NCBI GenBank assembly: GCA_946404125.1 | Contig: CAMJCK010000008.1 | Coordinates: 17,667 to 81,666, forward strand | Direction of reading: 5' to 3' | Source: an uncultured Bacteroidota bacterium | GTDB taxonomy: Bacteria > Bacteroidota > Bacteroidia > Bacteroidales > SZUA-534 | DNA length: 64,000 bases | Shown here: one piece after another, positions 1 through 64,000 of the stretch | How positions within the stretch are numbered: position 1 is the first letter of the stretch | Layout: each line of letters starts with the position of its first letter | Made by a program: the position numbers and the translations under genes | Notes under the pieces: generated by a model | What the model saw: the letters and a program-made list of their open reading frames with translations, nothing else | Databases searched by the model: none | Told to the model about the DNA's origin: nothing

Positions 1-359
1 GCGCCTATGCCACTAATCCTGCAGGCACAGCCTACGGCGAGCAGTGCACATTCACCACACAAAGCGGACTGCCAACTGTTGTAACTGCCGCAGCCACAGC
101 GGTTACGGCCACCAGCGTAACCATTGGCGGTACAGTGATGGACGATGGCGGTTTTGCCGTTACAGCACGCGGCGTGTGCTACAGCACGCAGCCCAACCCC
201 ACGCTTGCCAACCCGCACACCACCGACGGCAGCGGCACTGGCACGTTCACAAGCCAACTTGCTGGTTTGCAAAGCGGTATTACATATTATGCTCGCGCTT
301 ACGCGACAAATGCCATTGGCACGGAGTATGGCGAGGAGGTTGTTTTTAGTACGAAGTGA
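1..359 (+). CDS. C-terminal fragment of a repeat-containing secreted/surface protein (Fn3-like ~80-aa tandem domain); 5' end lies outside the window
   Basis: Frame 3 is open from the window edge to TGA at 357-359. Two tandem copies of a domain ending AYATNxxGTxYGE...F(T/S)T are visible (AYATNPAGTAYGEQCTFTT, then YARAYATNAIGTEYGEEVVFSTK). Confidence 0.6.
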   Translation, partial: AYATNPAGTAYGEQCTFTTQSGLPTVVTAAATAVTATSVTIGGTVMDDGGFAVTARGVCYSTQPNPTLANPHTTDGSGTGTFTSQLAGLQSGITYYARAYATNAIGTEYGEEVVFSTK

Positions 360-380
360 TATATATAACAGGTATAGGTT

Positions 381-1268
381 ATGGATGAGCAAAGAAAAAA
401 TGAAATTCCTATTTCTTCTTTAGAAGAATTTATCAAGGCAATAAATGAAAATTGCATTAATAAAGAAGGATTATTCCTTGAATCAATGGATGATGTTTGG
501 TTTCGTGGAGAATCTAAAAAACATACTAAGGTTATACCATCATTGTTTAGGGATGATTTTAATGAGAATATACCTAAAGGCATTTCTGTAACAAAAGAAA
601 GCGATTTGATTGAAATGGCATTTCAATCTTTTCCTGAAGTGTTTTCAAAATGTAATAATGCCATAGAAAGATTAGTAACTATGCAGCATTATACCTTGCC
701 AACAAGACTTCTTGATGTTACAAAAAATCCTCTTGTTGCATTGTTTTTTGCTTGTTTCGGAAATGAAGGAGAAGATGGACGTGTACTTTTCACGAAACAC
801 AACAAATCAGAAGAAAGAGATTTGAACATTGTTGCTACAATAATAGAATGTTGGGGAAATAACAACTCAATTAGTATTGACGGAATATATGCGTTTTTAA
901 AGAGCAAAGATTTAGTTAATCAAAATGAAAATGATTTTAAATCGTATGTAACAAATATTGTTACATCACCACTTTTCTACTTGCCCAAATACAATAATCA
1001 AAGGATTATTAATCAGCGTGGAGCAGTTATTTGCGCACCATTGTTTGAATTTGATGCAGAAGGAAACTTATTTCACAAAAAAGCATTTGACCTTTTTGAC
1101 TTTTTTGACGAAAAGTATTTTGAAATAACAGGTGATAAAAAAAGAATTCTGCGAGAATTGGATAATTATGGGATAAACGAGGCATTTATTTACCCAGAAC
1201 CTGAACATCAAATGCAGTACATTAAGAACTATTTCACTCCCATAGAACAATGGAAACTTGGTGTGTAA
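381..1268 (+). CDS. FRG domain-containing protein
   Basis: The family's signature motifs are present: WFRGES, QHYTLPTRLLDVTKNPLVALFFA, and NQRIINQRGAVI. The gene is visibly AT-rich compared with the upstream gene. Confidence 0.75.
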   Translation: MDEQRKNEIPISSLEEFIKAINENCINKEGLFLESMDDVWFRGESKKHTKVIPSLFRDDFNENIPKGISVTKESDLIEMAFQSFPEVFSKCNNAIERLVTMQHYTLPTRLLDVTKNPLVALFFACFGNEGEDGRVLFTKHNKSEERDLNIVATIIECWGNNNSISIDGIYAFLKSKDLVNQNENDFKSYVTNIVTSPLFYLPKYNNQRIINQRGAVICAPLFEFDAEGNLFHKKAFDLFDFFDEKYFEITGDKKRILRELDNYGINEAFIYPEPEHQMQYIKNYFTPIEQWKLGV

Positions 1269-1284
1269 TATAAAATGTATTTCT

Positions 1285-4200
1285 ATGAAACGCCTATTTA
1301 TAACCCTCACATATATAGTGCTCGCCATAGCAAACGCTTTGGCCGCAGACAATTTTGATTTTTCAGCAGTTTGCAGTAGTGGACAAACTTTGTATTACAC
1401 AATTGTGGCGCCTAATACAGTGGAGATTACTTATCCAAATAAAAATGCTTCTTCTTGGGAATATAAATATAGCGGCTATTCCAAGCCAGATGGACATTTA
1501 ACAATTCCAGACACTATAATAAATAATGCAGTAAAATATACTGTCAAAAGTATAGGTATGGATGCGTTCCAAAGTTGCACAGATATAATATCGGTGAAGA
1601 TTCCGAATACAGTTACCGACATTGACTATGAAGCATTTGCTACTTGCGAAAATCTTAAATTAATAAGTATTCCTAAAACTGTTAATTTTATCAATTATCA
1701 AGCGTTTAATAACAATGATATAACCATTTATTGCGAACTTGCAAGTCAGCCTCAAAATTGGTTTACTAGTTATAATTCCTACGGTACATTGTATACGGAT
1801 TGGCATAGTAAGAAAGGAACTGTTGTTTGGGGAATTAAAGCATCAATTACAGATGATTTCGTGTTCTATGCCACTGATACTATTTCTCGGCAATGTGGTG
1901 TGTATAAATATGTTGGCAATGATACTGATGTTGAAATACCTTCGAAGGCTTATTTTGATGGGAATGAGTATGCGGTTACGAGCATTGGTTACGAAGTGTT
2001 TGATGATTACACAGACTTGTTATCTGTAACCATACCTGAATCTGTTAGAAGTATTGACGAAAGTGCATTTCGTGGTTGTACGGGTTTGACTTCTATAACC
2101 CTACCAGATTCTTTGGTTAGTATTGGATATTCAGCATTTTATGGTTGTACGGGGCTTACAACAATAGATATTCCTAATTCGGTTACTACTTTTGATGATT
2201 ATGCTTTTGCGGAATGCACAGGTTTGACATCGGTAACTCTTCCTGATTCAATAACAGAAATTAGTCGGTGTATGTTCGAGAATTGTGAAGGGTTAACATC
2301 TATGATAATTCCAAATACCGTAACAAAAATCAAAGAAGAAGCGTTTTCGGGGTGTTCTAATCTTAAATTGGTTATTATTCCGAAATCTGTTGCGGCTATA
2401 GAGCGAATTGCCTTCAATTCCAACAAAATAACGTTTTATTGTGAGCACGAGCCTACCCCCGATTATTGGGTGAGCAACTGGAATTGCGGTAAGGGTACAG
2501 TTTTTTGGAACGTAGAACTCAAAGGCGATTATATTTTCCGTGTAACAGACGCATCATCGCATCAGGCTGAAATTCTGAAATATATCGGCGCGGACAGTGT
2601 TTTGTCGATACCAGCAAGCGTAACGTTCGACGGCACAGCGCACACGGTTGCAACCATCAGTGAATCAGCGTTTAAAGGGTGCGAAAACCTGAAAGCGGTA
2701 ACCATCCCCGATGTGGTTGAGAACATTGGCGATAGTGCTTTCTACGGTTGCAACCATCTGCCGCAGATAGTAATTCCCAACTCGGTGGCCGCAATGGGAC
2801 AAGGTGCGTTTGGCGGTTGCAGCAGCCTCACCATCTACAGCAATGCCACAAGCAAACCAAAACAGTGGTCAACAGATTGGAATCCAGACGATTACCCTGT
2901 TGTTTGGGGAACAAAAATCGATGGTGATTTCTTCTATCAGATAACAAATGCCGCGCGGCGCGAGATTTCAATCGTGAAGTACGCAGGCAAAGATTCAGTT
3001 TTAGTAATTCCTTCAAAACCAATTATAAACAGCCTTGAATGCAGCATAACACGCATTGGCGATTATGCTTTTGCCGAATGCGACAGTTTGGTGCGAATCA
3101 CCATTCCAAACTCGGTGCAAAACATTGGTGATTATGTATTTGCGGGTTGTTCGCGGCTGTCGGAGGTTGTGATTGGTTCGGGTATTGCGAGCATCGGCGA
3201 GTCGGCTTTCAGCGAGTGCGGTGCTGTTAGTTCAATCAAAATCGGTAACGCAACGCCGCCAACTATTTCAGAATCAACGTTTGAGGATGTGGATAAGTGG
3301 ATTACGATTGATGTGCCGTGCACCAACATCGATGCGTACAAGGACAGTGATTATTGGAGCGATTTTGTGAATTACTACGAGCCGCCAGTGTACGCCGTCA
3401 CGGTGAAGGCGGAAAACAGCAAATGCGGCAATGTTACTATTACTCGGCAACCCACGTGCGACAATAATCAGGCGGTTTTCGAGGCCACAAGCAACACGGG
3501 TTTTGCGTTTGCCCATTGGAATGATGGTAACACCGAAAATCCGCGTACGGTGGCCGTGACAAAAGACACATCATTCACTGCGTTTTATTCAGCGGCTGAA
3601 GTCAGTGTTTCGATAACTACTGCTAATGCTGTGCAAGGTTCGGTGACAGAATTGTCGCGCATTCACTATTATTCTGATGAAATAACTGTTTCGGCCACAG
3701 CCAACTACGGCTACCATTTTACCCGTTGGAGCGATAGCGTAACCGCCAATCCTCGCACAATTGTTTTGCGTGGCGATACTGTCATTCAAGCGCAATTTGC
3801 TGCAAACCAATATGCTATAATGGTTGGTTGCAACAATGTGGTGTTGGGTTCGGTGAGCGGTGGCGGAACATTCGATTATCTTGCAACAGCCTCAATATCA
3901 GCCACTGCCAACCACGGATATGCTTTTAAGCAGTGGAACGATGGCAACTATGACAACCCGCGCCGCGTGACCATAACGCAAGACACGGCGTTCACGGCCG
4001 TTTTTGTACCTGATGAGGTTAATGTTGAGGTGGTTTCGGCCGATACTGTGCGCGGCAAGGTCTCCGCACTATCGGGAACGCATCATTATTACGATACGAT
4101 AACCGTCAGTGCCACAGCCAACTACGGCTACCATTTTACCCGTTGGAGCGATAGCGTAACCGCCAATCCTCGCACAATTGTTTTGCGTGGCGATACTGTC

Positions 4201-5697
4201 ATTCAAGCGCAATTTGCTGCAAACCAATATGCTATAATGGTTGGTTGCAACAATGTGGTGTTGGGTTCGGTGAGCGGTGGCGGAACATTCGATTATCTTG
4301 CAACAGCCTCAATATCAGCCACTGCCAACCACGGATATGCTTTTAAGCAGTGGAACGATGGCAACTATGACAACCCGCGCCGCGTGACCATAACGTGCGA
4401 CACTGCATTCACGGCCGTTTTTGTTCCAGATGAGGTTAATGTTGAGGTGAAATCGGCTGATACAGAACACGGTACGGTGACAGAGTTGTTGGGCGTTTAT
4501 CACTTCAACGAGAAGATAATTATTTCGGCCATTGCGGTGCCGCACTATCACTTTGTGGCCTGGAGCGACGGCAACCGCCAGAATCCGCGCGAGTTGCTGC
4601 TTCGTGGCGACACGGTGCTCACGGCCGCCTTCAGCATCGATACTTTCAGCGTTGCGGCCAAGTGCGATACGGCAATGGGCGTAGTGAGCGGCGCAGGGCT
4701 GTATAGTTACGGCTCGGCGGCCAAAGTTGAGGCCAAGCCTGCGGCGCACCACCACTTTGTGCGCTGGACAAACGGCGCCGTTCAGACAACGCAGGAGTTT
4801 GTGGTTGAGCACGATACGGCGTTTGAAGCAGTATTCGCTATCGACCGCCACTCGGTTGCGCTTGCCGCTTCCGATAGCCTTTGCGGCGCAGTGAGCGGAG
4901 CGGGCAGTTACGATTACGGCGCCAGTGTTCAGTTGCAGGCCACACCAGCCGCCAACTGCTATTTCACAGGCTGGAGCGATGGTATGACAACCAATCCGCG
5001 CACGCTCACCGTTGAGGGCGATACAACCATTGTGGCGGAGTTTGGTAAGTTGCAGACAGTCAATATTATGGTTGCGGCCAACGATACGCTTCGGGGCACG
5101 GTTGCGGGCACGGGCAGTTATGTTGTGGGCAACAACGCCACACTTTCGGCCACAGCCAGCGCCCACTACCTCTTTGAGCAGTGGTCCGATGGCCGCACCG
5201 ATAATCCGCGCACCGTCCGCGTCATAGCCGATGCCACCTACACGGCCGTCTTTGTGCCGATGCAGTACAACATTATTCTGTCGCAGAACAATGCCGATAT
5301 GGGAATGGTGTCGGGCAGCGGCGTTTACAGTTACGGCGAGCGCGTGAGTTGCCTTGCCAAGCCCTACCCAAACTACCATTTTGTGCAGTGGAGCAACGGC
5401 GAAACCGCCAACCCCTACGAGTTTGTGGTTGAGGAAGATAAGATGCTCACGGCCTATTTTGCCGCAGGAGCCGTCACCGCCATCGGCAATGAATCCGCCA
5501 CACAACCAACAATTTACGCCGTTGGCAACACCATTGTGGTTGAAAACGCCACAGATGAAATTCGCGTTTATGATGCAATGGGCAAATTGATTTGTAGGGA
5601 CGTGGCGTGCCGCGTCCGTGCGGAATTGCGCGTCAATGCCGCAGGTGTTTACATCGTGAAAACAGGCAATGTGGTGATGAGAGTGGTGGTGGAATGA
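1285..5697 (+). CDS. BspA-type leucine-rich-repeat surface protein with divergent InlB B-type repeats and a T9SS C-terminal sorting domain
   Basis: ATG at 1285 gives the signal peptide MKRLFITLTYIVLAIANALAA. Four LRR_5-like blocks follow (IP.SV..I...AF.GC..L). About ten copies of a ~70-aa repeat of the form GY.F..WSDG...NPR....D....A.F come next. The C-terminus (IRVYDAMGKL...GVYIVKTGNVVMRVVVE) matches the T9SS CTD pattern. Confidence 0.85.
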   Translation: MKRLFITLTYIVLAIANALAADNFDFSAVCSSGQTLYYTIVAPNTVEITYPNKNASSWEYKYSGYSKPDGHLTIPDTIINNAVKYTVKSIGMDAFQSCTDIISVKIPNTVTDIDYEAFATCENLKLISIPKTVNFINYQAFNNNDITIYCELASQPQNWFTSYNSYGTLYTDWHSKKGTVVWGIKASITDDFVFYATDTISRQCGVYKYVGNDTDVEIPSKAYFDGNEYAVTSIGYEVFDDYTDLLSVTIPESVRSIDESAFRGCTGLTSITLPDSLVSIGYSAFYGCTGLTTIDIPNSVTTFDDYAFAECTGLTSVTLPDSITEISRCMFENCEGLTSMIIPNTVTKIKEEAFSGCSNLKLVIIPKSVAAIERIAFNSNKITFYCEHEPTPDYWVSNWNCGKGTVFWNVELKGDYIFRVTDASSHQAEILKYIGADSVLSIPASVTFDGTAHTVATISESAFKGCENLKAVTIPDVVENIGDSAFYGCNHLPQIVIPNSVAAMGQGAFGGCSSLTIYSNATSKPKQWSTDWNPDDYPVVWGTKIDGDFFYQITNAARREISIVKYAGKDSVLVIPSKPIINSLECSITRIGDYAFAECDSLVRITIPNSVQNIGDYVFAGCSRLSEVVIGSGIASIGESAFSECGAVSSIKIGNATPPTISESTFEDVDKWITIDVPCTNIDAYKDSDYWSDFVNYYEPPVYAVTVKAENSKCGNVTITRQPTCDNNQAVFEATSNTGFAFAHWNDGNTENPRTVAVTKDTSFTAFYSAAEVSVSITTANAVQGSVTELSRIHYYSDEITVSATANYGYHFTRWSDSVTANPRTIVLRGDTVIQAQFAANQYAIMVGCNNVVLGSVSGGGTFDYLATASISATANHGYAFKQWNDGNYDNPRRVTITQDTAFTAVFVPDEVNVEVVSADTVRGKVSALSGTHHYYDTITVSATANYGYHFTRWSDSVTANPRTIVLRGDTVIQAQFAANQYAIMVGCNNVVLGSVSGGGTFDYLATASISATANHGYAFKQWNDGNYDNPRRVTITCDTAFTAVFVPDEVNVEVKSADTEHGTVTELLGVYHFNEKIIISAIAVPHYHFVAWSDGNRQNPRELLLRGDTVLTAAFSIDTFSVAAKCDTAMGVVSGAGLYSYGSAAKVEAKPAAHHHFVRWTNGAVQTTQEFVVEHDTAFEAVFAIDRHSVALAASDSLCGAVSGAGSYDYGASVQLQATPAANCYFTGWSDGMTTNPRTLTVEGDTTIVAEFGKLQTVNIMVAANDTLRGTVAGTGSYVVGNNATLSATASAHYLFEQWSDGRTDNPRTVRVIADATYTAVFVPMQYNIILSQNNADMGMVSGSGVYSYGERVSCLAKPYPNYHFVQWSNGETANPYEFVVEEDKMLTAYFAAGAVTAIGNESATQPTIYAVGNTIVVENATDEIRVYDAMGKLICRDVACRVRAELRVNAAGVYIVKTGNVVMRVVVE
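3694..4443 (+). repeat. 417-bp in-frame tandem duplication inside the LRR/InlB-B protein gene
   Basis: 3694-3978 and 4111-4395 read identically by eye over 285 bp. Similarity continues with scattered mismatches to about 4026 and 4443. The unit is 139 codons. Confidence 0.9.
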
Positions 5698-5747
5698 TAG
5701 ATATTATTCTGGTTAAATCGGACAAAATCGGTTAGAACATAAAAACG

Positions 5748-5783
5748 GTAGGGGGCGAATAATCATTCGCCCCTACGTGTTTT
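5748..5783 (+). terminator. Intrinsic terminator of the LRR/T9SS protein gene
   Basis: GTAGGGGGCGAAT-AATC-ATTCGCCCCTAC followed by GTGTTTT. Confidence 0.7.
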
Positions 5784-5915
5784 ATGCTACGCCCTTTCGG
5801 GCGGAAATTGTATGAAAATTTGGAATAAATTATTTAAAATCAATCATTTTCAATTTTGTATAATTTTCAAATCAGATTTTCTAAAAATTTCTCGCGAAGC
5901 GACAACCTAACCCCA

Positions 5916-5933
5916 TTATCCGCTAGCGGATAA
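5916..5933. promoter_or_regulatory. Perfect 18-bp palindrome TTATCCGCTAGCGGATAA (operator-like)
   Basis: Read directly from an otherwise AT-rich 320-bp intergenic region between convergent genes. Confidence 0.4.
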
Positions 5934-5964
5934 AATTCGGATTTGTTTGAATAGGTTTGGTTAG

Positions 5965-5996
5965 AAAAAAAGGCCGCAACCCATTCGGTTACAGCC
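5965..5996 (-). terminator. Intrinsic terminator of the coiled-coil lipoprotein gene
   Basis: On the minus strand, GGCUGUAACC-GAAUG-GGUUGCGGCC (with G-U wobbles) is followed by a U7 run. On the plus strand the same positions would be C-A mismatches. Confidence 0.7.
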
Positions 5997-6021
5997 TTTT
6001 TATGATTGATAATCTGGCAAA

Positions 6022-6894
6022 TCAGTTCACCACAATCACCAGATATTTCGAGCTGTTCCAGAACTTGTAGTAGTTGTTAACCACAAGGCTGTCAACAGGT
6101 TTCTGGCCGTAGATGGTGTATGAGTCGAGCGGATGGGCGGTTACCACCTTCGCTTTTTTGGCGCCGTTCAGGTTGAACGATGTTTGCTCGCGGATGTCGA
6201 TGCGGGTGAAAACGCTGTTGTCGAAGTCTTTACGCGCTTTTTTGCTGCCAACGGCAAAGTTGCCTTTCTTGTCGAGCACGCCTAATTCCTTCAGTTCTTT
6301 TTCCGAGCCGATGATGTAGTAGGCAGTGTTCAGCGCTTCGTCCTGGCCTTCGATGGTGGCGTTTTTCAGGTCCTCTTCGTTGCGGAGCGAGTCGAGCCGG
6401 TGTTGCAGGCTTCCGGCCAACGCGCTCAAGCCTTCAATTTTCAGGTTCGACGCTTGGAGTTCCTCTGTAAGATGAAGGATTTCAGCATCTTTCTCTTGAA
6501 TGCGCGATTCGAGAGAGGCAATCATCTGCTGCAGCTCGCTGTTCTTCACGTTGGCTTTTTTCAGTTTTGCCTGAAGGTTGTTGACTTGCTCGCGGTTTTG
6601 CTGCAGCATATTGTAAATCAGTTGAATATCCTCGTTGATTCTTTCCTCGCGGGTCTGGCGGGTTTCGGTGCCGGTGGCAGTCAGGGCAATAATATTCTCT
6701 TTGTCTTTGATTGCCTGCAAGTTATCCTCAATACTCGAGAATGTTCCCATAATGGCGTATATTGCCGAATCTTTCTGAACCACAATACGTTGAAGACTGT
6801 CGTTGCTGGTCATAAGTTCTTGCCGCGACGGGCCTTGTTGGCATTGGGTAAGCGTCAGTATGCCTAATGCCGCAATGAATGAAATTTTTCTCAT
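6022..6894 (-). CDS. Coiled-coil lipoprotein of unknown function
   Basis: Lipoprotein signal MRKISFIAALGILTLTQC. The central region is heptad-rich and Q/E/L-rich. The ORF is bounded by a strand-specific terminator. Confidence 0.6.
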   Translation of the reverse strand: MRKISFIAALGILTLTQCQQGPSRQELMTSNDSLQRIVVQKDSAIYAIMGTFSSIEDNLQAIKDKENIIALTATGTETRQTREERINEDIQLIYNMLQQNREQVNNLQAKLKKANVKNSELQQMIASLESRIQEKDAEILHLTEELQASNLKIEGLSALAGSLQHRLDSLRNEEDLKNATIEGQDEALNTAYYIIGSEKELKELGVLDKKGNFAVGSKKARKDFDNSVFTRIDIREQTSFNLNGAKKAKVVTAHPLDSYTIYGQKPVDSLVVNNYYKFWNSSKYLVIVVN

Positions 6895-6979
6895 TGTTTT
6901 AGATTTTTAGTTTATACAATGGCATAACGAATTTGAAGGTTCGTTATTGCTATATTTGCAATACAAAAATGCAAAATAG

Positions 6980-8008
6980 ATGGAATCATTGTTCGGAAAA
7001 ACTCTCGATGAACTAAAGCTGATTGTCAGCGAATTGGGGTTGCCGTCGTTCACGGCGAAACAGATTGCCGACTGGCTCTATAAAAAGGAAGTCAGCTCGA
7101 TTGACGAGTTTTCGAACCTGTCGAAGGTGGCGCGCCAGAAGTTGCAGGAGCGGTACGTTTTCGGCTTGACCGCACCAATAAAAATGCAGCAGAGCATTGA
7201 CGGCACCCGCAAATATCTGTTCCCCATTGGCGAGTCGAATTTCATTGAGACGGCGATGATTCCCGACGACGACCGCGTGACGGTTTGCGTGTCGTCGCAG
7301 GTGGGTTGCAAAATGAACTGCCGTTTCTGTATGACCGGCAAACAGGGTTTTCAGGCCAATCTTTCGGCAACCGATATTCTTAATCAACTGCGTAGCATTG
7401 AGGAGTTTAGCCGCATCACAAACATTGTGTTTATGGGTATGGGCGAGCCGATGGACAATCTCGACGAGGTTATGCGCGCCCTTGAGATTTTGACCGCCGA
7501 TTGGGGCTATGCGATGAGCCCGAAGCGCATCACTGTTTCCACCGTCGGCATTGTGCCCGGAATGAAGGAGTTTTTGGCCAATAGCAAGTGCCATCTGGCT
7601 GTGAGTCTGCACAATCCGCTTCCCGACCAGCGTGCCGAGATGATGCCCGTTCAGAAAAAATATCCCATTCAGGAAGTTCTTGATGCCATCCGCCGCCACG
7701 ATTTTGGCCTGCAGCGCCGTGTTTCGTTCGAGTACATAATGTTTGCCGGCCTTAACGATACGCCGCGCCACGTTTCGGCGCTGGCTGCTCTGCTCAAGGG
7801 CATCGACTGCCGCGTCAATCTGATACGCTTCCACTCAATCCCCGACAGCCCGTTCCAAGGCAGCGATGAGGCTACAATTCAGCAATTTAAAGACGCGCTC
7901 AACGCCCGCGGCGTGCTCACAACCGTCCGAGCGTCGCGTGGCGAGGACATTCAGGCGGCGTGCGGCCTGCTCTCGACAAAAGAGTTGGTGAAGCGGGGCG
8001 AAAATTAG
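6980..8008 (+). CDS. rlmN: 23S rRNA/tRNA (adenine-C2)-methyltransferase RlmN (radical SAM)
   Basis: Radical-SAM motif CKMNCRFCMTG, plus GMGEPMDN and the C-terminal QAACG motif. A TATATTTG -7 box lies at 6951-6958. Confidence 0.9.
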   Translation: MESLFGKTLDELKLIVSELGLPSFTAKQIADWLYKKEVSSIDEFSNLSKVARQKLQERYVFGLTAPIKMQQSIDGTRKYLFPIGESNFIETAMIPDDDRVTVCVSSQVGCKMNCRFCMTGKQGFQANLSATDILNQLRSIEEFSRITNIVFMGMGEPMDNLDEVMRALEILTADWGYAMSPKRITVSTVGIVPGMKEFLANSKCHLAVSLHNPLPDQRAEMMPVQKKYPIQEVLDAIRRHDFGLQRRVSFEYIMFAGLNDTPRHVSALAALLKGIDCRVNLIRFHSIPDSPFQGSDEATIQQFKDALNARGVLTTVRASRGEDIQAACGLLSTKELVKRGEN

Positions 8009-8012
8009 GCTG

Positions 8013-8507
8013 CTATTTCTGCACTAAAGCGCCTTCCAATCTTAACAGCGCAATTTTGTTTTCGATGCCGCCGCCGTAGCCGGTTAGCTTGTTGTTGGCT
8101 CCAATCACGCGATGACACGGAATAATAATGCAAATCGGGTTCCAACCCACAGCTCCGCCAACCGCTTGCGCCGACATCTTGGCAAGGCCGTTCCTTTCGG
8201 CTATCGATTTTGCTATCTCGCCGTATGTAAGCACTTTCCCGAAAGGGATATGGTTCAGAATCTCCAAAACATTTTTGCGGAACGGGGTGGCGTTGTCAAT
8301 CCTGAAATCAGGTGTGAAATCCGGTTCACGGCCCGAAAAATAGATGTCCAACCATCGGCTGACATCTTTAAAAATAGGCAGCGCTTTATTAGGCTTGGCC
8401 GCATTGCGCGATTTGGCAAAGTGCAAGCCAGTCAGCACTTTACCGTCCGAAGTCATCAGCAGGTTGTCGAATGCGGCAGGCGTGGTATAGACGGACGCGA
8501 AGGTCAT
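8013..8507 (-). CDS. ogt: Methylated-DNA--protein-cysteine methyltransferase
   Basis: Active-site motif IIIPCHRVIG and the downstream GYGGGIENKIALL are typical of the Ogt/Ada C-terminal domain. Confidence 0.88.
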   Translation of the reverse strand: MTFASVYTTPAAFDNLLMTSDGKVLTGLHFAKSRNAAKPNKALPIFKDVSRWLDIYFSGREPDFTPDFRIDNATPFRKNVLEILNHIPFGKVLTYGEIAKSIAERNGLAKMSAQAVGGAVGWNPICIIIPCHRVIGANNKLTGYGGGIENKIALLRLEGALVQK

Positions 8508-8821
8508 TTTTTCTTTTTCTTCACCTCGGGCAGCTCGTCGAACATTGCCGAAACCAACTCCGTCAGAAAGTCGCGGTTATCGACGTTGTCAACCAGAAGC
8601 ATCTCTTTCGCGCCCTCGTAGGGGAGTTGCAGCGGAGCGTCGGGCATTTTGGCCCGCGCCGATTCGACGGGCTTCACAAGAAATCGGTTGTCGTAGATGC
8701 CGCCGATGATTTTGTCGCGGTAATAGATGATGTACTCGCCCATCATTTGGCGGAAAGTAATGTCGTTCAGCCCCGAAAGCTGTTCGAGAATAAATTCAAG
8801 GTAGTTTTTACTCGACGGCAT
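8504..8821 (-). CDS. TfoX/Sxy N-terminal domain family protein
   Basis: The pattern LEFILEQLSGL..ITFRQMMGEYIIYYRDKIIGGIYDNRFLVKP resembles the TfoX N-terminal domain. A 4-nt ATGA overlap with ogt suggests translational coupling. Confidence 0.65.
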   Translation of the reverse strand: MPSSKNYLEFILEQLSGLNDITFRQMMGEYIIYYRDKIIGGIYDNRFLVKPVESARAKMPDAPLQLPYEGAKEMLLVDNVDNRDFLTELVSAMFDELPEVKKKKK

Positions 8822-8907
8822 TGCTTTTAGTTTTTTATGATTCGATGTTTTGAGTCTTTAATCTTTATCGTCTTGGTTTACAAGTTTTTATAGATAACGG
8901 TTTCGCA

Positions 8908-11340
8908 TCAGGCTGTTTTTGTGCGTTTGTAAACTCCCCAGCCGATGCTTCCAACCACAAACGTAAGCATCAGAATCAGGAACGTCATACTAATCTTGTC
9001 GCCCTTGTAGATGGAGTCGGGGCGGAACTCAAACCTGATTTGGTGCTCGCCGGCCGGAATGTTGAGCGCGCGCAGCACGTAGTTGGCGCGGAAAATCTCG
9101 GCAGGCTGTTCGTCGATGTAGGCTTTCCATCCATACGGGTAGTATATTTCCGAGAAAACAGCCGTTTTTGCCTCGTTTGAAACTGATTGATACTCAAGCT
9201 CGTCGGGTGCATAGCTCGTCAGGCGGATTGATGCGGCCGTGTCGGGCGTGGCGTTGAAGTTCTGCACCAGATTGCTGAATTTTGCATCGGTGACAATGGT
9301 TGCGGGCGATTGGATGTTGTTCAGCGCGTCGCACTCCTCGCGCGGTGTTGAGGCTACAATCAGCGAGTCGGCAAACCAGCAGTTGCCCCAGGCCTCGGGG
9401 TTCAGCATTGGAGTCGCACCATCGTTGGTTTGCTGAATTATATATTTGGTGTTCAGCATATTAAGCACGTTCATATGGCCGCGTGAGATGTGCTCCTCAA
9501 TCAAATCCTGATAGCGGCGCAGTTTGGCTGCGTGGTAGCCGCCAATCGATTTCAGGTAATACGATGTGCGGGCGTCGTTGAAGGTGTTTGTGGTGAGGTT
9601 CAGCACGCGGAAATCGGGGTCTGTATCTCGCAGAATCTGAGTCTCATAGTCGTATTGGTTGAAGTAGCTTTTGCGGTCTTTGTCGTTAACAAAATGGTCG
9701 TTGCCGAAATAGCGCTTGTTCACCGGCCAAAGGTCGATGAGAATCAGTGCGCCGAGAACCACAAGTGTGGCCGTGTTCTTGAGTTTGCCGGCCACAAACA
9801 GCCACAGTGTTGCGAATGCCGCTGCAACAAACAGCAGCGAGCGGAAGGCGTCTGATGTCAGCATTGAGGCTCGCTCGCTCACAATCAGCTTGTTAATCCA
9901 ATCGGGTAACTGTTTGAAAATCTGTGCGTCGTTGGCCGATGTGAAGCTGAACATTGAGCCGCCGAACAGCGCCAGCAGCAGGCAGATGCCGCCAGTTACG
10001 CCGCCCGATATGCACAAGGCCTTTGTAAGTTCCTTACGGTCAATCTTTTTATCGAAAATCTGCTGCAGGGCCATAAATCCGAGAATCGGCATCGTCACTT
10101 CGGCAATGACCAAAATCGATGACACGGCGCGGAACTTGTTATACATTGGGAAATAGTTGAAAAACAACGATGTAAGTCCTTCGAAATGACGGCCCCAGGC
10201 CAGCAGAATCGAGAAGACCGTGGCGGCCAGAAGCGCCCATTTGTAAGGGCTTTTCACGATTATCAGCCCCAGCAGGAACAGGAAGCAGACAATGGCTCCA
10301 ACATAGACGGGACCTTCGGTGAAGGGTTGGTCGCCCCAGTACATCGGCAGGCTTTGGCAGAACTGTTTTGCGTTGTTTTTTGGCACGCCCTGTTTCACCA
10401 TCTCGTTGTAAAGGTCTGATTTTGTGCCGACATTGTAGTGCGACGAGCCGCCGTTGAAATTCGGAACCAGCAGCGTCATTGTCTCGCCAATGCCGTAGCT
10501 CCAGCTTGTCGCGTAGTCGAAATCGAGGCCGGTCTGTGCCTTTCCGCCGCTTTCGTGCAGCTCCGAGTGGCCGCCGCGCATTGTTTCCTTCACGTAGTCG
10601 GCGTTCGATTTAACGTTGCTGTATCCCGTTCCGAGTCCGATGCCGAGCGACACGGCAAAAATGCCGACACCAATCAATAAATCTTTTATTCGATTGTTTT
10701 TCAGATGTATATACAATTCCGCCACACCAAAAACGGCTAGCATCATCATATAATAATAAGCCATCTGCGGGTGCAGAATCATTCCGAAAGCAGTGAAAAC
10801 CATTGTCAGACAGGCGCCTAACAGGTATCGTTTTTTGAAAATATAGACGAATCCGGCAATCACACACGCCATATAGCCGATGGCGTACACTTTGTTGATG
10901 TGCCCGGCCGCGATAATTATCAGAAAATAAGTGGATAGTGTTATCGCTATTGAACCGATTATCGACAGCCATTTGCTCACATCGAAGGCGCGCATCAGAA
11001 TGAAAAAGCCGAAAAGATAGGTGAGGAACCACGCCCAAACCGAGCCGAGGAAGAAGGTGTAAGCCTTGCGTAACTTGCTGATTGTCCTCGATGTAGGCGT
11101 TGAGAACCCGATTTGATAGGTTGGCATTCCGCCAAAGAGCGAGTTGGTCCAATACGATGTGTGGCCGGTGGCTTTCGCGAATTCGCTCACCTCGTGGCCG
11201 GCACAGGCGCCGCTTATCATATCAGTCTGCGACAGCACTTTGCCGTTGAGCGCGGGCCAGCAGTAGGCCATTGTCAGCGCAAAAAACACACCCAGAGCCA
11301 CAATGTATGGCGTAAACTTCTTAAAATCGATTCCCTTCAT
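8908..11340 (-). CDS. YfhO-family polytopic membrane protein (putative glycosyl-transfer related)
   Basis: About 810 aa with more than 10 hydrophobic segments and a large C-terminal extracytoplasmic domain, the layout typical of Bacteroidota YfhO. The start was chosen at MKGIDFKKF (ATG complement at 11338-11340) rather than the upstream ORF extension. Confidence 0.6.
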   Translation of the reverse strand: MKGIDFKKFTPYIVALGVFFALTMAYCWPALNGKVLSQTDMISGACAGHEVSEFAKATGHTSYWTNSLFGGMPTYQIGFSTPTSRTISKLRKAYTFFLGSVWAWFLTYLFGFFILMRAFDVSKWLSIIGSIAITLSTYFLIIIAAGHINKVYAIGYMACVIAGFVYIFKKRYLLGACLTMVFTAFGMILHPQMAYYYMMMLAVFGVAELYIHLKNNRIKDLLIGVGIFAVSLGIGLGTGYSNVKSNADYVKETMRGGHSELHESGGKAQTGLDFDYATSWSYGIGETMTLLVPNFNGGSSHYNVGTKSDLYNEMVKQGVPKNNAKQFCQSLPMYWGDQPFTEGPVYVGAIVCFLFLLGLIIVKSPYKWALLAATVFSILLAWGRHFEGLTSLFFNYFPMYNKFRAVSSILVIAEVTMPILGFMALQQIFDKKIDRKELTKALCISGGVTGGICLLLALFGGSMFSFTSANDAQIFKQLPDWINKLIVSERASMLTSDAFRSLLFVAAAFATLWLFVAGKLKNTATLVVLGALILIDLWPVNKRYFGNDHFVNDKDRKSYFNQYDYETQILRDTDPDFRVLNLTTNTFNDARTSYYLKSIGGYHAAKLRRYQDLIEEHISRGHMNVLNMLNTKYIIQQTNDGATPMLNPEAWGNCWFADSLIVASTPREECDALNNIQSPATIVTDAKFSNLVQNFNATPDTAASIRLTSYAPDELEYQSVSNEAKTAVFSEIYYPYGWKAYIDEQPAEIFRANYVLRALNIPAGEHQIRFEFRPDSIYKGDKISMTFLILMLTFVVGSIGWGVYKRTKTA

Positions 11341-11469
11341 AATTATTTGTGTTATTGATATTTGCAATATTTGATTCCGGCTGGCGGAATGTTGCGAAAG
11401 TAGGTAAAAAAACAATGTGAAAACTGCCGAACCTGATAATTGGCAATTGTTTGCGCAATCACCCGGCGA

Positions 11470-11943
11470 TTATGCCCGTTCCTCCAATTTGAACCGCAGC
11501 CGCCAGCGTTTTGTGTCAGCGTCCCAGTCGTGGCTGATGATTTTGAAGCGGCCGATTTCCGCCGTGTTGCCCACGTGCAGCCCGATGCAAAGGCACTCGT
11601 CGTAGTCGCCGACTTTCACCACACGCACCGTTTCCGACGCATCGTCGGGCAGGCGGCTCAGGTCGAAGCGCGATTGGGCTTCGGCCTGCGTAATGAACTC
11701 GGTTGTGACGTCCAGATGGCTGTCAATCACACGGTTGACTTCCGTTTCGAGTGCCGCCACTTCGCTGTCAGTCGGGCAGTGGTCGAGCCGGTAGTCGAGC
11801 TTGCTTTTTTTGCGCTCGATGTGCGCTTCAAACGCCCGCCCGCAGCCGAAAAGGTTAATCATTGCGCGGTTCACAATGTGTTCGGTGGTGTGCATCGGCG
11901 GAAACTCTTCCTTGTTGTGCGCGTTAAGGGTTATGTCGTTCAT
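11470..11943 (-). CDS. AlaX-like tRNA editing domain protein (tRNA_SAD, Ser/Gly-tRNA(Ala) deacylase type)
   Basis: The zinc-binding motifs HTTEH (HxxxH) and CIGLH (CxxxH) are spaced as in the alanyl/threonyl-tRNA synthetase second additional domain. Confidence 0.7.
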   Translation of the reverse strand: MNDITLNAHNKEEFPPMHTTEHIVNRAMINLFGCGRAFEAHIERKKSKLDYRLDHCPTDSEVAALETEVNRVIDSHLDVTTEFITQAEAQSRFDLSRLPDDASETVRVVKVGDYDECLCIGLHVGNTAEIGRFKIISHDWDADTKRWRLRFKLEERA

Positions 11944-11965
11944 ATTTAATTTGTTATGTCTTGTT

Positions 11966-13216
11966 TTACAATAAAATCCACTTCCAAACGGGGACCACAT
12001 CAATAGTCAATTCGCCAACGGTTATTTGTTCTTCGGTGTTTTTGGTGATAATCAGCGCTTTATTGAGTTTCTCGGTTTCGCTCAGTTTCACAAGAGCGTT
12101 CACTTCGCGCTTTCTTGTGGTCTCATCGTCAATGTCGTACGCCGCTTGAATGCCTAATTTCTCGTCGGGTACAAAAAAATCGACTTCGGAGTTTTGCTTG
12201 TAGTAGAAAAGGCCGTCGCCATATTTTTTGTGCAGAAAAACGGCGCAAATGTTTTCCAACAGCAGATTTTCGGAGTCCATCAAGAACAGATTCAGTATGC
12301 CGTTATCGATAAAGTAGTGTTTTTTAGTGGTTTGCCGGTCAACAAACTTGTCGGCGTGGTTCTCGATTGAAAAAATCAGACAAGAATCGTGAAGATATTG
12401 TATGAAATTGGAAACTGTTGACGCATTGATACTTATGCCGGTTGATTTGATAAGGTTCGCCAGCCGGTTGAACGATGTCGGTTGCATAACGCACGCCGCC
12501 AGCCTTTTGACGGCCATCCGTAGCGCATCTTCGCTGCGAATGCCGTTTCTGACAACAATATCGTTGAAAAATATTTTGTTGTAAATGCCTGTCAACCATT
12601 GCCTTTTGGCTTTTATACCTATTAGTTCCGGAAAACCGCCGAAGTAGAAATAATCTTCAAAAAGCCTTGCCACGTCGTTCTGCTTTTTCGAGAACTGCCA
12701 GTTCTTTTCAAGTTTGACATTTTTGGCAATCAGATATTCCTTGAATGAGAATGGGTAAACCATTATGTCCCAATATCTTCCGCCCAAAGTTGTTTGTATG
12801 TCGCGACTCAGCATTTTTGCATTGCTGCCGGTGATGTAAACCGTATATTTTTCGTTTGCAAGGCGGCGGGCGAAGTGTTCCCAACCTGTTATGTTTTGAA
12901 TTTCGTCGAGGAAAAGAATTGGTTCTAAGTCGGTTAACAGTCTGTGCGCCTGTAGAATAATGTCGAGTTCAGACGATTTTATTTCGTTTATGCGCTCATC
13001 GTCAAAATTGATATAAACAATTTGCTCTATGCTAACTCCTTCGCTGATAAGTTGTTGCGCACGTTGAATAAGCATATACGATTTCCCGGCCTGCCTCACG
13101 CCCACAAAAACATAGCACCCATTGTCTTCAATGGCCAAATTGCGCTTTATAAGCTCAACTGATAGTATATATTGTTGGTTTTCAACAATTACGTTCCTTA
13201 TCAATTCCTTATTCAT
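11966..13216 (-). CDS. AAA+ ATPase with C-terminal DUF4143-type domain (COG1373-like)
   Basis: Walker A GVRQAGKSYML and Walker B ILFLDEIQ. The length and C-terminal region are typical of the AAA_14/DUF4143 architecture. Start chosen at MNKELIRN (13214-13216). Confidence 0.75.
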   Translation of the reverse strand: MNKELIRNVIVENQQYILSVELIKRNLAIEDNGCYVFVGVRQAGKSYMLIQRAQQLISEGVSIEQIVYINFDDERINEIKSSELDIILQAHRLLTDLEPILFLDEIQNITGWEHFARRLANEKYTVYITGSNAKMLSRDIQTTLGGRYWDIMVYPFSFKEYLIAKNVKLEKNWQFSKKQNDVARLFEDYFYFGGFPELIGIKAKRQWLTGIYNKIFFNDIVVRNGIRSEDALRMAVKRLAACVMQPTSFNRLANLIKSTGISINASTVSNFIQYLHDSCLIFSIENHADKFVDRQTTKKHYFIDNGILNLFLMDSENLLLENICAVFLHKKYGDGLFYYKQNSEVDFFVPDEKLGIQAAYDIDDETTRKREVNALVKLSETEKLNKALIITKNTEEQITVGELTIDVVPVWKWILL

Positions 13217-13246
13217 ACAAGTTTGTTTTCCACAAAAATACAAAAG

Positions 13247-13330
13247 TTTCTTATATGCAAGATACTTTTGTTGCGATTTTATCTTGTATGTAAGATATTT
13301 TTGACATAGTTTTATCTTTTATGCAAGATA
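13247..13330. promoter_or_regulatory. Three phased operator-like palindromes TATCTT-N6-AAGATA at exactly 33-bp spacing
   Basis: Copies are TTTCTTatatgcAAGATA (13247-13264), TATCTTgtatgtAAGATA (13280-13297) and TATCTTttatgcAAGATA (13313-13330). They lie upstream of the minus-strand ATPase gene, whose -7 box is at 13233-13240. Confidence 0.6.
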
Positions 13331-13346
13331 TTAATTCAATCCTTCA

Positions 13347-13364
13347 TCCCGATAGCTATCGGGA
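13347..13364. repeat. REP-like 18-bp palindrome TCCCGATAGCTATCGGGA (copy 1)
   Basis: A perfect palindrome, bracketed by an 11-bp direct repeat ATTCAATCCTT (13334-13344 and 13373-13383). The right copy overlaps the MBL gene stop codon. Confidence 0.7.
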
Positions 13365-13370
13365 CTTCAA

Positions 13371-14135
13371 TCATTCAATCCTTATCTTCAGTCCATCGTA
13401 AGCAGGCAGAACATTGTCGGGCAGAATCTTTATAAGTTCGTCATACACAGGTATTTTGTGACTGATGTGCGTCAAGTAGGCGCGGCGCGGTTTGAGTTTG
13501 CCGATGATGTCGAGCGCTTCGCCAAGACTCAAGTGCGCGGGGTGCTGCTCAATACGCAAAGCATTGATAACCAGGGTGTCAAGACCTTGCAGTTTGGCCA
13601 TCTCGCTGTCGGCGATGGTTTTGGCGTCGGTGATGTAGGCGAACTGCCCGATGCGGAAGCCCGTGGTGGGCAGCGTGCCGTGCAGAACGTTTATCGGTGT
13701 AACCGTAATACCTTGAACATCAAACGGTTCGTTGCCAATCGGATGAAGTTCAATCTGCGGTGCGCCAGGGTAATGCGGCTCGCTGAAGGCGTAGGCGTAC
13801 TCGCGGCGGATGGTGTCGGTGACGCGCTGTTGGGCATAGAACGGAATGGCGCGGCGCATTATGTAATTGAAGGTTCGTATGTCGTCGATGCCAGCGGTGT
13901 GGTCTTTGTGCTCGTGGGTTATTAGCACGGCGTCAATCTGCGTAAAGCCTTCGCGCAGAGCCGATTGCCGCAGGTCGGGCCCAGGGTCGATGAGCAGATG
14001 GCGCCCTTCAGTTTCAATGTAAACCGAACTGCGCAGCCGCTTGTCTTTCGGGTTAACCGACTGACACACTGCACATTTACAGCCCACAATTGGTATCCCG
14101 TGCGACGCCCCCGTGCCTAAAAAAGTTACGTTCAT
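13371..14135 (-). CDS. MBL-fold metallo-hydrolase (PhnP-like)
   Basis: HEHKDHTAGIDD (HxHxDH) motif. An N-terminal Cys cluster CKCAVC is also typical of this subgroup. Confidence 0.8.
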   Translation of the reverse strand: MNVTFLGTGASHGIPIVGCKCAVCQSVNPKDKRLRSSVYIETEGRHLLIDPGPDLRQSALREGFTQIDAVLITHEHKDHTAGIDDIRTFNYIMRRAIPFYAQQRVTDTIRREYAYAFSEPHYPGAPQIELHPIGNEPFDVQGITVTPINVLHGTLPTTGFRIGQFAYITDAKTIADSEMAKLQGLDTLVINALRIEQHPAHLSLGEALDIIGKLKPRRAYLTHISHKIPVYDELIKILPDNVLPAYDGLKIRIE

Positions 14136-14231
14136 TTCAGTCTGAAATTGTGCGCTAATGTAGTTTCAATATTGCAAACGGCGGCTCGGGCGGCAAAAAG
14201 TTTTTCTCGCACGAGCGAAATCCGTTGCTAA

Positions 14232-15521
14232 TCAATTCTTCAGGCAGGCGAGCGGAACCACATACACGCCGTCGGCTCGGCGGTAGCCGTACATTCCGCC
14301 TGTCAGAATCAGAAGCAAGTCGGGCTCGTGTATCTTGTTCTGTTTCTCGGTTTTATTATGTTCCACAATCAGTCGTTTCAGTTCCAGCAGATGCTTTGCG
14401 GCCAGTTCAATCTCGCCACTTCCCAACTTGCACTCAATGAGCGCGTAACGGCCGTCGTTAAGATGCAGAACCACATCGGCTTCAAGGCCGTAGCGGTCGT
14501 GATAGTAGCCAACGTGCGTGTCGATGTCCGAAGTGTAGGCTTTCAGGTCGCGAATGCACAACTGCTCGAACATAAACCCGAACGTTTTGAGTTGCGTGGT
14601 GAACGAACTCGGCGTCATTTGCAGGGCCGCCACGGCGATGCTTGGGTCGCAGAAAGACCGCTTTGGTGTGTTGCGGATGGCATCTTTGCTGCGCACGGCG
14701 GGGCACCACGCGCCAATGTCCTGAATGATAAACAGTTTCTCGAATGCTTTGACATACGAAGTGAAGGTGTCCATTGAGCAGTCAATCTCTTCGGAAGCCG
14801 AAACATCGGCCAGCAAGGTTGTTTTCTTTGCCAGAGTTGAGATGTTGCGGGCATACGAGCGCAGAATCATCCGAGCCAGTTTCTCGTCGCGCGAGACACC
14901 GTCAACCCTGCTCACATCTTCTTTGCAGGCGGTGCGGAAATAGTTTTTCGCCACCATAAGTTTCGATTTGTCGTCGCGCAGCCGCAGTGACGCGGGCCAG
15001 CCGCCACGGCAGGTTATGAAGATAAGTTGGTCAATATCAACGTCGGAAACCGCTTCGATGTTCATTTGCGGATTGTCGAAAAGGTCTTTCAGACTGATTT
15101 CGCCATTCGACTCTTTCGATTCCCACAGGCTCATCGGCAGCATTTCCATCTGCGATATGCGTCCATTTCCAGAGTGCAGCGTCTGCGATTTGTCTACGGT
15201 GTTCGACCCAGTCAATATGAATTGGCCTTCCAGCCCGCGACTGTCAACCGTAGAGCGCACGGCGTCCCACAAGGCGGGAATGTCCTGCCATTCGTCAATC
15301 AGACGTGGCGTGGCGCCCCGTAGCAGAAGCGCGGGGTTGGTTGCGGCAGTGGCAATGTACTGCGCTCTCATTTCGGTGTCTTGCAATTTGATGACGCTTG
15401 CCGCGATGTGTTCGGCCGATGTGGTTTTTCCGCACCATTTCGGACCTTCAATCAGCACTGCACCAAAGGCGTTTAGTCGTTCTTGTATTTGGCTGTCGGC
15501 CATACGCTCTAGGTATTCCAT
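14232..15521 (-). CDS. AAA+ ATPase with C-terminal DUF4143-type domain (second paralogue)
   Basis: Walker A GPKWCGKTT and Walker B LIDEWQ. The architecture matches 11966-13216 but the sequence is divergent. Start at MEYLERM (15519-15521), with a TATATTTG box on the minus strand at 15546-15553. Confidence 0.75.
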   Translation of the reverse strand: MEYLERMADSQIQERLNAFGAVLIEGPKWCGKTTSAEHIAASVIKLQDTEMRAQYIATAATNPALLLRGATPRLIDEWQDIPALWDAVRSTVDSRGLEGQFILTGSNTVDKSQTLHSGNGRISQMEMLPMSLWESKESNGEISLKDLFDNPQMNIEAVSDVDIDQLIFITCRGGWPASLRLRDDKSKLMVAKNYFRTACKEDVSRVDGVSRDEKLARMILRSYARNISTLAKKTTLLADVSASEEIDCSMDTFTSYVKAFEKLFIIQDIGAWCPAVRSKDAIRNTPKRSFCDPSIAVAALQMTPSSFTTQLKTFGFMFEQLCIRDLKAYTSDIDTHVGYYHDRYGLEADVVLHLNDGRYALIECKLGSGEIELAAKHLLELKRLIVEHNKTEKQNKIHEPDLLLILTGGMYGYRRADGVYVVPLACLKN

Positions 15522-15580
15522 AATATTGTATTTATATTTAGGCTGCAAATATATGAATAATAATTTAATATCCCATTTTT

Positions 15581-15695
15581 ATTCGGTGTTTTCGTGGTAA
15601 TTCATTCGGTGTTTTCGCGGTAATTTGTTCGGTGTTTTTGTGGTAATTCATTCGTCGTTTTCGTGGTAATTCATTCGGTGTTTTTGTGATGAATT
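15581..15695. repeat. Five tandem copies of a 23-bp unit ATTCGGTGTTTTCGTGGTAATTC
   Basis: The units are 15581-15603, 15604-15626, 15627-15649, 15650-15672 and 15673-15695. Copies 2-4 differ from the first unit by 1-3 substitutions and the fifth is more degenerate. The array lies directly upstream of the -7 box of the minus-strand ATPase gene 14232-15521. Confidence 0.85.
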
Positions 15696-15820
15696 TGCCG
15701 ATGCCGAATGGTGTGATTAAAGTGGCTTTTTCCGCTGAAATAATTGCGCCATTGTACTCTCAAAATGCAATACGCGGTGCAAATCTGAAAACTTTTCTAT
15801 TTTAGCATTGAAATATTTGA

Positions 15821-15850
15821 AACAATGAAAGGCAATCTTTACCTGATACC
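15821..15850 (+). repeat. Left copy of a perfect 30-bp direct repeat AACAATGAAAGGCAATCTTTACCTGATACC
   Basis: Identical to 16969-16998. Here the embedded ATG opens only MKGNLYLIP followed by a stop. Confidence 0.9.
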
Positions 15851-15962
15851 ATAATTCTGTTCCCAATGCAATAATGGAAATATTGGTAAAATGATAGTAA
15901 TTTGGGCGATAATAACAAATGGACTTGGTCTGATTTAATAACAAATAAAATAGTAATAAAGT

Positions 15963-16823
15963 ATGCGGAATTTTATAGTACAAACGATTAGTACAGTTGC
16001 GGTTGCACTTACCGCAAATCTAACTATGGCACAAAACTCAACTGAAACATTTTCATTTAAAGAGTTTGCTGATTTGTTTAAAAATACAATAAGCCTTCCT
16101 AATAATTCGGAAGAATTATTAAATGTGGATTATTCAAAATGTCCTGTAATTGATTGCGAATTATACAATTTCATTGTTATAAAGAATCAAAAAGAAAGAG
16201 CCAAAAGAAGGACAATTAAAGGTGAGGATTTTAGAATTACAAAATATGGTCTTGCCGATTGTGAAGGTATGACAGTTAATGATGAATTGTTTTTTGAAAA
16301 GACATACGCTCTCGGTCAGATAGAAAACAAAAAATATAAAATCTTCATTGCACGAATAGAAAGCGTTATGAATACATTTATTGACTTATATGTATTTGAC
16401 ACGGAAGGAAGAATAATATCATTTCTTGATTTGTATGAGGATGAAAGATATATTAAGGGTGACAAAAGATTCGTTGATAGTGTATTCATAAAATCAAAAA
16501 TTACAGATAATGGGGGCATTAATTGTGAAGAAAACCGATACTCTGTGAATGTAAAAATTGATTATTATTTGCAAGATGATGGCATATTAAAAGAAATGGC
16601 TATAACTAAAATTGGGCAACATATGATTGTTGACAAAGACGGATATGTAAATGTAAGAGAGCGTCCCGATGGCAAATCAAAAATTTTATACACGATTGAA
16701 AGCGGTTCAATCATTAAATCACGTGCAGAAAATGGTTCTAAGTGGGAAGAAGTAATTAACGTTGAAGGGAGCGATAAAAAAGGCGGATATATTCATTCAA
16801 GTAGGCTTGCAAATTATTGGTAA
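15963..16823 (+). CDS. Secreted hypothetical protein with C-terminal bacterial SH3-like domain
   Basis: Signal peptide MRNFIVQTISTVAVALTANLTMAQ. The C-terminal GYVNVRERPDGKSKILYTIESGSII...WEEV....GGYIHSSRL resembles SH3_3/SH3b. The gene is strongly AT-rich and lies between 30-bp direct repeats. Confidence 0.6.
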   Translation: MRNFIVQTISTVAVALTANLTMAQNSTETFSFKEFADLFKNTISLPNNSEELLNVDYSKCPVIDCELYNFIVIKNQKERAKRRTIKGEDFRITKYGLADCEGMTVNDELFFEKTYALGQIENKKYKIFIARIESVMNTFIDLYVFDTEGRIISFLDLYEDERYIKGDKRFVDSVFIKSKITDNGGINCEENRYSVNVKIDYYLQDDGILKEMAITKIGQHMIVDKDGYVNVRERPDGKSKILYTIESGSIIKSRAENGSKWEEVINVEGSDKKGGYIHSSRLANYW

Positions 16824-16882
16824 AAATGGCCTAATCACATAAATGTTTTTTCCTTAGCAAAATAAATCTGTGTAATCAGTGT

Positions 16883-16900
16883 CCCCGATAACTATCGGGG
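16883..16900. repeat. REP-like palindrome CCCCGATAACTATCGGGG (copy 2) within a ~50-bp conserved element
   Basis: It shares flanks with copy 3: AATAAATCTGTGTAATCAGTGT on the left and CTGTGCGA on the right. Confidence 0.7.
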
Positions 16901-16968
16901 CTGTGCGAGAAAAACAGCATTCACCCCCCTTACAATAATTTGCTAACTTTGTCCGAAAGCAAATCAAC

Positions 16969-16998
16969 AACAATGAAAGGCAATCTTTACCTGATACC
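16969..16998 (+). repeat. Right copy of the perfect 30-bp direct repeat (contains the real start codon of the methyltransferase gene)
   Basis: Identical to 15821-15850 and 1148 bp downstream of it. The intervening DNA is AT-rich and carries the SH3-domain gene. Confidence 0.9.
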
Positions 16999-17677
16999 CA
17001 CAACGTTAGGCGAGCAGCAGCCAGCCGATGTCATTCCAGCCAAGGTGTTGGGCGTGGCGGCTCAGTTGCGCCATTTTGTGGTCGAGAACACGCGCACGGC
17101 CCGTCGTTTTCTGCGCGCCGTCGACCCCAGTTTCCCAATAGACGACTCTGATTTTGTGGAACTTAACGAGCATACCGACCTGACAACCATTGGGCAGTAT
17201 CTCGACGCCTGTGAACGCGGCGAGCACGTGGGGCTGATGTCGGAAGCGGGCGCACCAGCCGTTGCCGACCCAGGAAACGCGGTGGTGGCAATGGCTCACC
17301 GAAAGGGCATCCGCGTGGTGCCAATGTCGGGGCCGTCGTCGATAATTCTTGCAATGATGGCTTCGGGGCTCAACGGCCAGAATTTCGCTTTTAACGGCTA
17401 TCTGCCTGTCAAACAGCCCGAACGCATTCGCGCTATCCGCAACTACGAGAAACGCTCGCAAAACGAGCACCAGACGCAACTTTTTATCGAGGCGCCCTAC
17501 CGCAATATGGCTCTCTTTGAGGACTTTATGCAGAATCTGCACCCCGAGACGCGCCTGTGCATCGCCGCTGATTTGACGCTCGAAACAGAGTTTGTGCTCA
17601 CCCTTCGCATCGCCGAATGGCCAAAACATAAGCCCGATTTGCACAAACGTCCAGCAATTTTTGCTATATTAGCGTAG
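16973..17677 (+). CDS. SAM-dependent methyltransferase of the tetrapyrrole-methylase/RsmI-like family
   Basis: MKGNLYLIPTTLGE...VVENTRTARRFL and GLMSEAGAPAVADPG are typical of RsmI-like TP_methylase proteins. Start at ATG 16973; the listed ORF begins at an upstream TTG. Confidence 0.7.
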   Translation: MKGNLYLIPTTLGEQQPADVIPAKVLGVAAQLRHFVVENTRTARRFLRAVDPSFPIDDSDFVELNEHTDLTTIGQYLDACERGEHVGLMSEAGAPAVADPGNAVVAMAHRKGIRVVPMSGPSSIILAMMASGLNGQNFAFNGYLPVKQPERIRAIRNYEKRSQNEHQTQLFIEAPYRNMALFEDFMQNLHPETRLCIAADLTLETEFVLTLRIAEWPKHKPDLHKRPAIFAILA

Positions 17678-17809
17678 TTATTATTTAGGAGTTAGGAATT
17701 AGGAGTTAGAATTAGGCGCAGGGCAATAGAAGATGGTAAGGCTGTTGTTTGTTGTCCGATGTCTGAAGTCATAAAACAATAAATTTGTGTAAATCAGTGT
17801 TATCTGTGT

Positions 17810-17827
17810 TCCCGATAGTTATCGGGA
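17810..17827. repeat. REP-like palindrome TCCCGATAGTTATCGGGA (copy 3) within a ~55-bp conserved element
   Basis: The left flank is AATAAATTTGTGTAAATCAGTGT plus a 9-nt insertion. The right flank is CTGTGCGA. It lies 34 nt upstream of the add start codon. Confidence 0.7.
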
Positions 17828-17860
17828 CTGTGCGATAATCGATAATCAAAAATCAAAAAT

Positions 17861-18916
17861 ATGGAACTCACCCGCGAATTTGTCAAGAGCCTGCCAAAGG
17901 CCGAATTGCACTGCCACTTGGATGGCTCAATGCGCTTGTCGACTATTTTGGAACTTGCTAAAGAACAGAACGTTAAGTTGCCAACCGACGACCCTGCGAA
18001 ACTCGAGTCGATGCTCAAAGTGGGTATGGACTGCCCGAGTTTGGAAGTCTATCTGAAAGCGTTCGATATAACTTGCTCTGTGCTACAGACTTACGAGTCG
18101 CTTGTGCGCGCCACATACGAGTTGGCCGAGGACTGCGCCGCCGAAAATGTTTGGTATCTTGAGATTCGCTTTTCGCCTATCTTGCACGTTAACAAAGGTT
18201 TAAAACTAACAGAGGTGATTGACGCCGTGCTCGAGGGCAAGGCCCGTGCCGAGCGCGATTTCAATATCAAGGTGGGCATAATTGTCTGCGGACTGCGCCA
18301 CTCAACGCCCGAAACGTCGCTGCTGTTGGCCGAGTTGGCGGTGGCATACAAGAACCGCGGGGTGGTGGGCTACGATTTGGCGGGCGCCGAAGACGGTTTC
18401 CCCGCCAAGGACCACAAAGAGGCTTTCGACTTGATTATCAATAACAATATCAACACCACGGTGCACGCGGGCGAGGCTTACGGGCCCGAGTCAATCCACC
18501 AGGCGCTGCATATGGTGAGCGCCAACCGCATTGGCCACGGCACGCGTCTGCGCGAGGACGGCGACCTGCTCAACTATGTGAACGACCACCGCATTCCGCT
18601 CGAAATGTGCGTCACGTCGAACCTGCAGACCAAGGCCGTCGATAGCATTGAAAAACACCCAGTTAAGTTCTATTTCGATTTGGGAATCCGCGTCACCATC
18701 AACACCGATAACCGACTGATTTCCAACACAACTCTCACCGACGAGTATATGCTTGTGATTGAGAAGTTCGGATTCACGCCAAGCGAACTTAAATATCTGA
18801 TAATTAACGGATTCAAGTCGGCGTTCCTGCCTTTGAAAGAGAAGGTGGATTTGATTCAGAAAGTAACCGCTGTTCTTGAAGAAAAAGGGTTGATTATCCG
18901 CCGTGATTATATTTGA
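17861..18916 (+). CDS. add: Adenosine deaminase
   Basis: Metal and catalytic motifs LHCHLDGS, HAGE and TINTDN, in the order and spacing of the adenosine deaminase family. Confidence 0.88.
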   Translation: MELTREFVKSLPKAELHCHLDGSMRLSTILELAKEQNVKLPTDDPAKLESMLKVGMDCPSLEVYLKAFDITCSVLQTYESLVRATYELAEDCAAENVWYLEIRFSPILHVNKGLKLTEVIDAVLEGKARAERDFNIKVGIIVCGLRHSTPETSLLLAELAVAYKNRGVVGYDLAGAEDGFPAKDHKEAFDLIINNNINTTVHAGEAYGPESIHQALHMVSANRIGHGTRLREDGDLLNYVNDHRIPLEMCVTSNLQTKAVDSIEKHPVKFYFDLGIRVTINTDNRLISNTTLTDEYMLVIEKFGFTPSELKYLIINGFKSAFLPLKEKVDLIQKVTAVLEEKGLIIRRDYI

Positions 18917-18918
18917 TT

Positions 18919-20865
18919 ATGAATAAGTTACTTAAAATATTTGCAACCTTCGCACTGCTTTTTGCGGCCGTGGCGGCCAATGCCCAGCACGAGGCGCTGA
19001 CAACCACCAAGTCGAGCAAGGCGAAATCGTACTATTTCCGCGCAAAATCGTTTATGAATCAGCGTGATTTGGCCAATGCCGAAGTAGAGATTAACAAAGC
19101 CATCGATGCCGACCCGCGTTTCCTTGAAGCCTATCTGCTGAAGGCCGAAATGTGCAGTTACGGCGATTTCTGCGAGTGCATTGTTGACGCGCTGTTGGCC
19201 GCCCGCGCCATCGATTCCACCTTCGACACCTATCTCGACTACAATCTCGCCAACGCCCTTTACGACAATGGCCAGTACACCGAGTCAAAGCATTATTATT
19301 CAGTGTTTTTGACTAATCCGAAGGCAAACGCCAAATCGAAGGAATTGGCCGAACAATATATGGCTAAATGTCAGATTGCCATCGATTTAGTGAACAATCC
19401 AGTGCCGTTTGAGCCAAAGTCGCTCGGCGCTGACTTGGAACAGCCATACGAGCAGTATTGGCCGTCGCTTTCGCTTGATGGTAAGACGTTGGTTTTCACA
19501 ATGTTGCTGCCCGACAGTACTCGCTTTTTCCCCGATGGCTCGATTCTGATGCAGGAAGATTTCTATGTGACGCGCTTCATCGATGGTCAGTGGCAGCCTG
19601 CCGTGCCCATTGGTGCGCCAATCAACACCGTTGGCAACGAAGGCGCGCAACAGATTTCGGCCGATGGTAACACATTGGTTTTCACGGGTTGTAACCGCCG
19701 CGATGGTTTTGGCAAATGTGATATCTATTTTGCCAGGAAAAATGTTTACGGGCAGTGGGGCAGGCCCTATAATGCTGGAAATGTGGTGAATGGCAAGTCG
19801 GCCGACAAGCAGCCGTGCCTTTCGCCCGATGGTCGCTATCTCTACTTTGCGTCGGACCGCGCGGGCGGTTTGGGCAAGATGGACATTTGGGTTTCGGAAC
19901 TCGACGCCAACGGCCGTTGGGGTAAGCCGAAGAATTTGGGCGCGCCCATCAACACCCCAGGTGACGATATTTGCCCGTTCATTCATCCTGACAATCAGAC
20001 ACTTTACTTCAGTTCCGATGGTCATCCAGGGTTAGGCAAGAAAGATATTTTTATGTCGCGGCTCGACAGCGCAGGCCATTGGACAGACCCCGTCAACCTT
20101 GGCTATCCCATAAACTCGCACCGCGACGAGATTGGTCTTGTGGTTGATAATAAGGGCGTTACGGCCTATTTCTCGTCGAACATCAACAGCGACACCAAAA
20201 ATATCTACACATTTGAACTTCCCGAAGCCGTGCGGCCGACACCAGTGTCGTATGTCAGTGGTTTAGTGACAGATGCGCAGACAAACCTGCCGCTTAACGC
20301 GCGTGTGCAACTGCTCAATTTGCCCAAGGGCGACACGGTGATGTCAGTAACAACGGGTGCTGATGGCGGCGATTTTCTTGTCAGTCTGCCCATTGGCCGC
20401 CAATATGCGATGCTTGCCACCAGTCCAGGTTATCTGTTCAACTCGCAGCACTTCAATCTGACCGAAACTCATTCAGCCACAAAGCCTTACGTAGTCAATA
20501 TCAAACTTGAGAAACCGCAAGTTGGAGCGAACACCATCTTGCGCAACATCTTCTTCAAATTTGACTCGTATGAACTTATGCCACAGTCGTTTGTGGAGTT
20601 GAACCAGATGGCGGTGTTCATCAAAAACAGCGCGGGCGTGAAGTTCGAGATTGGCGGCCACACCGACAATGTTGGCAACGATGCTTATAATCAGCAACTT
20701 TCTGAAAAACGCGCCAAGTCGGTTTACGAATATCTGATTTCGCAAGGCGTTGGCCAGTCGCAGTTGTCGTTCAAAGGCTACGGCAAGCAGGTTCCAATTG
20801 GCGATAATTCAACCGCCGAAGGCCGCGAAACGAACCGCCGCACGGAGTTGAAGGTGGTGGAATAA
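18919..20865 (+). CDS. OmpA-family protein with TPR, PD40 (TolB-like) beta-propeller repeats and CarboxypepD_reg-like domain
   Basis: Signal peptide MNKLLKIFATFALLFAAVAANAQ. PD40-like motifs recur (S.DG..L.F.S.R..G.G..DI). The C-terminal OmpA motif is GHTDNVGNDAYNQQLSEKRA...TNRRTELKV. Confidence 0.85.
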   Translation: MNKLLKIFATFALLFAAVAANAQHEALTTTKSSKAKSYYFRAKSFMNQRDLANAEVEINKAIDADPRFLEAYLLKAEMCSYGDFCECIVDALLAARAIDSTFDTYLDYNLANALYDNGQYTESKHYYSVFLTNPKANAKSKELAEQYMAKCQIAIDLVNNPVPFEPKSLGADLEQPYEQYWPSLSLDGKTLVFTMLLPDSTRFFPDGSILMQEDFYVTRFIDGQWQPAVPIGAPINTVGNEGAQQISADGNTLVFTGCNRRDGFGKCDIYFARKNVYGQWGRPYNAGNVVNGKSADKQPCLSPDGRYLYFASDRAGGLGKMDIWVSELDANGRWGKPKNLGAPINTPGDDICPFIHPDNQTLYFSSDGHPGLGKKDIFMSRLDSAGHWTDPVNLGYPINSHRDEIGLVVDNKGVTAYFSSNINSDTKNIYTFELPEAVRPTPVSYVSGLVTDAQTNLPLNARVQLLNLPKGDTVMSVTTGADGGDFLVSLPIGRQYAMLATSPGYLFNSQHFNLTETHSATKPYVVNIKLEKPQVGANTILRNIFFKFDSYELMPQSFVELNQMAVFIKNSAGVKFEIGGHTDNVGNDAYNQQLSEKRAKSVYEYLISQGVGQSQLSFKGYGKQVPIGDNSTAEGRETNRRTELKVVE

Positions 20866-20962
20866 AATTTTACTGCATTTACAAAAAAATGCATTATATT
20901 TGTGTATTACTTTAAGAATGAGAGTATTTACTTAATGTTTAACTAAAAAAACAACTATTATG
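20839..20962 (+). repeat. Copy A of a ~125-bp duplicated junction (OmpA-gene 3' end, -7 box, 5' leader)
   Basis: It aligns with 21497-21626 at roughly four positions in five by eye. Compare CGCACGGAGTTGAAGGTGGTGGAATAAAA with CGTGCGGAGTTGAAGATGGTGGATAAAAA. Both contain ...TTTGTGTATT...AATGAGAG.ATTTAC..AATGTTTAACTAAAA... followed by ATG. Confidence 0.8.
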
Positions 20963-21451
20963 AACAGCGTAATTTCAAAAACCACAGTTCTCGTCGCACT
21001 TGCGACTGTCCTTTTTTCTTGCAAAAACGATGATTTAAAGGATGATTCATTAGAAATCGATGCAAATAAGGAATGTTCAATTATTGTTCCTGACGGTGCA
21101 CCAAGAATGTTTAACGATGAATACTTGCAAATCACAAAAGATGGGAACGAGTATTCGCTTTTTGCGACAACCAAAGGCTTCTATTGGAATGAAGTCATAT
21201 CTTTAATGGTGGATATCAATGGGTTGGACAAATACAGGCCTAACGAGAGAATTAAAATCAACAAGATTGATTTTGGAATGCCCGCATCATCAAATTCAAA
21301 CTATTTTACATCAAATTATAAAGGAAAGATTTATCTGCTGGAGTATTCCGAAAATGAGGCAAAATTGTATTTCGACAATCTGACATTTACTCTTCCCGAT
21401 GGAGCCTATGTTATGGACGGAAAACTCACATTTTCAATGAAAAATGAATGA
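20960..21451 (+). CDS. Hypothetical lipoprotein
   Basis: Lipobox-type signal MNSVISKTTVLVALATVLFSC. AT-rich. No family recognised. Confidence 0.55.
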   Translation: MNSVISKTTVLVALATVLFSCKNDDLKDDSLEIDANKECSIIVPDGAPRMFNDEYLQITKDGNEYSLFATTKGFYWNEVISLMVDINGLDKYRPNERIKINKIDFGMPASSNSNYFTSNYKGKIYLLEYSENEAKLYFDNLTFTLPDGAYVMDGKLTFSMKNE

Positions 21452-21496
21452 CATTGACGCTCATAGCAAGGTTTATTTCCGTTGATGCAACGTAAA

Positions 21497-21626
21497 CGTG
21501 CGGAGTTGAAGATGGTGGATAAAAAGTTTCAGACAACGACATTTAACAAAAAAATACGCTATGTTTGTGTATTGAATTAATAATGAGAGAATTTACCAAA
21601 TGTTTAACTAAAATGGCACGTTTATG
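21497..21626 (+). repeat. Copy B of the duplicated junction (relic of the OmpA-gene C-terminal codons plus promoter and leader), preceding the 414-aa lipoprotein gene
   Basis: See copy A. It contains a non-coding relic of the RTELKVVE-stop codons and a TATGTTTG -7 box at 21560-21567. Confidence 0.8.
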
Positions 21627-22868
21627 AAAAAGTATTTATTATCAATGATTTGTGCGGCAAGCGTAATGATGATTGCCGCTTGTGATGACGACAATTCCGG
21701 TAATGAGGATAATCCGGTAGCCGGTACCAACGGCAATTACTGTTGGAAGGTTACAACTACTGTTTTGGGCACTTTGCCGCAAGTTTCTTATATGTGGGAC
21801 ACGGAAGCAGAAGTTAAGTTGTATGTCGGCAGATTGCAACAGTCAGGACTTGATGTCAGCTACGAAAAATCGTCGGCAAAAGACTATAATGAGTGCTCGG
21901 AACTTGAAAATAACTCTGGTGACGAGAATCAAGGCAATATTGATGATTTCTTCAACACGACGAAAAAATATGAGCAGTCCGAGCCTGGCATCTATGTTAA
22001 TTCAGAAGGAGAACTTGTTGCCAAAGGCACCGATGGCAGTGTGTTTATGATTGACGACACATCGCAATTCCTTAGCACACTGGCAATGTACTGCGAACCG
22101 TTCTATCCGGCAGGCTTCCAGGCTTGGGATGGAAAATCGTCAATCTACTCTTTCTCAATGGATTATTATAACGATAATGATGGTAACGCGTTTACATCAC
22201 ATTACGAAGATACAATTGGAACGGTTGTAGTGGCTGAATATCCTGCATCAGGCCTTTATTCAATTGACGCTGTAAAACTAGAGTTTACGATGCCGTTTAT
22301 GTCGTTTGACGATTACAACAAGATAGCCGAGGCCGGTGATTTTGAAACTACCTATAAGACAATTGCCAAGATGTTGCAGAAGGCAGGCCCGATTGTGGTA
22401 CCGGCCGATATGATTCAGAAATACACCAAGTTCGACTGCCAATGGCTCAGCGACCGCTACCCGGCGGCTATGGAACAGGCTAAATATGTGATTCCGTACA
22501 CCGGCAGCGGCAATATCAAGTATATGCGTGTTGACCGTGAGTTTGAAGGAGGCAAAACATCTGATGGTTATGTATGGCTCTATCCTTGCGATGTCGACGA
22601 TGTTGTTGAGATAGAAGTCGTTATCGAAAATGTTTCGAAAGAAGATGCTGCGGCATACATTCAAAAGGTTAAGACCGAAGGTGTTTATTCGCAATTCAAT
22701 GAAAACAACGATATCTTTACCGCCAACAGCGACAATTATTACGACGAAGATGTTCACGGTCCCGCCCCCGAAGGCACCAAGGGTTTTGTTTTCCCGACGT
22801 ACTCCGTGTTATATGTTAATGGAAATCTGATAATTAAATACACGCTTTCTAAGGTGATGTATGTTTAA
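21624..22868 (+). CDS. Hypothetical lipoprotein
   Basis: Signal MKKYLLSMICAASVMMIAAC followed by the D/N-rich linker typical of surface-exposed Bacteroidota lipoproteins. No family recognised. Confidence 0.6.
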   Translation: MKKYLLSMICAASVMMIAACDDDNSGNEDNPVAGTNGNYCWKVTTTVLGTLPQVSYMWDTEAEVKLYVGRLQQSGLDVSYEKSSAKDYNECSELENNSGDENQGNIDDFFNTTKKYEQSEPGIYVNSEGELVAKGTDGSVFMIDDTSQFLSTLAMYCEPFYPAGFQAWDGKSSIYSFSMDYYNDNDGNAFTSHYEDTIGTVVVAEYPASGLYSIDAVKLEFTMPFMSFDDYNKIAEAGDFETTYKTIAKMLQKAGPIVVPADMIQKYTKFDCQWLSDRYPAAMEQAKYVIPYTGSGNIKYMRVDREFEGGKTSDGYVWLYPCDVDDVVEIEVVIENVSKEDAAAYIQKVKTEGVYSQFNENNDIFTANSDNYYDEDVHGPAPEGTKGFVFPTYSVLYVNGNLIIKYTLSKVMYV

Positions 22869-22891
22869 GCGGGTTCCGAGTTATCGAACCT

Positions 22892-22936
22892 AAACAAATG
22901 AGGCTGTCCTGGCGGGGCAGCCTCATTTGTTTTTAA
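22892..22936. terminator. Bidirectional terminator between convergent genes
   Basis: AAACAAATGAGGCTG-loop-CAGCCTCATTTGTTT, a 15-bp stem flanked by A and T runs. Confidence 0.75.
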
Positions 22937-22959
22937 ATATAGCTCAAATCAACAGATGA

Positions 22960-24516
22960 CTATTTGCTTGCGTTGTCTAAATTAATGACATATAGTTTGT
23001 TATCATTAATATAGTACAAGGTGTTTTTAATGAGGTATGAGTTATATTTATTTAGATTGGCGTATAACTCAGCGCATTTGTAGCCATCGGGGTTGATTAT
23101 AGAAGTTTTGTCTTGGCTGTTGAAAAATGATAACGTTGAACCATTTACACTGCTCACAAGCAAACTGTCATTACTAATTGTATCACAAATATTTAAATCG
23201 TTGTCGATTGATAATACAGTTCCACTTTTTGTGAAAATGAAATTCTTTGTAGTGTCAGAGGCTATAAGGTTTGTCACCGAATCATCCCCGCATTTGACAA
23301 ATACTTGGTTTCCGATAAAGAAACTCAAATCACCGAATTGCTGGGCAATGTATGGTTTGATTTTGTTTTCTCCAGTTGCGATAATGTATTTAGCGATTTT
23401 GTTTTTAAAAAGAAGATATGCGTAATCATCTTTAAGTTTAAAACCTAAAACCGGGTTGTCCTTTTCGTCAAATGTTACTTTATATATTTGTTGTCCAGTC
23501 TTTTTGTTGAATGCAGCGTAGAAAGGCTTTTTATATGAGACCTGCTGCGAGAAATTTTTTAGCGCTGAACCTTTGTTGATCATATAAACGTTGCTACTAT
23601 CTATCCATAGTACGGATTGTCCGGTAAACGATTCAAATTTCGTTTGCCAATGGATTCCCGCATTTGTTTTATCGATTTTTATAATTTCTTCTTTTGATGC
23701 GAAATAAATGTAGTTGCTGTCTATCAGAACGTTTGATGTCAAATCGCTTATAACGTTGTATCCGGTTGATATAACGAAAGTTCCGGTTAACAGCCCTAAA
23801 GCTACTCCGGCAGCATTTTTTGCCACGGTGCCACGATAATCATCCTCCCCGGTAACAGCGTTATAGAACCAGCCACCTCCGTTTTTAATATTGACGGAAT
23901 GTAGGCCTGCCGACACAATTATTACAGAGTCCTTATTGATGTAAAAAAAATCGTTCCAACCATATTCCCGATTTATGTCTCTTGTCCAAAGTGTGGCGCC
24001 ATTCAGCAAGTTTATTCCTTCTAACGTGTTTGATTGGCTGGCAGCCGAGTATGATTTGTATCCAACACCGATGTTGAGGTTTGGATTAACAAAATAAATG
24101 TCGTTTTTAAGGTCATATTTCGGATTGCCGGTATAGGGGTCAATGGCTTGGCGGACATCGCCTTTGGTTTGTACTAAAATGCCGTTAAAGTGTTGTATTT
24201 TAGTGTTTCTGTATTTTATTTCTCTGCTCCAAAGAATCGTGTCGCAGTTTGTGTTTACTTGCACGATTTTTCCTTTGTTCTGGTAGCGATTTCCTTTGAT
24301 GTCTCTCAGCTGTACAGTGAGCAAATTTGTAATCGTATCGAAATTCGTTTTGTAAATGTGGTTAGGGAAGATGTACTCTTGCCCGATTATGCCCGAATTA
24401 TCGACAAGATTTTTCCCGATAACAAATTCGTTTGTGTTTAACGGAATTTGATTTTGACTGAATGCAGTCGTAACCAAAAAAACTGGAACAAAAGTCAGTA
24501 AGTGTTTGTTTTTCAT
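22960..24516 (-). CDS. Secreted hypothetical protein, possibly PQQ-like beta-propeller
   Basis: Signal peptide MKNKHLLTFVPVFLVTTAFSQ. Strand-turn motifs recur with (I/L)W(S/T)R.. and IHWQTKF. The fold assignment is tentative. AT-rich. Lies 4 nt downstream of tcdA. Confidence 0.5.
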   Translation of the reverse strand: MKNKHLLTFVPVFLVTTAFSQNQIPLNTNEFVIGKNLVDNSGIIGQEYIFPNHIYKTNFDTITNLLTVQLRDIKGNRYQNKGKIVQVNTNCDTILWSREIKYRNTKIQHFNGILVQTKGDVRQAIDPYTGNPKYDLKNDIYFVNPNLNIGVGYKSYSAASQSNTLEGINLLNGATLWTRDINREYGWNDFFYINKDSVIIVSAGLHSVNIKNGGGWFYNAVTGEDDYRGTVAKNAAGVALGLLTGTFVISTGYNVISDLTSNVLIDSNYIYFASKEEIIKIDKTNAGIHWQTKFESFTGQSVLWIDSSNVYMINKGSALKNFSQQVSYKKPFYAAFNKKTGQQIYKVTFDEKDNPVLGFKLKDDYAYLLFKNKIAKYIIATGENKIKPYIAQQFGDLSFFIGNQVFVKCGDDSVTNLIASDTTKNFIFTKSGTVLSIDNDLNICDTISNDSLLVSSVNGSTLSFFNSQDKTSIINPDGYKCAELYANLNKYNSYLIKNTLYYINDNKLYVINLDNASK

Positions 24517-24520
24517 AATA

Positions 24521-25240
24521 TTATAATTTAATTAAGTCATTTATCACCTTTGATGCGCAATAAATACCGAACATTGCCGGCATATACGAAATGGTGCCGA
24601 CAGTCGATTTTTTGTTTTCCTCGTCGTCAACCTCAAGCACGGCGGCTTTGTCGGTCAGTTCCGAGGAGAAAACCACCGGTACGCCTCGGTCCACGCCTTT
24701 GCGGTGCAAGCGTTTGCGTATGGCTTTTGCCAGTTTGCAGTTGTAGGTTTTGCTGATGTCGGCAATGGCTATTTTTGATGGGTCGGTTTTGCCGCCGGCG
24801 CCCATACTGCTCACTATCTTCAGTTTACGGTTCAGACAGTGCAGAATCAGAAATAGTTTGGGTGATATGGTGTCGATGGCATCAACCACGTAATCATATT
24901 CGTTATCAAGCAGTTGCTCCATTCTCTCGTCTTTCACGAAATCGTTTATCACCGTCAGGTCGATGTCGGGGTTGATGTCGCGCAGGCGTGCGGCCATTAT
25001 CTCGGCTTTAGGCTTGCCTATGTTGCTGTGCAAAGCGGGCAGTTGGCGGTTTATATTGCTGACGCTCACCTTGTCGCCGTCAACAATGGTCATACGGCCG
25101 ACTCCGGTGCGGGCAATCATTTCGGCCGCATAGGCGCCCACACCGCCCAGTCCAACCACAAGCACGTGTTTGCCTCGCAGCCGTTCAAGTTTTTCGCTGC
25201 CGAATAATAGTTCGGTCCGTTCTAACCAATTGTCGCCCAT
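24521..25240 (-). CDS. tcdA: tRNA threonylcarbamoyladenosine dehydratase (ThiF/E1-like)
   Basis: VLVVGLGGVGAYAAEMIARTGVGRMTIVDGDKVSVSNINRQ is the canonical ThiF/TcdA nucleotide-binding region. The size (~240 aa) fits TcdA. Confidence 0.8.
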   Translation of the reverse strand: MGDNWLERTELLFGSEKLERLRGKHVLVVGLGGVGAYAAEMIARTGVGRMTIVDGDKVSVSNINRQLPALHSNIGKPKAEIMAARLRDINPDIDLTVINDFVKDERMEQLLDNEYDYVVDAIDTISPKLFLILHCLNRKLKIVSSMGAGGKTDPSKIAIADISKTYNCKLAKAIRKRLHRKGVDRGVPVVFSSELTDKAAVLEVDDEENKKSTVGTISYMPAMFGIYCASKVINDLIKL

Positions 25241-25884
25241 CTGTTGCCGAAAATGCGTGTTAAGTTATTGAAAATTATTTGTTTGAGTTCGTTTACGCTT
25301 GTGTTTTTCAACTCCGCCGCAAAGTTATAAATATCACTGATACTGATGTCTTTTGTGTCTGATTCAAGAAATATGCAATCGTTTGGAATGGATTTGAATG
25401 TTGTTTGCAATTTATTGTTTGATAGCAGATTATGCCCGAATGACAGCATTGCGCCGTGTTGTAAAAGCTGGTTGGCGGTTGTCGCATTGCCGTTGAATCC
25501 GTGAAAAATCATTTTCACCGACGATTCGTGCCGCAATATTTGCAAGAAATCGGAATAGGCTCTCACGCAATGGATTATCATTGGCAGGTGGTGGCGGTTT
25601 GCAATGTCGAGTTGCTGCTCTAGAACGCTCATTTGCAGACTGATATCGGTGCTGATGGCGCGGTCGAGGCCGGCCTCGCCAATGGCTGCCGCGTTGCCGT
25701 TTTGGCACAAGGTTTCTATCGCGGCAAGCGCTTGTTGATGGTCGCATCTGCCCACATTCCACGGGTGCAACCCAGCCGATGCAAACGTTGCACTGGGCGC
25801 CGAATCAAGGTTGTCGATGTTGACGAGTTCGATGCCTGTGCCGGTTACGGAGTGGGTGTGGATGTTGACAAACGGCGCGGCCAT
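25222..25884 (-). CDS. TatD-family metal-dependent hydrolase
   Basis: Motifs appear in the correct order: NIHTHS, GEAGLD, IIHCVRA, and ESDT near the C-terminus. The start overlaps the upstream thioesterase stop (ATGA). Confidence 0.75.
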   Translation of the reverse strand: MAAPFVNIHTHSVTGTGIELVNIDNLDSAPSATFASAGLHPWNVGRCDHQQALAAIETLCQNGNAAAIGEAGLDRAISTDISLQMSVLEQQLDIANRHHLPMIIHCVRAYSDFLQILRHESSVKMIFHGFNGNATTANQLLQHGAMLSFGHNLLSNNKLQTTFKSIPNDCIFLESDTKDISISDIYNFAAELKNTSVNELKQIIFNNLTRIFGNRWATIG

Positions 25885-26276
25885 CAGTCGAAATACTTGT
25901 CGAGTTCGGGTGCGCGCGAGAGTTTGCCGTCAACGGTTACCACAGTTGTGATGGTGGCGTCGGCGCAGACCTGGCGCTCGGGCAGGAGCAGTATCTTCTG
26001 GTGGAACAGCATTTTAAAGCCGTCGCGCTCGGCGGTTGTGGTCACAACAAACTCATCGCGGCTGCGCAGCGGGCGTTTGTAGCGTATGTCAACTCGGGCC
26101 ACAACCACGTAGATGTTCTTCTCGACGAGTTCGGCGAAGCTGATGCCACGTTCGATGCACATTTCGTGGCGCGCGTGTTCAAAATAGTGCTGGTAGTTCG
26201 CGTTGTTAACGATGCCTTCCATATCGCATTCGTAGTCGCGGACCTTCATTTTTAGCTCGTGAATGTCGTATGCCAT
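25884..26276 (-). CDS. Acyl-CoA thioesterase, 4HBT/YbgC-like hotdog fold
   Basis: VRDYECDMEGIVNNANYQHYFEHARHE is typical of the YbgC/4HBT family. Start chosen at MAYDIHEL (26274-26276). Confidence 0.72.
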   Translation of the reverse strand: MAYDIHELKMKVRDYECDMEGIVNNANYQHYFEHARHEMCIERGISFAELVEKNIYVVVARVDIRYKRPLRSRDEFVVTTTAERDGFKMLFHQKILLLPERQVCADATITTVVTVDGKLSRAPELDKYFD

Positions 26277-26466
26277 AATAGTTTTGATATTGTTTGCGCA
26301 AATAAACAACTTTTTTGCAGGAATTTGTGCGCAACGTTTGCAATAAAATTAATGATTGACAATCAGCCTTTTATTAATCCATATTATTGTTAAATAGACG
26401 TTATGCAAACGTTGTCATCAAATTGATTTTTAGTCACTTGTGTACAATGAGTGTATATTTGCATCG

Positions 26467-26569
26467 CAAAAGGGAACAAAACAACGGTTCTCTGGAGCAA
26501 AAGAGTTTAGTGGTTATTACGTGGTATTAGTTGTTAGCGAGTATGCTATTGGGCATCTCGCTTTTTTTT
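26467..26569 (+). ncRNA. Candidate ~100-nt small RNA (orphan promoter plus intrinsic terminator)
   Basis: A TATATTTG -7 box at 26454-26461 is followed about 75 nt later by the hairpin GCGAGTATGC-TATTGG-GCATCTCGC and a T8 run (26537-26569). There is no plus-strand ORF here, and both flanking genes are on the minus strand. Confidence 0.35.
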
Positions 26570-26614
26570 GTTTCAGATGTTTCGGTTTTTACTGACTGAC
26601 TTGTTGGCAGTCAG

Positions 26615-26986
26615 TTACTTATCAAAAAACATCATCTTGATTCCCACAGCAAAAAGCAGCACTGCAAAGCATTTTTTCACAATGTGTTCGGGCAGGCCGA
26701 TGGCGATTTTCGACGAAATGTAGCTGCCGAGCATAAAGGCGAACATTATTATAAGTGCGGCTTTCACATCAACAAAACCGGCCTTGTAGTAGTTGATTAC
26801 AGCGAAAATGCTGACCGGCGGGAGCATAACGGCGAGGCTTGTGGCCACCGATTGCTGTTGGGTGAATCCCAGCAGATAAACCATTGCCGGAACCATAATT
26901 ATTCCGCCTCCAATACCCAAAATTCCTGATACAACGCCAGTTACAATACCGACCAAAATCAGGGCAAAAAACATTCCAGTTGTCAT
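26615..26986 (-). CDS. Half-size TSUP (TauE/SafE) family membrane transporter
   Basis: GILGIGGGIIMVPAMVYLLG and four hydrophobic segments in ~123 aa, which is one repeat of the usual two-repeat TSUP fold. Start at MTTGMFF. Confidence 0.6.
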   Translation of the reverse strand: MTTGMFFALILVGIVTGVVSGILGIGGGIIMVPAMVYLLGFTQQQSVATSLAVMLPPVSIFAVINYYKAGFVDVKAALIIMFAFMLGSYISSKIAIGLPEHIVKKCFAVLLFAVGIKMMFFDK

Positions 26987-27086
26987 ATTATTAGTCTTTT
27001 TGTTTTGCAAATATACTTTTTTGCTTTTGATGTGGTGTCGCGCCATTTGCGGAGTTTTTTGCGCCAACTTTTTCTACTTTTGCATT

Positions 27087-27884
27087 ATGAAATCGAAAAA
27101 ATCGAAAATTACCACACGTTTGAAGGTGCAAATTGCGCTCATTGCGCTGATGATGCCTGTTGTGGGCGCGGTGTCGGGCTGGTACTACGCTTTTTTCATC
27201 GGCGAGTCCGACTATCCCTACGCCTACGCGATAGCCTGTTTGGGCGTCGGGTTGCTGCTCGATTTGGTCTGCTACAACGGTAGTGTTTTCAGTTTCGTTT
27301 GCTACAAACTGCCCATTCCGCTTGTGCTTGCGCTGACGTCGTATGCCATCGCCTCGTTTTTCGTATCGTGGCGGCTGGCTTTGTGCGCCGGAGTTGCAGG
27401 CGTTTTCATCGGTGTCGTTTTCGATTACGCGCTCATAATCGACAAGCCGTTCTATCTGGCGCGCAAACGAGTACTGATTATTGTTTATATGTTATTGTCT
27501 TTCATAATGTTAGGCGTGATGATGGGCGTGCCGGTGTCGAGTTTGGTATTGGGCATAATGGCAGGCAATTATTACTCGCTGCGTTATGAGGGCGCGGTTT
27601 TGAGCAAATCGCGTTTAAAGCAGAATCTGCTGATAATAAGCGGATTTGTGACGGTGGTTCTGTTCGTTTTCGAGTTGATTTTCGGCTGGCTCATCTGGCA
27701 GGATTCGCCCAACATCATTGCATATGTGTATCAGCTGACGGGTTTGCTGATTACCCGCCGAGGCTTGCTGGCGATGATTTTCGGTTTCGGAGCGTTAGCG
27801 GTTGTCATTCAATTCTTTATGACATACTACACAGGTAAGGTAATGCTCTCGTACCGCACCATCCGTTACCGCGAAGCTCATTAG
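27087..27884 (+). CDS. Polytopic membrane protein of unknown function
   Basis: About 8 hydrophobic segments. Start ATG 27087 lies directly after a TACTTTTG -7 box (27075-27082). No family recognised. Confidence 0.55.
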   Translation: MKSKKSKITTRLKVQIALIALMMPVVGAVSGWYYAFFIGESDYPYAYAIACLGVGLLLDLVCYNGSVFSFVCYKLPIPLVLALTSYAIASFFVSWRLALCAGVAGVFIGVVFDYALIIDKPFYLARKRVLIIVYMLLSFIMLGVMMGVPVSSLVLGIMAGNYYSLRYEGAVLSKSRLKQNLLIISGFVTVVLFVFELIFGWLIWQDSPNIIAYVYQLTGLLITRRGLLAMIFGFGALAVVIQFFMTYYTGKVMLSYRTIRYREAH

Positions 27885-28062
27885 CAAAAAAATCGCTCAA
27901 ACCGTCCATCCTTTTACAAATCGATATTAATCAACAAAATACGAGACGTTTATTCCCATTAATCCGATAATCGGCAAACGAAAATAAATTGTGAGTTAAA
28001 TCGGTCGGAACATTGTTAATTATATGGTGCGCCTTTTATCTTTGCGCCTAAATAAAAATAGT

Positions 28063-28785
28063 ATGTCAGCAAAACCGAAATCGACGAAAAAAAGACGCAT
28101 AGCCTGGCGGCGGGTGCTGCCCATCGTGCTTGTTCCGCTTTTGATTGTGCTGGCAATCAAGAAGTTGCCCGATGCCTTTCATCATCGCAAATCGATTGAC
28201 GAGGTGGCCGTGTCAGAGTTGTCAGCGAAAGAGGTGAGGGCTTTGCGCCGATACAATAACGAATATCACCTTGAGATTTCGCGCGCCAAGGGTCTCGAGC
28301 GTCCGTTCAAAAACCATAAGGAAATGCTCGACGACAAGTACGGCAACATTGTGCGTTACGGCTTGCGCGAGGTGCACGACTGCAAATATTACGAGGTGCC
28401 GGCCTACACTTATTCGATGCCATATTTGAAAAAAGAGGCCGTCGATTTTCTCGATGAAGTGGGCCGCCGCTTTTTTAAGGCTTTGAAAGATATTGACGTT
28501 CAAGAATATAGATTCCAACTATCATCGGCGTTGCGCACCGAGGCCGACCAGCACGGCTTGCGCAAAAACAACGTGAACGCCACTCAGAACAAGACTTCGC
28601 ACTATTTCGGCCTCTCGTTCGACATTGCCCAGACTTGTTTTTATCCAAAGGGTGAGAGCGAGCCGGTCTATTCATATCGTTTGCGAAACCTGTTGCTGCG
28701 TACGCTCATCGAGATGCAGGACGAGGGCCGCTGCTATGTGATTCTCGAAACGCAAACCAAATGCATACACGTTACCGTTCGCTAA
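28063..28785 (+). CDS. Membrane-anchored LAS/M15 (VanY)-like peptidase-fold protein (DUF5715-like)
   Basis: N-terminal basic segment plus TM (RRVLPIVLVPLLIVLAI). SHYFGLSFDI matches the SxHxxGxAxD zinc motif of M15 peptidases. A -7 box TATCTTTG lies at 28037-28044. Confidence 0.5.
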   Translation: MSAKPKSTKKRRIAWRRVLPIVLVPLLIVLAIKKLPDAFHHRKSIDEVAVSELSAKEVRALRRYNNEYHLEISRAKGLERPFKNHKEMLDDKYGNIVRYGLREVHDCKYYEVPAYTYSMPYLKKEAVDFLDEVGRRFFKALKDIDVQEYRFQLSSALRTEADQHGLRKNNVNATQNKTSHYFGLSFDIAQTCFYPKGESEPVYSYRLRNLLLRTLIEMQDEGRCYVILETQTKCIHVTVR

Positions 28786-28801
28786 TGTTTTGATTACCAA
28801 T

Positions 28802-30025
28802 ATGAAAAAAACGAAAGAAATAATCCTGATGAACGTGTCGGGTCCTGACAAACCAGGACAAACCGCCTCATTGACAAACATTTTGATGCAGTACGATGTC
28901 AACATTCTCGACATTGGCCAGTCGGTTATCCACGATGGTTTGAATCTTGGAATTATGTTCGAGGTGCCAGACGAGGCAGGGTCATCGCCGGTTCTGAAGG
29001 ATATTTTGTTCACGGCGTACGAGTTGGGCGTCGATGTGAAATTCACGGTCATTCCGGCCAAGCAATACACCGAGTGGGTGGCGCAACAGGGCAAAGCGCG
29101 CTACATTGTCACCATAATCTCGCACAGACTCAAGGCTGCGCATTTGGCCAAGGTTACGTCGGTCATTGCCGAACAGGGCCTCAACATCGATGCCATCAGC
29201 CGTCTGTCGGGCCGTCCGCCGATTGAGGACATTGAGCCGCAGTCGAAGGCCGTGGTCGAAATTTCGGTGCGCGGCAACCCCGTCGACTTGAAAAAGATGA
29301 AGTCCGATTTTATGCGCATTTCGGCCGACAGCAGCCTCGACATCGCTTTCCAGGAGGATAACGTGTTCCGCCGCAACCGCCGCCTGATTTGTTTCGATAT
29401 GGATTCGACGCTTATTCAGACCGAAGTTATCGATGAACTTGCGCGTCGCGCTGGAGTAGGCGAGCAGGTGAGCGCCATTACCGCTTCCGCGATGCGTGGC
29501 GAGATTGATTTCCGCCAGAGTTTCCTGAAGCGCATCTCGCTGCTCAAAGGACTGGACGAGAGTGTGATGAAAGAGATTGCCGAGAATCTGCCGATTACAG
29601 AGGGCGCCGAGCGTTTGTTCAAAACCTTGAAACGTTACGGTTACCGTACGGCTATTTTGTCGGGCGGCTTCACATATTTTGGTAACTATTTGAAAAACAA
29701 GCTCGATATTGACTATGTGTTTGCCAACGAGCTTGAGATTGTCAACGGCAAACTTACAGGTAACAATGTGGGCGATATTGTCGATGGCGCACGCAAGGCC
29801 GAGATTCTGAAACTGTTGGCCTTCAAAGAGGACATCCATCTTGAGCAGGTGATTGCCGTGGGCGATGGCGCCAACGACCTGCCGATGTTGCAACTGGCCG
29901 GTTTGGGTATTGCCTTCCACGCCAAGCCAAAGGTGAAAGAGTCGGCTATGCATTCAATTTCGGCCGGCGGTCTTGATTCAATTCTCTATTTCCTCGGCTT
30001 CCGCGACCGCGATATCAATCAATAA
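28802..30025 (+). CDS. serB: Phosphoserine phosphatase SerB with N-terminal ACT domains
   Basis: HAD motifs FDMDSTLI and GDGANDLPML. Two N-terminal ACT-like segments. Start at ATG 28802. Confidence 0.88.
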   Translation: MKKTKEIILMNVSGPDKPGQTASLTNILMQYDVNILDIGQSVIHDGLNLGIMFEVPDEAGSSPVLKDILFTAYELGVDVKFTVIPAKQYTEWVAQQGKARYIVTIISHRLKAAHLAKVTSVIAEQGLNIDAISRLSGRPPIEDIEPQSKAVVEISVRGNPVDLKKMKSDFMRISADSSLDIAFQEDNVFRRNRRLICFDMDSTLIQTEVIDELARRAGVGEQVSAITASAMRGEIDFRQSFLKRISLLKGLDESVMKEIAENLPITEGAERLFKTLKRYGYRTAILSGGFTYFGNYLKNKLDIDYVFANELEIVNGKLTGNNVGDIVDGARKAEILKLLAFKEDIHLEQVIAVGDGANDLPMLQLAGLGIAFHAKPKVKESAMHSISAGGLDSILYFLGFRDRDINQ

Positions 30026-30052
30026 ATATTGATGCAATTCAATGCAAATTTG

Positions 30053-30093
30053 CGCGGGCAGCGTTGTTTTTATGCAACACTGCCCGCTTTTTT
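30053..30093 (+). terminator. Intrinsic terminator after serB
   Basis: GCGGGCAGCGTTG-loop-CAACACTGCCCGC followed by T6. Confidence 0.75.
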
Positions 30094-30398
30094 GCATTAA
30101 AAAGTGACAAAAACGCGCGTTTTGCACAAAGTTGCGATGCAGTGCAAACGTTTTAGGTTGTCGGCTGAATCCTTTGCTATATCTTAATTTGACGATTTTT
30201 AACCCTCGAATTCAAAAATCTATGCATATCGTTTGCATTGATGTAAATATTAGTAAATCAATAAAATATAAAACTGATAAAATGCTACTCCGATTTTATG
30301 CAAACGTTGCATTAAATTTTGTCTGTACAATCGATAAAAAGTACAACATACTTTTGCGGTGTGAAAAGAGAATAAAAGAACATTTAAAAGACGAAAAG

Positions 30399-31064
30399 AT
30401 GAAACTTTTAAACATTAATGAAGATCGTTTGATGAAATCAGACTACTTCGCAGTTTTGGTTAGCTTGCTTACAGCAGCGTTGATTATGTTGCCATTGTTA
30501 ATGTCGGCAAAAAGCAAAAACAACGAAAGCGCGATTCCTGCAATGGTAAAAATTGAGGATACTCTTGGTTTCCGCTATGTGACTTGCACCCGCGCCGCCA
30601 TTATCTACAAATCGAGCGACGACAGCCGTTGCAATCTCAGCATCGAAACACTGAACGGTGACGTGCTTTACAGCGAAAACATCCGCAGCAAAGGCAAGAG
30701 CGCTCGCGTGTTCGATTTTATGAACCTTGAGGACGGCACTTACAAAGTCATTGCTAAGAAACGCGGTAACACTTTGGAGCGCGCATTCACAATCAAGGAC
30801 GGTGAGCTGATTTATGGCGGACACGTTACCATCGACCCGATTTTCAAAGTTGTCGGCACACGCGCAATCATCGAGCTGCTCAACGAGCAAGGCAAAGAGG
30901 TTGTTGTCAAGATTTTGGATTCGAAAGGCGAGGAGCTTTATTCAACTGTCGAGAAAAGACAAGTCAACAAGAACTTTGAGTTCGGCAAAGTTGCGTCAGG
31001 CGTTTACACCGTGCTGGTTGATGTAGAAGGTGACGACTACAAATTCGATTACAACAAGCAGTAA
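30399..31064 (+). CDS. Membrane-anchored hypothetical protein with two beta-sandwich-like repeats
   Basis: The N-terminal TM is YFAVLVSLLTAALIMLPLLM. Two similar segments end in G(T/V)Y(K/T)V. A TACTTTTG -7 box at 30349-30356 argues against the long upstream ORF extension. Confidence 0.5.
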   Translation: MKLLNINEDRLMKSDYFAVLVSLLTAALIMLPLLMSAKSKNNESAIPAMVKIEDTLGFRYVTCTRAAIIYKSSDDSRCNLSIETLNGDVLYSENIRSKGKSARVFDFMNLEDGTYKVIAKKRGNTLERAFTIKDGELIYGGHVTIDPIFKVVGTRAIIELLNEQGKEVVVKILDSKGEELYSTVEKRQVNKNFEFGKVASGVYTVLVDVEGDDYKFDYNKQ

Positions 31065-31125
31065 TCAACATTAAAACACAGAAAAACAGAGGCGAACCAT
31101 TGGGGTTCGCACTCTACAGAGAATG

Positions 31126-31153
31126 AGGATTCGATAGACGAAATCCTTTTTTT
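31126..31153 (+). terminator. Intrinsic terminator after 30399-31064
   Basis: AGGATT-loop-AATCCT followed by T7. The stem is short. Confidence 0.5.
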
Positions 31154-31312
31154 GTTTATAGGGGTGAGGTTTTGCAGATGTTGCCGCCATCTCATCATTG
31201 CTTTTCATCTTTACTTTACGAACACTAAACATTCCGCAACTTTTTCCCTCATAATACCTTTGTTTTCGTAGAACTCACCTATATTTGCACCATAATTCTA
31301 AATGAAAAAACA

Positions 31313-31738
31313 ATGAAGGAAATCTTATCAATCTCTGGATATTCAGGACTTTTCAAGCTGATTTCGAGCACAAAAAACGGAATCATTGTTGAAGACATTG
31401 AGACAAAAAAACGTCTGCCGGCCTACACCACTTCAAAGGTTAGCTCGCTGCGCGACATTGCCATTTTTAAAGAAGACGGTGAGGAAGTGTCGCTGATTGA
31501 AGTTTTGAAGAACATCAGCACCAAAGAGAGCGCAAAGGCCGCCATCGATCCGAAAAAGGCTGACAACGAGGCGCTCAAAGCATATTTTGCCGAAGTGTTG
31601 CCAAACTACGACCGCGAGCGCGTTTACGTTTCGCACATCAAGAAAGTGCTGACGTGGTACAACCAGTTGCAGCGTTGCAATATGCTCGACGTTCTCGACG
31701 AGAAGGACGAAGAGGCTGCAGCCGACGAGAAAGAATAA
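31313..31738 (+). CDS. Conserved Bacteroidota hypothetical protein (DUF5606-like)
   Basis: The N-terminus MKEILSISGYSGLFKLIS..KNGIIVE resembles the DUF5606 family from memory. A TATATTTG box lies at 31280-31287 and a terminator at 31759-31786. Confidence 0.55.
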   Translation: MKEILSISGYSGLFKLISSTKNGIIVEDIETKKRLPAYTTSKVSSLRDIAIFKEDGEEVSLIEVLKNISTKESAKAAIDPKKADNEALKAYFAEVLPNYDRERVYVSHIKKVLTWYNQLQRCNMLDVLDEKDEEAAADEKE

Positions 31739-31758
31739 ACAGACAATTTGTCAAATAG

Positions 31759-31786
31759 AAAGCCACTCTTTTGAGTGGCTTTTTTT
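31759..31786 (+). terminator. Intrinsic terminator after the DUF5606-like gene
   Basis: AAGCCACTC-TTTT-GAGTGGCTT followed by T6. Confidence 0.75.
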
Positions 31787-31807
31787 ATGCGCATTAGTAT
31801 AGTGCAA

Positions 31808-31838
31808 TAAAAAACGGGCTCTTTTCAGAACCCGTTTA
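31808..31838 (-). terminator. Intrinsic terminator after pnp
   Basis: On the minus strand, AACGGGUUC-UGAAAA-GAGCCCGUU is followed by a U run. Confidence 0.7.
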
Positions 31839-31861
31839 TCAAACTATATAACTCTTAAACC

Positions 31862-34126
31862 TTATTCTTGAGTTGGAGCTTCACCGCCTTCGTTGCGGTT
31901 TCCACGATGGAAATGTCCGCCGTGACGGTTGTCACGATGACGGTCGCCGCCTTCACGACGGTCGCCGCGCTCAGGACGCTCACCGCGCTCGGGGCGTTCG
32001 CGCTCAACATAGCCTTCCGGTTTTGGAATCAGCACTTTGTGCGACAAACGAAGTTTACCTGCCTTGTCAATCTCGAGCAGCTTGACCTCAATCTCATCAC
32101 CTTCCTTCAGACCGGCATCCTCAATCTTCTCAAGACGGCGCCATTCGATTTCCGAAATGTGCAGCAGACCTTCTTTGCCAGGCAGAATCTCAACAAATAC
32201 GCCGAACTGAACTACCGATTTGATTTTGCCTTTGTAAATCTCGCCTACTTCAGGAACAGCAACAATTCCCTTGATGCGTGCGATTGCTGCATCGATAGAA
32301 TCCTTGTTGGCTGCAACAACCTCAACCTTACCCTCGTTGTCAACCTCATCGATTGTAATGATAGTACCAGTTGAAGCTTGGATTTCCTGAATAATCTTTC
32401 CACCAGGGCCGATAACTGCTCCAATGCAATCTTTCGGAATCGACATTGTAACGATGCGCGGTGCGTGCGGTTTCAGGTCGGCGCGTGGCTCGGCGATTGT
32501 CTCCTGAATCTTGTCCAAGATATACATACGGCCCTCGTGAGCCTGTGCAAGTGCGTTTTCAAGAATCTCGTACGACAGACCGTCAACCTTGATATCCATC
32601 TGGCAAGCGGTCAAACCGTCGCGTGTACCGGTGGTCTTGAAGTCCATATCGCCAAGGTGGTCCTCATCACCAAGAATGTCGGACAGAACAGCGTAGTTGG
32701 TACCCTTGTTCTCCGAAATCAGACCCATTGCAATACCCGAAACTGGTTTCTTAATCTTAACGCCAGCGTCCATAAGTGCCAGAGTACCAGCGCAAACTGT
32801 TGCCATTGACGATGAACCGTTCGATTCAAGAATGTCAGAAACAACACGAACAACATACGGGTAGTCTGCCGGAACCATTTTCTTCAATGCGCGGCAGGCA
32901 AGGTTTCCGTGACCAATCTCGCGGCGGCCTACACCACGTTGTGCTTTTGCCTCGCCAGTCGAGAACGGCGGGAAGTTATAGTGGAGAAGGAATCTGTCGC
33001 GGCCTTGGATAAGAGCCTCATCGACAATCTTCTCGTCGAGTTTTGTTCCCAGAGTAACGGTGCAGAGCGATTGTGTCTCACCGCGGGTAAAGATTGATGA
33101 ACCGTGAGGACCAGGCAGGTAACCAACCTCCGACCAGATCGGGCGGATTTCGTTGGTTTTGCGGCCATCGAGACGTTTGCCTTCGTCCAAAACGGCGCGG
33201 CGCATAGCCTCTTTCTCTACATCGTGATAGTAACGGTCGATGAGAGCGCCTTTAGTTTCAAGCTCTTCTTCGGTGAACTGTGCCTTGAACTCGTCGCGGA
33301 TAGCGGTGAACATTGCCTCGCGGTGATGTTTGTCGGTGTCGGCGGCGGTTGCCTGAGCGTATGCTTTTGCGTAGCAGGCATCGTGAACCTGCTGGCGAAG
33401 CTCCTCGTCGTTCTCCTCGTGGCAATATTCGCGTTTAACGGTCTTGCCAGCGGCTTCCATCAGTTCAAGCTGAGCCTGGCATTGCGGTTTGATGGCCTCG
33501 TGAGCGGCTTTGATGGCCTCGAGCATATCGTGCTCGCTAACCTCGTTCATTTCGCCTTCAACCATCATTATGTTGTCGAGGGTTGCTGCTACAACCAACT
33601 CGATATCAGCGTTTTCTGCTTGCTCGAATGTCGGGTCGATGATGAACTCGCCATTCACGCGAGCCACGCGGACCTCTGAAATCGGGCCTTCGAACGGAAT
33701 GTCAGACACTGCCAGTGCGGCCGAAGCTGCAAGACCGGCGAAGTTGTCGGGCATATCGATGCCGTCCGATGAGTAAAGTGTTACGTTTACAAATGTTTCA
33801 GCGTGATAGTTCGACGGGAAGAGTGGGCGCAGGGCGCGGTCAATGAGTCGGGCAATCAGAATCTCGTAGTCCGATGCTTTGCCCTCGCGGCGTGTGAATC
33901 CGCCGGGGAAGCGGCCGTTCGATGCGAATTTCTCTTTGTACTCAACGGTCAGCGGCATAAAGTCGGTGCCGGGTACTGCATCTTGCGCCGAGCAAACTGT
34001 TGCAAGCAGCATTGTGCTGCCGCATTTTACCATAACGGCTCCGTCGGCCTGTTTGGCCAGCTTGCCGGTTTCAATTTCAATCACCCTACCGTCGGGCAAT
34101 TTGATTTCTTTCTTTACTATGTTCAT
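31862..34126 (-). CDS. pnp: Polyribonucleotide nucleotidyltransferase (PNPase)
   Basis: Full-length PNPase pattern: two RNase PH domains, KH ([11 protein letters not shown]), S1 ([20 protein letters not shown]), and an R/G/E-rich C-terminal tail. Confidence 0.95.
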
Positions 34127-34323
34127 AAAAGCTTCTTTTTGCGTCTGTCGGTTTCATCTTTCGTCCGGCAGACAAATTCATATTATTGTTTTAAACCGAA
34201 GTTTTCGATGGGTTATTGGACGTAAAATACGCCACTTATTTTACAAATGCAATGATTTACAAGATTTTGTGCATTAAAAACGCACTATACAATTTATTGC
34301 AAACCTTTGCACTTGTAATAAAC

Positions 34324-34350
34324 AAAAAAAGGCAACCGAAGTGCCTCTTT
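34324..34350 (-). terminator. Probable terminator/attenuator between rpsO and pnp
   Basis: On the minus strand, AGGCA-CUUCGG-UUGCCU is followed by U7. The stem is short. Confidence 0.5.
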
Positions 34351-34353
34351 TTG

Positions 34354-34623
34354 TTACTTCCTCAAGTTCAGAGCCTTAATTAGTTCACGATATTTTTCAA
34401 TATCCTGTTTTTTAAGGTATGCCAGCAAATTGCGACGTTTACCAACCATCTGAAGCAGTGAGCGTTGTGTGCCAACGTCTTTCTTGTTGTTCTTCATATG
34501 TTCAGTCAAGTGGTTGATTTTGTAGCTGAACATTGCAATCTGGCCTTCAGTCGAACCGGTGTCTTTTGCTGATTTTCCGTAAGTTGAGAAAAACTCTTGT
34601 TTTTTTTCTGCTGTTAGATACAT
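34354..34623 (-). CDS. rpsO: 30S ribosomal protein S15
   Basis: An 89-aa protein with TGSTEGQIA..S..I..L..H...NKKD..S.R.L..MV.KRR.LL.YL, the canonical S15 pattern. Confidence 0.95.
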   Translation of the reverse strand: MYLTAEKKQEFFSTYGKSAKDTGSTEGQIAMFSYKINHLTEHMKNNKKDVGTQRSLLQMVGKRRNLLAYLKKQDIEKYRELIKALNLRK

Positions 34624-34763
34624 ATCTATTTTTTTATAAATCTGTTAATATTTCCTTTCGAATTTCGAACCGCAAATATCGGTATTTTTTTGAATAATCA
34701 AACACCCTGTTGTTTAAATCGTCAAAAAACACCAAATCGATGATTGTTGATTTCAGAATGGGG

Positions 34764-35036
34764 CTATTTGTCGCCGTAATGGCCGTAGGCGGTGAGAACA
34801 TCAATGTGGATTTCAGTTTCAAAAATCCGATAAACAATGCGGTGTTTTTTGGTTATTTGCCGACTCCAGCGGTTTTCGGGTTTACCTTTAAGCGGTTCGG
34901 GGTGGCCAGTGCCTGTCTTGGGATGTAAAACAATCTCATTGAGCAACTTAACGGCCTTTTCAAAACTTTTGGGTTCATTCCTTTTCAGTTTTGCAAGGTC
35001 GGCTTCGGCTTCGGCAGAATATGAGATTGAGTACAT
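34764..35036 (-). CDS. Txe/YoeB-family type II toxin (mRNA interferase)
   Basis: HP.TGTGHPEPLKG.....WSR.I...HR.VY.......I.VL...GHY matches the YoeB/Txe catalytic core. Confidence 0.8.
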   Translation of the reverse strand: MYSISYSAEAEADLAKLKRNEPKSFEKAVKLLNEIVLHPKTGTGHPEPLKGKPENRWSRQITKKHRIVYRIFETEIHIDVLTAYGHYGDK

Positions 35037-35037
35037 A

Positions 35038-35286
35038 TCAAAGTGCGGCTAACCATTCGTTCATTTCTTTGGCATTGCTGAAACTACGGCATTGTCCATT
35101 GGCAATTTGTTTTTCGGCTTTGTCAACGCGCGCAAAAAAATCTTCGCGGCTCATTTCTGTCGGGTCAGCCGTTTTTTCGGCAGCCAGATTGCGCAAATAC
35201 TTTGCGGCACGGCGCATAAGTCCTTCGTCATCAGCAATAATGCTCATACTATGCCAGATTTCAGTGCTAAGTTGTGCTGTTGTCAT
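35038..35286 (-). CDS. Putative cognate antitoxin (not Phd/YefM-like)
   Basis: An 82-aa acidic, helical ORF ending 1 nt upstream of the toxin start. A TATTTTTG -7 box lies on the minus strand at 35303-35310. Start at MTTAQLST. Confidence 0.55.
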   Translation of the reverse strand: MTTAQLSTEIWHSMSIIADDEGLMRRAAKYLRNLAAEKTADPTEMSREDFFARVDKAEKQIANGQCRSFSNAKEMNEWLAAL

Positions 35287-35444
35287 ATTGTTGTGTTTCT
35301 TGCAAAAATACAAATGTTCATTGTGAAATGAAAATGATTTTTGCGGGCCAGAAAGCAATTCGTGCGCCATTATCCGTCGGGACGAGAAAAAACAGATTCA
35401 TCAATCCTTCAAAATTTCTACCTTGCACCCATAATATAATATGT

Positions 35445-35948
35445 ATGACTGACAAGCAGATTTCGATGATTGTCGCCATTGATGAGAACGGCGGCATCGG
35501 GCTTAAAAACAATCTTTTGGCTTACATTCCCGCCGATTTGAAGCGGTTTAAGGCCATCACCACCGGACACAATATTATAATGGGTAGCAACACGTGGCTG
35601 TCGTTGCCGCGCCGTCCGCTGCCTGAACGCCGCAACATTGTGATTACCAGCCGCACCGGTGCTGAATTTGAAGGTGCTGTGCTGGCCCGCTCAATCGACG
35701 AAGCAGTGGCCTTGCTGCCCGATGGCGAAGAGTCGTTTGTAATTGGTGGCGCAAGCATCTACAAGCAGATGTTCCCGCTGGCCACGAAACTTTATTTGAC
35801 ACTCATTCACAAAAAGTTTGAGGCCGACACATTTTTCCCCGAAATTGATTTCTCAAAATGGCGTGAGGTTGAGCGAACCGACATCGACAACGATGAGAAA
35901 ACCGATTTCAAGTACACTTATCTGACTATAGAAAAGAAAAATATGTGA
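35445..35948 (+). CDS. folA: Dihydrofolate reductase
   Basis: MIVAIDENGGIGLKNNL....P.DLKRFK..T.G..IIMGSNTW.SLP and VIGGASIY are canonical DHFR motifs. Start at ATG 35445. Confidence 0.88.
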   Translation: MTDKQISMIVAIDENGGIGLKNNLLAYIPADLKRFKAITTGHNIIMGSNTWLSLPRRPLPERRNIVITSRTGAEFEGAVLARSIDEAVALLPDGEESFVIGGASIYKQMFPLATKLYLTLIHKKFEADTFFPEIDFSKWREVERTDIDNDEKTDFKYTYLTIEKKNM

Positions 35949-36039
35949 ACTGAAAGCGTTGATGGCGACTAAAAATCAAAAAAACAATTGTCGCCACCAT
36001 ACCTATTTATTAGTAAATTGGCACATTAAAATTTGGCAT

Positions 36040-38271
36040 ATGGAAAAAAACAAAGGTTACAAGTGGAGCTTTGCCGGAGTGGGCGGAGTGACGCGTGTTA
36101 ATATTGTCAAAGGCGAAGATATTGCTCATTTGGGCGAACTCGACCAGAAACTTTGGACCGTTCTGAGTTGCCCCGTCAAAGGACTTGAGCTCGACGAGCG
36201 TACGTTGGCAATGATGGACTATGACAATGATGGTAAAATTCGCGTTCCGGAAGTTGTGGAAACAGCTGAATGGTTGACATCGGTACTGAAAACCAACAAT
36301 TTGCTATTTGCGCAGAAGGGCGAAATCCGATTGTCGGATATTGATGAAACTACCGACAACGGCAAGCGTGTTCTGGCGTCGGCCAAGCGGATTCTCAACA
36401 ATTTGGGCAAAGATGGCGATACGCTCACCATTGCCGACACCGCCGACAGTATGGCCATTTTTGCAAAAACAAAGTTCAATGGCGACGGTGTGATAACCGC
36501 CAACTCGACCGACGATGCAGATTTGAAATCGGTGATTGAGGCTTGCATCAAGACCGTCGGCTCGACTGCCGACCGCAGCGGCGATGCCGGTGTCACGGCT
36601 GAGCAGATTGAGGCTTTCTACACTGCTTGCGCCGACTACGATGTCTGGCAGAAAGCCGCCGTTTTGCCTTACGGCGACGGCACAGCAGCCGCACTTGCCG
36701 CCTGGCAGAGCATCAAACCGAAGGTGGACGACTATTTTCTGCGATGCAAACTGTCGGCGTTCGATTCGGGAGCAGAGGTGCCGCTAAACGTTGCGCAGAG
36801 CCAGTTTGAGGCCATCAGCGACAAGAACCTGACTGAGTGCGGCGATGAGATTGCCGAGTATCCGCTTTCAAAAATCGACACCAAAGGCAGGCTCACACTC
36901 AAAATTGAGGCCATCAATCCTGCTTGGCAGGCAGCTTTCGGCACACTCAAAAGCATAGTTTTCGATGCCGATTTCGCAAAGAAAGACGCCATCAGCGAGG
37001 CCGATTGGCAGAGTGTGGGACAGAAGCTGGCGCCGTTTGTGGCCTGGCTCGATAGCAAAAAAGGCGCCGATGTTGAGTCTTTGGGTGTTGAAATGATTGA
37101 TAAAATATTGAAAAACAATCGCAAGTCAGACCTTCTGGCGATTGTTGAGCAAGATAAGGCGCTTGAGAGCGAGGCCAACAGCATCAGCGAGGTTGACAAA
37201 CTGCTTCATCTTTGCCGCGATTTCTACACGCTGCTCAAAAACTTTGTCACCCTCACCGATTTCTACTCTAAAGACACTGGTGTGAAGGCCATTTTCCAGG
37301 CCGGAACGCTCTATATCGACCAGCGCAGCTGCGACCTTTGCATCAAAGTCAGCGATATGGACAAACACAACGCGATGGCAAGTTTCAGCGGTATGTTCCT
37401 GATTTACTGCGATTGCGTTTCGAAAACCAAAGGCACAACAATGAAGATTGTGGCCGTGATGACCAACGGAGAGGTGAACAACCTGACGGTGGGCAAAAAC
37501 GCTGTTTTCTACGACCGTAGCGGATTGGATTGGGACGCCACCGTGGTGAAAATCATCGAAAACCCGATAAGCATCCGCCAGGCTTTCTGGTCGCCCTACC
37601 GCCGTATGTCGGTTTGGGTTGAGAATATGATAAACAAGCGTGCAGCCGAGAAAGATGCGAAAATGATGGAGGAAACCACCGCCAAATTGGCCGCCAAAAC
37701 TGCCGCCGATGGCGAGAAGCCGGCCGTCACGCCACCGTTCGACATCGCAAAATTCGCCGGTATTTTTGCCGCCATCGGTATGGCTTTAGGTATGATTGGT
37801 ACCGCGCTTGTGAATGTGGCCGACGAGCTCAAAGGCCTCCATTGGTATCAGTATCTTGCTATTTTCCTGGGAATTATAGTCATTATTTCGGGCCCGTCGA
37901 TGATTATGGCCTGGCTCAAGCTTCGCAAGCGCAATCTGGCGCAGGTGCTCAACGCCAACGGCTGGGCGGTGAACGCCGACATTCTGGTGAACATCATCTT
38001 TGGCGCCACGCTGACCAAAATTGCCAAATATCCGAAGGTGCGACTGAAAGACCCGTTTGCCGAGAAAGGCGTTGTTTGGAAGCGAATCTTTTGGATAATC
38101 ATTCTGCTTGCCGCGATTTTTGCCGGGCTCTATTTCACCAACAAGCTGGAGTGTTTCGGTCTGCCGTATGGTAAAAAGGCTTGCGCCGAAAAGGTTGAAG
38201 CGTGCACAGAGGCGCCCGCACCGGCTGCTGCGGAAGTACCAGCTTGCGATGACAGCACAATTGCAGAGTAA
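36040..38271 (+). CDS. Large membrane protein of unknown function with a canonical EF-hand loop
   Basis: DYDNDGKIRVPE fits the DxDxDGxIxxxE calcium loop. A ~560-aa soluble region is followed by 3-4 C-terminal TM segments and a Cys/Ala/Pro-rich tail. No family recognised. Confidence 0.55.
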   Translation: MEKNKGYKWSFAGVGGVTRVNIVKGEDIAHLGELDQKLWTVLSCPVKGLELDERTLAMMDYDNDGKIRVPEVVETAEWLTSVLKTNNLLFAQKGEIRLSDIDETTDNGKRVLASAKRILNNLGKDGDTLTIADTADSMAIFAKTKFNGDGVITANSTDDADLKSVIEACIKTVGSTADRSGDAGVTAEQIEAFYTACADYDVWQKAAVLPYGDGTAAALAAWQSIKPKVDDYFLRCKLSAFDSGAEVPLNVAQSQFEAISDKNLTECGDEIAEYPLSKIDTKGRLTLKIEAINPAWQAAFGTLKSIVFDADFAKKDAISEADWQSVGQKLAPFVAWLDSKKGADVESLGVEMIDKILKNNRKSDLLAIVEQDKALESEANSISEVDKLLHLCRDFYTLLKNFVTLTDFYSKDTGVKAIFQAGTLYIDQRSCDLCIKVSDMDKHNAMASFSGMFLIYCDCVSKTKGTTMKIVAVMTNGEVNNLTVGKNAVFYDRSGLDWDATVVKIIENPISIRQAFWSPYRRMSVWVENMINKRAAEKDAKMMEETTAKLAAKTAADGEKPAVTPPFDIAKFAGIFAAIGMALGMIGTALVNVADELKGLHWYQYLAIFLGIIVIISGPSMIMAWLKLRKRNLAQVLNANGWAVNADILVNIIFGATLTKIAKYPKVRLKDPFAEKGVVWKRIFWIIILLAAIFAGLYFTNKLECFGLPYGKKACAEKVEACTEAPAPAAAEVPACDDSTIAE

Positions 38272-38379
38272 TCTGTCAATCGATTAATAATTCAAAAAGG
38301 CGATGCGTGAGTGTCGCTTTTTTTGTGCGTATCAGTTTCCGTTTTCCGTTTATCTTTGCGGCGCTTTAAAAACAGACCG

Positions 38380-38856
38380 ATGCAGCAGATTATTATCTAC
38401 ACCGATGGCGCCGCTTCAGGCAATCCCGGACCGGGAGGCTACGGCGTTGTGCTCACCTGCGGGCCGCACCGCAAGGAGCTTTCGGAGGGTTTCCGCCTGA
38501 CGACGAACAACCGGATGGAACTGCTGGCCGTCATCAAAGGTCTGGAGGCGCTGAAAACCGATGGCTGCGATGTGGTGATTTATTCCGACTCGCGCTATGT
38601 GGTTGACGCCGTTGAGAAGCACTGGCTCGAAGGCTGGATACAGAAAGGCTTCAAAGGCAAGAAAAACCCCGACCTCTGGATGCGCTTTTGGCGCGTTTAC
38701 AAGCAGCACAATGTGGTTTTCAGGTGGGTTAAGGGCCACGACGGCATTCCGCTCAACGAGCGCTGCGACCAGCTGGCAACCACAGCCGCCGCCGCGCCCA
38801 CGCTCATCGACGAAGGTTACATAAACCAACAGAACGACAATACTTTAAATTTATGA
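38380..38856 (+). CDS. rnhA: Ribonuclease HI
   Basis: IYTDGAASGNPGPGGYG, NNRMEL, YSDS.Y, WVKGH.G...NE.CD.LA carry the RNase H catalytic residues in order. A TATCTTTG box lies at 38351-38358. Confidence 0.88.
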   Translation: MQQIIIYTDGAASGNPGPGGYGVVLTCGPHRKELSEGFRLTTNNRMELLAVIKGLEALKTDGCDVVIYSDSRYVVDAVEKHWLEGWIQKGFKGKKNPDLWMRFWRVYKQHNVVFRWVKGHDGIPLNERCDQLATTAAAAPTLIDEGYINQQNDNTLNL

Positions 38857-39464
38857 TACGTCTTGCAATTCTGGCTTCGGGTTCAGGCTCGAACGCTGAA
38901 AACATAGTGAAATACTTCTCGCATTCCGATGCGGTTGAGGTTGCCGCAATAATCTCGAACAAAGCCGATGCCTACGTGCTGGAACGTGCTAAATATCTGC
39001 GTGTTCCGTCGTATGTGATGAGCCGCGCCGATATGGTTGGCACCGACAAACTGCTCAATCTGCTGCGCGAGTTGAAAACCGATTGGGTGATTCTGGCCGG
39101 ATTCCTGGTCCTGCTGCCCGAAAGCATTGTAAACGAGTACGATGGCAAGATTCTGAACATTCACCCGTCGCTGCTGCCGAAGTTTGGCGGCAAGGGAATG
39201 TACGGCGACAAGGTTCACGAGGCTGTGGTTGCGGCGCACGAGAAGGAGTCGGGTATTACCATCCATAAGATTGACGCCAACTACGACGAGGGTACAACCG
39301 TGTTTCAGGCAAAAATCAAGGTGGAACCTCTCGACAACGCCGAAAAAGTGGCTCAGAAAGTTCACGCTCTCGAATATAAATTCTATCCGAAAATTATTGA
39401 AGATATGGTACTTAACCGTGATTTTGAGCGCGTTGTGACAGTTGAGCCGATAGGCAAGGATTGA
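38853..39464 (+). CDS. purN: Phosphoribosylglycinamide formyltransferase
   Basis: ILASGSGSN, NIHPSLLPKFGG.GMYG..VHEAV, and SG.TIH are PurN motifs. There is an ATGA overlap with rnhA. Confidence 0.88.
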   Translation: MIRLAILASGSGSNAENIVKYFSHSDAVEVAAIISNKADAYVLERAKYLRVPSYVMSRADMVGTDKLLNLLRELKTDWVILAGFLVLLPESIVNEYDGKILNIHPSLLPKFGGKGMYGDKVHEAVVAAHEKESGITIHKIDANYDEGTTVFQAKIKVEPLDNAEKVAQKVHALEYKFYPKIIEDMVLNRDFERVVTVEPIGKD

Positions 39465-39516
39465 TTAATTGAATGCGTGAAGGATTGAATGTGACTAACA
39501 CCTAACACCTAAACCA

Positions 39517-39933
39517 ATGATAATCAAGATAAAAAATCTGGGCGATATTGAGTCTGCGGTGAAAGAATTTCTTGCAGCGGTAGGCGATAAGCGGCATTTT
39601 GCGTTCTACGGCCCGATGGGTGCCGGCAAGACAACATTCATCAAGGCCGTGTGCGAGCAACTTGGCACAACCGATACGGTTTCAAGTCCTTCGTTTGCAA
39701 TCATCAACGAGTACAACTCTGCCGCTGGGCGCATTTTCCATTTCGATTTTTACCGCATCAAGAATCTTGAAGAGGCCTTCAATCTTGGTTATGAGGACTA
39801 CTTCTTCGGCAACGACTATTGCTTTGTTGAATGGCCCGAAAAGGTTGAAGAGCTTATGCCGGAGCATTTTACAATCGTCAAAATAACTGTTGACGATAGC
39901 GACCAGCGCATTATAGAGATTGCCGGACTCTAA
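39517..39933 (+). CDS. tsaE: tRNA t6A37 biosynthesis ATPase TsaE
   Basis: The P-loop GPMGAGKTTF, SPSFAIINEY and HFDFYR are typical TsaE/YjeE motifs. Confidence 0.85.
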   Translation: MIIKIKNLGDIESAVKEFLAAVGDKRHFAFYGPMGAGKTTFIKAVCEQLGTTDTVSSPSFAIINEYNSAAGRIFHFDFYRIKNLEEAFNLGYEDYFFGNDYCFVEWPEKVEELMPEHFTIVKITVDDSDQRIIEIAGL

Positions 39934-39986
39934 CAATCAGTCATTTGTGATTTTCTACTGAGCAGTAATCGCCTTAGCGCTTATTG

Positions 39987-40520
39987 TCAGCTTTGGAGCA
40001 GTGTTGTTGAGAAATCTTCCTTTCCGCGTTCGGTGAGGAAATATTTAATGGCGTTCCAACCACGGCGGATAACCTTCAGCGGCGGACAGTCAATCGGGTT
40101 CTCGTCAAAGTGTATGCGGGTGATTTTCTGCAATTTAACCATCTCGGTCGGAATCGTGTGAAGCAGGCAGAAGCTTGCGTCGAAAGTTTGCAGATTGCTT
40201 AGCTGACCCATTTGTGAAGGCAGTTTCTGGATCGGATTGTAACTGACATCCAACGAATTGAGATTGTGCAGTTTACCAATGTTTTCAGGCAACTCGGTAA
40301 TGCCGTTGCGCATCAGGAAAAGTTCCTTCAGGTTGGTCATATTGGTAATCGACTCGGGCAGCTTCTTGATGTGGTTGAAACTAAGGTCAAGGCTCTCGAT
40401 GTCGGTTAGCTCGCCAATCTCTTCTGGGAGCGTGTCAATGTCTTTGTTAGATAGGTCAAGTTGTTTGCATTTGGCATTTTTAACTCTCTCAATCAAGCAT
40501 TTAATCTCGTATTCTTCCAT
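39987..40520 (-). CDS. Cytoplasmic leucine-rich repeat protein (canonical ~23-aa LRRs)
   Basis: About five repeats of L..L.L..N.I..LP..I..L. There is no signal peptide. Start at MEEYEIK (40518-40520). Confidence 0.7.
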   Translation of the reverse strand: MEEYEIKCLIERVKNAKCKQLDLSNKDIDTLPEEIGELTDIESLDLSFNHIKKLPESITNMTNLKELFLMRNGITELPENIGKLHNLNSLDVSYNPIQKLPSQMGQLSNLQTFDASFCLLHTIPTEMVKLQKITRIHFDENPIDCPPLKVIRRGWNAIKYFLTERGKEDFSTTLLQS

Positions 40521-40821
40521 AATACTTCGGTTTCTGAGTCGGTTGCAAAAGTACAAATTTGTTGCAGATGTTGTTTACATCGAATGCTGCATTTCGTCGA
40601 TTTTAATAAGATTTTTGTCATTTTTCCGATGCTTGGATTTTAGCAATATGCGTGCCGCAATTGATGCAAAAATCCATTTTTTGGCCACCGGCATAAGCAT
40701 AACGTGTTGATAACAATTCGTTGAGGTTTTGCGGTTGTGTGCGTTTTCTGCTATTTTTCGATTGTCGTAAATATAAATGGTGCGGCATTGCAATGTGCTG
40801 TGCCTTAAATGTTTGGTAAGT

Positions 40822-42033
40822 ATGAGTATTTCTGATTATGGATTCGGCAAGACGAATCTGCTACCGTGCGAGGAGACGCTTGAGATATCGCGCAAGCGCA
40901 AAAAAATGCGTATAGCTGTTGCAAAGGAATCTGCGCAAAACGAGAACCGTGTTGCGATGGCGCCGCACGCCGTTGGATTTTTGGTGGGGCTTGGGCACGA
41001 TGTTTATGTTGAATCAGGGGCAGGCGAGAAGGCTCATTTTGCCGACCAGAAATACGCCGAGCAGGGTGCCGTTATTGAGCCTTGCCGCAGCAATATCTAC
41101 TCTTGCGACGTGATTATGAAGGTGTTACCGCCAAACGAGGAGGAGTTGGCGATGATGAAAGGCCATCAGGTGCTTTTCAGCAGTTACGACATCTATTCGC
41201 AGACCAAACAGTACATTGAGAAACTTCAGGAGTTGAAAATCACTGCCATCGGGTTTGAATTTTTCAAGGACGCCACTTGCGAAGTTTATCCCATAGTGCA
41301 GAGTTTCAGTGAGATATCCGGCACAACATCAATGCTCATTGCCGCCGAATATTTGAGCGACGCGCACGGAGGCAAGGGCGAAATGCTGGGCGGCATCAGC
41401 GGCATCAGTCCGACCGATGTGGTTGTCTTGGGTGCCGGAACGGCCGCTGAGTGCGCCGCGCGTACGGCTCTCGGTCTTGGTGCTTCGGTCAAGGTTTTCG
41501 ACAAGTCAATCAATCGCTTGCGCGATCTTCAGCAACGTCTTGGAATGCACATATTTACATCAGTTTTGCAGCCGATGGTTCTGCTCAAGGCCATTCGTTC
41601 GGCCGATGTGGTTGTGGGTGCGCTCTACGAGAACAACTGCCGCCGCGATTTCATTGTGAGTGAGGATGCTGTGAGCCAGATGAAGAGCCACTCGGTGATT
41701 GTGGATTTGTGTATGACGCAGGGTGGATGCTTCGAAACATCGGAGCCCACATCGTTTGCCGAGCCGGTTTATGAAAAGCACGGAGTGATTCACTATTGCG
41801 TGCCGAACATTCCGTCAAGAGTTTCGCGCACAGCAACTTACGTACTTAGCAACATACTCGGTCAGGTGCTTATTGAACTTGGCGAGGCCGGTGGCATAAA
41901 TCAACTCATCAAGGACAATGCCGGAGTTAGGGCAGGAGCCTACGTTTACAACGGAATCTTGACTAACGAGCTGATAGGCAGTCGATTGGGAATGCAATCG
42001 CACGACATTAATCTGTTGTTGGCTGCGTTTTAA
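40822..42033 (+). CDS. Alanine dehydrogenase / PNT-alpha family NAD-binding protein
   Basis: RIAVAKES..NENRVAM.P and VVVLGAGTAAECAARTALGLGASVKVFD (Rossmann motif). The start is ambiguous: ATG 40822 was chosen, and ATG 40906 (MRIAV) is the alternative. Confidence 0.7.
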   Translation: MSISDYGFGKTNLLPCEETLEISRKRKKMRIAVAKESAQNENRVAMAPHAVGFLVGLGHDVYVESGAGEKAHFADQKYAEQGAVIEPCRSNIYSCDVIMKVLPPNEEELAMMKGHQVLFSSYDIYSQTKQYIEKLQELKITAIGFEFFKDATCEVYPIVQSFSEISGTTSMLIAAEYLSDAHGGKGEMLGGISGISPTDVVVLGAGTAAECAARTALGLGASVKVFDKSINRLRDLQQRLGMHIFTSVLQPMVLLKAIRSADVVVGALYENNCRRDFIVSEDAVSQMKSHSVIVDLCMTQGGCFETSEPTSFAEPVYEKHGVIHYCVPNIPSRVSRTATYVLSNILGQVLIELGEAGGINQLIKDNAGVRAGAYVYNGILTNELIGSRLGMQSHDINLLLAAF

Positions 42034-42161
42034 CGGTTAGGCAATAAGCCAAAAGGCAAAAGTGGCTTAAAATGTGGAATTTAGTGGGGGTTGTGCGGTG
42101 ATGATTCGCCGTGAGCGCATTACTCACTGAATTTTGCTATCAAAATTCTTCTTTAGCCACA

Positions 42162-42560
42162 TCAAATCAGGTGGTCGATTATCTCGAACAATTTGTTGAT
42201 ATTGACGGGTTTGCAAATGAATCCGTCGAAATGGGCTTTGGGGTAATCGTCTAAAATCAAGTCTTTTTCGTAGCAAGTTTGCGCCACCACCGGAAGTGCC
42301 GGCCTGATTTTTTTGATGGCTTCGGTGGCCTCGATGCCGTTGACATCTGGCATTCGGATGTCCATCAGTACCAGGTTGATGTTGGGGTTGCTGTTTACAA
42401 TGTCGATGGCGTTTTGGCCGTTGTTGGCGCGTATCAGAGTGACATTTGTTGACAGTAAGACGCGTTCAACGAACATATAGTTTACATCTTCATCCTCGGC
42501 AATCAGTATTGTTTTGCCGCGCCAGTTGTATTCTTTGTCTATTAGCATACTTTGACTCAT
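42162..42560 (-). CDS. Stand-alone response regulator receiver domain (CheY-like)
   Basis: ILIAEDEDVN, the phospho-acceptor context LVLMDIRMPDVNG, and a conserved T/K region. There is no output domain. Confidence 0.8.
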   Translation of the reverse strand: MSQSMLIDKEYNWRGKTILIAEDEDVNYMFVERVLLSTNVTLIRANNGQNAIDIVNSNPNINLVLMDIRMPDVNGIEATEAIKKIRPALPVVAQTCYEKDLILDDYPKAHFDGFICKPVNINKLFEIIDHLI

Positions 42561-42619
42561 AAAAAGCAAAGCAAATTAACAAATAATCATTTATGCTGAT
42601 GCTTTTTTTCTTGATTTTT

Positions 42620-43951
42620 TTAGTTGCCGCCGGTTGCTTTCGCTTTTTCGACCACACAGCGCATCATTTTTTGGAACTCGGACGAGCCGCGAAGTTCTAT
42701 TTTATCGGCCTTTGCAAGATTTCCTTTTACCGCGATGGTGATGGTTGCCCGGGCCTCGTCGGTGGTGATGGAGGTGGTCTTATGCACTTTCCCATCGGCA
42801 ACAATTTCAATGGCCGATGAGAGTTCGGGGCTCAGGCACTCGGCGCTGTTAGCGTAGAGCGTTATCTGGTTGTCGGCAGTGATTTTTGCCCAGACAATCT
42901 GCGGCACCACATCCCAACCTTTAAGCTGGCTGATGTGGGCGATCAGCTCGCGTGCACTCACAATGTGCTGTTTCACAGTTGGATGCCAATCGATGCCGAG
43001 GCCGTTTTCAGGGATGTTCTGCGGAGTCATCTCGAAAAAGCTTACGCGGCCTTTGTCACGGGCGTTGGCGCGGCGCACCACTTCGCAAATGCAGTGCCGG
43101 GCGGTGTCGAGGACAGGATCGTCGAGCATTGTGCCAAGCAGACACAGAATGTCAGGATTGGTGTAGTGCGACTGAATCTGCTCAATCAGCCGCAGATAGT
43201 TGCTGATGAACAGGGTGGTGTCGTAGCCTGGAGTGCTCATATCGTTGGTTCCCAGGTTGATGCAGACAAGGTCGGGTTGCTGGCGGAAGTCGTATTTCGG
43301 CTCGGCATCATAGAGGAACGTGCGGTCGTAGAAGTTGGTCATATTGTCGGGGTCGCCGCTCGAGGGTCCGGCGTAGTTGCGGTAGATGCCGATGCCCGAT
43401 TTGGCGGCCACAATGGTGCGCGCGTTCAGGCTGCGTGCTGCAATGGCGGCGTAGGTGAGGTAGTGGTTCTCGGTGGATGCGCCAAACCGCTCGCCGATGT
43501 GCCCTTCGTTGCCGTAGCCGCAGGTTATGGAGTTGCCCACAAACTCAATGGAGTGTTGACGCGGGTTCTGAATGTCGATGATGGTGCCGTCAGTGTTTAG
43601 CTCAAAGCCGATGAACGACGTTTTGCCGAACTGCTCCTCGGTGATGCGGACAATCTCGACATCGTGCACACCCTTGGTGGCGAACTGAGCAAGAGGGTAG
43701 GTGGCCTCGCCCTTCCGCGTCTTGATTTTGCCAGTATAAACATCATCGATGACAATCGCGAAATAGTTCTCGCCGCGATCGTCGTTGAGGATGACGCTTG
43801 CCGCCGATGCGTTGACGCTTGCCCTGATTGACACGCCTGAATATGAGAATGTTGGCGCTTCAGGTTGGCTGAAATCGATTCGTCCGCTGTACTCGATGGC
43901 CGGATTTGTGGCCAAGACAGTCAGCAGGGTGAGGAGTGATAGAATGCTCAT
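42620..43951 (-). CDS. SGNH/GDSL hydrolase, CE2-like carbohydrate esterase with N-terminal beta-sandwich and extra C-terminal domain
   Basis: Block I FVGNSITCGYG, block III INLGTNDMS, and block V DWHPTVKQH. Signal peptide MSILSLLTLLTVLA from ATG complement at 43949-43951. Confidence 0.75.
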   Translation of the reverse strand: MSILSLLTLLTVLATNPAIEYSGRIDFSQPEAPTFSYSGVSIRASVNASAASVILNDDRGENYFAIVIDDVYTGKIKTRKGEATYPLAQFATKGVHDVEIVRITEEQFGKTSFIGFELNTDGTIIDIQNPRQHSIEFVGNSITCGYGNEGHIGERFGASTENHYLTYAAIAARSLNARTIVAAKSGIGIYRNYAGPSSGDPDNMTNFYDRTFLYDAEPKYDFRQQPDLVCINLGTNDMSTPGYDTTLFISNYLRLIEQIQSHYTNPDILCLLGTMLDDPVLDTARHCICEVVRRANARDKGRVSFFEMTPQNIPENGLGIDWHPTVKQHIVSARELIAHISQLKGWDVVPQIVWAKITADNQITLYANSAECLSPELSSAIEIVADGKVHKTTSITTDEARATITIAVKGNLAKADKIELRGSSEFQKMMRCVVEKAKATGGN

Positions 43952-44065
43952 CGTTTTTGATTTTTTGTGTGGGCAAGATAGATTTTTTTTGGAAACAGAG
44001 TTTGGAATTGGTGAAAGGTGAAAAATTGAAAGTTGAAAGTTGAAAAGTGTAAGAATGGGGAATGT

Positions 44066-44144
44066 TATCATTAAGCTATCATTAAGGCATCATTAAGGGA
44101 ACATTAAGGAAACATATAGGGAAGATATAGGGAAAAATTTAAGC
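44066..44144. repeat. Seven ~11-bp phased repeats (TATCATTAAGG-type decaying to AAGATATAGGG)
   Basis: TATCATTAAGC TATCATTAAGG CATCATTAAGG GAACATTAAGG AAACATATAGGG AAGATATAGGG AAAAATTTAAGC. A (G/T)TGAAAG run lies at about 44021-44056. The array sits 130-210 bp upstream of the giant gene's -7 box. Confidence 0.8.
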
Positions 44145-44274
44145 GATAATTACGGTTTTGAGGGTGAGTACGGAGCGTATGAATTTTGCATAAAAAAATG
44201 AAAATGATGATTTTTTTTGCAAACAGCGGTGTTTTTTATTCAGCGAATTATTGCATACCTATAATAAAAAAGAA

Positions 44275-44282
44275 TATCTTTG
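44275..44282 (+). promoter_or_regulatory. Bacteroidota -7 box TATCTTTG for the giant gene
   Basis: It matches TAnnTTTG and lies 66 nt upstream of ATG 44348. Boxes of the same kind were read at 6951, 27075, 28037, 30349, 31280, 38351, 60881 and 63922 (plus strand), and at 13233, 15546 and 35303 (minus strand). Confidence 0.55.
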
Positions 44283-44347
44283 TAAGACTTTGAAAAAGTG
44301 GGTGTAGCGCCCCGTTATGATTAGTTAACTACTTCATACATAATACG

Positions 44348-47300
44348 ATGAAAAAACTATTTGCCAAGTTTTTCGCAGTTATGGCTATGGCCATAGGTAC
44401 TGCTGTGTCAGTTTTCGGACAAAACGGTTTCACTTATCAGGCGGTCATCCGCGACTCGGAGGGCGTGCTGGTCACCGGCAGGCAGGTTGAGGTCACGTTC
44501 AGCCTGAAGCACGACGGCACCGTCTACTACTCCGAGAAGCAGGAGGTGAGGACCAACGAGTACGGCAACATCCAGGTTGTCGTGGGCGAGGGAGAGAAGC
44601 TCGACGGCGACTTCGCCAGCGTGCCGTGGAGCACCTTCGACATCAAGATGGAGGTGTCCGTGGAGATTGACGGCAAGCACACAACCCTCGGCGAGGTACC
44701 GGTGCAGGGAGCGCCGTACGCGATGCACGCGCAGAAGGCCGGAGGCATCACGTCGAAGAATGCCAACACCAAGGACGGCGACGCTCTGTTCGCCGTTAAC
44801 GACGCCAGCGGCAACCCCGTGTTCGCCGTTTACGCCGACGGCATTGTGGTGTATGTTGACGACACCGAGACAGCCAAAGCCAAACGCAGCGGCTTTGTGG
44901 TTACCGGACGCTCGGCCACGAAGGGGGAGAGCACGACAGAATACTTCTCGGTAACAGCCGAGGGCACACAGATATACGTTGACGACGTGGCCGACAAGGC
45001 CAAGCGCAGCGGCTTCGTAGTCACGGGCCGCTCGGCCACCAAGGACGGCGACGCAGCCGACTACCTCAAGGTGGGCGGCGAGGGCACCACGATATTCATC
45101 GACGACGACTCGTCGAAAGCCAAACGCAGCGGCTTTGTGGTGACAGGCCGCTCGGCCACCAAGGACGGCGACGAGCCGCAGTACTTCACGGCCACAACAG
45201 AAGGAACGACAGTGTATGTTGACGACACCTCGGCCGACAAGGCCAAACGCAGCGGCTTCGTAGTGACGGGCCGCTCGGCCACCAAGGGCGGCGACGCCGA
45301 CGACTATATGTCAATCGACGGCAGCGGCACACAGGTGTACGTTGACGGACTGGACTCCGACAAGGCCAAGAGAAGCGGCTTTGTGGTTACAGGGCGCTCG
45401 GCTAGCAAGGCCGAGGAGGACACGCTGTTCGCCATCGAGGGCGGATACACCCGCGTGTACATCAACGACGAGGATGAGGACAAGGCCAAGAGGAGCGGAT
45501 TTGTTGTGACAGGCCGCACCGCCTCAAAAGACACCTCAGCCACCAATATCTTCAACGTGAGCGGTGACGGCAACTTGGATATTCTGACCAACGACTTCAC
45601 CGTGAACGACACGCCGGAGGAGACGGAGGAGACGGACACCGCGGCCGTGCAGCCGCAGCCCGGCGACACCACCGGGACACCAGCCCCGGCCCCGGTCATA
45701 CCGAAGCCGAAGAGCCTGTTCACCATCAGCAGCGGAAACGTTCAGGTGGGCACCGAGATGGTTATGATGGGCGACGTCGCCAAGACGATCGAGGCCGACA
45801 CCATCAGTGTTGACACCGTAGAGGCCGAGTTCCCGCAGATAGCGAAGATTGTTGACCGCGCCGACACCATCAGCTGCGCCCCGTACAAGCCGTTCATCTA
45901 TGGCAACGACAGCGACAGCGAGGGATACACCCTGCTTGGAATCTACATTAACGGATCGTTGGCGAAAATCACAGCCACCGACTCGCGCAAGAACAAAGTC
46001 ATACTCTTCGACGCCGACGGCAACGTGATAAAACGCCAGAGAAACGCCACCGTGGCAGTTCTTATGCCCGAGGGCGACACGCAGATATACATCAGGCCTC
46101 TGAAGGCGACAAGCCAGACCATCAGCTTCGGCCTGATGAAGAAGAACGCCGTCGAGCCGTACCAGTACGTCAAGGTTGAGGCCGAGATAGAGGCTTCGGC
46201 CGGAGTTCCGTACAAGGTTAGGACGAGCAGCAACTACGGCGGCCAGATTGTCATAGACGGCACCGTGGCCTACGGCGACCAGCCGACCTTCGAGCCTGTG
46301 CCGATGACCGGCTACAAGTTCGTTCGCTGGAGCGACGGAAGCACGAGGGCCAAACGCACCTTCACCATCCTCGACGACTTCGAGATATCGGCCGAGTTCG
46401 AGCGTATGAGCTACGTTGTCGCTGTTAAATCCGACAACGAGCTGTACGGAACGGTTACCGGCAGCGGCTCGGGCACCTACTGGCACGGCGACACGCTTAG
46501 AGTTGAGGCGGAGCCGGCTACGGGCTACTACTTCAGCAACTGGAGCGGCGCGGAGCTTGGCGACAGCCAGCAGAGCAGCAGCCTTGCGCTGGAGGTGACA
46601 TCGAAACTGAAGCTGATAGCGCACTTCGGCGTGAAGCAGTACACCATAACATTCGACACCGACGGCGGCAGCGAGATAGAGCCGGCCGTTGTGTACTACC
46701 AGGACAAGGTGACCGCGCCCGCCGAGCCGCAGAGAGAGGGCTACCGCTTCCTGGATTGGGAGCCGCGGCTTCCGAAAGAGATGCCTGCGGAGGACCTGAC
46801 CGTGAAGGCTACGTGGAGCGTCAAGCAGTACCTGATCACGTTCGACACCGACGGCGGCACCCCGGTTGACATTATAGACGCCAACTACGGCGAGGCCGTC
46901 ACAACCCCGGAGGCCCCGACCAGAGAGGGCCACACCTTCGCAGGCTGGAGCGACAGCATACCGGCCGTGATGCCGGCGCGCGACTTGAGAATCAAGGCGT
47001 TGTGGACTGTTAACCAGTACACCATCAAGTTCGATACCGACGGCGGCAGCAAGGTTGACAGCATAACAACGGACTACGGCACCAAGATTGCCGCACCTGA
47101 GAATCCGACCAAGGAGGGCTACACCTTTGCCGGTTGGAAGCCAGAGCTTCCGGCCACAATGCCTGCCGAGCTGACAGTCTGCACTGCACAGTGGAGCCTG
47201 AACGCACACAATATTATATATGTGGTTGACGACACCGTTTATGCCACCATCGACAGCGTGAACTACGGCGATGAGATTGAGCCGATAGACGCACCCGAAA

Positions 47301-50300
47301 GGACCGGCTACACCTTCAGCGGATGGAAGTTCAACGGCAAGGATGAGCTGCCGAAGACAATGCCCGACAGCGACATCACCATTACCGGCGGCTTCACGGT
47401 TAACCAGTACACCATCAAGTTCGAGACCGACGGCGGAAGCAAGGTTGACAGCATAACAATGGATTACGGAGCGAAGGTTACAGCACCTGAGAATCCGACC
47501 AAAGAGGGCTACACCTTTGCCGGTTGGAAGCCAGAGCTTCCGGCCACAATGCCTGCCGAGCTGACAGTCTGCACTGCACAGTGGAGCCTGAACGCACACA
47601 ATATTATATATGTGGTTGACGACACCGTTTATGCCACCATCGACAGCGTGAACTATGGCGATGATATTGAGCCGATTGACGCACCCGAAAGGACCGGCTA
47701 CGTGTTTAGCGGATGGCAGAATGTGCCTGCGACGATGCCCGACAGCACCGTCACCATCAGCGGATGGTTCACCGCGGGCTCTGTAACGCTCACGTTCACA
47801 GATGAGAACGGCGAGAACCCGATTGTGATTGCCGGCAACTACGGCGAGAAGGTTAAGATGCCGGAGAACCCGACCAAAGTGGGCTACACCTTCGCAGGCT
47901 GGACACCTGAGGTACCGGCCACAATGCCGGCCGAGGACGCCACCTTCAAGGCCACCTGGAGCGTTAACCAGTACACCATCAAGTTTGAGACCGACGGCGG
48001 AAGCAAGGTTGACAGCATAACAATGGACTACGGTGAGAAGATTGCCGCGCCGGAGAATCCGACCAAAGAGGGCTACACCTTCGCGGGATGGGATCCCGAG
48101 CTGCCCGAGACGATGCCTGTAAACGGAGCGACCTACACGGCGCAATGGACTGTGAACCAGTACACCATCAAGTTTGAGACCGACGGCGGAACCGAGGTTG
48201 ACAGCATAAAGATGAATTACGGCGCGTCGGTTACAGCACCTGAGAATCCGACCAAAGAGGGCTACACCTTTGCCGGTTGGAAGCCGGAGATACCGGCCAC
48301 AATGCCAGCCGAGCTGACAATCTGCACGGCACAATGGAGCCTGAACTCACACAATATTATATATATGGTTGAAGACACAGTCTATGCAACCATAAAGGAT
48401 GTGGCATACGGCACTGAGATTGAGCCTGTTACGATTGCCAGCAAGCCGGGCTACGACTTCAGCGGCTGGATGCTCAACGGCGAGGACGAGATGCCGAAGA
48501 CAATGCCCGACTGCACTGTTGTGCTCAGCGGCAAGTGGACGGCAAGCGACAAGACCGAGTACACGGTGATTGTCTATGTTCAGAACGCCGACAACAAGGA
48601 GTATGGCGAGCTGCCGGAAAGCAGCGAGACCTACTACGGCACCACCGGCACTATGACCAACTATGAGCCGGAGGAGCGCGAGGGCTTCGGGGCGGATGTT
48701 TCGCAGAAAGAAATCAGCGGCGACGGCTCGACGAAGATTTACGTCTACTACAACCGCATCAGCTATGAGATGAACTGGGGCGCCAACGGCGGCCAGTTTG
48801 AGGAAGGCACGACAATGGTGTTTGACACGCTCGCCTACGGAGCGAAGGTTGCAATGCCGAAGAGTCCGACCAGGGAGGGCTACACCTTCGCGGGCTGGAG
48901 CGACACACTGGCAACAATGCCGGCTTCGAACGTAACCGTCACGGCGAAGTGGGAAATCAACAAGCACACAATCACATACACAATTGACGGCGAAGTCTAT
49001 GTAACCGAAAAGAACGTGGTTTACGGAACTGAGATTAAGCCGTTTGATGGTCCCGAAAGGGAGGGCTACACCTTCATCGGATGGAAGTATGACGGCAAGG
49101 AGAAACTGCCGGAGACAATGCCCGACAGCGATGTCTTGTTCACCGGCACGTGGTCGGCAAACGACATCGTCTATGTTGTTGAGCACCTGCAGGCTGACCT
49201 GAGCGGCGAGTACACCATTCTGGCACAGCGCGATACGCTTACAGGCAAGGCAGGCGCCCAGACCGACGCCAAGGCTGAATCGTTCACCGGCTTCGAGGCC
49301 CAGACATTCAGCAACATTGAGATTGGAACCACCGACTTTGAGACAACGGTTGTCATCAACTACAAGCGCCTGAGCTACACACTGACTTGGGACGCCAACG
49401 GCGGAACCATCGACGGCAAGAGCGACAGCACCCAGACACTTCTGTTTGGGGCGCCGATAGTTGCTCCGACAGTTGAGCGCACAGGCTACGAGTGCAGCGG
49501 CTGGGCCGGTCTGGAAGTTGAGACTATGCCAGCCAAAAACCTCTCGGTTATGGCCTTGTGGGGCGCAGGCGAGGTTATCTACACCATTGAGCACAAAGGC
49601 GAGGGAGTAAACGGCGAATACACCATCATTGAGCAGAATACGAAAACCGGAACGACCGGCGAGCAGACAAAAGCCGCACCGAAAGAGTTCCCGGGCTTTA
49701 CCGCACCTGCAAGCATCGGCCAGCAGACAATCAAGGCCGACGGCTCGACAGTGGTTGAAATCCTCTACACCCGCAACAGCTATTACGTGATCTGGGACGC
49801 CAACGGCGGAACCATCGATGGCAAAGAGGCTGACACAGTGCCGGTTATATATGGTGCAACCATAAGCAAGCCTACCAATCTGGTACGCAAGGGCTACTCG
49901 TTCAGCAGCTGGACGCCGGAAGTTCCGGCCCAAATGCCGGCCAGGGACACCACCTTCAGCGCCAAGTGGGATACGCTGACCTACAGCATCACCTTCAAGG
50001 ATACCGCGGGCAGCACATTCGCGATGGCAAACCCGACGGCGTACACCGTCAACGACACAATCGTAATCGAGAATCCTGAGAAAGCAGGTTACACCTTCCA
50101 GGGCTGGACTGGCGGCAAGTGGACAACAGCCACCAAGGATATTGTTATCTTGAACGATACAGGCCGCATTGAGCTGAAAGCCAATTGGAACGCCGATGTA
50201 ACCTTATACAAGGTTCTGCACAAATATGAAAATCTTACCACAGGCTACACTGTTGAAACTGAGCGTCTTTCGGGCTTGACCGGCAGCACGACAACGGCTC

Positions 50301-53300
50301 AGCCGCAGCCGCGTACCGGATTCACGGCTCCCGAGTTTGCCAGCATTCAGCAGCAGACAATCCGCCCGGGCAGCGACACCACAACAATCGAAATCGTCTA
50401 CACCCGCAACAGCTACGACCTGACTTGGAAGGATGGCGATGAAACTATTGACACCGAGCACATTAGGTTTGAGGCCGTAGTGACAATGCACAGCTCGCTC
50501 ACCCTTGACGGTTACACTTTCAAAGGCTGGAGCGACACTCTGACCACAATGCCGGCCGCAAGCACCACACTGACAGCCGTTTGGGAAATCAACCAATACA
50601 CCATCGCATTCGAATCGAATGGTGGCAGCGCAGTTGACGCAATCACAGCCGATTACGATGCTGATGTTACTGCTCCGGCCAACCCGACACGTGAGGGCTA
50701 CACCTTCAAGGGTTGGGCAACCACGGCAACCGCAACGGCTGACGATGTTGTGACAATCGCAAGCAAAATGCCGGTTGGCGGCGCAACATACTACGCCGTT
50801 TGGGCAATCAACCAATACACCATCACCTATGATTTGGATGGTGGCACAGTTGCAACAGCCAACGCCGGGGACTACACCGTTGTAAGCGAGGATATTACCC
50901 TCAACAACCCGACCCGCACGGGCTACACCTTTGCAGGTTGGACCGGCACTGGTTTGAGCGAGGCGACAACAGAGGTTACCATTGCCAAAGGCTCAACTGG
51001 AAACCGCACATTCACAGCTACTTGGTCGCCAATATCGTACACTATAACCGTTACGGCCACCCCCGCTGAGGGCGGAACAGCAACAGGCGGCGGCTCTTAC
51101 GATTACGACGGAACAGCCACTCTTAAAGCCACTCCAGCTACTGGTTATGACTTTATCGGTTGGGACGACGGCGTTACAACCGAACAACGCACCGTTAACA
51201 TCACGGGAGCGGCAAGCTATGTTGCCAACTTCACCAAAAAGACCTTTACGGTAACAGCCTCGGCCAATGAGGCGGAAGGCTCGGTAACTATTTCAGGCAC
51301 GGCGGTTAACGGCAAATACGAGTACGGCTCAACCATTGCGATTACCGCCACACCGGCCACTGGTTATCACTTTGTGAACTGGAACGGCAAGGACGAACTG
51401 AAAGATGCGGAAACCAGTTTTACAGTCACGAAAGACAGCGCGCTCACGGCCAACTTTGCCATCGACCAATTTACCTTGACCTTCGGCTCGACCGACGAAA
51501 CACTGGGCACAGTTGCCGCAAAAGCCAACGGCAAAACCATTGCCAGCGGCAGCAAAGTTGACTACGGCACCGAGGTGACACTCACCGCCACACCGGTGGC
51601 GCACTATCACTTCCACGGCTGGAACGACGCCTACAGCTATAGCGAGCGTACAGTGACAGTGAGTGATGATGTTGAATATGTGGCAGCGTTCGCGCCCGAT
51701 ATTTACGACATAACTCTGGTTGCAAACAATGGCACTGACGACGAGCCTGACGAAATGAGTATTACTTACGGCACCGCCACAACTCTGAAACAGAACAATT
51801 TTGAAAGGCCGGGCTATACATTCGCAGGCTGGGCACTCGAGGAGGGTGGTGAACCTGTTTTTGCCGATAAGGCCAACCTCTATGAAAAAGACAATGCTGA
51901 CACCTGGATTCTCAGCAGTACCACATTCTACGCCAAGTGGACAGCCAACACCAACACTCCGTACTCGGTTGTGGTGTATAAGCAGAAAGTTGACGGCAGC
52001 GGCTACGATGCAGAAACTCTGCAGATGACCGGCACCACCGGCACCGAAGTCAATTACGAGGAGAAGTTTACCGGCTTCACGCTGAACCCGTCCGAGCCAG
52101 TGACCATCAGCGGTGACGGAGATACGCAACTTGAGGTTTACTACTTGCGCAACAGCTACAAACTGACCTGGGACGCCAACGGCGGCAAGTTTGAGAGTGG
52201 CAAGGCGGATTCGGTTGCTACCGTGGCTTATGGGGCTAATGTGGAGATGCCTAAGACGGCGCCCAAGAAGACGGGCTACACCTTCAAAGGCTGGAGCGAC
52301 ACTCTGACCACAATGCCGGCTGAGAACACAACCCTGACAGCCGTTTGGGCTATCAACAAGTACACAGTGATCACACCCGATGCCTACAACGGCACCGTTA
52401 CGGGCGCGGGAACATACGACTATGGCACCGAAGTGACCATTACGGCCACACCCGATGCACACTACCAGTTTGTGAGCTGGAACGGCAACATCGAGTTGGG
52501 TGGCCCAACAGCCAGCTTCACGGTGACGAAAGACACCACGCTGGAAGCCACCTTTGAGCCCATTATGTACGCGCTCAGCTGGGATGCCAACGGCGGCAGC
52601 GATTTGACCGGCTCGTACACCATCGGTAGGTTGCCATTCGGCGAGTCAATTAGCGCTCCCGACGCACCCACACGCGCGGGCTACCAGTTCCTTGGCTGGG
52701 CAACCACGGCTGATGCCACCGAAGCAGTGACCGTGGCCGCAACAATGCCCGATACCGATGTAACATATTATGCAGTATGGAAGCTGCTCACCACGCTTTA
52801 TGTGGCTCCGGAGGCTGGCTCGCCGGCACTCGGAACGGCCGATAAACCGTTTGGCTCGATTGCCGATGCTGCGGCGGCGATGAACAGCGACACCGCCAAC
52901 TACACCATCCGCATCAGCGGAAAGATTGCCGGCACACAGAAACTTGCCAACACATTGAACGGCCGGGCCAAGAGCATCACCCTCTGCGGCCTCACGGGCA
53001 ACACCGCCGACAGTCTCTATGGCAACAACGCGGGCACGGTGCTTATCGATAGCACAACAGTTCCGGTAACGGTTAAGAACCTGAAGATTTCGGGCGGAAA
53101 CGCCGTGAAAGGCGGCGGCATCATAGTGGCTTCAGGAGCCACAGTTACGCTTGAAAGCGGAGCTCTGATTGGCGGAACAGCCGGCACTGCAGCAGCAAGC
53201 AGCAACTCGGCTTGTGCAAACTATGCGCAGCAGGGGGGTGGCGTTTATAGCGAGGGAACGCTCATTCTGAAAAACGGATCTGCAGTAATTTATAATTATA

Positions 53301-56300
53301 GCGATAATGGAGGCGGAATCTTCAGTAGCGGAGGCTCGCTCACAATAGAGGATGGCGCGAAAGTCAACCTTAATGGTGGCGGCGGTATCGTATTAAACGG
53401 TTCTGCATTCGCAATGACCGGCGGCGAGGTATGCAATAATAACAGCAGCAATGGTGCTGGCGGAATCTATATTTTGGGCACCTGCCCCGATGTGATGACC
53501 ATAAGCGGCGGAACAATTTCCGGAAACTCGGTTGGTAGCGATGGCGGCAGCGGCGGAATTTATTATACTGGCGGCAAGACACTTTCCATCAGCGGCACTG
53601 CTGTAATCAGCGGCAACCATTCGGTTTACGAAGGTGGCGGCATAAGAAATTCCTCTGGTTTGCTTGCCCTGAGCGGTGGCACAATCAGCGGTAATTATAG
53701 TGAAATAGCAGGCCGGTCGGGCGGAGGAATTGCCGCTATAGGCAGTGGCTATATAACAATAAGCGATTCCGCTTACATCCCGTCGGGGGCAACAATAAAC
53801 GGAACGTTCAAGACCGGATTAGGTTGCAACGATGTCTTGCAAAACTGGGGTTCAATTACAGTTGTAGGGGCTATTACACCATCTGCGGCTTGTAGCAACG
53901 GCATTGTGGCAAACATCACTCCACGAAATTATGAAAATGGTAATCAGCTGCTTGCCCTTGCCGACACTGTCACCACAACCACCCTTGCGGCCGAGGTTGG
54001 CAAGTTCCGCGTTTCCGACACCGACACCACCGACCTGACAGTGTGGTACATTGACGCCGAAGGCAAGCTGCAGAAAGCAGAGTTCACCGGCACAAGCTAC
54101 AGCAAGACCGGCAGCACAGTACAGTTTGGCGACTGGCCGCAGACCATCAAGGCCGCCGATGTAACCGTGAACGAGCGCGTAGCCTTGCAGCGCGGCTACC
54201 TCACCTACTATCTTGGCAGCGATGGCGAGTGGTATGTGAAAGAGGCGGAAAACGCATTTAGTTCAGATAGTCATTACAAATACAGCAACGGAGTTCAGCC
54301 GGCACAGGGCGGTACACGTTACCAATACTTCAAGGTTGAGCCAATCAAGTGGGACATCCGCACAAACAACTACAGCGGAGCCAAGATGATGCTTGCGCAA
54401 CAGATGCTCACAGGCAACATTCCATACTACGTTCAAACTGAAAGCCGCACCATTGACGGCACCACGGTGAATGCCAACAACTACAAGTATTCAACCGTCC
54501 GCGCCTACCTGAACGGCAGCTACGAGGAGGGCGACACCCAGCCGCAGACCTACAACGGCCAGGGCTTCTTCCAGACAGCCTTCACACCCGCGTTGCAAGC
54601 CCAGATACTCACAACGAACGTTGACGACACATTGAGCGACAAGCTGTTCCTGCTCAACAACGACGAGGCATCGGGAGCAAAATCGACCACCGATTATGGA
54701 AAGGCTACAAATGTGTATATAAGTGCCAATTACAAACCAAATGGCAGTTGGATGCTACGCTCGCCATCGGGCACCACAAATATGTATATTGTTGACATAT
54801 CGCTTGTTGGCTGGGGCGATGGTCACACAAAAGCTGTCAACTCAACCCAATATGGCGTTGTTCCAGCCCTCTGTCTTGAGGCCGATTTTGAGGTGAATTT
54901 TGTCACCAACTGCGACACCGTTATTGCCAAGCAGATGGTTGAAAGGGGCGCTTGCGCGACAGAGCCTGCCATAACCCGCGAGGACTACACATTGCTCGGC
55001 TGGTACGGCGACGAAGCTTGCACTGAAGCATTCGACTTTGCCGGCGCAATAATTCGTGACACAACGCTTTACGCCAAGTGGAGACAGGATTTTGTAGAGG
55101 TTGGCGGAACCCACTTTGACAGCACAGCCGTTGAAGGCTCCAGCGTCTTCATCAGCGGCCGCGAGTTTGCCATTCAGAACCTTGTGGCAGGCACTCACGA
55201 GGTAACACAGACTGAATATGAGGCTGTTATGGGTGTAAACCCAAGCCATTTCAACGGCACGGAAGGTCTTGAGCCTTCTGTTGGCGAAATTCAGGCTTAT
55301 CGCCCGGTTGAGACTGTCAGCTGGTACGATGCCATTGTTTACTGCAACCGCCGTAGCCAAGCCGAAGGGCTTACTGCCTGCTACAAGATTAATGGTGACA
55401 CCGCCACAGCCAATTGGGGAGAAGTTCCGACTTCAAACAACGATACTTGGAACGCGGTAACCTGCGACTTTGAGGCCAACGGCTACCGCCTGCCCACCGA
55501 GGCTGAGTGGGAGTATCTGGCCCGCGGCGGCAATCTCACCAACAGCGGCCAGACCACTTACAGCGGAAGCAATTCGGCTGACAGTGTTGCTTGGTACACT
55601 GACAACAGCAGTAGCAAGACACACGAGGGTAGACTCAAGAAAGCCAACGCCTTAGGCATCTACGATATGAGCGGAAACGTTTATGAGTGGTGCTGGGATT
55701 GGTTCGGCAATATATCGAAGGATACGGCTGCCACAGGTGCATCGTATGGCACTTACCGCGTTACGCGTGGCGGTGCAAAACAAAATGAGGATGACCGTTG
55801 CGAAGTGTCGTTCCGCGACAATCTGTCGCCATTCAACAGTGGTGACTACCTCGGCCTCCGCGTGGTTCGCACCAATGTTTCGGCCACCACGCACACCGTT
55901 AGCATCAATGCTATGAACGGCTCAGCAATAGCCAGCCAGACAGTTTGGAAAGGCTACATCCTCTCGAAACCCGCCACACCAACCCGCGAGGGCTATGTAT
56001 TCCTTGGCTGGTACGGCACCGCGGATTACACTAAACCGTTCGATTTTGCCGGCGCAATCACTTCCGACACAACCATCTACGCCAAGTGGGGGCAATACTA
56101 CGCCAAAGTGGGCGGCACACTCTATTACGACAAGGAATCGACCATTTCAGCCATCAGTCAGATTTACAAAAATGATACTATAGAGCTCTACAGCGCGGTA
56201 ACAGCTGCCGATTTGGGCAAGGCAGATGAGCCGAACACCATCATCTATGCAATCAAATACATTCAAAGCCAAATTGGAGTAACTCTTGTGGTGCCAGAGG

Positions 56301-59281
56301 GAGCCAACATTGTGCTTGAGGGTGATGATTGCAAGGATATGTTCCAAAATTGCTCGAAACTTGTATCGGCCGATTTGCGGGGCTTCAATACTGAATATGT
56401 CGAGGATATGAGCTTTATGTTCGATGGTTGCCGGGCTCTTGCCACTCTCGATGTGAGCGGTTTCAACACAAGCAATGTGAGAACAATGTCTGATATGTTC
56501 GATGTTTGCGAAGCCATCACCAAGCTTGATTTGAGTAACTTCAACACAAGCAATGTGACCGATATGAACGATATGTTCAGGTATTGTTCGTCTCTCGAAG
56601 CTGTCGATTTGAGCAGTTTCAACACCGAGAAGGTTGAATTAATGAGTGCTATGTTCATCTGGTGCGAAAAACTTACCACGCTCGATTTGAGTAGCTTCAA
56701 CACCGCAAAAGTCTATAATTTAAGCGGTATGTTCACTGGTTGCACGGAACTCAAAACCATCTACGCCGCAAGCGAAGCCAATTGGGGTGTAAGCGACGAC
56801 CCGTATTTTGTGTCGGGTGATATGTTCAAAGATTGCTCGAAGCTAGTAGGCGGCAGCGGCACCACATTCAATAGCAGTGCCATTGATGCCACCCGCGCCC
56901 GCATTGACGGCGGTGAGGGTAATGAGGGTTACTTCACCATCAAGCCCATTAGCTACTACTACATCACCCCGGGTTTGGACGATTACACCGGCCATACCGG
57001 CCTCACAGCCGAGCAGGCTCTGCCAAATATCGATTCGGCACTTGCAAGAATAAGCGGTGAAGGTTCGGATGGCATCACATACTTTCTCAAAATTAGCGGT
57101 GGCCTCACTGGCCAACAATCCATTGGCGATACGCTCAACGGCAAGGCGAGGCGGATTGTGCTGGAGGGCGTTACAGGCAATACAGTCGACAGCCTCTATG
57201 GAAACAACGTCGGCATAGTGCTTACCGTTGCCACCTCTGTGCCAGTTGAAATTCGCAACTTAAAAATCACCGGCGGGAAGGCAGCAAAGGGCGCCGGTGT
57301 TTATGTTGATAATGCCAATGTAACTATCGGCGACGGAACGTTGATTGCCAATAATATAGCAGATGGAGACGGCGGTGGCGACGCTTTAGGCGGTGGTGTT
57401 TATGTTGGCAATGGTGGCTATGTTAGAATGACAGACGGCATAATCAGTGGTAATATAGCTGCCGGCACTGGTTTTGGTAGCAATTATGGCGCTGGTGTTT
57501 GTATTTACAGAGGTGGTACATTCACTATGGATGGAGGCGAGATAATCAACAATACATCTAAAGGAGGCATATATCTTGGGGGAAGCGGCGGCGGTGTTAT
57601 GGTTTTTCCAAGTGCAACGTTTAGTATGAATGCCGGAACAATTAGTGGCAATATAGTTGAAAATGGCAGGGACGAAGGCGGTTATGAAGGTAGTGGTAAA
57701 GGTGTTTTTGTGTTCGGTGCTCAAGCAGGAGAAGAGGGAGGCACCTTTATTATGGGCGGCAATGCACAGATAGCCAGTGATAACGATGTTTATCTGTGCG
57801 AAGGTACGGTTATCACCATTGCCAGCGTACTCGATAATATGTATGCGGGCACCATCACCCCGCAGAGTTACCCTGAGAGCTACACAACGGAGCTTCCGGT
57901 ATTTGCTTTTGCCGACGGCGTTGACGGCAAGCAGGGCGTCAAGTTCAAAGTGACACCCGAGCAGCGCGGTGGCAAAACATACTACTGGTACACCAATGGT
58001 GGAGGTAAGATTAGCAAAGACCAGTGCCGCATCAATGTGCCGAACGATGCCGCCCACCCGTATGTCCTCACTTACGACTCGGAATATAAAATTTCTTCCG
58101 ATGCTGCCGGTCACCCCGAGGTTTATATCGCTAAAGATGTTTCAGGCGTCACAACCTCACTCAGCTACTACGTAACATTGGATGGCTACAAGCGGGTTTC
58201 GCCACGATATCACAGTAGTTTTAGTATGTACAACTATAACTCTGGCGTAAAGTTCTACTATCATATCACGCTCGAGGGCGATAATTCCATCCAAAACAAC
58301 GACAGAGCACCCCTTTTCTATGGGGGAGCTGGCAATGCCGAACTGATATTCGATGCCACCTCAGCCACCGGTGGCACACTTTCGCTCTCAGTAACCGATG
58401 CCAGCAACAACGCTTTCTATCTTGAACCCGGATCGGGCACTATAAACTTCAAGGTTGCCGATGGCTGCACGTTCACCGGCACAGTTGGCGAAACAACCTA
58501 CAGCGATATTACCGAGTTCTTCAATGCTGCCAAAACAAACTCAAGCGCAAGCTTCACGGTTAAGCGCTGGGCCGTCAGCGAGAACGGCCACCAATATGTT
58601 GATTTAGGCCTTACAAGCGGCACCCTTTGGGCAACAACCAACGTGGGTGCAACAAATCCGCAGGATTACGGCGATTACATTGCTTGGAGCGAGACGGAGC
58701 CGCTCTACGCAACACTAGACCCGCTTACTTGGAGAGCAGACAAGGATACTTCGGGTTATTCGTGGGTAAACTTCACATTATCAGATGGAGATAGTGAAAA
58801 CTTTACCAAATATAATAGCACCGATGGCAAAACCATCCTCGACCCTGAAGATGATGCCGCCACCGTCAACTGGGGCAGCGGTTGGGCAACACCTACACCC
58901 GCCGAAGCTTGTGAACTTGAAAAAGAGTGCTATTGGGAGTGGACAACCAATTACAATGGTACGGGCGTTGCGGGTTACATTGTTTACAAATCAGTTGACA
59001 AGAGTAAGGACTATAATGAAATCAGCAACCAGAAAGTATCTTCGCGAAAACACGACTCTGGTCATACCTATTCACCATCAACCGACGCGCACATTTTCCT
59101 TCCAGCGGCGGGTCGTTTCACTTTCAAAACTGTGGTAGACCCATCCATCGGTTTCTTCATGACGGCTTCCCCGGGTGGTTCTGACGCACAACTTATGCAA
59201 GTTGGGTCAAGCTTAACTCAATATGGTTATGGCTATCCCCGCCGCACGGGTTTCTCGGTTCGTCCGGTGAAGAGGCCATAG
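44348..59281 (+). CDS. Giant mosaic cell-surface protein
   Basis: A single uninterrupted 14.9-kb ORF.
- Signal peptide MKKLFAKFFAVMAMAIGTAVSVFGQ.
- Conserved N-terminal module with six KAKRSGFVVTGR cores.
- Dozens of Listeria-Bacteroides (Flg_new) and InlB-B-type repeats, recognised by recurring GY.F.GW motifs.
- Two Gly-rich right-handed beta-helix-like regions (~52.8-53.9 kb and ~56.95-57.9 kb).
- DUF6273-like segment: EPIKWDI, DKLFLLNNDEA, WMLRSP, YGVVPALCL.
- FGE-sulfatase/SUMF1 motifs: RPVETVSWYDA, YRLPTEAEWEY, GNVYEWCWDW, RVTRGG.
- DUF285/BspA-type LRRs: FNTSNVTDMNDMF, about five copies.
- C-terminal FISUMP/DUF1566-like domain: GTLWATTNVGA, IFLPAAGR, GFSVRPV.
- A -7 box TATCTTTG lies at 44275-44282. 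Confidence 0.85.
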   Translation: MKKLFAKFFAVMAMAIGTAVSVFGQNGFTYQAVIRDSEGVLVTGRQVEVTFSLKHDGTVYYSEKQEVRTNEYGNIQVVVGEGEKLDGDFASVPWSTFDIKMEVSVEIDGKHTTLGEVPVQGAPYAMHAQKAGGITSKNANTKDGDALFAVNDASGNPVFAVYADGIVVYVDDTETAKAKRSGFVVTGRSATKGESTTEYFSVTAEGTQIYVDDVADKAKRSGFVVTGRSATKDGDAADYLKVGGEGTTIFIDDDSSKAKRSGFVVTGRSATKDGDEPQYFTATTEGTTVYVDDTSADKAKRSGFVVTGRSATKGGDADDYMSIDGSGTQVYVDGLDSDKAKRSGFVVTGRSASKAEEDTLFAIEGGYTRVYINDEDEDKAKRSGFVVTGRTASKDTSATNIFNVSGDGNLDILTNDFTVNDTPEETEETDTAAVQPQPGDTTGTPAPAPVIPKPKSLFTISSGNVQVGTEMVMMGDVAKTIEADTISVDTVEAEFPQIAKIVDRADTISCAPYKPFIYGNDSDSEGYTLLGIYINGSLAKITATDSRKNKVILFDADGNVIKRQRNATVAVLMPEGDTQIYIRPLKATSQTISFGLMKKNAVEPYQYVKVEAEIEASAGVPYKVRTSSNYGGQIVIDGTVAYGDQPTFEPVPMTGYKFVRWSDGSTRAKRTFTILDDFEISAEFERMSYVVAVKSDNELYGTVTGSGSGTYWHGDTLRVEAEPATGYYFSNWSGAELGDSQQSSSLALEVTSKLKLIAHFGVKQYTITFDTDGGSEIEPAVVYYQDKVTAPAEPQREGYRFLDWEPRLPKEMPAEDLTVKATWSVKQYLITFDTDGGTPVDIIDANYGEAVTTPEAPTREGHTFAGWSDSIPAVMPARDLRIKALWTVNQYTIKFDTDGGSKVDSITTDYGTKIAAPENPTKEGYTFAGWKPELPATMPAELTVCTAQWSLNAHNIIYVVDDTVYATIDSVNYGDEIEPIDAPERTGYTFSGWKFNGKDELPKTMPDSDITITGGFTVNQYTIKFETDGGSKVDSITMDYGAKVTAPENPTKEGYTFAGWKPELPATMPAELTVCTAQWSLNAHNIIYVVDDTVYATIDSVNYGDDIEPIDAPERTGYVFSGWQNVPATMPDSTVTISGWFTAGSVTLTFTDENGENPIVIAGNYGEKVKMPENPTKVGYTFAGWTPEVPATMPAEDATFKATWSVNQYTIKFETDGGSKVDSITMDYGEKIAAPENPTKEGYTFAGWDPELPETMPVNGATYTAQWTVNQYTIKFETDGGTEVDSIKMNYGASVTAPENPTKEGYTFAGWKPEIPATMPAELTICTAQWSLNSHNIIYMVEDTVYATIKDVAYGTEIEPVTIASKPGYDFSGWMLNGEDEMPKTMPDCTVVLSGKWTASDKTEYTVIVYVQNADNKEYGELPESSETYYGTTGTMTNYEPEEREGFGADVSQKEISGDGSTKIYVYYNRISYEMNWGANGGQFEEGTTMVFDTLAYGAKVAMPKSPTREGYTFAGWSDTLATMPASNVTVTAKWEINKHTITYTIDGEVYVTEKNVVYGTEIKPFDGPEREGYTFIGWKYDGKEKLPETMPDSDVLFTGTWSANDIVYVVEHLQADLSGEYTILAQRDTLTGKAGAQTDAKAESFTGFEAQTFSNIEIGTTDFETTVVINYKRLSYTLTWDANGGTIDGKSDSTQTLLFGAPIVAPTVERTGYECSGWAGLEVETMPAKNLSVMALWGAGEVIYTIEHKGEGVNGEYTIIEQNTKTGTTGEQTKAAPKEFPGFTAPASIGQQTIKADGSTVVEILYTRNSYYVIWDANGGTIDGKEADTVPVIYGATISKPTNLVRKGYSFSSWTPEVPAQMPARDTTFSAKWDTLTYSITFKDTAGSTFAMANPTAYTVNDTIVIENPEKAGYTFQGWTGGKWTTATKDIVILNDTGRIELKANWNADVTLYKVLHKYENLTTGYTVETERLSGLTGSTTTAQPQPRTGFTAPEFASIQQQTIRPGSDTTTIEIVYTRNSYDLTWKDGDETIDTEHIRFEAVVTMHSSLTLDGYTFKGWSDTLTTMPAASTTLTAVWEINQYTIAFESNGGSAVDAITADYDADVTAPANPTREGYTFKGWATTATATADDVVTIASKMPVGGATYYAVWAINQYTITYDLDGGTVATANAGDYTVVSEDITLNNPTRTGYTFAGWTGTGLSEATTEVTIAKGSTGNRTFTATWSPISYTITVTATPAEGGTATGGGSYDYDGTATLKATPATGYDFIGWDDGVTTEQRTVNITGAASYVANFTKKTFTVTASANEAEGSVTISGTAVNGKYEYGSTIAITATPATGYHFVNWNGKDELKDAETSFTVTKDSALTANFAIDQFTLTFGSTDETLGTVAAKANGKTIASGSKVDYGTEVTLTATPVAHYHFHGWNDAYSYSERTVTVSDDVEYVAAFAPDIYDITLVANNGTDDEPDEMSITYGTATTLKQNNFERPGYTFAGWALEEGGEPVFADKANLYEKDNADTWILSSTTFYAKWTANTNTPYSVVVYKQKVDGSGYDAETLQMTGTTGTEVNYEEKFTGFTLNPSEPVTISGDGDTQLEVYYLRNSYKLTWDANGGKFESGKADSVATVAYGANVEMPKTAPKKTGYTFKGWSDTLTTMPAENTTLTAVWAINKYTVITPDAYNGTVTGAGTYDYGTEVTITATPDAHYQFVSWNGNIELGGPTASFTVTKDTTLEATFEPIMYALSWDANGGSDLTGSYTIGRLPFGESISAPDAPTRAGYQFLGWATTADATEAVTVAATMPDTDVTYYAVWKLLTTLYVAPEAGSPALGTADKPFGSIADAAAAMNSDTANYTIRISGKIAGTQKLANTLNGRAKSITLCGLTGNTADSLYGNNAGTVLIDSTTVPVTVKNLKISGGNAVKGGGIIVASGATVTLESGALIGGTAGTAAASSNSACANYAQQGGGVYSEGTLILKNGSAVIYNYSDNGGGIFSSGGSLTIEDGAKVNLNGGGGIVLNGSAFAMTGGEVCNNNSSNGAGGIYILGTCPDVMTISGGTISGNSVGSDGGSGGIYYTGGKTLSISGTAVISGNHSVYEGGGIRNSSGLLALSGGTISGNYSEIAGRSGGGIAAIGSGYITISDSAYIPSGATINGTFKTGLGCNDVLQNWGSITVVGAITPSAACSNGIVANITPRNYENGNQLLALADTVTTTTLAAEVGKFRVSDTDTTDLTVWYIDAEGKLQKAEFTGTSYSKTGSTVQFGDWPQTIKAADVTVNERVALQRGYLTYYLGSDGEWYVKEAENAFSSDSHYKYSNGVQPAQGGTRYQYFKVEPIKWDIRTNNYSGAKMMLAQQMLTGNIPYYVQTESRTIDGTTVNANNYKYSTVRAYLNGSYEEGDTQPQTYNGQGFFQTAFTPALQAQILTTNVDDTLSDKLFLLNNDEASGAKSTTDYGKATNVYISANYKPNGSWMLRSPSGTTNMYIVDISLVGWGDGHTKAVNSTQYGVVPALCLEADFEVNFVTNCDTVIAKQMVERGACATEPAITREDYTLLGWYGDEACTEAFDFAGAIIRDTTLYAKWRQDFVEVGGTHFDSTAVEGSSVFISGREFAIQNLVAGTHEVTQTEYEAVMGVNPSHFNGTEGLEPSVGEIQAYRPVETVSWYDAIVYCNRRSQAEGLTACYKINGDTATANWGEVPTSNNDTWNAVTCDFEANGYRLPTEAEWEYLARGGNLTNSGQTTYSGSNSADSVAWYTDNSSSKTHEGRLKKANALGIYDMSGNVYEWCWDWFGNISKDTAATGASYGTYRVTRGGAKQNEDDRCEVSFRDNLSPFNSGDYLGLRVVRTNVSATTHTVSINAMNGSAIASQTVWKGYILSKPATPTREGYVFLGWYGTADYTKPFDFAGAITSDTTIYAKWGQYYAKVGGTLYYDKESTISAISQIYKNDTIELYSAVTAADLGKADEPNTIIYAIKYIQSQIGVTLVVPEGANIVLEGDDCKDMFQNCSKLVSADLRGFNTEYVEDMSFMFDGCRALATLDVSGFNTSNVRTMSDMFDVCEAITKLDLSNFNTSNVTDMNDMFRYCSSLEAVDLSSFNTEKVELMSAMFIWCEKLTTLDLSSFNTAKVYNLSGMFTGCTELKTIYAASEANWGVSDDPYFVSGDMFKDCSKLVGGSGTTFNSSAIDATRARIDGGEGNEGYFTIKPISYYYITPGLDDYTGHTGLTAEQALPNIDSALARISGEGSDGITYFLKISGGLTGQQSIGDTLNGKARRIVLEGVTGNTVDSLYGNNVGIVLTVATSVPVEIRNLKITGGKAAKGAGVYVDNANVTIGDGTLIANNIADGDGGGDALGGGVYVGNGGYVRMTDGIISGNIAAGTGFGSNYGAGVCIYRGGTFTMDGGEIINNTSKGGIYLGGSGGGVMVFPSATFSMNAGTISGNIVENGRDEGGYEGSGKGVFVFGAQAGEEGGTFIMGGNAQIASDNDVYLCEGTVITIASVLDNMYAGTITPQSYPESYTTELPVFAFADGVDGKQGVKFKVTPEQRGGKTYYWYTNGGGKISKDQCRINVPNDAAHPYVLTYDSEYKISSDAAGHPEVYIAKDVSGVTTSLSYYVTLDGYKRVSPRYHSSFSMYNYNSGVKFYYHITLEGDNSIQNNDRAPLFYGGAGNAELIFDATSATGGTLSLSVTDASNNAFYLEPGSGTINFKVADGCTFTGTVGETTYSDITEFFNAAKTNSSASFTVKRWAVSENGHQYVDLGLTSGTLWATTNVGATNPQDYGDYIAWSETEPLYATLDPLTWRADKDTSGYSWVNFTLSDGDSENFTKYNSTDGKTILDPEDDAATVNWGSGWATPTPAEACELEKECYWEWTTNYNGTGVAGYIVYKSVDKSKDYNEISNQKVSSRKHDSGHTYSPSTDAHIFLPAAGRFTFKTVVDPSIGFFMTASPGGSDAQLMQVGSSLTQYGYGYPRRTGFSVRPVKRP
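44876..45529 (+). repeat. Coding array of six ~40-aa repeats with the core KAKRSGFVVTGR(S/T)A(T/S)K (giant protein)
   Basis: The first 12 core residues are identical in all six copies, while codons differ (GTGGTT/GTAGTC/GTGGTG for VV; CGC/AGA/AGG for R). The spacers are variable. Confidence 0.9.
47009..47715 (+). repeat. 390-bp in-frame tandem repeat within the giant gene (two units, second truncated)
   Basis: The units start at 47009 and 47399. 47114-47265 and 47504-47655 read identically over 152 bp. More diverged copies of the same module start near 47958 and 48153. Confidence 0.85.
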
Positions 59282-59319
59282 TGCAGGCAGAAGTTTTGTT
59301 GCTTTGAAAAACGAAAATA

Positions 59320-59353
59320 GCCTCCGGGGTTGGTGCCTTGGGGGCTTTTTTTG
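59320..59353 (+). terminator. Intrinsic terminator of the giant gene
   Basis: AGCCTCCGGGG-TTGGTG-CCTTGGGGGCT (with wobbles) followed by T7. Confidence 0.65.
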
Positions 59354-59355
59354 TT

Positions 59356-59383
59356 GGGGGGGGGCGCGGGCGGGGCGCTAGGG
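59356..59383 (+). repeat. G9 homopolymer followed by GGG, GGGG, GGG tracts (G-quadruplex-capable)
   Basis: GGGGGGGGGCGCGGGCGGGGCGCTAGGG lies immediately after the giant gene's terminator. A second G-rich unit is at 59433-59465. The 17-mer TAGGG(C/T)GCAAGGCTGGG recurs at 59379 and 59448. Confidence 0.8.
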
Positions 59384-59470
59384 CGCAAGGCTGGGCGTTT
59401 TTTTTTGCAGGGCGGCTGGGGAGATCCTTCTGCGGGGCGGGTGGCGTTAGGGTGCAAGGCTGGGGCAGTT

Positions 59471-59496
59471 TTTGAATTGCGATGACGCAATTCAAA
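59471..59496. repeat. Perfect hairpin TTTGAATTGCG-ATGA-CGCAATTCAAA
   Basis: An 11-bp perfect stem with a 4-nt loop, upstream of the RayT-like gene's promoter. Confidence 0.8.
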
Positions 59497-59552
59497 GGGA
59501 CAATCAGAGGGGAAGTGGTTCATTTAGTTAGAAAAGTGCTACATTTGTAATG

Positions 59553-59608
59553 TTTGTCCGCGTCGTCGCGGACAAAGCCACGCGGACAAAGCCACGCGAA
59601 CGAAACCG
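59553..59608 (+). promoter_or_regulatory. Hairpin TTTGTCCGCG-TCGT-CGCGGACAAA overlapping a 14-bp tandem repeat (CGCGGACAAAGCCA twice plus a degenerate third copy), in the predicted 5' leader of the RayT-like gene
   Basis: A -7 box TACATTTG at 59540-59547 places the transcription start at about the hairpin foot. The tandem units are at 59567-59580, 59581-59594 and 59595-59608. Confidence 0.6.
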
Positions 59609-59650
59609 CGCTGGCAAAACACACTTTCACAAGCAAGAGGCATAGCAAAA

Positions 59651-60799
59651 ATGGCGGACAATACAGAACACAACAGACCTAAGTTTTGGAACCCCACCGA
59701 CACAAGCCGCCATCACCGAATGAACGACTGGGATTACTGCAACCGCGCCATTTACCATATTACGCTTGCCGTTGCCGGGCGGCGGCACTTGTTCGGCGAG
59801 TTGGTGGGCGACAGTGCCGATACTGCCCGGATAGAGCTCAATGAATTTGGGGTTCGGGTTTATCGGAAACTGTACGGCACACCGCAATTCTACGCGCCCA
59901 AAGGGTACTCTCTGCAACTCCTTGCCCTGAAAGTTATGCCCGACCATCTGCACTTTGTTATTTTCGCAAAGTCGCGGTTGCCCAAACCTATCGGGAACGT
60001 AGTTCGAGGTTTCAAGAGCGGTTGCTCCTCTCTTTTCAGGCGCACGTATGCCAAATGTGCCGAAAACGCCCAACAGCCAGAGCATACGCCGCCAGTGCTT
60101 GCCGGTTTTGTTCCGGTTTTTGAGGCGAATGGCGGTAGCATCTGGGAGAAGATACCGGCCGGCTATCACGAGCGCATTCTTTTCGGAAAAGGCCAGCTCC
60201 AAAATATGATAAACTACGTTCGCGACAACCCGCGCCGGCTGTGGCTGAAGAGGCATAATCCGGAGCTTTTCAGGCTGCACCGGCAGACCGAGGTGCGCGG
60301 ACTGACGTTCACCTCGCTGGGCAACCATTTCCTGCTCGACTGGCCGGTCAGGCAGTTGGTGGAGATGTCGCGCAGCGCCAGCGAGGAGCAGATTGAGGAG
60401 CGGCTGCAGGAGGTTTGGGCGGAGGCCCGCAGCGGGGCGGTGACCTACACGGCGGCCATCAGTCAGGGCGAGAAGCTGATTGCCTGCACCTTGCGCGAGC
60501 AGGGTTTTCCGCTGGTTATTCTTCTTTGCGATGGCTTCCCGGCCGCCGATTTGCCCGAGGCGCGCTATTTCAAGCCCGGCGGCCCATATTTTGAGGCTTG
60601 CGCCGATGGACGGTTGCTACTTTTGGAGCCGTCGGAGGCGGTGTTTCAGACGCCGGCCATTGTTGAGGCCACCAACCGCGCACTCCTTCAGAAATCGGAG
60701 GCCCGCCACACCAGTTATTCCGGGCTTGCCGGCGATTCGCAGCGCTACCGTTTTGTGGCGCTGAACCAGATTGGAAGATGGTTGGCAGAGGAGAGATGA
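59651..60799 (+). CDS. RayT/IS200-like HUH (Y1) transposase-fold protein fused to an unassigned ~170-aa C-terminal domain
   Basis: IYHITLAVAGRRHLF, MPDHLHFVI (the HUH motif), VVRGFKSG, and IWE...GYHERILF....L.NMINYVRDNP (catalytic Tyr context YxxxNP) follow the order of REP-associated tyrosine transposases. The C-terminal half has no transposase counterpart. Confidence 0.65.
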   Translation: MADNTEHNRPKFWNPTDTSRHHRMNDWDYCNRAIYHITLAVAGRRHLFGELVGDSADTARIELNEFGVRVYRKLYGTPQFYAPKGYSLQLLALKVMPDHLHFVIFAKSRLPKPIGNVVRGFKSGCSSLFRRTYAKCAENAQQPEHTPPVLAGFVPVFEANGGSIWEKIPAGYHERILFGKGQLQNMINYVRDNPRRLWLKRHNPELFRLHRQTEVRGLTFTSLGNHFLLDWPVRQLVEMSRSASEEQIEERLQEVWAEARSGAVTYTAAISQGEKLIACTLREQGFPLVILLCDGFPAADLPEARYFKPGGPYFEACADGRLLLLEPSEAVFQTPAIVEATNRALLQKSEARHTSYSGLAGDSQRYRFVALNQIGRWLAEER

Positions 60800-60925
60800 A
60801 AAGAAACATTGCACCCGCACTTATTTATTAATCTGTTGAAAACAAATTGCTAAATAATTTGCCATTCAATCAATAATGTATATATTTGCGTTTTGAAAAA
60901 TAAGATTAATTCAAAAATTAATTCT

Positions 60926-61411
60926 ATGAAAAGAAAATTAACCATTGCGGCTTTGCTGTTTGTTTCAGTACCCGCATTTTCTCAGTTCAAACAGAGCGAA
61001 GTTGTGGCTTCTGCTGGTGGATTTGAGGCCAATGCCAATTTTTCAATCAGCTACACCATTGGCGAACCTGTAGCCGGAACGCTAAAGGCTGGTGATTTGA
61101 TTGTTGTGCAAGGTTTCCAACAGGGTTATACTGTTAAGCAGGATGTTAGCGTTGCCGACGAGTGGGCCAACAACGTCACCATCTACCCGAACCCGGTTAG
61201 CAAAACACTGTATGTAGCTATGGATGAGGCTCCGGCAGGTGAGTGCACGGCGCGTCTTTTCGATATGACAGGCCGTTTGGTTGGCGAGAACAACTTCAAC
61301 GGCGATGTTCGTGTGTCGCTCGATGTTGAGGCTCTGCCGCAGGGAGCATACTTTGTGAAGATTTTTGTTGACGACCGTGCGGTAGTCAACCGTAAGATTA
61401 TGAAGTACTAA
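60926..61411 (+). CDS. Small secreted protein with T9SS C-terminal sorting domain
   Basis: Signal MKRKLTIAALLFVSVPAFSQ. The N-terminal motif is SAGG....SYTIGEPV......QGFQQ. The C-terminal TIYPNPVSKTLYV....GAYFVKIFVDDRAVVNRKIMKY matches the type A CTD. A TATATTTG box lies at 60881-60888. Confidence 0.8.
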   Translation: MKRKLTIAALLFVSVPAFSQFKQSEVVASAGGFEANANFSISYTIGEPVAGTLKAGDLIVVQGFQQGYTVKQDVSVADEWANNVTIYPNPVSKTLYVAMDEAPAGECTARLFDMTGRLVGENNFNGDVRVSLDVEALPQGAYFVKIFVDDRAVVNRKIMKY

Positions 61412-61505
61412 AGCCGGGAGGCCGCAAGCCGGGGCTTTTCTCACACGCTTGAGTATCACCGATTTGTGTGTCTTTGAATTCGACAATACATAAAAAATAA
61501 CTTAT

Positions 61506-63812
61506 ATGAAAAGAATTACTATCAGACTTATGGCAGCCATAGCGTTGTTGTTCACCACAGCAGCCGCAACAATGGCACAAGGCAGTTTCGCCTATCAGGC
61601 GGTTATCCGCACTGCCGACGGAAAAGTAGTCAGCAACCAGAAAGTTGGAATGCGATTCACTTTACTGAGCGACGGAACCTCATACTACAGCGAGGTTCAT
61701 ACCCCCACTACCAACGAGTTTGGCAACATCTCGGTAATGATTGGCAGTGGCACCAAAGAGAGCGGAGATTTTATGAATGTTCCTTGGAGCAAGATGAATC
61801 TGATGCTCAAGATTGAGGTTGATGCCAAAGGCGGAACCAACTATACCGAGTTGGGACAGACACAGCTGTTGTCGGTGCCATACGCAATGTATGCCCAGAC
61901 AGCCGGCAAGGTTGAGGCCACACAGAAGTCATCATCGGTTAACGAGCCTATTTTCGAGGTTAAGGACAAAGACGGCAACCTTGTATTTGCCGTGTACCCC
62001 GATGGAGTTAAGGTTTATGTTGACGACACCGATGTGACCAAGGCAAAACGCAGCGGCTTTGTTGTTACAGGCCGCTCGGCCACCAAAGACGGCGAGAGTG
62101 CCGACTATTTTGCAGTTAACGCCGAAGGTACTCAGGTGTTCATTGACGACACCGCAACCAGCAAGGCAAAACGCAGCGGTTTCGTAGTAACAGGCCGCTC
62201 GGCCACCAAAGGCGGTGAAAATGCCGACTATCTGGCAGTCAACGGCAATGGTACCCAGGTTTATGTTGACGACCCGGCAGAAGACAAGGCAAAACGCAGC
62301 GGTTTTGTAGTAACAGGCCGCTCAGCCACCAAAGATGCTAACGCCGACGTGCTCAAAATCGATGGCGCAGGCACTCAGGTCTTCATCGACGACAGCGTAA
62401 CCGGCAAGGCAAAACGCAGCGGCTTCGTAGTAACAGGCCGCTCGGCCACCAAAGATTCCGATGCAGCCGACTATCTGGCAATCAACGGCAACGGTACTCA
62501 GGTTTATGTTAATACCGATGTTACTGATGATAAGGCAAAACGCAGCGGTTTCGTAGTTACAGGCCGCTCAGCCACCAAAGACGAGGAACTCGACGTATTT
62601 GTAGTTGACGGTTTGGGCACTCAGGTATTCATCGATGAAACCGACGAGAGCAAGGCAAAACGCAGCGGTTTCGTAGTAACAGGCCGCTCGGCCACCAAAG
62701 ATTCGGACAGCGACTACTTCAAGGTTACCAGCGACGCAGTCAACGTAAGTATTTCATCGTTCAACGTATCCGACAAGACAACATCTGAGAGCGTGTTTGC
62801 CATCAAGCAAGGTAACGTGCAGGTTAACTCTGACTTGTTGATGACAGGTGAGGTTGGCAAGGTTGTTGACGCTGAGGCAATTAGCGACTCAATCTTCACC
62901 ATCAACCTTGTTGGCAACGAACAGGTTATTACAACTATTGATACGATTGACCCGGATGGCGCCTTGGTTGACGGTGAATATGGTATGTATGCCTTACTGC
63001 GTATCACCGATAACTCTTATGTTCCAGTTTATGAGTGGGATAGCTTGATGTTCGACGCAAGAGGTTATGCCACCACCAACAAGAAGAGCGCTGTTGTTTC
63101 TGTACGTACCACTTGGGATGGTTCCGTTGTTGTCAATCCGTTGCAGAAGGATATCAAGAACTTTACAGCTGTGTTCGGTCTGACTTGGACAAGGAGCCAG
63201 GATAATGTACAAGAGTCTTTTGTATTCAAGAAGGTTATGATTGTTTCTGAAAATCAGAGCCAGGGTCAAGGCCAGGGCGGTAATCAGTCTCAAGTACAAG
63301 GAGGATTCTACGGAGTTGAAAAGGGACATATGATTGTTAATACGTTTGAAAATGGCGAGACCCATCAATTTGATTACTACTTTCTTGACTACGGCAAAAA
63401 GGAATACTTCACTTACGAAAACGAAGATGGAAATACAATGATTTATTATACTGATTGGGAAGCAGAACCTTCTGATAATACTAAAGAATATATTTACCTT
63501 CCTGAAAATAAGGAGTGGGCATATTATACTATGGAAGCGGAACGTAGTGAACCATTTTATTATTTCGCTGGCGATGAGGATTACGCCGCAGATGGTGGTG
63601 AAATAAATGGTCTTCGAACAAAATTGTATACTGCTGATGGGCAGCAAGATTTTGATATAAAAATATATGTATATGAAGGCATTAGGGTTAGAACAGAATT
63701 TAATGACGAGGTAACCGAAAAAATTGAATCATTCGATTTCAATTCCGACGTACAGGATTTCTTCGAATGGGCAAAAGGCAAAGGTTACGATTTACCTGGA
63801 AAGCCTGAATAA
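61506..63812 (+). CDS. Paralogue of the N-terminal module of the giant protein (signal peptide, conserved domain, six KAKRSGFVVTGRSATK cores) with an unrelated AT-rich C-terminal domain
   Basis: Colinear similarity to residues 1-~615 of 44348-59281. Compare QAVIRTADGKVVSNQKV...SVPYAMYAQTAGK with QAVIRDSEGVLVTGRQV...GAPYAMHAQKAGG. Both have six identical 16-aa cores and a shared GNVQV...MMGDV/LMTGEV segment. Confidence 0.85.
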   Translation: MKRITIRLMAAIALLFTTAAATMAQGSFAYQAVIRTADGKVVSNQKVGMRFTLLSDGTSYYSEVHTPTTNEFGNISVMIGSGTKESGDFMNVPWSKMNLMLKIEVDAKGGTNYTELGQTQLLSVPYAMYAQTAGKVEATQKSSSVNEPIFEVKDKDGNLVFAVYPDGVKVYVDDTDVTKAKRSGFVVTGRSATKDGESADYFAVNAEGTQVFIDDTATSKAKRSGFVVTGRSATKGGENADYLAVNGNGTQVYVDDPAEDKAKRSGFVVTGRSATKDANADVLKIDGAGTQVFIDDSVTGKAKRSGFVVTGRSATKDSDAADYLAINGNGTQVYVNTDVTDDKAKRSGFVVTGRSATKDEELDVFVVDGLGTQVFIDETDESKAKRSGFVVTGRSATKDSDSDYFKVTSDAVNVSISSFNVSDKTTSESVFAIKQGNVQVNSDLLMTGEVGKVVDAEAISDSIFTINLVGNEQVITTIDTIDPDGALVDGEYGMYALLRITDNSYVPVYEWDSLMFDARGYATTNKKSAVVSVRTTWDGSVVVNPLQKDIKNFTAVFGLTWTRSQDNVQESFVFKKVMIVSENQSQGQGQGGNQSQVQGGFYGVEKGHMIVNTFENGETHQFDYYFLDYGKKEYFTYENEDGNTMIYYTDWEAEPSDNTKEYIYLPENKEWAYYTMEAERSEPFYYFAGDEDYAADGGEINGLRTKLYTADGQQDFDIKIYVYEGIRVRTEFNDEVTEKIESFDFNSDVQDFFEWAKGKGYDLPGKPE
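62040..62699 (+). repeat. Coding array of six ~40-aa repeats with invariant core KAKRSGFVVTGRSATK (768-aa paralogue)
   Basis: Same core, same copy number, and nearly the same position in the protein (first core at residue 179, against 177 in the giant protein). Confidence 0.9.
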
Positions 63813-63835
63813 TTATTGTTAACTTACAAATAAAG

Positions 63836-63862
63836 AGCCATCTGCTTGCAGGTGGCTTTTTT
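63836..63862 (+). terminator. Intrinsic terminator after the 768-aa paralogue
   Basis: AGCCATCTGC..GCAGGTGGCT followed by T6. Confidence 0.7.
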
Positions 63863-63949
63863 ATTTTGTGCTGATGGCAAATTGAATTGATGGCCGGTTG
63901 CTGATATTCAACTGAAAAAACTATTTTTGGCGTATAAAATCTGACAGAT

Positions 63950-64000
63950 ATGAAGACAATGCTTTTTCTTGGTGGCATAGGTGGCGGCGAAATTGTCATT
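63950..64000 (+). CDS. tatA: 5' fragment of a TatA/TatE-like twin-arginine translocase subunit (runs off the window)
   Basis: ATG 63950 opens MKTMLFLGGIGGGEIVI, the typical TatA N-terminal TM start. It is preceded by a TATTTTTG -7 box at 63922-63929. Only 17 codons are visible. Confidence 0.45.
   Translation, partial: MKTMLFLGGIGGGEIVI

Follow-up and report, generated by a model that had tools for sequence, protein, structure and literature searches.

Does a perfect direct repeat around AT-rich DNA, placed at the start of a housekeeping gene, mark the two ends of a mobile cassette, or does it record some other event? The question arises in the 64,000-nt stretch of DNA analyzed here (the window), in which the 30-mer AACAATGAAAGGCAATCTTTACCTGATACC is present in two exact copies, at 15821–15850 and 16969–16998. 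No third copy occurs in the window, even with three mismatches allowed, and a 30-mer match was found in 0/100 dinucleotide shuffles. On either side of the repeat the adjoining base is not the same in the two copies (a/c before, a/c after), which fixes the repeat length at exactly 30 nt. The left copy runs into a stop codon (ATG AAA GGC AAT CTT TAC CTG ATA CCA TAA, or MKGNLYLIP*), whereas the right copy continues into an open reading frame (ORF) of 234 aa. The DNA between the copies has a GC content of 28–36% (29–31% in its gene) against 50–62% in the flanking genes. An initial annotation had described these features, a perfect 30-bp repeat bracketing a markedly AT-rich one-gene insert with a stop codon after the left copy only, and all of them were reproduced. 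The features of the locus are as follows.

14136 to 14225, unstranded: left copy of the ancestral MBL–rsmI intergenic region, attached to the start of the MBL-fold gene
14232 to 15521, minus strand: AAA_14/DUF4143 ATPase, PADLOC candidate defence gene PDC-S01 (Pfam; PDLC04790, E 5e-61)
15578 to 15695, unstranded: five tandem 23-nt repeats in the upstream region of the ATPase gene (repeat families D1 and D19)
15737 to 15820, plus strand: right copy of the ancestral intergenic region, probable native rsmI promoter (similarity to L003 and L175)
15821 to 15850, plus strand: left 30-mer, relic of the original rsmI start (mini-ORF MKGNLYLIP*, 15825–15854)
15851 to 15889, unstranded: 39 nt of unknown origin between relic and toxin remnant (present in L162 and L163)
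15890 to 15991, plus strand: 3′ remnant of a large secreted toxin-like gene, 33 codons and stop
15963 to 16823, plus strand: 286-aa secreted protein with a beta-rich N-domain and a C-terminal bacterial SH3 domain
16865 to 16910, plus strand: REP-like element, AATCTGTGTAATCAGTGT - CCCGATAACTATCGGG - GCTGTGCGAG, at the cassette 3′ end
16903 to 16968, plus strand: non-native 66-nt leader of the functional rsmI copy (common to L162, L163, L001, and L002)
16969 to 16998, plus strand: right 30-mer, start of the functional rsmI copy (exact repeat match)
16973 to 17677, plus strand: RsmI-like SAM-dependent methyltransferase, TP_methylase fold (Pfam PF00590)

The interrupted gene (16973–17677) matches PF00590 with an E-value of 2.4e-8, its 34.6 bits exceeding the cut-off of 27.8. 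Its homologues of 68% are named 16S rRNA (cytidine1402-2′-O)-methyltransferase by JGI, and the genome scan returned 570 RsmI relatives. Based on its fold, its length (~230 aa), and its conserved syntenic position across the Bacteroidota, the gene qualifies as RsmI-type, its specificity being predicted.

Scans with RsmI gave one close relative from metagenomes (L082) and L002 and L003 from genomes. In L003 and L174–L177, which are free of the cassette, the MBL-fold gene is followed by an intergenic region of 95–165 nt and then by rsmI. Comparison with these loci shows the ancestral order to have been an MBL-fold hydrolase gene on the minus strand, ~95 nt of intergenic DNA with the probable rsmI promoter, and rsmI. 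The context to the left of the left 30-mer resembles such native regions: 15737–15820 scored 34 against the L003 intergenic region versus 15.0±2.4 for shuffled sequences (0/2000), and 1/2000 shuffles was obtained against that of L175. Within it, TATTTTAG (15798–15805) stands 19 nt ahead of the relic ATG and is one mismatch away from TAnnTTTG, the -7 promoter consensus of the Bacteroidetes, and the motif cttttcTAyTTTTAG is kept in L003 and L174–L177. The 66 nt ahead of the right copy match nothing native, and the left 30-mer is thus, by its context, the ancestral rsmI start. The idea that the 66-nt leader is a diverged native upstream region was dropped (shuffle p about 0.4–0.5). This leader contains a perfect Bacteroidetes-type -7 motif, TAACTTTG (16944–16951), 21 nt before the ATG, which may act as a promoter. 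Scanning for sigma-70 promoters and for terminators yielded nothing informative for a Bacteroidetes genome. These comparisons bear out the earlier proposals that the insert lies within the 5′ end of the methyltransferase gene, with the gene start duplicated, and that the native promoter was displaced by ~1.15 kb upstream.

The same arrangement is present in two other strains. Both 30-mers are perfect in L162, and in L163 the left 30-mer is conserved at 27/30 positions with all three substitutions nonsynonymous, indicating that the relic is not under purifying selection. Nucleotide identity between strains is 91–93% for the cassette versus 95–97% for MBL and rsmI on either side. The cassette has diverged about as much as its flanks, which argues that it was inherited within this sub-lineage and not newly inserted, and the comparison shows that the event took place before at least three of the sampled strains diverged. 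These carriers also bear on an artefactual origin, by which a k-1 = 30 overlap was mis-joined in a de Bruijn assembly or strains were combined into a chimera. The repeat length equals k-1 for assemblers using k = 31, and the window comes from an uncultured organism whose closest record is a sheep-rumen MAG. We regard this origin as scarcely credible given that L162 and L163 are independent assemblies of other samples and that an analogous relic stands in L173 beside a different cassette. The mismatches between the L163 copies (3/30) moreover leave no repeat ambiguity there, which refutes an artefact.

The cassette is not fixed in the species, the slot being occupied by other genes in L002, L082, L185, and L173. 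The occupants in close relatives include a 190-aa membrane protein, a DUF4268/PDC-S11 gene, and a 372-aa SH3 protein, the last of which comes with a longer rsmI relic. The four different slot cassettes are co-oriented with rsmI, and three of them end in a REP-like element. The slot is, as judged from these loci, a strain-variable hotspot with five alleles in an uncultured rumen Bacteroidia species, and the alleles show a slot that was overwritten in other strains, after the event seen here, by other conflict-type genes. A precise empty site was absent from L001, L002, L082, L173, L185, and the carriers L162 and L163; empty sites were seen only in more distant species (L003 and L174–L177). The initial annotation had named an ancient, fixed duplication with diverged repeats in all relatives as a finding that would count against its reading. 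Divergence of the repeats was indeed found, in the left copy of L163, but fixation was not, as the other slot occupants demonstrate.

The cassette itself holds a single ORF, and ORF and repeat scans found no second ORF, no recombinase, and no terminal inverted repeat inside it, in line with the earlier description. The encoded 286-aa protein has a hydrophobic leader at its N-terminus and an SH3_3 match of 24.6 bits, below the Pfam gathering score of 27; precomputed SH3_3/SH3_4 matches in its homologues agree with the earlier call of a secreted SH3-domain protein. Exact-protein look-ups for this protein and the ATPase gave no match, and neither did PADLOC for this protein or the L002 cassette. 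An AlphaFold model was confident for the N-domain and poor for the SH3 domain. As Foldseek against the PDB found nothing better than E = 0.04 with this model, and PDB sequence searches were empty, the function of the protein rests on its context. The REP-like palindrome reported earlier was located at 16884–16899 (CCCGATAACTATCGGG). Sibling copies are present at just two other places in the 64 kb (13348 and 17811), both after ordinary genes (the MBL-fold gene and rsmI), and Rfam had no match for the palindromes or repeats. REP-like variants lacking the palindrome occupy the same position in L002 and L173, and a REP-like copy lies upstream of rsmI in the cassette-free L174.

At least three other genomic contexts also contain the SH3 gene, in each case without the 30-mer and without the palindrome. 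Homology to the cassette is confined to 15890–16822 in L164–L172 and to 15926–16826 in L178, and a 65% SH3 homologue upstream of thrS likewise lacks the 30-mer. In L164–L172 the homologue P0006 (80% aa) lies directly after a gene for a 1285-aa secreted fn3 protein, and further downstream come a TM protein and a large paralogous gene. In L164 the 1285-aa protein ends in ...NGNNLGNNNLWEWSILQTNNIIINYAEIYSTND, and the translation of 15890–15991 in the window is NDSNLGDNNKWTWSDLITNKIVIKYAEFYSTND*. An in-frame stop directly precedes this remnant, which overlaps the SH3 ATG by 29 nt, exactly as in L164–L172, and is retained in L180 too. (A 16-nt match to the trmD start downstream of the L180 islet was within chance, with an estimated ~0.2 expected.) Homology to the toxin loci begins only at 15890, and the left edge of the preceding 39-nt segment (15851–15889) is a non-homologous junction. 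The toxin-like C-terminus has a weak, below-threshold match to Peptidase_C39_2 (E 0.0035). The locus thus combines two hallmarks of orphan immunity genes, a homologue directly downstream of a full-length toxin-like gene elsewhere (L164–L172) and a toxin 3′ fragment kept upstream of the orphan gene (15890–15991). Remnant and adjacency show the cargo to be an apparent orphan module of a polymorphic-toxin-like locus, consisting of the last 33 toxin-like codons and the next gene. Genomic context suggests a putative immunity function for the 286-aa SH3 protein.

We also identified a Y1 transposase (RAYT-like) gene adjoining a homologous cassette in another Bacteroidales genome. It could be cited for site-specific integration, according to which the 1.15-kb unit is a present or former integrative cassette of small size, inserted by a recombinase in trans. 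The 30-mers would then be attL and attR, formed from an attP that includes the initial 30 nt of the rsmI region and an attB located where rsmI begins, and the palindrome would be attC-like. Like att sites, the two ends of the insert carry an identical core (30/30 identity) exactly at its borders. The insert restores the gene 5′ end and brings a promoter-like motif, as gene-end-targeting elements do, and the shared orientation and REP-like ends of the slot cassettes would fit as well. We nevertheless consider such integration unlikely. Neither the cassette nor the 16 to ~20 window ORFs scanned with Pfam encode a recombinase, the SH3 gene travels without 30-mer or REP, and L002, L082, and L185 are not products of precise excision or replacement at the 30-mer. 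Relic length differs between alleles, the left junction falling at -24 in L002, at +26 in the window, and after ~46 relic coding nt (~+46) in L173, and in both relic-bearing alleles similarity begins at the ATG. The left copy is, moreover, decaying in L163. An excising element would leave the empty site GAAATATTTGA-AACAATGAAAGGCAATCTTTACCTGATACC-CACAACGTTAGG and a circle with the junction GCAAATCAAC-30mer-ATAATTCTGTTCC. The attL/attR-type mobile cassette of the initial annotation is accordingly not upheld, given the SH3 gene elsewhere without the 30-mer (the very search it had suggested), the longer relic of L173 (~46 vs 26), and the missing recombinase. That the slot is a landing pad for recombinase-in-trans cassettes, with REP-like palindromes as attC-like ends (RAYT/Y1 or Xer-type), seems to us more doubtful again. 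It would, if true, constitute a minimal integrase-less ‘promoter-capture integron’ in the Bacteroidia, conflict genes entering between a housekeeping promoter and its gene and copied first codons keeping both expressed.

The exact duplication directly abutting foreign DNA could alternatively be a target-site duplication, formed when a foreign fragment of 1118 nt (15851–16968) entered a staggered break of 30 nt and repair duplicated the target to its left and right. The non-native 66-nt leader could have arrived with that fragment. The insert has no terminal inverted repeats and no transposase, however, and L002 has the same 66-nt leader and a REP remnant with a different cassette and no duplication. 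Transposons make duplications of short, fixed length, whereas the length varies between alleles here; target duplications made by transposases are typically far shorter than 30 (or ~46, ~75) nt. A random staggered cut also predicts something other than a repeat starting at the start codon in two alleles. In addition, position 19 of the L173 relic is a C, which is also the base of the main lineage, where the functional copy of L173 has a T, so that the two L173 copies are by this marker different alleles. Taken together, we judge a target-site duplication to be very improbable.

We favor the reading, with a probability of roughly 0.6, that the 30-bp repeat is a recombination scar and not a recombination site, and that the incoming DNA carried its own rsmI copy. 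The cassette is then best read as an inherited scar in a strain-variable hotspot and not as an active mobile element. The homology-facilitated insertion that the initial annotation offered as its second option corresponds to this reading, the relic starting at the ATG and the junctions being allele-specific. In one lineage of this uncultured rumen species of the Bacteroidia, DNA of a relative would have been joined to the chromosome by one of two routes, and would already have contained the AT-rich gene, the REP-like element, and an rsmI copy of its own with a different leader. In the first, homologous recombination within rsmI or past it would have joined the right side, whereas the left side would have been attached illegitimately, 26 nt inside the resident rsmI. 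In the second, a circularized fragment ending 26 nt into rsmI would have integrated via a single crossover; a homology of 30 nt is at the lower limit for a single crossover in RecA-type recombination. By either route the resident promoter and first nine codons would be left as a dead stub, and the incoming rsmI copy would have taken over as the functional gene, preceded by a new leader that has a -7 box of its own. The old rsmI promoter now stands immediately ahead of the SH3 gene and probably drives its expression.

The ends of the repeat would be explained by the same recombination scar. The repeat probably begins near the start codon because the two alleles become alike there, and ends where the non-homologous joint fell. 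A start at the start codon in both relic-bearing alleles is expected from the homology of two gene copies and not from a fixed crossover site. Campbell-type integration leaves the whole homologous segment directly duplicated on both sides of the insert, as found here over 30 nt, and further flanking duplications at the locus measure ~46 nt (L173) and ~75 nt (around the ATPase module). Homology-facilitated illegitimate recombination (HFIR) is defined by one homologous junction and one arbitrary junction with 3–10 bp of microhomology, usually with a deletion in the recipient. The left junctions are arbitrary and allele-specific as HFIR expects, but with a duplication in place of the usual deletion. 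In Escherichia coli, recircularized non-replicating DNA integrating by a single crossover duplicated the homologous segment in 56/60 clones, whereas HFIR yielded insertion-deletions and in its classical form usually removes recipient DNA instead of duplicating it (PMC3240628). The co-orientation of the four cassettes and the three REP-like ends would also be expected from a dedicated mechanism. The donor arrangement (SH3 gene, REP, 66 nt, and rsmI with no left relic) was not found among the loci compared; if a donor allele exists, ATAATTCTGTTCCCAATGCAATAATGG would stand beside other left neighbors. L001, which breaks inside the REP, might be such an allele.

An older duplication of a similar kind surrounds the neighboring ATPase module, which is flanked by diverged copies (~75 nt) of the old intergenic region. 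The left copy (14136–14225) aligned to L003 and to 15700–15820, and its local alignment score was 28, versus 14.5±2.2 for shuffled sequences (0/2000). The DUF4143 ATPase is absent from L003, L082, and L174–L177, and is, by this comparison, an earlier insertion into the MBL–rsmI intergenic region. The tandem 23-nt repeats upstream of its gene also occur in L162, L163, L173, and L002. No flanking duplication was found around a second ATPase module (11947–13334).

Orphan immunity modules, such as those of Rhs/CDI systems, the T6SS arrays of Vibrio cholerae (PMC5361080), and the acquired interbacterial defence (AID) clusters of the Bacteroidales (bioRxiv 10.1101/471110), share with the cassette a low-GC gene that elsewhere follows a large toxin-like gene, here with the last 33 toxin-like codons carried along, and that stands alone at different loci in several genomes. 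For such arrays that retain effector 3′ ends, HFIR, in which one end is non-homologous, has been put forward as the mode of acquisition (PMC5361080). In contrast, the present gene stands alone upstream of a housekeeping gene, outside a toxin/T6SS locus and outside a mobile element, and the anchor is the housekeeping gene itself, leaving an rsmI relic instead of an effector relic. The host is an uncultured rumen member of the Bacteroidia (a Salinivirgaceae-labelled MAG), versus Bacteroides or Vibrio for known modules.

Arrays of the rAID-1 (recombinase-associated AID) type and integrons likewise carry low-GC, co-oriented conflict cargo behind a promoter, with a repetitive palindromic element after each cassette. 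The rAID-1 definition calls for at least two co-oriented genes of 41% GC or lower separated by repeated intergenic motifs (10.1101/471110), whereas the slot holds one gene (~30% GC) and no array. It also differs from both in that no XerD-like or IntI recombinase lies beside it, its left neighbors being the DUF4143 ATPase and the MBL-fold hydrolase, in its varying cassette boundaries, and in a REP-like element that also follows ordinary genes and precedes rsmI in a cassette-free relative. Integrative elements that target gene ends (e.g., tRNA 3′ ends) similarly have a duplicated gene end as both borders and restore an intact gene with its own expression signal, but the present 1.1-kb insert has a single cargo gene, no integrase, a junction that varies between alleles, and no evidence of excision. 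The process-level parallels are experimental: Campbell-type integration places an insert between direct duplications of the segment homologous to the incoming DNA, and in HFIR one junction of the insert is homologous and the other arbitrary (PMC3240628). The duplicated homology is 30 nt here and 109–950 bp in those experiments, and the process at this locus is deduced from comparative sequence only.

Perfect direct repeats around AT-rich DNA are thus not necessarily att sites, and annotators should beware of relic start codons and displaced promoters. On the favored reading, the locus is a natural record of single conflict-type genes entering a core genome without mobile-element machinery, the entrants including an orphan immunity-like gene and genes that are candidates for phage defence. 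Homology at the start of a housekeeping gene would have anchored the insertion, with the promoter of that gene being left to the newcomer. The hotspot is accordingly a place to look for strain-level turnover of toxin/immunity and defence genes.

The 30-mer AACAATGAAAGGCAATCTTTACCTGATACC occurs exactly twice in the window, at 15821-15850 and 16969-16998; near-copies are absent from the window, and shuffled sequences likewise gave zero matches. The bases beside the two copies differ left and right, which sets the repeat length at exactly 30 nt. The left copy encodes MKGNLYLIP and then a stop, and the right copy forms the 5' end of a 234-aa TP_methylase (RsmI-like) ORF at 16973-17677 (rsmI). The initial annotation had described a 30-bp direct repeat around AT-rich one-gene DNA, which is borne out by the two exact copies, by the GC content of the 1.1 kb separating them (28-36% versus 50-62% in neighbouring genes) and by the single ORF of this insert (the cassette), at which neither inverted terminal repeats nor a second gene were found.

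Features in and around the cassette (palindrome arms conserved)
11947-13334 (ORF 11966-13216), minus strand: second AAA_14/DUF4143 (PDC-S01) module, about 40% GC
13348-13363: palindrome CCCGATAnnTATCGGG, after the MBL-fold hydrolase (MBL) gene
14232-15521: DUF4143/AAA_14 ATPase, PADLOC PDC-S01
15963-16823: single insert ORF (SH3 gene), 286 aa, hydrophobic leader, weak C-terminal bacterial SH3 match
16884-16899: palindrome CCCGATAACTATCGGG, a copy of CCCGATAnnTATCGGG, 3' of the SH3 ORF
17811-17826: palindrome CCCGATAnnTATCGGG, after rsmI

The nearest cassette-free species (RsmI identity 81% for locus L003 and 86% for L174-L177) have a minus-strand MBL gene separated from rsmI by a short intergenic region. 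The left context of the insert ('...tctgaaaacttttctattttagcattgaaatatttgaaacaATGaaaggcaat') is significantly similar to the L003 intergenic sequence ('...gctaaaaacttttctacttttagcgacaattttttcgacaATGaaaggcaat'; score 34 versus 15.0±2.4 shuffled, 0/2000 shuffles), and also resembles that of L175 (29 versus 15.4±2.3, 1/2000), whereas the 66 nt preceding the right copy (16903-16968) show no likeness to the left context or to native intergenic regions (p about 0.4-0.5). A native-like left context and a non-native right leader support the earlier proposal of a duplicated gene start, with the native promoter left behind 1.15 kb upstream. Judged from these alignments, the left 30-mer is the original rsmI start, hereafter the relic. 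The Bacteroidetes -7 consensus is TAnnTTTG, and a conserved motif one mismatch from it, cttttcTAyTTTTAG, lies 19 nt 5' of the relic ATG; in the new leader, TAACTTTG fits the consensus perfectly and lies 21 nt 5' of the working rsmI ATG. The predicted native rsmI promoter, displaced, now faces the cassette.

The order ATPase, relic, SH3 gene, palindrome, rsmI is also present in L162 (Logan SRR33322312) and L163 (Logan SRR30827647), independent assemblies from other samples that are each ~94% identical to the window over the entire region. Divergence is similar in the cassette (SH3 gene, 91-93% identity) and its flanks (MBL gene and rsmI, 95-97%), which together with the shared arrangement places the duplication before the split of these strains; an assembly artefact or a recent insertion was rejected on the same grounds. 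Both 30-mers are perfect in L162, as is the right copy in L163, the left copy of which (aacaatgaaagAcaatctttacGtgatGcc) has three nonsynonymous changes, indicating, given the strain divergence, that it is drifting as dead DNA. A 142-nt tract of relic, spacer and toxin remnant (15821-15962, versus 5859-6000 in L162) is 100% identical beside an SH3 ORF of only 93% identity, which suggests mosaic recombination within the cassette.

The slot upstream of rsmI is a strain-variable hotspot: close relatives with 94-99% identical RsmI carry different genes there, all co-oriented.

Slot genes in close relatives
L002 (sheep-rumen MAG labelled Salinivirgaceae): 190-aa membrane protein; left junction at -24, no relic
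L082 and L185: DUF4268 protein, PADLOC candidate PDC-S11; no relic
L173: 372-aa secreted protein with only the SH3 domain in common; relic present

L173 is the most informative of these alleles. Its relic, 'ATGattaaaggcatttttaacctgatacccacaacgttaggcg', is longer than that of the window (about 46 versus 26 nt coding) and has diverged further. In L173 as in the window, the two copies are alike from the start codon onward, and the point where this likeness stops is specific to each allele. The L173 relic has the main-lineage base at position 19, where the functional copy has another; by sequence, these two copies appear to be separate alleles rather than the outcome of a single cut-and-fill event.

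The ATPase gene at 14232-15521, missing in L003, L082 and L174-L177, lies between two diverged direct copies (14136-14225 and 15737-15820) of an ancestral MBL-rsmI intergenic stretch of about 75 nt (score 28 versus 14.5±2.2 shuffled, 0/2000). This is a second, older insertion-with-duplication at the locus, and in silico deletion of the ATPase and SH3 modules yields an L003-like site. The second ATPase module is missing in L002 and L162, which have 16 nt instead, and a search for a duplication flanking it found none. Three 33-nt tandem repeats lie upstream of its gene (13249-13330), and five tandem 23-nt repeats (TTCGGTGTTTTCGTGGTAATTCA-like, 15578-15695) upstream of the other ATPase gene; the latter, conserved with variation in L162, L163, L173 and L002, may be a regulator binding array.

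Elsewhere in the window, AT-rich 20948-21501 matches the corresponding part of L002 poorly and L082 at 82%, and may be another small variable islet; its 163-aa lipoprotein-like ORF (20960-21451) was negative in a Pfam search. The low-GC window start (381-2200, 30-35%), with an FRG-domain ORF (381-1268) followed by a 1479-aa ORF, may be another acquired segment. The ORF at 44348-59281 (4977 aa, about 55-62% GC) contains numerous internal repeats of 189 nt and about 120 nt and probably encodes a giant, repeat-rich surface protein.

Three copies of the element AATCTGTGTAATCAGTGT-palindrome-CTGTGCGA are present in the 64 kb. They are confined to 13.3-17.8 kb, with the palindromes falling within 4.5 kb around the variable modules. 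Palindrome-less variants occupy the same place in L002 and L173, and cassette-free L174 has a copy of the element upstream of rsmI. L162 has an additional palindrome (9034-9049) after an adenosine deaminase gene, which implies that the element is itself mobile or unstable. In its behaviour the palindrome matches an ordinary REP-like intergenic element rather than a site particular to the cassette.

Homologues of the SH3 protein (n=43) place the cargo in other contexts. An 80% homologue, P0006, is encoded on nine contigs directly 3' of a gene for a 1285-aa secreted fn3 protein, with a 29-nt overlap, and is followed by genes for a 163-aa membrane protein and a large paralogue. The C-terminal 167 aa of the 1285-aa protein are a separable module, and polymorphic toxin loci have this same layout. 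In L164-L172 (ENA/Logan contigs) such units recur as arrays in the order large gene, SH3 gene (29-nt overlap), 163-aa membrane protein (unrelated to the 163-aa ORF at 20960-21451), next large paralogue; the large genes encode secreted fn3 proteins whose C-terminal 167 aa are an exchangeable module, and stops split some copies. These arrays look like an uncharacterised polymorphic-toxin-like locus of rumen Bacteroidia, with a weakly papain-like toxin domain (sub-threshold Peptidase_C39_2 match). Nucleotide homology of the window to them is confined to 15890-16822, within which 15890-15991 encodes NDSNLGDNNKWTWSDLITNKIVIKYAEFYSTND*, the last 33 residues of the toxin-like protein; a stop precedes this segment, and its 29-nt overlap is the one seen in the arrays. 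L178 carries the SH3 gene in unrelated, GC-rich surroundings (homology 15926-16826). In L180 (Bacteroidales, GCA_015061285.1 SUWW01000001.1, 3409-6110) a 65% homologue upstream of thrS-infC-rpmI-rplT keeps the toxin remnant. REP-like direct repeats of 44 nt (4803, 5948), different from the window palindrome element, flank this homologue, and it adjoins a Y1_Tnp (RAYT/IS200-like) gene that has 56-nt inverted repeats on either side; in L181 the left neighbour differs (mutS2). Neither the 30-mer nor the window palindrome was found beside the SH3 gene in L164-L172, L178 or the thrS-upstream context. Based on genomic context, we infer that the SH3 gene is an orphan immunity-type module; its predicted fold had no match among solved structures.

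The initial annotation had offered two readings of the repeats, attL/attR-type ends or a homology-facilitated insertion. All cassettes point the same way as rsmI and most terminate in a REP-like element, as a site-specific element might, but the ORFs screened include no recombinase, the cargo ends are not conserved, close relatives lack a precise empty site and the left 30-mer is decaying, so that the att-type reading is unlikely. Repeats starting at the ATG, allele-variable far junctions, a non-native leader and cargo without conserved ends point instead to recombination with incoming DNA. Thirty nucleotides is short for a homologous crossover. Incoming DNA with its own rsmI copy behind the cassette would have recombined with the resident locus, either by homologous exchange within rsmI or past it, combined with illegitimate joining inside the resident gene start, or by a single crossover of a circularised fragment; the donor allele was not found among the loci examined. 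Experiments in E. coli obtained exactly such duplications from single crossovers involving recircularised DNA, which were much commoner than homology-facilitated illegitimate recombination (HFIR), the outcome of which is insertion-deletions (PMC3240628). For orphan immunity arrays keeping effector 3' ends, HFIR is a proposed mechanism (PMC5361080).

The closest known counterparts are orphan immunity modules whose toxin ends were displaced, together with insertion scars of the Campbell or HFIR type. The locus shares low GC, co-orientation and repeated palindromes with rAID-1 and integrons, but their defining recombinase and array structure are missing. The cassette locus is not a new kind of element; its value is as a documented hotspot and an example of promoter capture.

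Follow-up and report, generated by a model that had tools for sequence, protein, structure and literature searches.

By what route would the products of two neighbouring genes, A and B, reach and remain on the cell surface when neither carries a lipobox or a T9SS C-terminal domain (CTD)? We examined this question in a 64,000-nucleotide stretch of DNA (the window). In the reading that we favor, with a probability of approximately 0.55, the locus would encode two surface fibres or adhesins of the mosaic adhesive trimer (MAT) kind together with a dedicated T9SS-delivered partner that anchors or carries them. The host is a gut or rumen Bacteroidales bacterium, and the locus lies on a Salinivirgaceae chromosome.

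A shared N-terminal module with unrelated tails

Comparison of A residues 1–684 with B using BLASTP yielded a single colinear alignment of A 1–610 with B 1–577 (43% identity, E = 3e-146), in which identity was high to approximately A residue 480 and weaker thereafter. Both proteins contain a QAVIR...VPYAM(H/Y)AQ domain, six K-A-K-R-S-G-F-V-V-T-G-R cores at a spacing of ~41 aa, and a GNVQV..M.G(D/E)V segment. The homology spans the N-terminal ~600 aa, and the tails past the module are unrelated. The preliminary description of one shared N-terminal module with two unrelated payloads was thus borne out. No further copies of the head or core occur in the window beyond A and B. The features of the locus, in window coordinates, were as follows:

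44348–59281, +: gene A, predicted giant head-bearing fibre/adhesin, 4,977 aa (ORF, translation, domain content)
44348–44419, +: A signal peptide, aa 1–24, without Cys, mature N-terminus Gln25 (translation)
44420–44752, +: A head domain, aa 25–135, MAT-N-like β-sandwich (Bdello_MAT_N E = 4.9e-6, sub-threshold)
44765–45577, +: A shaft, six ~41-aa repeats, core KAKRSGFVVTGR(S/T)A(T/S)K; cores at 44882, 45002, 45122, 45245, 45368, 45488
45578–45721, +: A-specific acidic/Pro-rich linker, aa 411–458, missing in B (29-residue gap in B, BLASTP)
45722–46207, +: A transition segment (GNVQV..M.GDV) and conserved β domain, where homology with B ends (BLASTP to A residue 610; B equivalent pLDDT ~92)
46208–59278, +: A payload (Pfam/NCBIfam on the whole protein and ten pieces)
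59319–59346, +: intrinsic terminator behind gene A (12-bp stem and T run; ΔG −28.4 kcal/mol, z −5.1 versus shuffles)
59651–60799, +: HUH/Y1 (RAYT-like) gene, 382 aa (sub-threshold Y1_Tnp and REP_Tyr_transpos matches)
60926–61411, +: small T9SS cargo, 161 aa, signal peptide aa 1–19, mature N-terminus Gln20 (Por_Secre_tail E = 7e-13)
60998–61123, +: 42-aa passenger motif of the small protein, EVVASAGGFEANANFSISYTIGEPVAGTLKAGDLIVVQGFQQ (locus-built profile, aa 25–66, E = 5.8e-19)
61181–61408, +: type A T9SS CTD of the small protein, aa 86–161 (Pfam PF18962 aa 86–158; TIGR04183)
61506–63812, +: gene B, predicted head-bearing fibre, 768 aa (ORF, translation, AF2 model)
61578–61907, +: B head domain, aa 25–134, 7-stranded β-sandwich and C-terminal helix (AF2, Bdello_MAT_N)
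61938–62705, +: B shaft, six ~41-aa repeats, every core exactly KAKRSGFVVTGRSATK; cores at 62046, 62169, 62292, 62412, 62538, 62658
62706–63260, +: B transition (GNVQV..LMTGEV) and β domain, aa ~401–585, colinear with A (pLDDT ~92, aa 450–580)
63303–63809, +: B tip domain, aa ~600–768, anti-parallel β half-barrel (AF2 pLDDT ~80)

Like A, B has a Sec-type signal peptide without Cys and a mature N-terminus at Gln25; the N-terminal Gln was invariant in an alignment of 83 relatives. The shaft cores were 65–96% identical at the nucleotide level, those of A 65–94%, despite their identical or nearly identical peptides and, judged from these sequences, the 16-aa basic core is under strong purifying selection. 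Each shaft repeat in the monomer AF2 model of B formed one β-hairpin of low pLDDT.

The A payload contains 20 Flg_new and 9 Flg_new_2 repeats, a Listeria-Bacteroides/InlB B-repeat array at aa ~640–3080, DUF6273 (3365–3511), an FGE-sulfatase domain (3615–3841), and DUF285/PARCEL (3994–4150). Two Gly-rich regions had no family match and appear β-helix-like from our own reading of the translation. The C-terminal domain of A (~4790–4977) had neither a family match nor a PDB sequence match, and no Pfam match was obtained for the ~300 aa of β-rich domains in the B tail. Foldseek against the PDB gave weak LolA/RseB/ependymin-like matches for B (E ~1e-3, 160–190 aligned columns), which presumably belong to the tip domain; this domain is missing in the homologue P0013. 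In Pfam/NCBIfam searches at E ≤ 0.01, neither a type A nor a type B T9SS CTD was detected in A and B, and neither protein was matched by a CTD profile built for this analysis. These empty searches, together with the Cys-free signal peptides, upheld the earlier observation that both proteins lack a lipobox and a CTD. A CTD was present in 1 of 111 head proteins.

The head domain family

Modeled alone, the B head was predicted with a pLDDT of 94.2 and a pTM of 0.87, and had no close fold in the PDB (best E = 4e-3, TM ≤ 0.5). Homology links the head to the N-domain of the MAT chimeric fibres of Bdellovibrio bacteriovorus (Caulton et al. 2024, PMC10769870; NCBIfam NF053851 Bdello_MAT_N). The B head matched this model with E = 1.1e-11 (3e-10 without the signal peptide). 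Among head proteins sampled from GTDB species genomes, 83/83 matched it, as did 34/34 heads without signal peptides in alignment A3, in which the A head is the second sequence (best E = 4e-12); these matches are sub-threshold, at 40–45 bits against a curated NCBI cutoff of 60. The earlier possibility that the module belongs to a known family with a known secretion route held as regards a described family, but not as regards a known route.

The head family is huge, barely studied, and related to the prey-grabbing fibres of Bdellovibrio. It comprises 26,923 clusters (50% identity) across Bacteroidota. Every member begins with a Sec signal peptide, and in nearly all of the best 150 of the 26,923 clusters the head follows it directly, at approximately aa 21–133. 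The KAKRSGF shaft is restricted to a narrow lineage and is missing from most members. The same head was found with other tails, as had been anticipated: Peptidase_S74 (18), Lcl_C (18), Collagen (12), FISUMP (10), YadA_head and, in A-like giants that share both head and shaft, other mosaics.

The small T9SS-sorted protein and the alternatives

The main new result concerns the small T9SS protein, previously treated as a bystander: no other gene family recurrently adjoins head genes, and homologues of this protein are encoded upstream of them in contexts that are otherwise unrelated. In an unbiased clustering of all neighbours, the motif-plus-CTD family occurred in 56 of 80 head loci and the runner-up family in 6. 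For complete head genes having upstream sequence, a same-strand motif-plus-CTD gene ended −4 to ~190 bp upstream in 46/84, and 13 more of the 84 stood in tandem behind another head gene. The spacing was often 2–20 bp, or the two genes overlapped. Conversely, an independent metagenome sample seeded with the passenger motif contained 42 small genes bearing the motif, and for 27 of these the next gene downstream was a head gene. Among Salinivirgaceae-like relatives, the pairing was kept across three different genomic settings. The lineage has T9SS genes: in locus L008, a related pair is adjoined by PorP/SprF, a Peptidase_C25-family protein, and PorV. Small and head genes co-diverge (Mantel r = 0.72). 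As this co-divergence was equally strong for the CTD and the passenger, it indicates co-inheritance and not a specific interface. About one third of small motif genes have no head gene behind them. No small gene is dedicated to gene A; the sole candidate lies 1.6 kb downstream, past the terminator and the HUH gene. The strong terminator occurs behind A only; no significant one was found between the small gene and B.

Based on the phylum-wide pairing, we read the locus as fibre genes with a T9SS-delivered partner, and the small protein encoded between A and B is probably the fibres' missing surface partner. A and B would cross the inner membrane through Sec and lose their signal peptides to signal peptidase I, so that Gln becomes the first residue. 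The ~105-aa β-sandwich head would form the cell-proximal end of each fibre, and the shaft of six strongly constrained ~41-aa repeats, with the transition domain, would hold a variable tip outward. In A, this tip would be a ~4,300-aa mosaic of Listeria-Bacteroides repeats, β-helix-like regions, FGE-sulfatase-like and PARCEL domains, and an uncharacterised C-terminal domain; in B, it would be a small β-rich domain. The small protein, predicted to comprise a signal peptide, the 42-aa passenger motif, a short linker, and the type A CTD, would be exported by the T9SS and normally then attached to the cell surface like such cargo. It would bind the head there, or earlier in the periplasm, and so may anchor the CTD-less fibres at the surface, possibly also carrying them through the T9SS. 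We infer that A and B are trimeric and located on the surface. However, the domain types in the A payload are usually monomeric, and A might therefore depart from the classical trimeric fibre.

A second reading, which we regard as possible but clearly less probable, is that of a self-sufficient export or anchoring device, formed by the head alone or by the N-terminal module as a whole, as the preliminary description proposed. The small T9SS protein would then be merely co-expressed, and the module would bind LPS or another outer-membrane component directly or engage an undescribed translocator. Consistent with this, an adjacent small gene is missing for approximately 30–45% of the head genes in Bacteroidota, and tandem head-gene arrays without one exist (e.g., L068 and L070). 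The strongly constrained basic shaft core could also bind anionic surface polymers. Bdellovibrio makes MAT fibres and is not known to have a T9SS; in at least one phylum, therefore, the head can work with no partner of this kind. Those fibres, with their homologous N-domain, are surface located, and PMC10769870 proposes that the N-domain anchors them at the cell-proximal end by binding some as yet unidentified element of the surface. The anchoring part of the proposal is thus plausible by homology, but the conserved T9SS neighbour points to a two-component arrangement. Self-sufficiency would leave the only conserved neighbour, in 56/80 loci, unexplained. Moreover, the head is a small, soluble-looking β-sandwich, neither a barrel nor an amphipathic anchor, and the KAKRSGF shaft is too narrowly distributed to be a general device.

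The two modules share one orientation and flank an HUH-like gene, a geometry that had been suggested to permit payload swapping or deletion. We consider very improbable a recombination cassette in which payloads are swapped, fused, or deleted between A and B, as in phase or antigenic variation and perhaps with the HUH enzyme. Tails have been exchanged over evolutionary time, and B variants with four and two shaft repeats exist, short of exactly two or four repeats at 96–97% identity, but collapsed repeats in short-read assemblies could account for these variants. The A and B modules share no exact DNA match longer than 20 nt, their protein identity is only 43%, and no A/B chimeras occurred among 502 homologues. 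The order A–HUH–small gene–B was constant in 7/7 related contigs, and the linkage of A and B was kept in relatives where B is 86–100% identical. The HUH gene, in which HLHFV and Y..NP motifs are visible, resembles REP-associated tyrosine transposases with sub-threshold matches (E = 1.5e-4 in Pfam, 5e-8 in NCBIfam). It is present in loci L001–L007, missing from head loci L008, L010, and L011, and without repeated flanking elements elsewhere in the window; it is lineage-specific and probably not part of the fibre system.

That the genes are prophage or tailocin remnants encoding tail fibres and not cellular adhesins is most improbable: some relatives are named "tail fiber domain-containing protein" and carry S74 chaperone domains, Foldseek gave weak extended matches to phage tail-fibre models, and one shaft unit weakly matched Pfam Phage_Gp84, but housekeeping genes lie on both flanks (PNPase, DHFR, RNase H, AlaDH, and CE2 esterase upstream; tatA/tatC, lpxB, and surE downstream), phage structural or integration genes are absent, every family member has the Sec signal peptide that phage fibres lack, and the neighbours of the 80 loci are unrelated cellular genes only.

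Comparison with known systems

The proposed fibres share features with several systems. Many relatives end in Peptidase_S74, as do endosialidase-type phage tail fibres and tailspikes, in which S74 is a C-terminal intramolecular chaperone, and the modular trimeric fibre logic is common to both; in contrast, A and B lack S74, all family members have Sec signal peptides and cellular contexts, and attachment would be by an N-terminal head in place of the adaptor of a virion. A modular build is also found in trimeric autotransporter adhesins (YadA/Ata type, type Vc), and some relatives have YadA_head or Ata/EmaA/BimA matches. However, these adhesins are anchored and exported by a C-terminal 12-stranded β-barrel, which Pfam/NCBIfam searches and AF2 did not reveal in A or B, where the N-terminus is the conserved end and is globular. 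In inverse autotransporters (intimin/invasin, type Ve), too, the anchoring module is N-terminal, with repeated Ig-like domains forming the C-terminal passenger, and some heads weakly match Big_1, but the head here is a 7-stranded sandwich without an N-terminal β-barrel or LysM.

In Bacteroidota, T9SS type B CTD cargo with an adjacent PorP/SprF-like anchoring partner (e.g., SprB-SprF; PMC9143113) likewise involves an adhesin, sometimes giant, that is displayed through a dedicated protein encoded by a neighbouring gene. There, the CTD is on the cargo and the partner is an outer-membrane PorP-like barrel, whereas here the fibre is CTD-less and the CTD, of type A, is on the putative partner, a cargo of ~160 aa whose passenger is 42 aa long.

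The closest likeness is to the MAT fibres. Both have a signal peptide followed immediately by a conserved β-rich N-domain, without a close PDB homologue in either case (reported for MATs in PMC10769870), a long shaft, highly variable C-terminal tips including S74-chaperone and lectin types, and multi-paralogue families. The differences are the phylum, with matches under the curated cutoff; a head of ~105 aa versus the ~130 aa reported for MATs; a lineage-specific 41-aa shaft repeat; and, in A, a Flg_new/β-helix/FGE-sulfatase mosaic 4–5 times the length of a MAT. A conserved adjacent T9SS mini-cargo gene further sets the present fibres apart from those of Bdellovibrio. Finally, the present organism is not a predator, so its fibres presumably mediate attachment to host, glycan, or other cells.

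Organization of the locus and architecture of A and B

The two module-bearing genes, A and B, lie on the same strand with two genes between them.

44348-59281, + strand: gene A, encoding a protein of 4,977 aa
59651-60799, + strand: HUH-like gene, 382 aa
60926-61411, + strand: small gene, 161 aa
61506-63812, + strand: gene B, 768 aa

Alignment using BLASTP revealed that residues 1-610 of A and 1-577 of B are colinear and share 43% identity (E = 3e-146), and that the proteins are unrelated beyond approximately residue 600. In each, a Cys-free signal peptide ending before Gln25 is followed by a QAVIR...VPYAM(H/Y)AQ domain, six KAKRSGFVVTGR cores spaced at ~41 aa, and a GNVQV..M.G(D/E)V segment. 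Neither protein contained a type IX secretion system (T9SS) C-terminal sorting domain (CTD), whether searched using PF18962/TIGR04183 or TIGR04131 at E ≤ 0.01 or using a CTD profile built in this analysis, and no lipobox Cys occurred in the first 30 residues of either. The preliminary description of a shared module bearing unrelated tails, with neither lipobox nor CTD, was therefore right in every detail that ORFs, BLASTP, motifs, and CTD profiles could check. Both display signals usual in the phylum are therefore absent from these proteins.

The payload of A comprises 20 Flg_new and 9 Flg_new_2 repeats, DUF6273, an FGE-sulfatase domain, and DUF285/PARCEL repeats, together with two Gly-rich, beta-helix-like stretches recognized on reading the translation. 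Its C-terminal domain matched no family and yielded nothing useful in a PDB sequence search. The C-terminal end of B consists of beta-rich domains without a family match, and PDB sequence searches with B and the HUH protein were similarly uninformative. Searching the full model of B against the PDB using Foldseek returned weak LolA/RseB/EPDR1-like matches, which we attribute to the modelled tip; in BFVD, the model aligned to phage fibres over extended stretches, but at low probability only. An exact look-up of the protein P0001 returned no record. A is probably a very large multi-domain adhesin and B a short fibre, and both would matter for attachment in the gut or rumen. An inverse autotransporter, in which six repeats of two strands would form a 12-stranded barrel, was rejected: AF2 produced a sandwich head and isolated low-confidence hairpins but no barrel, and neither Pfam nor NCBIfam gave a match of A or B to an autotransporter barrel family. 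The membrane beta-barrel translocator expected of trimeric or inverse autotransporters was thus not found.

Copies of B that are identical or nearly so are found in metagenome-assembled genomes (MAGs) of Salinivirgaceae (Bacteroidales). The locus is flanked upstream by genes for PNPase, DHFR, RNase H, a formyltransferase, alanine dehydrogenase, and a CE2 esterase, and downstream, as read in a matching contig, by tatA/tatC, surE, and lpxB. Because these are housekeeping genes, we consider the locus to be chromosomal, and neither a prophage nor a mobile island. The linkage of A and B seen in the window extends to relatives: contigs encoding a B with 100% or 86% identity have the gene order giant-HUH-small-B as well. 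A strong terminator lies 3' of A (dG -28.4, z -5.1), and a TAnnTTTG-type box, taken on visual inspection for a Bacteroidetes -7 element, lies 5' of the small gene. Between the small gene and B, a search for a terminator found a hairpin no better than shuffled sequence.

Elsewhere in the window, 1258-5697 (+) encodes a second large surface-type protein of 1,479 aa with a TTG start. It contains five BspA-type LRR blocks and eight Flg_new_2 repeats, has no head domain, and has repeat types in common with the payload of A. A 310-aa protein encoded at 30132-31064 (+) has a T9SS CTD and no other family match; the CTD indicates that the organism uses the T9SS.

The head family and its relationship to MAT fibres

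The head makes up the initial ~105 aa of the protein after signal-peptide cleavage and is spread far beyond the lineage of the window. A profile of 34 heads was searched against 1.84 billion representatives. Matches at E ≤ 1e-3 comprised 26,923 clusters (50% identity), and 23,830 remained at E ≤ 1e-10. Among the best 150 of the 26,923 clusters, almost every one has the head at approximately residues 21-133, directly after the signal peptide. Scanning GTDB species genomes identified at least 594 confirmed head places; the matches listed were in Bacteroidales, Flavobacteriales, Chitinophagales, Cytophagales, and Sphingobacteriales, and also in Saprospiraceae and a Chlorobiota MAG. At ~27,000 clusters at 50% identity, ranging from gut Bacteroidales to marine Flavobacteriia, the head proteins are one of the larger uncharacterized families of predicted Bacteroidota surface proteins, and as a family they are, like A and B, devoid of the display signals usual in the phylum. 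An unusual architecture for the family was observed in P0131 (916 aa), which carries six tandem heads versus the usual single N-terminal copy.

A model of the isolated head shows, with high confidence, a beta-sandwich of seven strands and a C-terminal helix (pLDDT 94, pTM 0.87). The Pfam release searched contains no model for the head, and Foldseek found no close relative in the PDB, returning generic Ig/C2-like sandwiches (best E 4e-3, TM ≤ 0.5). The NCBIfam model Bdello_MAT_N (NF053851, "mosaic adhesive trimer family chimeric fiber protein") matched B with E = 1.1e-11 (44.8 bits) and A with E = 4.9e-6, both below its curated 60-bit cutoff. It also matched all 83 head proteins from GTDB genomes and all 34 heads searched without their signal peptides, each time below 60 bits. 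From these profile matches, we conclude that the Bacteroidota head is a predicted homologue of the N-domain of the mosaic adhesive trimer (MAT) fibres of Bdellovibrio. By the cutoff, A and B fall outside the curated Bdellovibrio MAT subfamily; the homology itself is supported at the level of sequence. Given such homology, A and B would therefore be built on the MAT plan, which provides a structural and functional frame of modular adhesive fibres with swappable tips. A text search of the supplements of the MAT paper (PMC10769870) found no mention of Bacteroidota.

The MAT-family trait of exchangeable C-terminal tips on a common N-terminal chassis is seen both between A and B and among the tails of the wider family. 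In the 83 complete genome head proteins, the tails include Peptidase_S74 (18), Lcl_C (18), collagen (12), and FISUMP (10), as well as YadA head, Kelch, serpin, and BclA_C; a Por_Secre_tail was found in 1 of the 83. Giants of 2,600-4,100 aa combine the head and shaft type of A with mosaics arranged differently. This census thus bears out the earlier proposal of a conserved head with variable tails. Trimerization is obligatory for collagen, S74, and YadA-head modules. From their occurrence in relatives we infer a trimeric fibre, and by analogy A and B would be homotrimers, predicted to reside at the cell surface.

The shaft is far more restricted than the head: the KAKRSGF repeat is limited to the lineage of the window and its neighbours, and its copy number varies from 0 to 6 among homologues. 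The A-like giants have 8-9 copies of a variant core, KAMxTGFAVSGRKAAKDG. In A and B, 10 of the 12 copies share one 16-aa core peptide, whereas identity among the cores at the DNA level is only 65-96%, which argues for purifying selection on the peptide and not for recent homogenization. The monomer AF2 model placed one short hairpin in each repeat (pLDDT 45-65), as would be expected of a shaft that must oligomerize in order to fold. The region common to A and B ends with the transition and beta domain, which covers residues ~401-585 of B (pLDDT ~92). Two variants of B, P0010 and P0014 (96-97% identity), lack exactly two repeats (B residues 301-382) or exactly four (residues 219-381), representing either true shaft-length polymorphism or collapse during short-read assembly. 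One shaft repeat of A (44933-45052, aa 196-235) weakly resembles Pfam PF23794 (Mycobacterium phage Gp84-like; E = 1.7e-4), and residues 356-395 of the homologue P0024 match this family above cutoff (30.4 bits).

Pairing of head genes with a small T9SS protein

The HUH gene and the small T9SS gene are present between A and B as the preliminary description stated, but the small gene is not the mere neighbour that it was taken to be. Its product consists of a signal peptide, directly followed by a 42-aa passenger motif (consensus EVIASSGGNATGSGGSVSYTIGEPVYTTLTGGNGSLTQGFQQ), a short linker, and a CTD (E = 7e-13). Among relatives of B, three unrelated genomic contexts each have a gene for a Por_Secre_tail protein of ~161-166 aa immediately 5' of the head gene, and these small proteins are homologous outside the CTD as well. 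Pairs of a 159-aa and a 242-848-aa protein occur in Flavobacterium and Chryseobacterium species (L057, L075, L082, L087). In loci retrieved from genomes by their heads, the small gene lies close upstream on the same strand for 46 of the 84 complete head genes with upstream sequence; 13 more are in tandem behind another head gene. Clustering every ORF in 80 head loci placed the small-gene family in 56 and the next family in 6. Thus, the small-gene family is the only recurrent neighbour of head genes in these loci. The reverse search gave a similar picture: when the passenger motif served as the seed in an independent metagenome sample, a head gene came next, at -4 to 192 bp, for 27 of 42 small motif genes (≤260 aa, with downstream sequence), and 38 of the 42 had a CTD. 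Based on these data, the small protein is probably a partner and not a bystander.

The members of each pair also diverged together (Mantel r = 0.72 for head versus passenger and 0.71 for head versus CTD). Because the CTD co-diverges as strongly as the passenger, the correlation speaks to co-inheritance only and not to a specific interface. Absence of the small gene beside heads with a CTD of their own would have pointed to a CTD supplied in trans; a single head protein has such a CTD, and a small gene lies upstream of its gene too. T9SS machinery genes adjoin one related pair. In several loci, L132 (1775-2263 / 2260-3765), L133, L119, L016, and L042 among them, the small-gene stop either overlaps the head start by 4 nt or is 1-2 nt away, an arrangement that suggests translational coupling.

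Other genes carry the passenger motif. A ~450-aa variant with the 42-aa motif at its N-terminus, an insert, and a T9SS CTD (L093-L131, e.g., L101 431-1804) is common in some metagenomes. As this variant usually has no head gene behind it, the motif may be a more general N-terminal element of T9SS cargo. Motif proteins of ~290-310 aa with no CTD detected are encoded directly downstream of head genes in L065 (7679-8545), L088 (7582-8457), L089 (7592-8473), and L084 (9973-10899), at 3-24 bp in L065, L088, and L084, so that the pair also exists in another arrangement. A homologue search using a 50-aa passenger profile returned 10 short fragments only.

Proposed roles, alternatives, and relation to known fibres

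In the reading that we favour, A and B would be Sec-exported, MAT-like fibres whose N-terminal heads are proximal to the cell and whose tips differ, and the small protein would be their dedicated, T9SS-exported partner. We assign a probability of approximately 0.55 to these statements jointly. Two versions of this partnership agree with the data. As an anchor (version a), the mini-passenger would stay on the surface after CTD processing and provide the docking site for the head. Type A cargo of the T9SS has its CTD removed and is attached to the surface. As a carrier (version b), it would form a complex with the head in the periplasm, the CTD would draw the fibre through the translocon, and anchoring as in (a) would follow; we consider this version less likely than not. 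In the boldest reading, also less likely than not, the ~160-aa "QGFQQ" mini-cargo would serve the T9SS as an adaptor in trans: it would bind the MAT-type head in the periplasm, carry CTD-less fibres, including giants of 5,000 aa, through the translocon, and tether them at the surface once its CTD has been cleaved off and it is attached there. Head-partner binding and surface placement are predictions from gene and protein sequences. Searches of the literature on T9SS piggybacking, CTD-less substrates, or S74 with T9SS found nothing relevant.

Three facts count against the partnership. A third or more of the head genes have no adjacent small gene, and A has none of its own. Bdellovibrio is not known to have a T9SS, yet a homologous head is in use there. 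A head or whole module acting as a self-sufficient device, which the preliminary description had suggested, is unlikely in our view: it leaves the conserved pairing with the small gene unexplained, and a shaft limited to one lineage cannot be a general device.

It is very improbable that the locus is a recombination cassette driven by direct repeats or by an HUH enzyme. Compared with IS200/IS605 Y1 transposases and RAYTs, the HUH gene does have HLHFV and Y..NP motifs, but its profile matches are sub-threshold (22.3 versus a cutoff of 23 bits, and 32.9 versus 80 bits) and the gene is lineage-specific. Moreover, the longest exact DNA identity between the modules is 20 nt and no A/B chimeras were found among the homologues, so the payload swapping between direct copies that had been proposed finds no support. 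A 31-nt, GC-rich direct repeat has two copies upstream of the RAYT-like HUH gene (59374-59473) and a weak third after the small gene (61413-61443). Its hairpins are not significantly stable, and the repeat has no other copies in the window, which speaks against REP elements. Finally, prophage or tailocin fibres are at odds with the signal peptides and with the cellular genes found around the heads, and we give them almost no weight.

The head/mini-cargo pairing offers a candidate both for the anchoring or export step of these fibres and for the MAT N-domain receptor. If the adaptor reading is true, ~27,000 protein clusters would have a piggyback route and that receptor would be identified. The substrate range of the T9SS would then reach past CTD-bearing proteins, and a two-part handle for the engineering of surface display would be available.

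The observation is real, and the module belongs to an enormous family of which one branch, in Bdellovibrio, is known. No mention of the pairing of head genes with a T9SS mini-cargo was found in the literature searched, and this phylum-wide pairing is, above all, the new part. The Bdellovibrio branch was described in 2024 (PMC10769870). A and B differ from those MAT fibres in belonging to another phylum, in their 41-aa shaft, and in including giant mosaics such as A; the chief difference is the pairing, across the phylum, with a T9SS mini-cargo.

Follow-up and report, generated by a model that had tools for sequence, protein, structure and literature searches.

Two paralogous genes in the window, a 64,000-nucleotide stretch of DNA from an uncultured Bacteroidota bacterium, each encode six copies of a 16-residue core at intervals of about 40 residues. 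The arrays belong to an unnamed repeat family that we define here, and the proteins carrying them would extend the MAT-type fibre architecture to Bacteroidales. We lean towards the view that, within a structural repeat of ~40 residues, the cores form the strand under the tightest constraint, and that this repeat builds the shaft of surface fibres, probably made of three chains. This reading is suggested by a conserved hairpin in each unit, a unit length held at 37-44 aa, and the placement of arrays between obligate-trimer modules.

The larger gene, a giant fibre/adhesin gene at 44348..59281 on the + strand, was delineated from the open reading frame (ORF) list, its translation and Pfam domains, and encodes 4977 aa. 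Its N-terminal part comprises, in order, a signal peptide, a MAT-like N-domain, a starter unit, the six-unit array and an Ig-like post-array domain. Thereafter Pfam identified Flg_new (x20), Flg_new_2 (x7), DUF6273, an FGE-sulfatase-like domain and DUF285/PARCEL repeats. The N-terminal beta-sandwich (about aa 26-135; 44423..44752, +) is homologous to the Bdellovibrio MAT N-domain, matching NF053851 (Bdello_MAT_N) with E 4.7e-8 and 33 bits against a cutoff of 60 bits, and is the presumed cell-proximal anchor. The starter unit (ALFAVNDASGNPVFAVYADGIVVYVDDTETA; 44783..44875, +) is a double hairpin ahead of core 1, with near-invariant columns F150, V152, K153, G157, F161, A162, V163, V170, V172 and D173 in alignment A1. 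It is kept across the whole family, and in the relatives L022 and L029 it sits after collagen segments. The array itself spans 44876..45529 (+), with 48-nt cores beginning at 44876, 44996, 45116, 45239, 45362 and 45482 and acidic hairpin spacers of 24-25 aa between them. The post-array domain (about aa 455-610; 45710..46177, +) is homologous to the Ig-like domain of the paralogue (BLASTP E 9e-10, 27% identity over 162 aa) and is common to many other family members. An NCBIfam scan of the last 999 aa found no T9SS sorting domain of type A or B.

The paralogue fibre gene (61506..63812, +; 768 aa), characterized from the ORF list, translation, NCBIfam and AF2, repeats this order: signal peptide, MAT-like N-domain, starter unit, six-unit array, Ig-like domain and a variable C-terminal tip. 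Both window proteins begin with a signal-peptide-like sequence. AF2 and the Bdello_MAT_N match (45-48 bits, E 1.3e-12 at 47.9 bits, cutoff 60 bits) placed the N-terminal beta-sandwich of the paralogue at aa 27-125 (61584..61880, +). Its starter unit (EPIFEVKDKDGNLVFAVYPDGVKVYVDDTDVT; 61944..62039, +) was located by translation, alignment A1 and AF2, the latter assigning strands at residues 150-153, 159-164 and 167-170. The array lies at 62040..62699 (+), with cores from 62040, 62163, 62286, 62406, 62532 and 62652, and the post-array Ig-like beta-sandwich (aa about 449-585; 62850..63260, +) was modelled at pLDDT about 90. No T9SS sorting domain was found in the paralogue.

Just upstream, at 60893..61411 (+), is a gene for a small protein with a T9SS type A C-terminal sorting domain (Pfam Por_Secre_tail, 49 bits; TIGR04183, 42.5 bits), whose true start is probably the ATG at 60926. 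Homologues lie directly upstream of family genes at L001, L006, L007, L012, L015, L020, L049 and L071, and the order of T9SS-CTD gene and fibre gene is likewise kept at the P0004 locus. The small gene is thus a conserved neighbour of paralogue-type fibre genes and a candidate functional partner. Other neighbours are a CE2/GDSL esterase, an alanine dehydrogenase and a RAYT-like ORF. A close relative of the window genome, RUG13583, shares 95% nucleotide identity with it overall and 97-100% over most of the paralogue gene. We also considered a prophage tail-fibre origin of the window genes and dropped it because the repeat was absent from the 2.9 million viral contigs of IMG/VR, and the viral collections gave a single match, to the N-domain alone.

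An earlier note, made from the window's letters and ORF translations, had described six cores in each protein, and translation of both arrays agreed with it exactly. The 4977-aa protein and the paralogue each carry six KAKRSGFVVTGR(S/T)A(T/S)K cores, 40-42 aa apart. Cores 1-4 of the giant protein (44876-45529, +) read KAKRSGFVVTGRSATK; as had been stated, cores 5 and 6 deviate only at the end (...SASK and ...TASK). All six cores of the paralogue (62040-62699, +) are identical KAKRSGFVVTGRSATK copies. Successive cores are separated by 40, 40, 41, 41 and 40 aa in the giant protein and by 41, 41, 40, 42 and 40 aa in the paralogue, and core 1 begins at residues 177 and 179, respectively, just as reported. 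A six-frame motif scan of the whole window found no cores beyond these 12, and 12 exact copies of a 12-mer peptide cannot have arisen by chance. The spacers of both arrays show the strand pattern (Y/L)..V...GT.(I/V)(Y/F)(V/I)DD that the note had read in them. Charge alternates along the array, with five basic residues in the core (K, K, R, R, K) and 5-8 acidic residues in the spacer.

At the DNA level, the synonymous variation claimed for the cores was evident from the codons: Arg4 is encoded by CGC, AGA or AGG, and Val-Val by GTGGTT, GTAGTC, GTGGTG, GTAGTG, GTTGTG or GTAGTA. Up to 14 of 48 nucleotides differ among cores of the giant protein, nearly all synonymously. Paralogue cores are identical at 44-48 of 48 nucleotides and have codons of their own, GCA for Ala2 and AAA for Lys16. 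TRF registered the arrays only as old DNA repeats, with a period of 120/123 and 72-73% matches. Together with the synonymous differences, this low identity upholds the claim that the arrays are not a recent DNA duplication.

We searched for the repeat among known families and relatives. No curated model in Pfam-A, NCBIfam or PHROGs covered the 40-aa unit above threshold; sub-threshold fragments were limited to Phage_Gp84 (22.6 of 27 bits), Imm74 (22 of 27 bits), PUD and phrog_16684. With no sequence model from Pfam, NCBIfam, PHROGs or PDB matching it, the repeat corresponds to no named family in these collections, as had been suspected. In the literature we found neither MAT-like fibres nor this repeat described for Bacteroidota. 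A PDB sequence search with the paralogue N-terminus returned ribosomal L15 matches (E ≥ 0.06), which we rejected as spurious. In contrast to these curated collections, an HMM of the 12 window units matched 792 representative proteins (clusters at 50% identity) at E ≤ 1e-3 and 98 at E ≤ 1e-30, mostly from Salinivirgaceae and other Bacteroidales metagenome-assembled genomes (MAGs).

A survey of 235 proteins yielded 971 unique units spaced 37-44 aa apart, with copy numbers of 2-16, and 17 in L022. Each unit consists of a hairpin, D[YL][FL]x[VI]NxxGTxV[YF]VDD, a short acidic linker, and a core strand, KAx[RK][ST]GF[AV]V[TS]GRxAxK; the regular expression used to collect units imposes G11 and [RK]12, so conservation at those two positions is overstated. 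Hydrophobic positions of the hairpin are conserved at 2.4-3.4 bits alongside the conserved core. Whether the core is conserved outside this genome has a divided answer: the central GF[AV]V[TS]GR...K recurs in hundreds of clusters, but the flanks of the exact 16-mer vary by genome. The KR dibasic pair is likewise not family-wide, being replaced in variants such as KAMSTG, KAAHTG, KGKVGG and KSVGGF that retain GF.V.GR. Copy number is steady inside orthogroups (6 in the giant-type and paralogue-type, 8 in the KAM.TGFAVSGR group), which is consistent with selection on array length. Single genomes encode ten or more repeat-bearing fibre proteins, some near 5000 residues.

The modules around the array in relatives suggest that it lies within fibres. 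In L022, from RUG13583, the order is N-domain, collagen x14, a 17-unit array, YadA_head x8 and Peptidase_S74. In P0038 the last half-hairpin (LFAVDAN) leads straight into YadA-head repeats. Among 48 repeat-bearing representatives, 14 had S74, 11 had YadA_head and three had collagen, and 45 matched Bdello_MAT_N at E ≤ 1e-3 (best E 7.4e-13), with all scores under the 60-bit cutoff. Peptidase_S74 was found in L022, P0038, P0053 and P0068; both window proteins are of the non-S74 type.

Purifying selection on the cores at the peptide level is real. In the giant protein, core dS was 1.02 and dN 0.046, versus 1.2 and 0.82 for the spacers. Computing dN/dS for cores and spacers showed the cores to be strongly constrained (0.02-0.05; the giant protein gives 0.045 and the comparison of the two genes 0.02) relative to spacers (0.3-0.7). 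Between the window genes, core pS was 0.53-0.61 and pN 0.02-0.03, and pooled over 51 arrays core pN was 0.058 versus 0.31 for spacers, at a core pS of 0.55. These values bear on the proposal that core identity only reflects recent tandem duplication or continuing gene conversion while the peptide itself is not under selection. Such a process could draw on the paralogue, where cores are nearly identical in nucleotides and core dS (0.225) is about nine times below spacer dS (2.0), and on L002, which contains one exact unit duplication. However, core dS about equals spacer dS in the giant protein while core dN is low, the same contrast holds between genes and over the 51 arrays, and the DNA repeats match at just 72-73%. 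As the sole explanation, duplication is already refuted by the synonymous/non-synonymous contrast, and we assign it next to no probability. The low core dS of the paralogue nevertheless implies that DNA-level homogenization also acts there. Hence, the earlier attribution of core invariance to peptide-level selection stands on core dN/dS, but leaves out this second process.

The cores also evolve in concert across the family. Comparing orthologous arrays, spacers were positionally orthologous (diagonal 0.69-0.73, off-diagonal 0.33-0.44), yet every core differed: KAKRSG... contrasted with KAARRSG..., a difference that involves an indel of one codon in each of the 6-7 copies, and S13 contrasted with A13. 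An indel present in every copy points to conversion rather than independent compensatory changes. Core pS was lower within arrays (0.22-0.54) than between genes (0.47-0.76), and the exact unit duplication in L002 fits the same picture. Furthermore, in all three N-domain orthogroups (A, B and C) core type went with the genome and not with the gene lineage. The same-genome excess in core identity was 0.27, a value reached in 0 of 5000 permutations; the window proteins were left out of this statistic because the window is closely related to RUG13583. We asked whether recent inter-gene conversion accounts for this tracking. Between-gene core pS within a genome (0.47-0.72) was no lower than across genomes, and therefore such conversion was not demonstrated.

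We ran AF2 on the monomer with a 48-sequence alignment shared by the N-domain and array. The N-domain of the paralogue reached pLDDT 90-96 over residues 30-120, whereas the array stayed below 50. Only spacer hairpins were modelled, and neither a solenoid nor a propeller was assembled from the array and its cores. A second run likewise gave low confidence for the last array unit. AF2 and the unit survey together indicate three strands per unit. A low-confidence array beside a confident N-domain would be the behavior expected of an obligate-oligomer shaft, although in such monomer models it would be equally compatible with a flexible tether. Confidence in the array portions was too low for Foldseek. 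Searching both models against PDB returned nothing at E ≤ 1e-3, only generic Ig/C2-like sandwiches: the N-domain of the paralogue had no specific PDB fold (all E ≥ 0.009) and its Ig-like domain had generic Ig-like matches (E > 0.01).

Given these observations, the shaft we favor would be assembled as follows. Each unit contributes an acidic beta-hairpin, a short acidic linker and a basic-flanked hydrophobic strand. Tandem units, always opened by the starter double hairpin, would form the shaft of a Sec-exported surface fibre that begins at the MAT-like N-domain and ends in swappable heads. Three parallel chains would pack their hairpin and core strands around the fibre axis, which would account for the failure of a lone chain to fold. 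The number of units, 6 here and 2-17 across the family, would determine the length of the stalk, which holds C-terminal adhesin or enzyme domains off the cell. Core invariance has two causes: strong purifying selection on the peptide, and concerted evolution, for which the 48-nt cores would seed conversion within the gene or unequal crossing-over. The latter would keep copies within a protein alike and, at weakly constrained flanks, paralogues within a genome too. Unit anatomy, the spread of the family, its domain settings, the selection and the concerted evolution are all observed, whereas we infer that the chains trimerize, how their strands pack, that the fibre stands on the surface and that the array acts as a ruler. 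For the array, trimerization is suggested by the collagen, YadA-head and S74 modules that flank it in relatives. That a Lys-Asp isopeptide cross-link forms in the array is pure speculation.

Several points weigh against a shaft. Neither window protein has a collagen, YadA-head or S74 module. Their arrays are followed instead by domains able to fold as single chains, namely an Ig-like sandwich, the InlB B-repeats, and LRR and FGE-sulfatase-like domains, and a shaft bearing three arms of 4500 residues each would be out of the ordinary. Moreover, an in-register homotrimer needs no identical repeats, so uniformity within proteins and genomes requires the added argument of conversion. A further proposal, which we consider quite unlikely, is that uniformity across repeats and old paralogues of one genome is functionally required and not a side effect of conversion, either because paralogues form mixed trimers through matching shafts or because one dedicated factor co-evolves with the cores. 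The 4977-aa protein and its syntenic 768-aa neighbor, both with six units from residues 177/179, provide an example of a potential mixed pair. If true, mixed trimers would also relieve the crowding expected of a shaft with three giant arms. A dedicated factor for assembly, export or anchoring, such as the small T9SS-CTD protein, would suggest a route to the surface, and a means of staying there, without a sorting domain.

The earlier note had instead proposed that the cores are sites for binding, anchoring or processing, involving lipopolysaccharide (LPS), peptidoglycan or a modifying enzyme. No sign of processing or of ligand binding at the cores emerged, and conserved hairpins, fixed unit length and the trimer-module context favor a structural role. 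A related alternative is a flexible, charge-alternating tether in which each basic core docks a genome-encoded partner or an anionic polymer (LPS, capsule) and co-evolves with that partner, candidates being the small T9SS-CTD neighbor, a chaperone or usher, or a modifying enzyme. Cores left unstructured by AF2 (pLDDT < 50), their five basic residues set against 5-8 acidic ones in the spacers, and the conserved T9SS-CTD neighbor would all accord with docking, and a core type that follows the genome with no sign of recent inter-gene conversion is what a trans-acting partner predicts. However, a tether does not call for spacers with a conserved amphipathic hairpin and tight length, nor for a conserved starter opening every array. 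The core center, GF[AV]V[TS]G, is a hydrophobic beta-strand atypical of an exposed motif, collagen and YadA-head trimer modules directly abut the arrays on either side, the one-codon indel in all copies favors conversion over compensatory mutation, and the partner is only hypothetical. We consider a tether unlikely, albeit worth keeping in mind.

Two other alternatives fare worse still. In one, the array would be a monomeric closed or solenoid fold such as a YVTN-type propeller, with six cores plus the starter making seven blades. A PDB profile search with the 12 units had a single match, the Methanosarcina S-layer YVTN beta-propeller 1l0q (summed E 2.3e-6), which shares a period of about 42 aa and the hairpin AVxPDGTKVYV. 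Nonetheless, we rejected homology to YVTN, as the match spans 14 of 41 profile positions with per-stretch i-E-values of 35-300, and no YVTN model appeared in NCBIfam output at E ≤ 1 for the window proteins or among the 48 relatives. A unit has three strands where a blade has four, arrays contain anywhere from 2 to 17 copies, and they are embedded in linear fibres. AF2 is normally confident on propellers and solenoids, but built none from an alignment that gave the neighboring domain pLDDT > 90. A closed fold therefore appears very unlikely. In the other, the cores would be proteolytic or post-translational sites (KR-SG, GR-SA), and the array would be either a precursor resembling a polyprotein or a series of sites for modification. 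Multi-core precursor peptides also repeat identical peptides between variable spacers, a likeness to the array that is only an analogy, and the K-R-S-G dibasic motif is invariant in both window proteins. Yet across the family the dibasic pair varies while GF.V.GR stays, cleavage at each unit would cut the heads from the N-terminal anchor domain, and no protease or maturase gene is near the window arrays. The Bacteroidota O-glycosylation motif, D-[ST]-[AILVMT], occurs sporadically in the spacers of the window arrays and never in the core. Processing is highly improbable on this evidence.

Placed in the context of public genomes, the unnamed family comprises about 800 protein clusters defined at 50% identity, and MAT-type architecture, known from the predator Bdellovibrio, would extend to Bacteroidales that abound in rumen and gut. 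These fibre proteins are probably major determinants of cell adhesion targets, including plant fibre, other microbes and host surfaces. With core type tied to the genome and not to gene descent, the idea of a shared partner or of mixed assembly can be tested directly.

The closest known system is the MAT fibres of Bdellovibrio bacteriovorus, which are trimeric by experiment and have an invariant N-domain, S74 or non-S74 tips and, close to these tips, shafts of the beta-helix and beta-prism type (Caulton et al. 2024, PMC10769870). Both families share a homologous N-domain, a layout of conserved N-domain, long shaft and swappable C-terminal tips, a split into S74-chaperone and non-S74 members, and a multigene organization with many paralogues per genome and mosaic tips. 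They differ in that Bacteroidales N-domains align to part of the 162-position model, below its curated cutoff, and in their hosts, Bacteroidales here and Bdellovibrionota for MATs. MATs are not described as carrying the 40-aa hairpin-plus-core repeat, and some members here reach about 5000 aa with InlB B-repeats, LRR and FGE-sulfatase-like domains. A trimeric fibre was seen there, whereas the trimer and surface display here are predicted.

Many family members resemble trimeric autotransporter adhesins of the YadA family in having YadA-head repeats right after the array, and in a head projected by a repeat-built stalk of variable length. However, the anchor here is presumed to be N-terminal, which reverses the polarity, and the stalk is beta-rich with a 40-aa period instead of a coiled coil. 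A C-terminal YadA-type beta-barrel anchor was absent by Pfam from the giant protein, L022, P0038, P0053 and the 48-member census, and by NCBIfam. Phage tail fibres and tailspikes with Peptidase_S74 (endosialidase type) offer another parallel: about 30% of sampled members have a C-terminal S74, and an upstream beta-structured shaft that needs trimerization to fold may be common to both. Unlike phage fibres, the repeat genes are chromosomal and encode signal peptides, with no occurrence among the viral contigs of IMG/VR and no meaningful PHROG match. The YVTN repeat of 1l0q is similar in its period of about 40-42 aa and its hairpin AVxxDGTxVYV. Only this hairpin matches, though; nothing in YVTN corresponds to the basic core strand, each unit has three strands versus four, and copy number is open-ended.

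Gram-positive stalk repeats, such as Rib/alpha-C and SasG E-G5, are kept near-identical by concerted evolution. Like the arrays described here, they are adhesin stalk repeats that set length, with intragenic homogenization and changes in copy number. Whole units are homogenized there, often at the DNA level, whereas here only the 16-aa core is uniform; spacers retain about 35-50% identity, and synonymous sites are almost saturated. The repeat is a clean natural case of concerted evolution limited to a 16-residue core within freely diverging units.

Translation of both regions gave six cores per array, as the earlier note had claimed. In the giant protein (ORF 44348-59281, + strand, 4977 aa), six cores spaced 40-41 aa apart lie at 44876-45529 (+), starting at residue 177; cores 1-4 read KAKRSGFVVTGRSATK and the last two end in ...SASK and ...TASK. 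The paralogue (ORF 61506-63812, +, 768 aa) carries six identical cores, 40-42 aa apart, at 62040-62699 (+), starting at residue 179. A six-frame scan of the window found no core copies beyond these two arrays. The codon-level claims were also correct: giant cores differ from each other at up to 14 of 48 nucleotides, nearly all synonymously, and Arg4 is encoded by CGC, AGA or AGG. Paralogue cores share 44-48 of 48 nucleotides and have codon preferences of their own. TRF recognised the arrays solely as DNA repeats that have diverged (72-73% matches). Elsewhere in the giant gene, a 390-bp tandem duplication (47009-47716, +; 1.8 copies, 94% matches) in the InlB B-repeat (Flg_new) region is far younger than the 120-bp array repeats, and a perfect 14-bp tandem repeat (CGCGGACAAAGCCA, x2.3) occupies intergenic positions 59567-59598, just 3' of the stop codon.

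The consensus drawn from 971 unique units in 235 proteins consists of a hairpin, D-[YL]-[FL]-x-[VI]-[ND]-x-x-G-T-x-V-[YF]-V-D-[DE]-x(3-5), followed by a core, K-A-x-[RK]-[ST]-G-F-[AV]-V-[TSA]-G-R-x-A-x-K, in which the apparent conservation of G11 and [RK]12 is inflated because the collecting pattern enforces both. Each spacer holds an amphipathic beta-hairpin, conserved and with ends that are acidic, and is therefore no free linker; the core is a strand with a hydrophobic middle and basic termini. All arrays open with a double hairpin, the conserved starter (LFEVKDxxGNxVFAVYxDGVxVYVD). Proteins in this set carry 2-16 copies, spaced 37-44 aa apart, with 17 in L022, a protein of the rumen MAG RUG13583; within orthogroups, copy number is stable at 6 or 8.

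The absence of a named family was borne out, since no model in Pfam, NCBIfam or PHROGs spans the unit, and PDB sequences contained no relative of the repeat. A word-indexed search returned 538 homologues, predominantly from Salinivirgaceae MAGs. Exhaustive search of 1.84 billion proteins with an HMM of the 12 window units returned 792 representatives at E<=1e-3, including 98 at E<=1e-30. In GTDB genomes, a scan located the repeat at no fewer than 575 loci, in MAGs of Salinivirgaceae, Tenuifilaceae and other Bacteroidales; many of these MAGs derive from rumen or other gut material, and one genome can hold up to ten or more of the genes. The repeat forms a genuine family that is fairly widespread and has no name. 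Two loci hold tandem clusters of genes with 2-4 units each and a shared genome-specific core: five genes at L079 (KGKVGGFAVSGRSPSK) and four at L068 (KGKVGGFAVSGRNPNK). One member (L059, JBKHIH010000043.1) is on a contig assigned, perhaps through mis-binning, to the gammaproteobacterium Thiohalospira sp., and a single IMG/VR contig (L080, IMGVR_UViG_3300034072_002231) has an N-domain-only relative.

The nearest genome, RUG13583, has an overall nucleotide identity of 95%, rising to 97-100% over most of the paralogue gene, and is therefore closely related to the source genome but distinct from it. The last ~150 paralogue codons (63341-63790, +) are only 83-88% identical to RUG13583, versus 97-100% for the rest of the gene, a mosaic pattern at the C-terminal tip that suggests swapping of tips by recombination. 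Between the fibre genes, 60893-61411 (+) encodes a small protein of ~160 aa that carries a type A sorting domain of the T9SS; its homologues sit directly upstream of paralogue-type fibre genes at eight or more other loci; the order giant, small protein, paralogue recurs at the locus of the homologue P0004. Inserted between the giant and small-protein genes is an ORF (59651-60799, +) with a sub-threshold match to RAYT (REP-associated tyrosine transposase)/Y1_Tnp, which has only 65% amino acid identity to its RUG13583 counterpart versus ~95% identity of flanking DNA.

Nei-Gojobori estimates for giant cores were dS 1.02 and dN 0.046 (ratio 0.045), and for giant spacers dS 1.2 and dN 0.82; between giant and paralogue cores, dS was 1.25 and dN 0.024. 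Pooled over 51 arrays from related loci, cores had pS 0.55 and pN 0.058, and spacers pS 0.67 and pN 0.31. These values refute DNA duplication as the sole explanation of core identity. The earlier note's peptide-level selection is likewise supported, but its account was incomplete: paralogue core dS was only 0.225 versus 2.0 in spacers, implying that these cores were homogenised in DNA as well.

Concerted evolution of the cores is new relative to that note. Between orthologues, spacers are positionally orthologous while all cores differ. Spacer identity on and off the diagonal was 0.69 and 0.44 for the paralogue against P0004, 0.69 and 0.37 for the giant against L003, 0.56-0.73 and 0.21-0.62 for L003 against L002, and 0.73 and 0.33 for L013 against L010. 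Core differences include a one-codon indel in all 6-7 copies (xKAKRSG... versus KAARRSG...) and S13 versus A13 in all six. One unit is duplicated exactly in L002, and core pS was lower within arrays (0.22-0.54) than between genes (0.47-0.76). Core type tracked genome rather than gene lineage, as defined by N-domain orthogroups A (giant, L003, L002), B (paralogue, P0004) and C (L022, L029): the RUG13583 lineage has KA[KR]RSGFVVTGR in each, and the CAMHPA01 and GCA_016648615 genomes have KAARR[ST]GFVVTGR in each. After regression on N-domain identity, same-genome pairs exceeded cross-genome pairs by 0.27 in core identity, with phylogenetic structure partly remaining, and 0 of 5000 label permutations reached this excess (window proteins left out). 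Between-gene core pS was not reduced within one genome, leaving recent inter-gene conversion unsupported; selection for matching cores across genes is possible. This genome-tracking, core-restricted concerted evolution is the most interesting aspect of the family.

At the N-terminus of family proteins, a signal-peptide-like sequence precedes a beta-sandwich of ~100 residues, the N-domain (AF2 monomer pLDDT >90), which in 45 of 48 members matched Bdello_MAT_N of NCBIfam (best E 7.4e-13), always under the curated cutoff. Among 48 repeat-bearing representatives, 14 had the Peptidase_S74 chaperone (S74), 11 YadA-head and 3 collagen; others had InlB B-repeats, LRR, Big_1 or CarboxypepD_reg domains. 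The most informative example is L022 (2215-11658, +; 3148 aa), in which the N-domain is followed by 14 stretches of collagen, the array of 17 units, 8 stretches of YadA-head and S74, so that its array is spliced directly between modules existing only as trimers. Its collagen triple-helix repeats span more than 1000 aa with interspersed globular inserts. In the homologue P0038, YadA-head repeats begin immediately at the last half-hairpin of the array. Both window proteins are of the non-S74 type with downstream domains that fold as monomers, and no sorting domain for T9SS and no barrel anchor could be detected in them. That they are probably trimeric is concluded from homology of their N-domain, starter and array to collagen-, YadA-head- and S74-bearing relatives.

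In an AF2 monomer of paralogue residues 1-431, array pLDDT was below 50 and only the spacer hairpins took shape, even though this MSA gave a confident model of the N-domain; in the predictions, therefore, the array has no self-sufficient monomer fold. A second run (residues 360-600) again gave low confidence for the last unit and following GNVQVNSDLLMTGEV segment, and a confident Ig-like sandwich at ~449-585. This post-array domain (62850-63260 in the paralogue and 45710-46177 in the giant, both +) is common to many non-S74 relatives and had no Pfam model or specific PDB fold match. The sole PDB profile match to the repeat, YVTN beta-propeller 1l0q, was rejected as a homologue, as it covers the hairpin only (14/41 positions).

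We lean toward the repeat being a structural shaft element of MAT-like, probably trimeric surface fibres. Purifying selection and core-seeded homogenisation would together hold the core invariant, and copy number, stable at 6 or 8 per orthogroup, would set stalk length. Low array confidence fits an obligate-oligomer shaft and a flexible tether equally well. The earlier proposal that cores are binding sites stays in play as a rival, though an unlikely one, chiefly owing to the tracking of core type with genome and to the low AF2 confidence. Cores as processing sites, also proposed earlier, are a weak candidate, given that the KR pair varies across the family and cleavage would separate the heads from the anchor domain.

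The mosaic adhesive trimer (MAT) proteins of Bdellovibrio are experimentally trimeric surface fibres (PMC10769870). Their N-domain is invariant and presumed cell-proximal, with swappable tips of S74 or non-S74 type (PMC10769870), and the same split is seen among the repeat-bearing proteins here. On the preferred reading, the repeat would be of an already known kind, one that builds the stalk of mosaic adhesin fibres.
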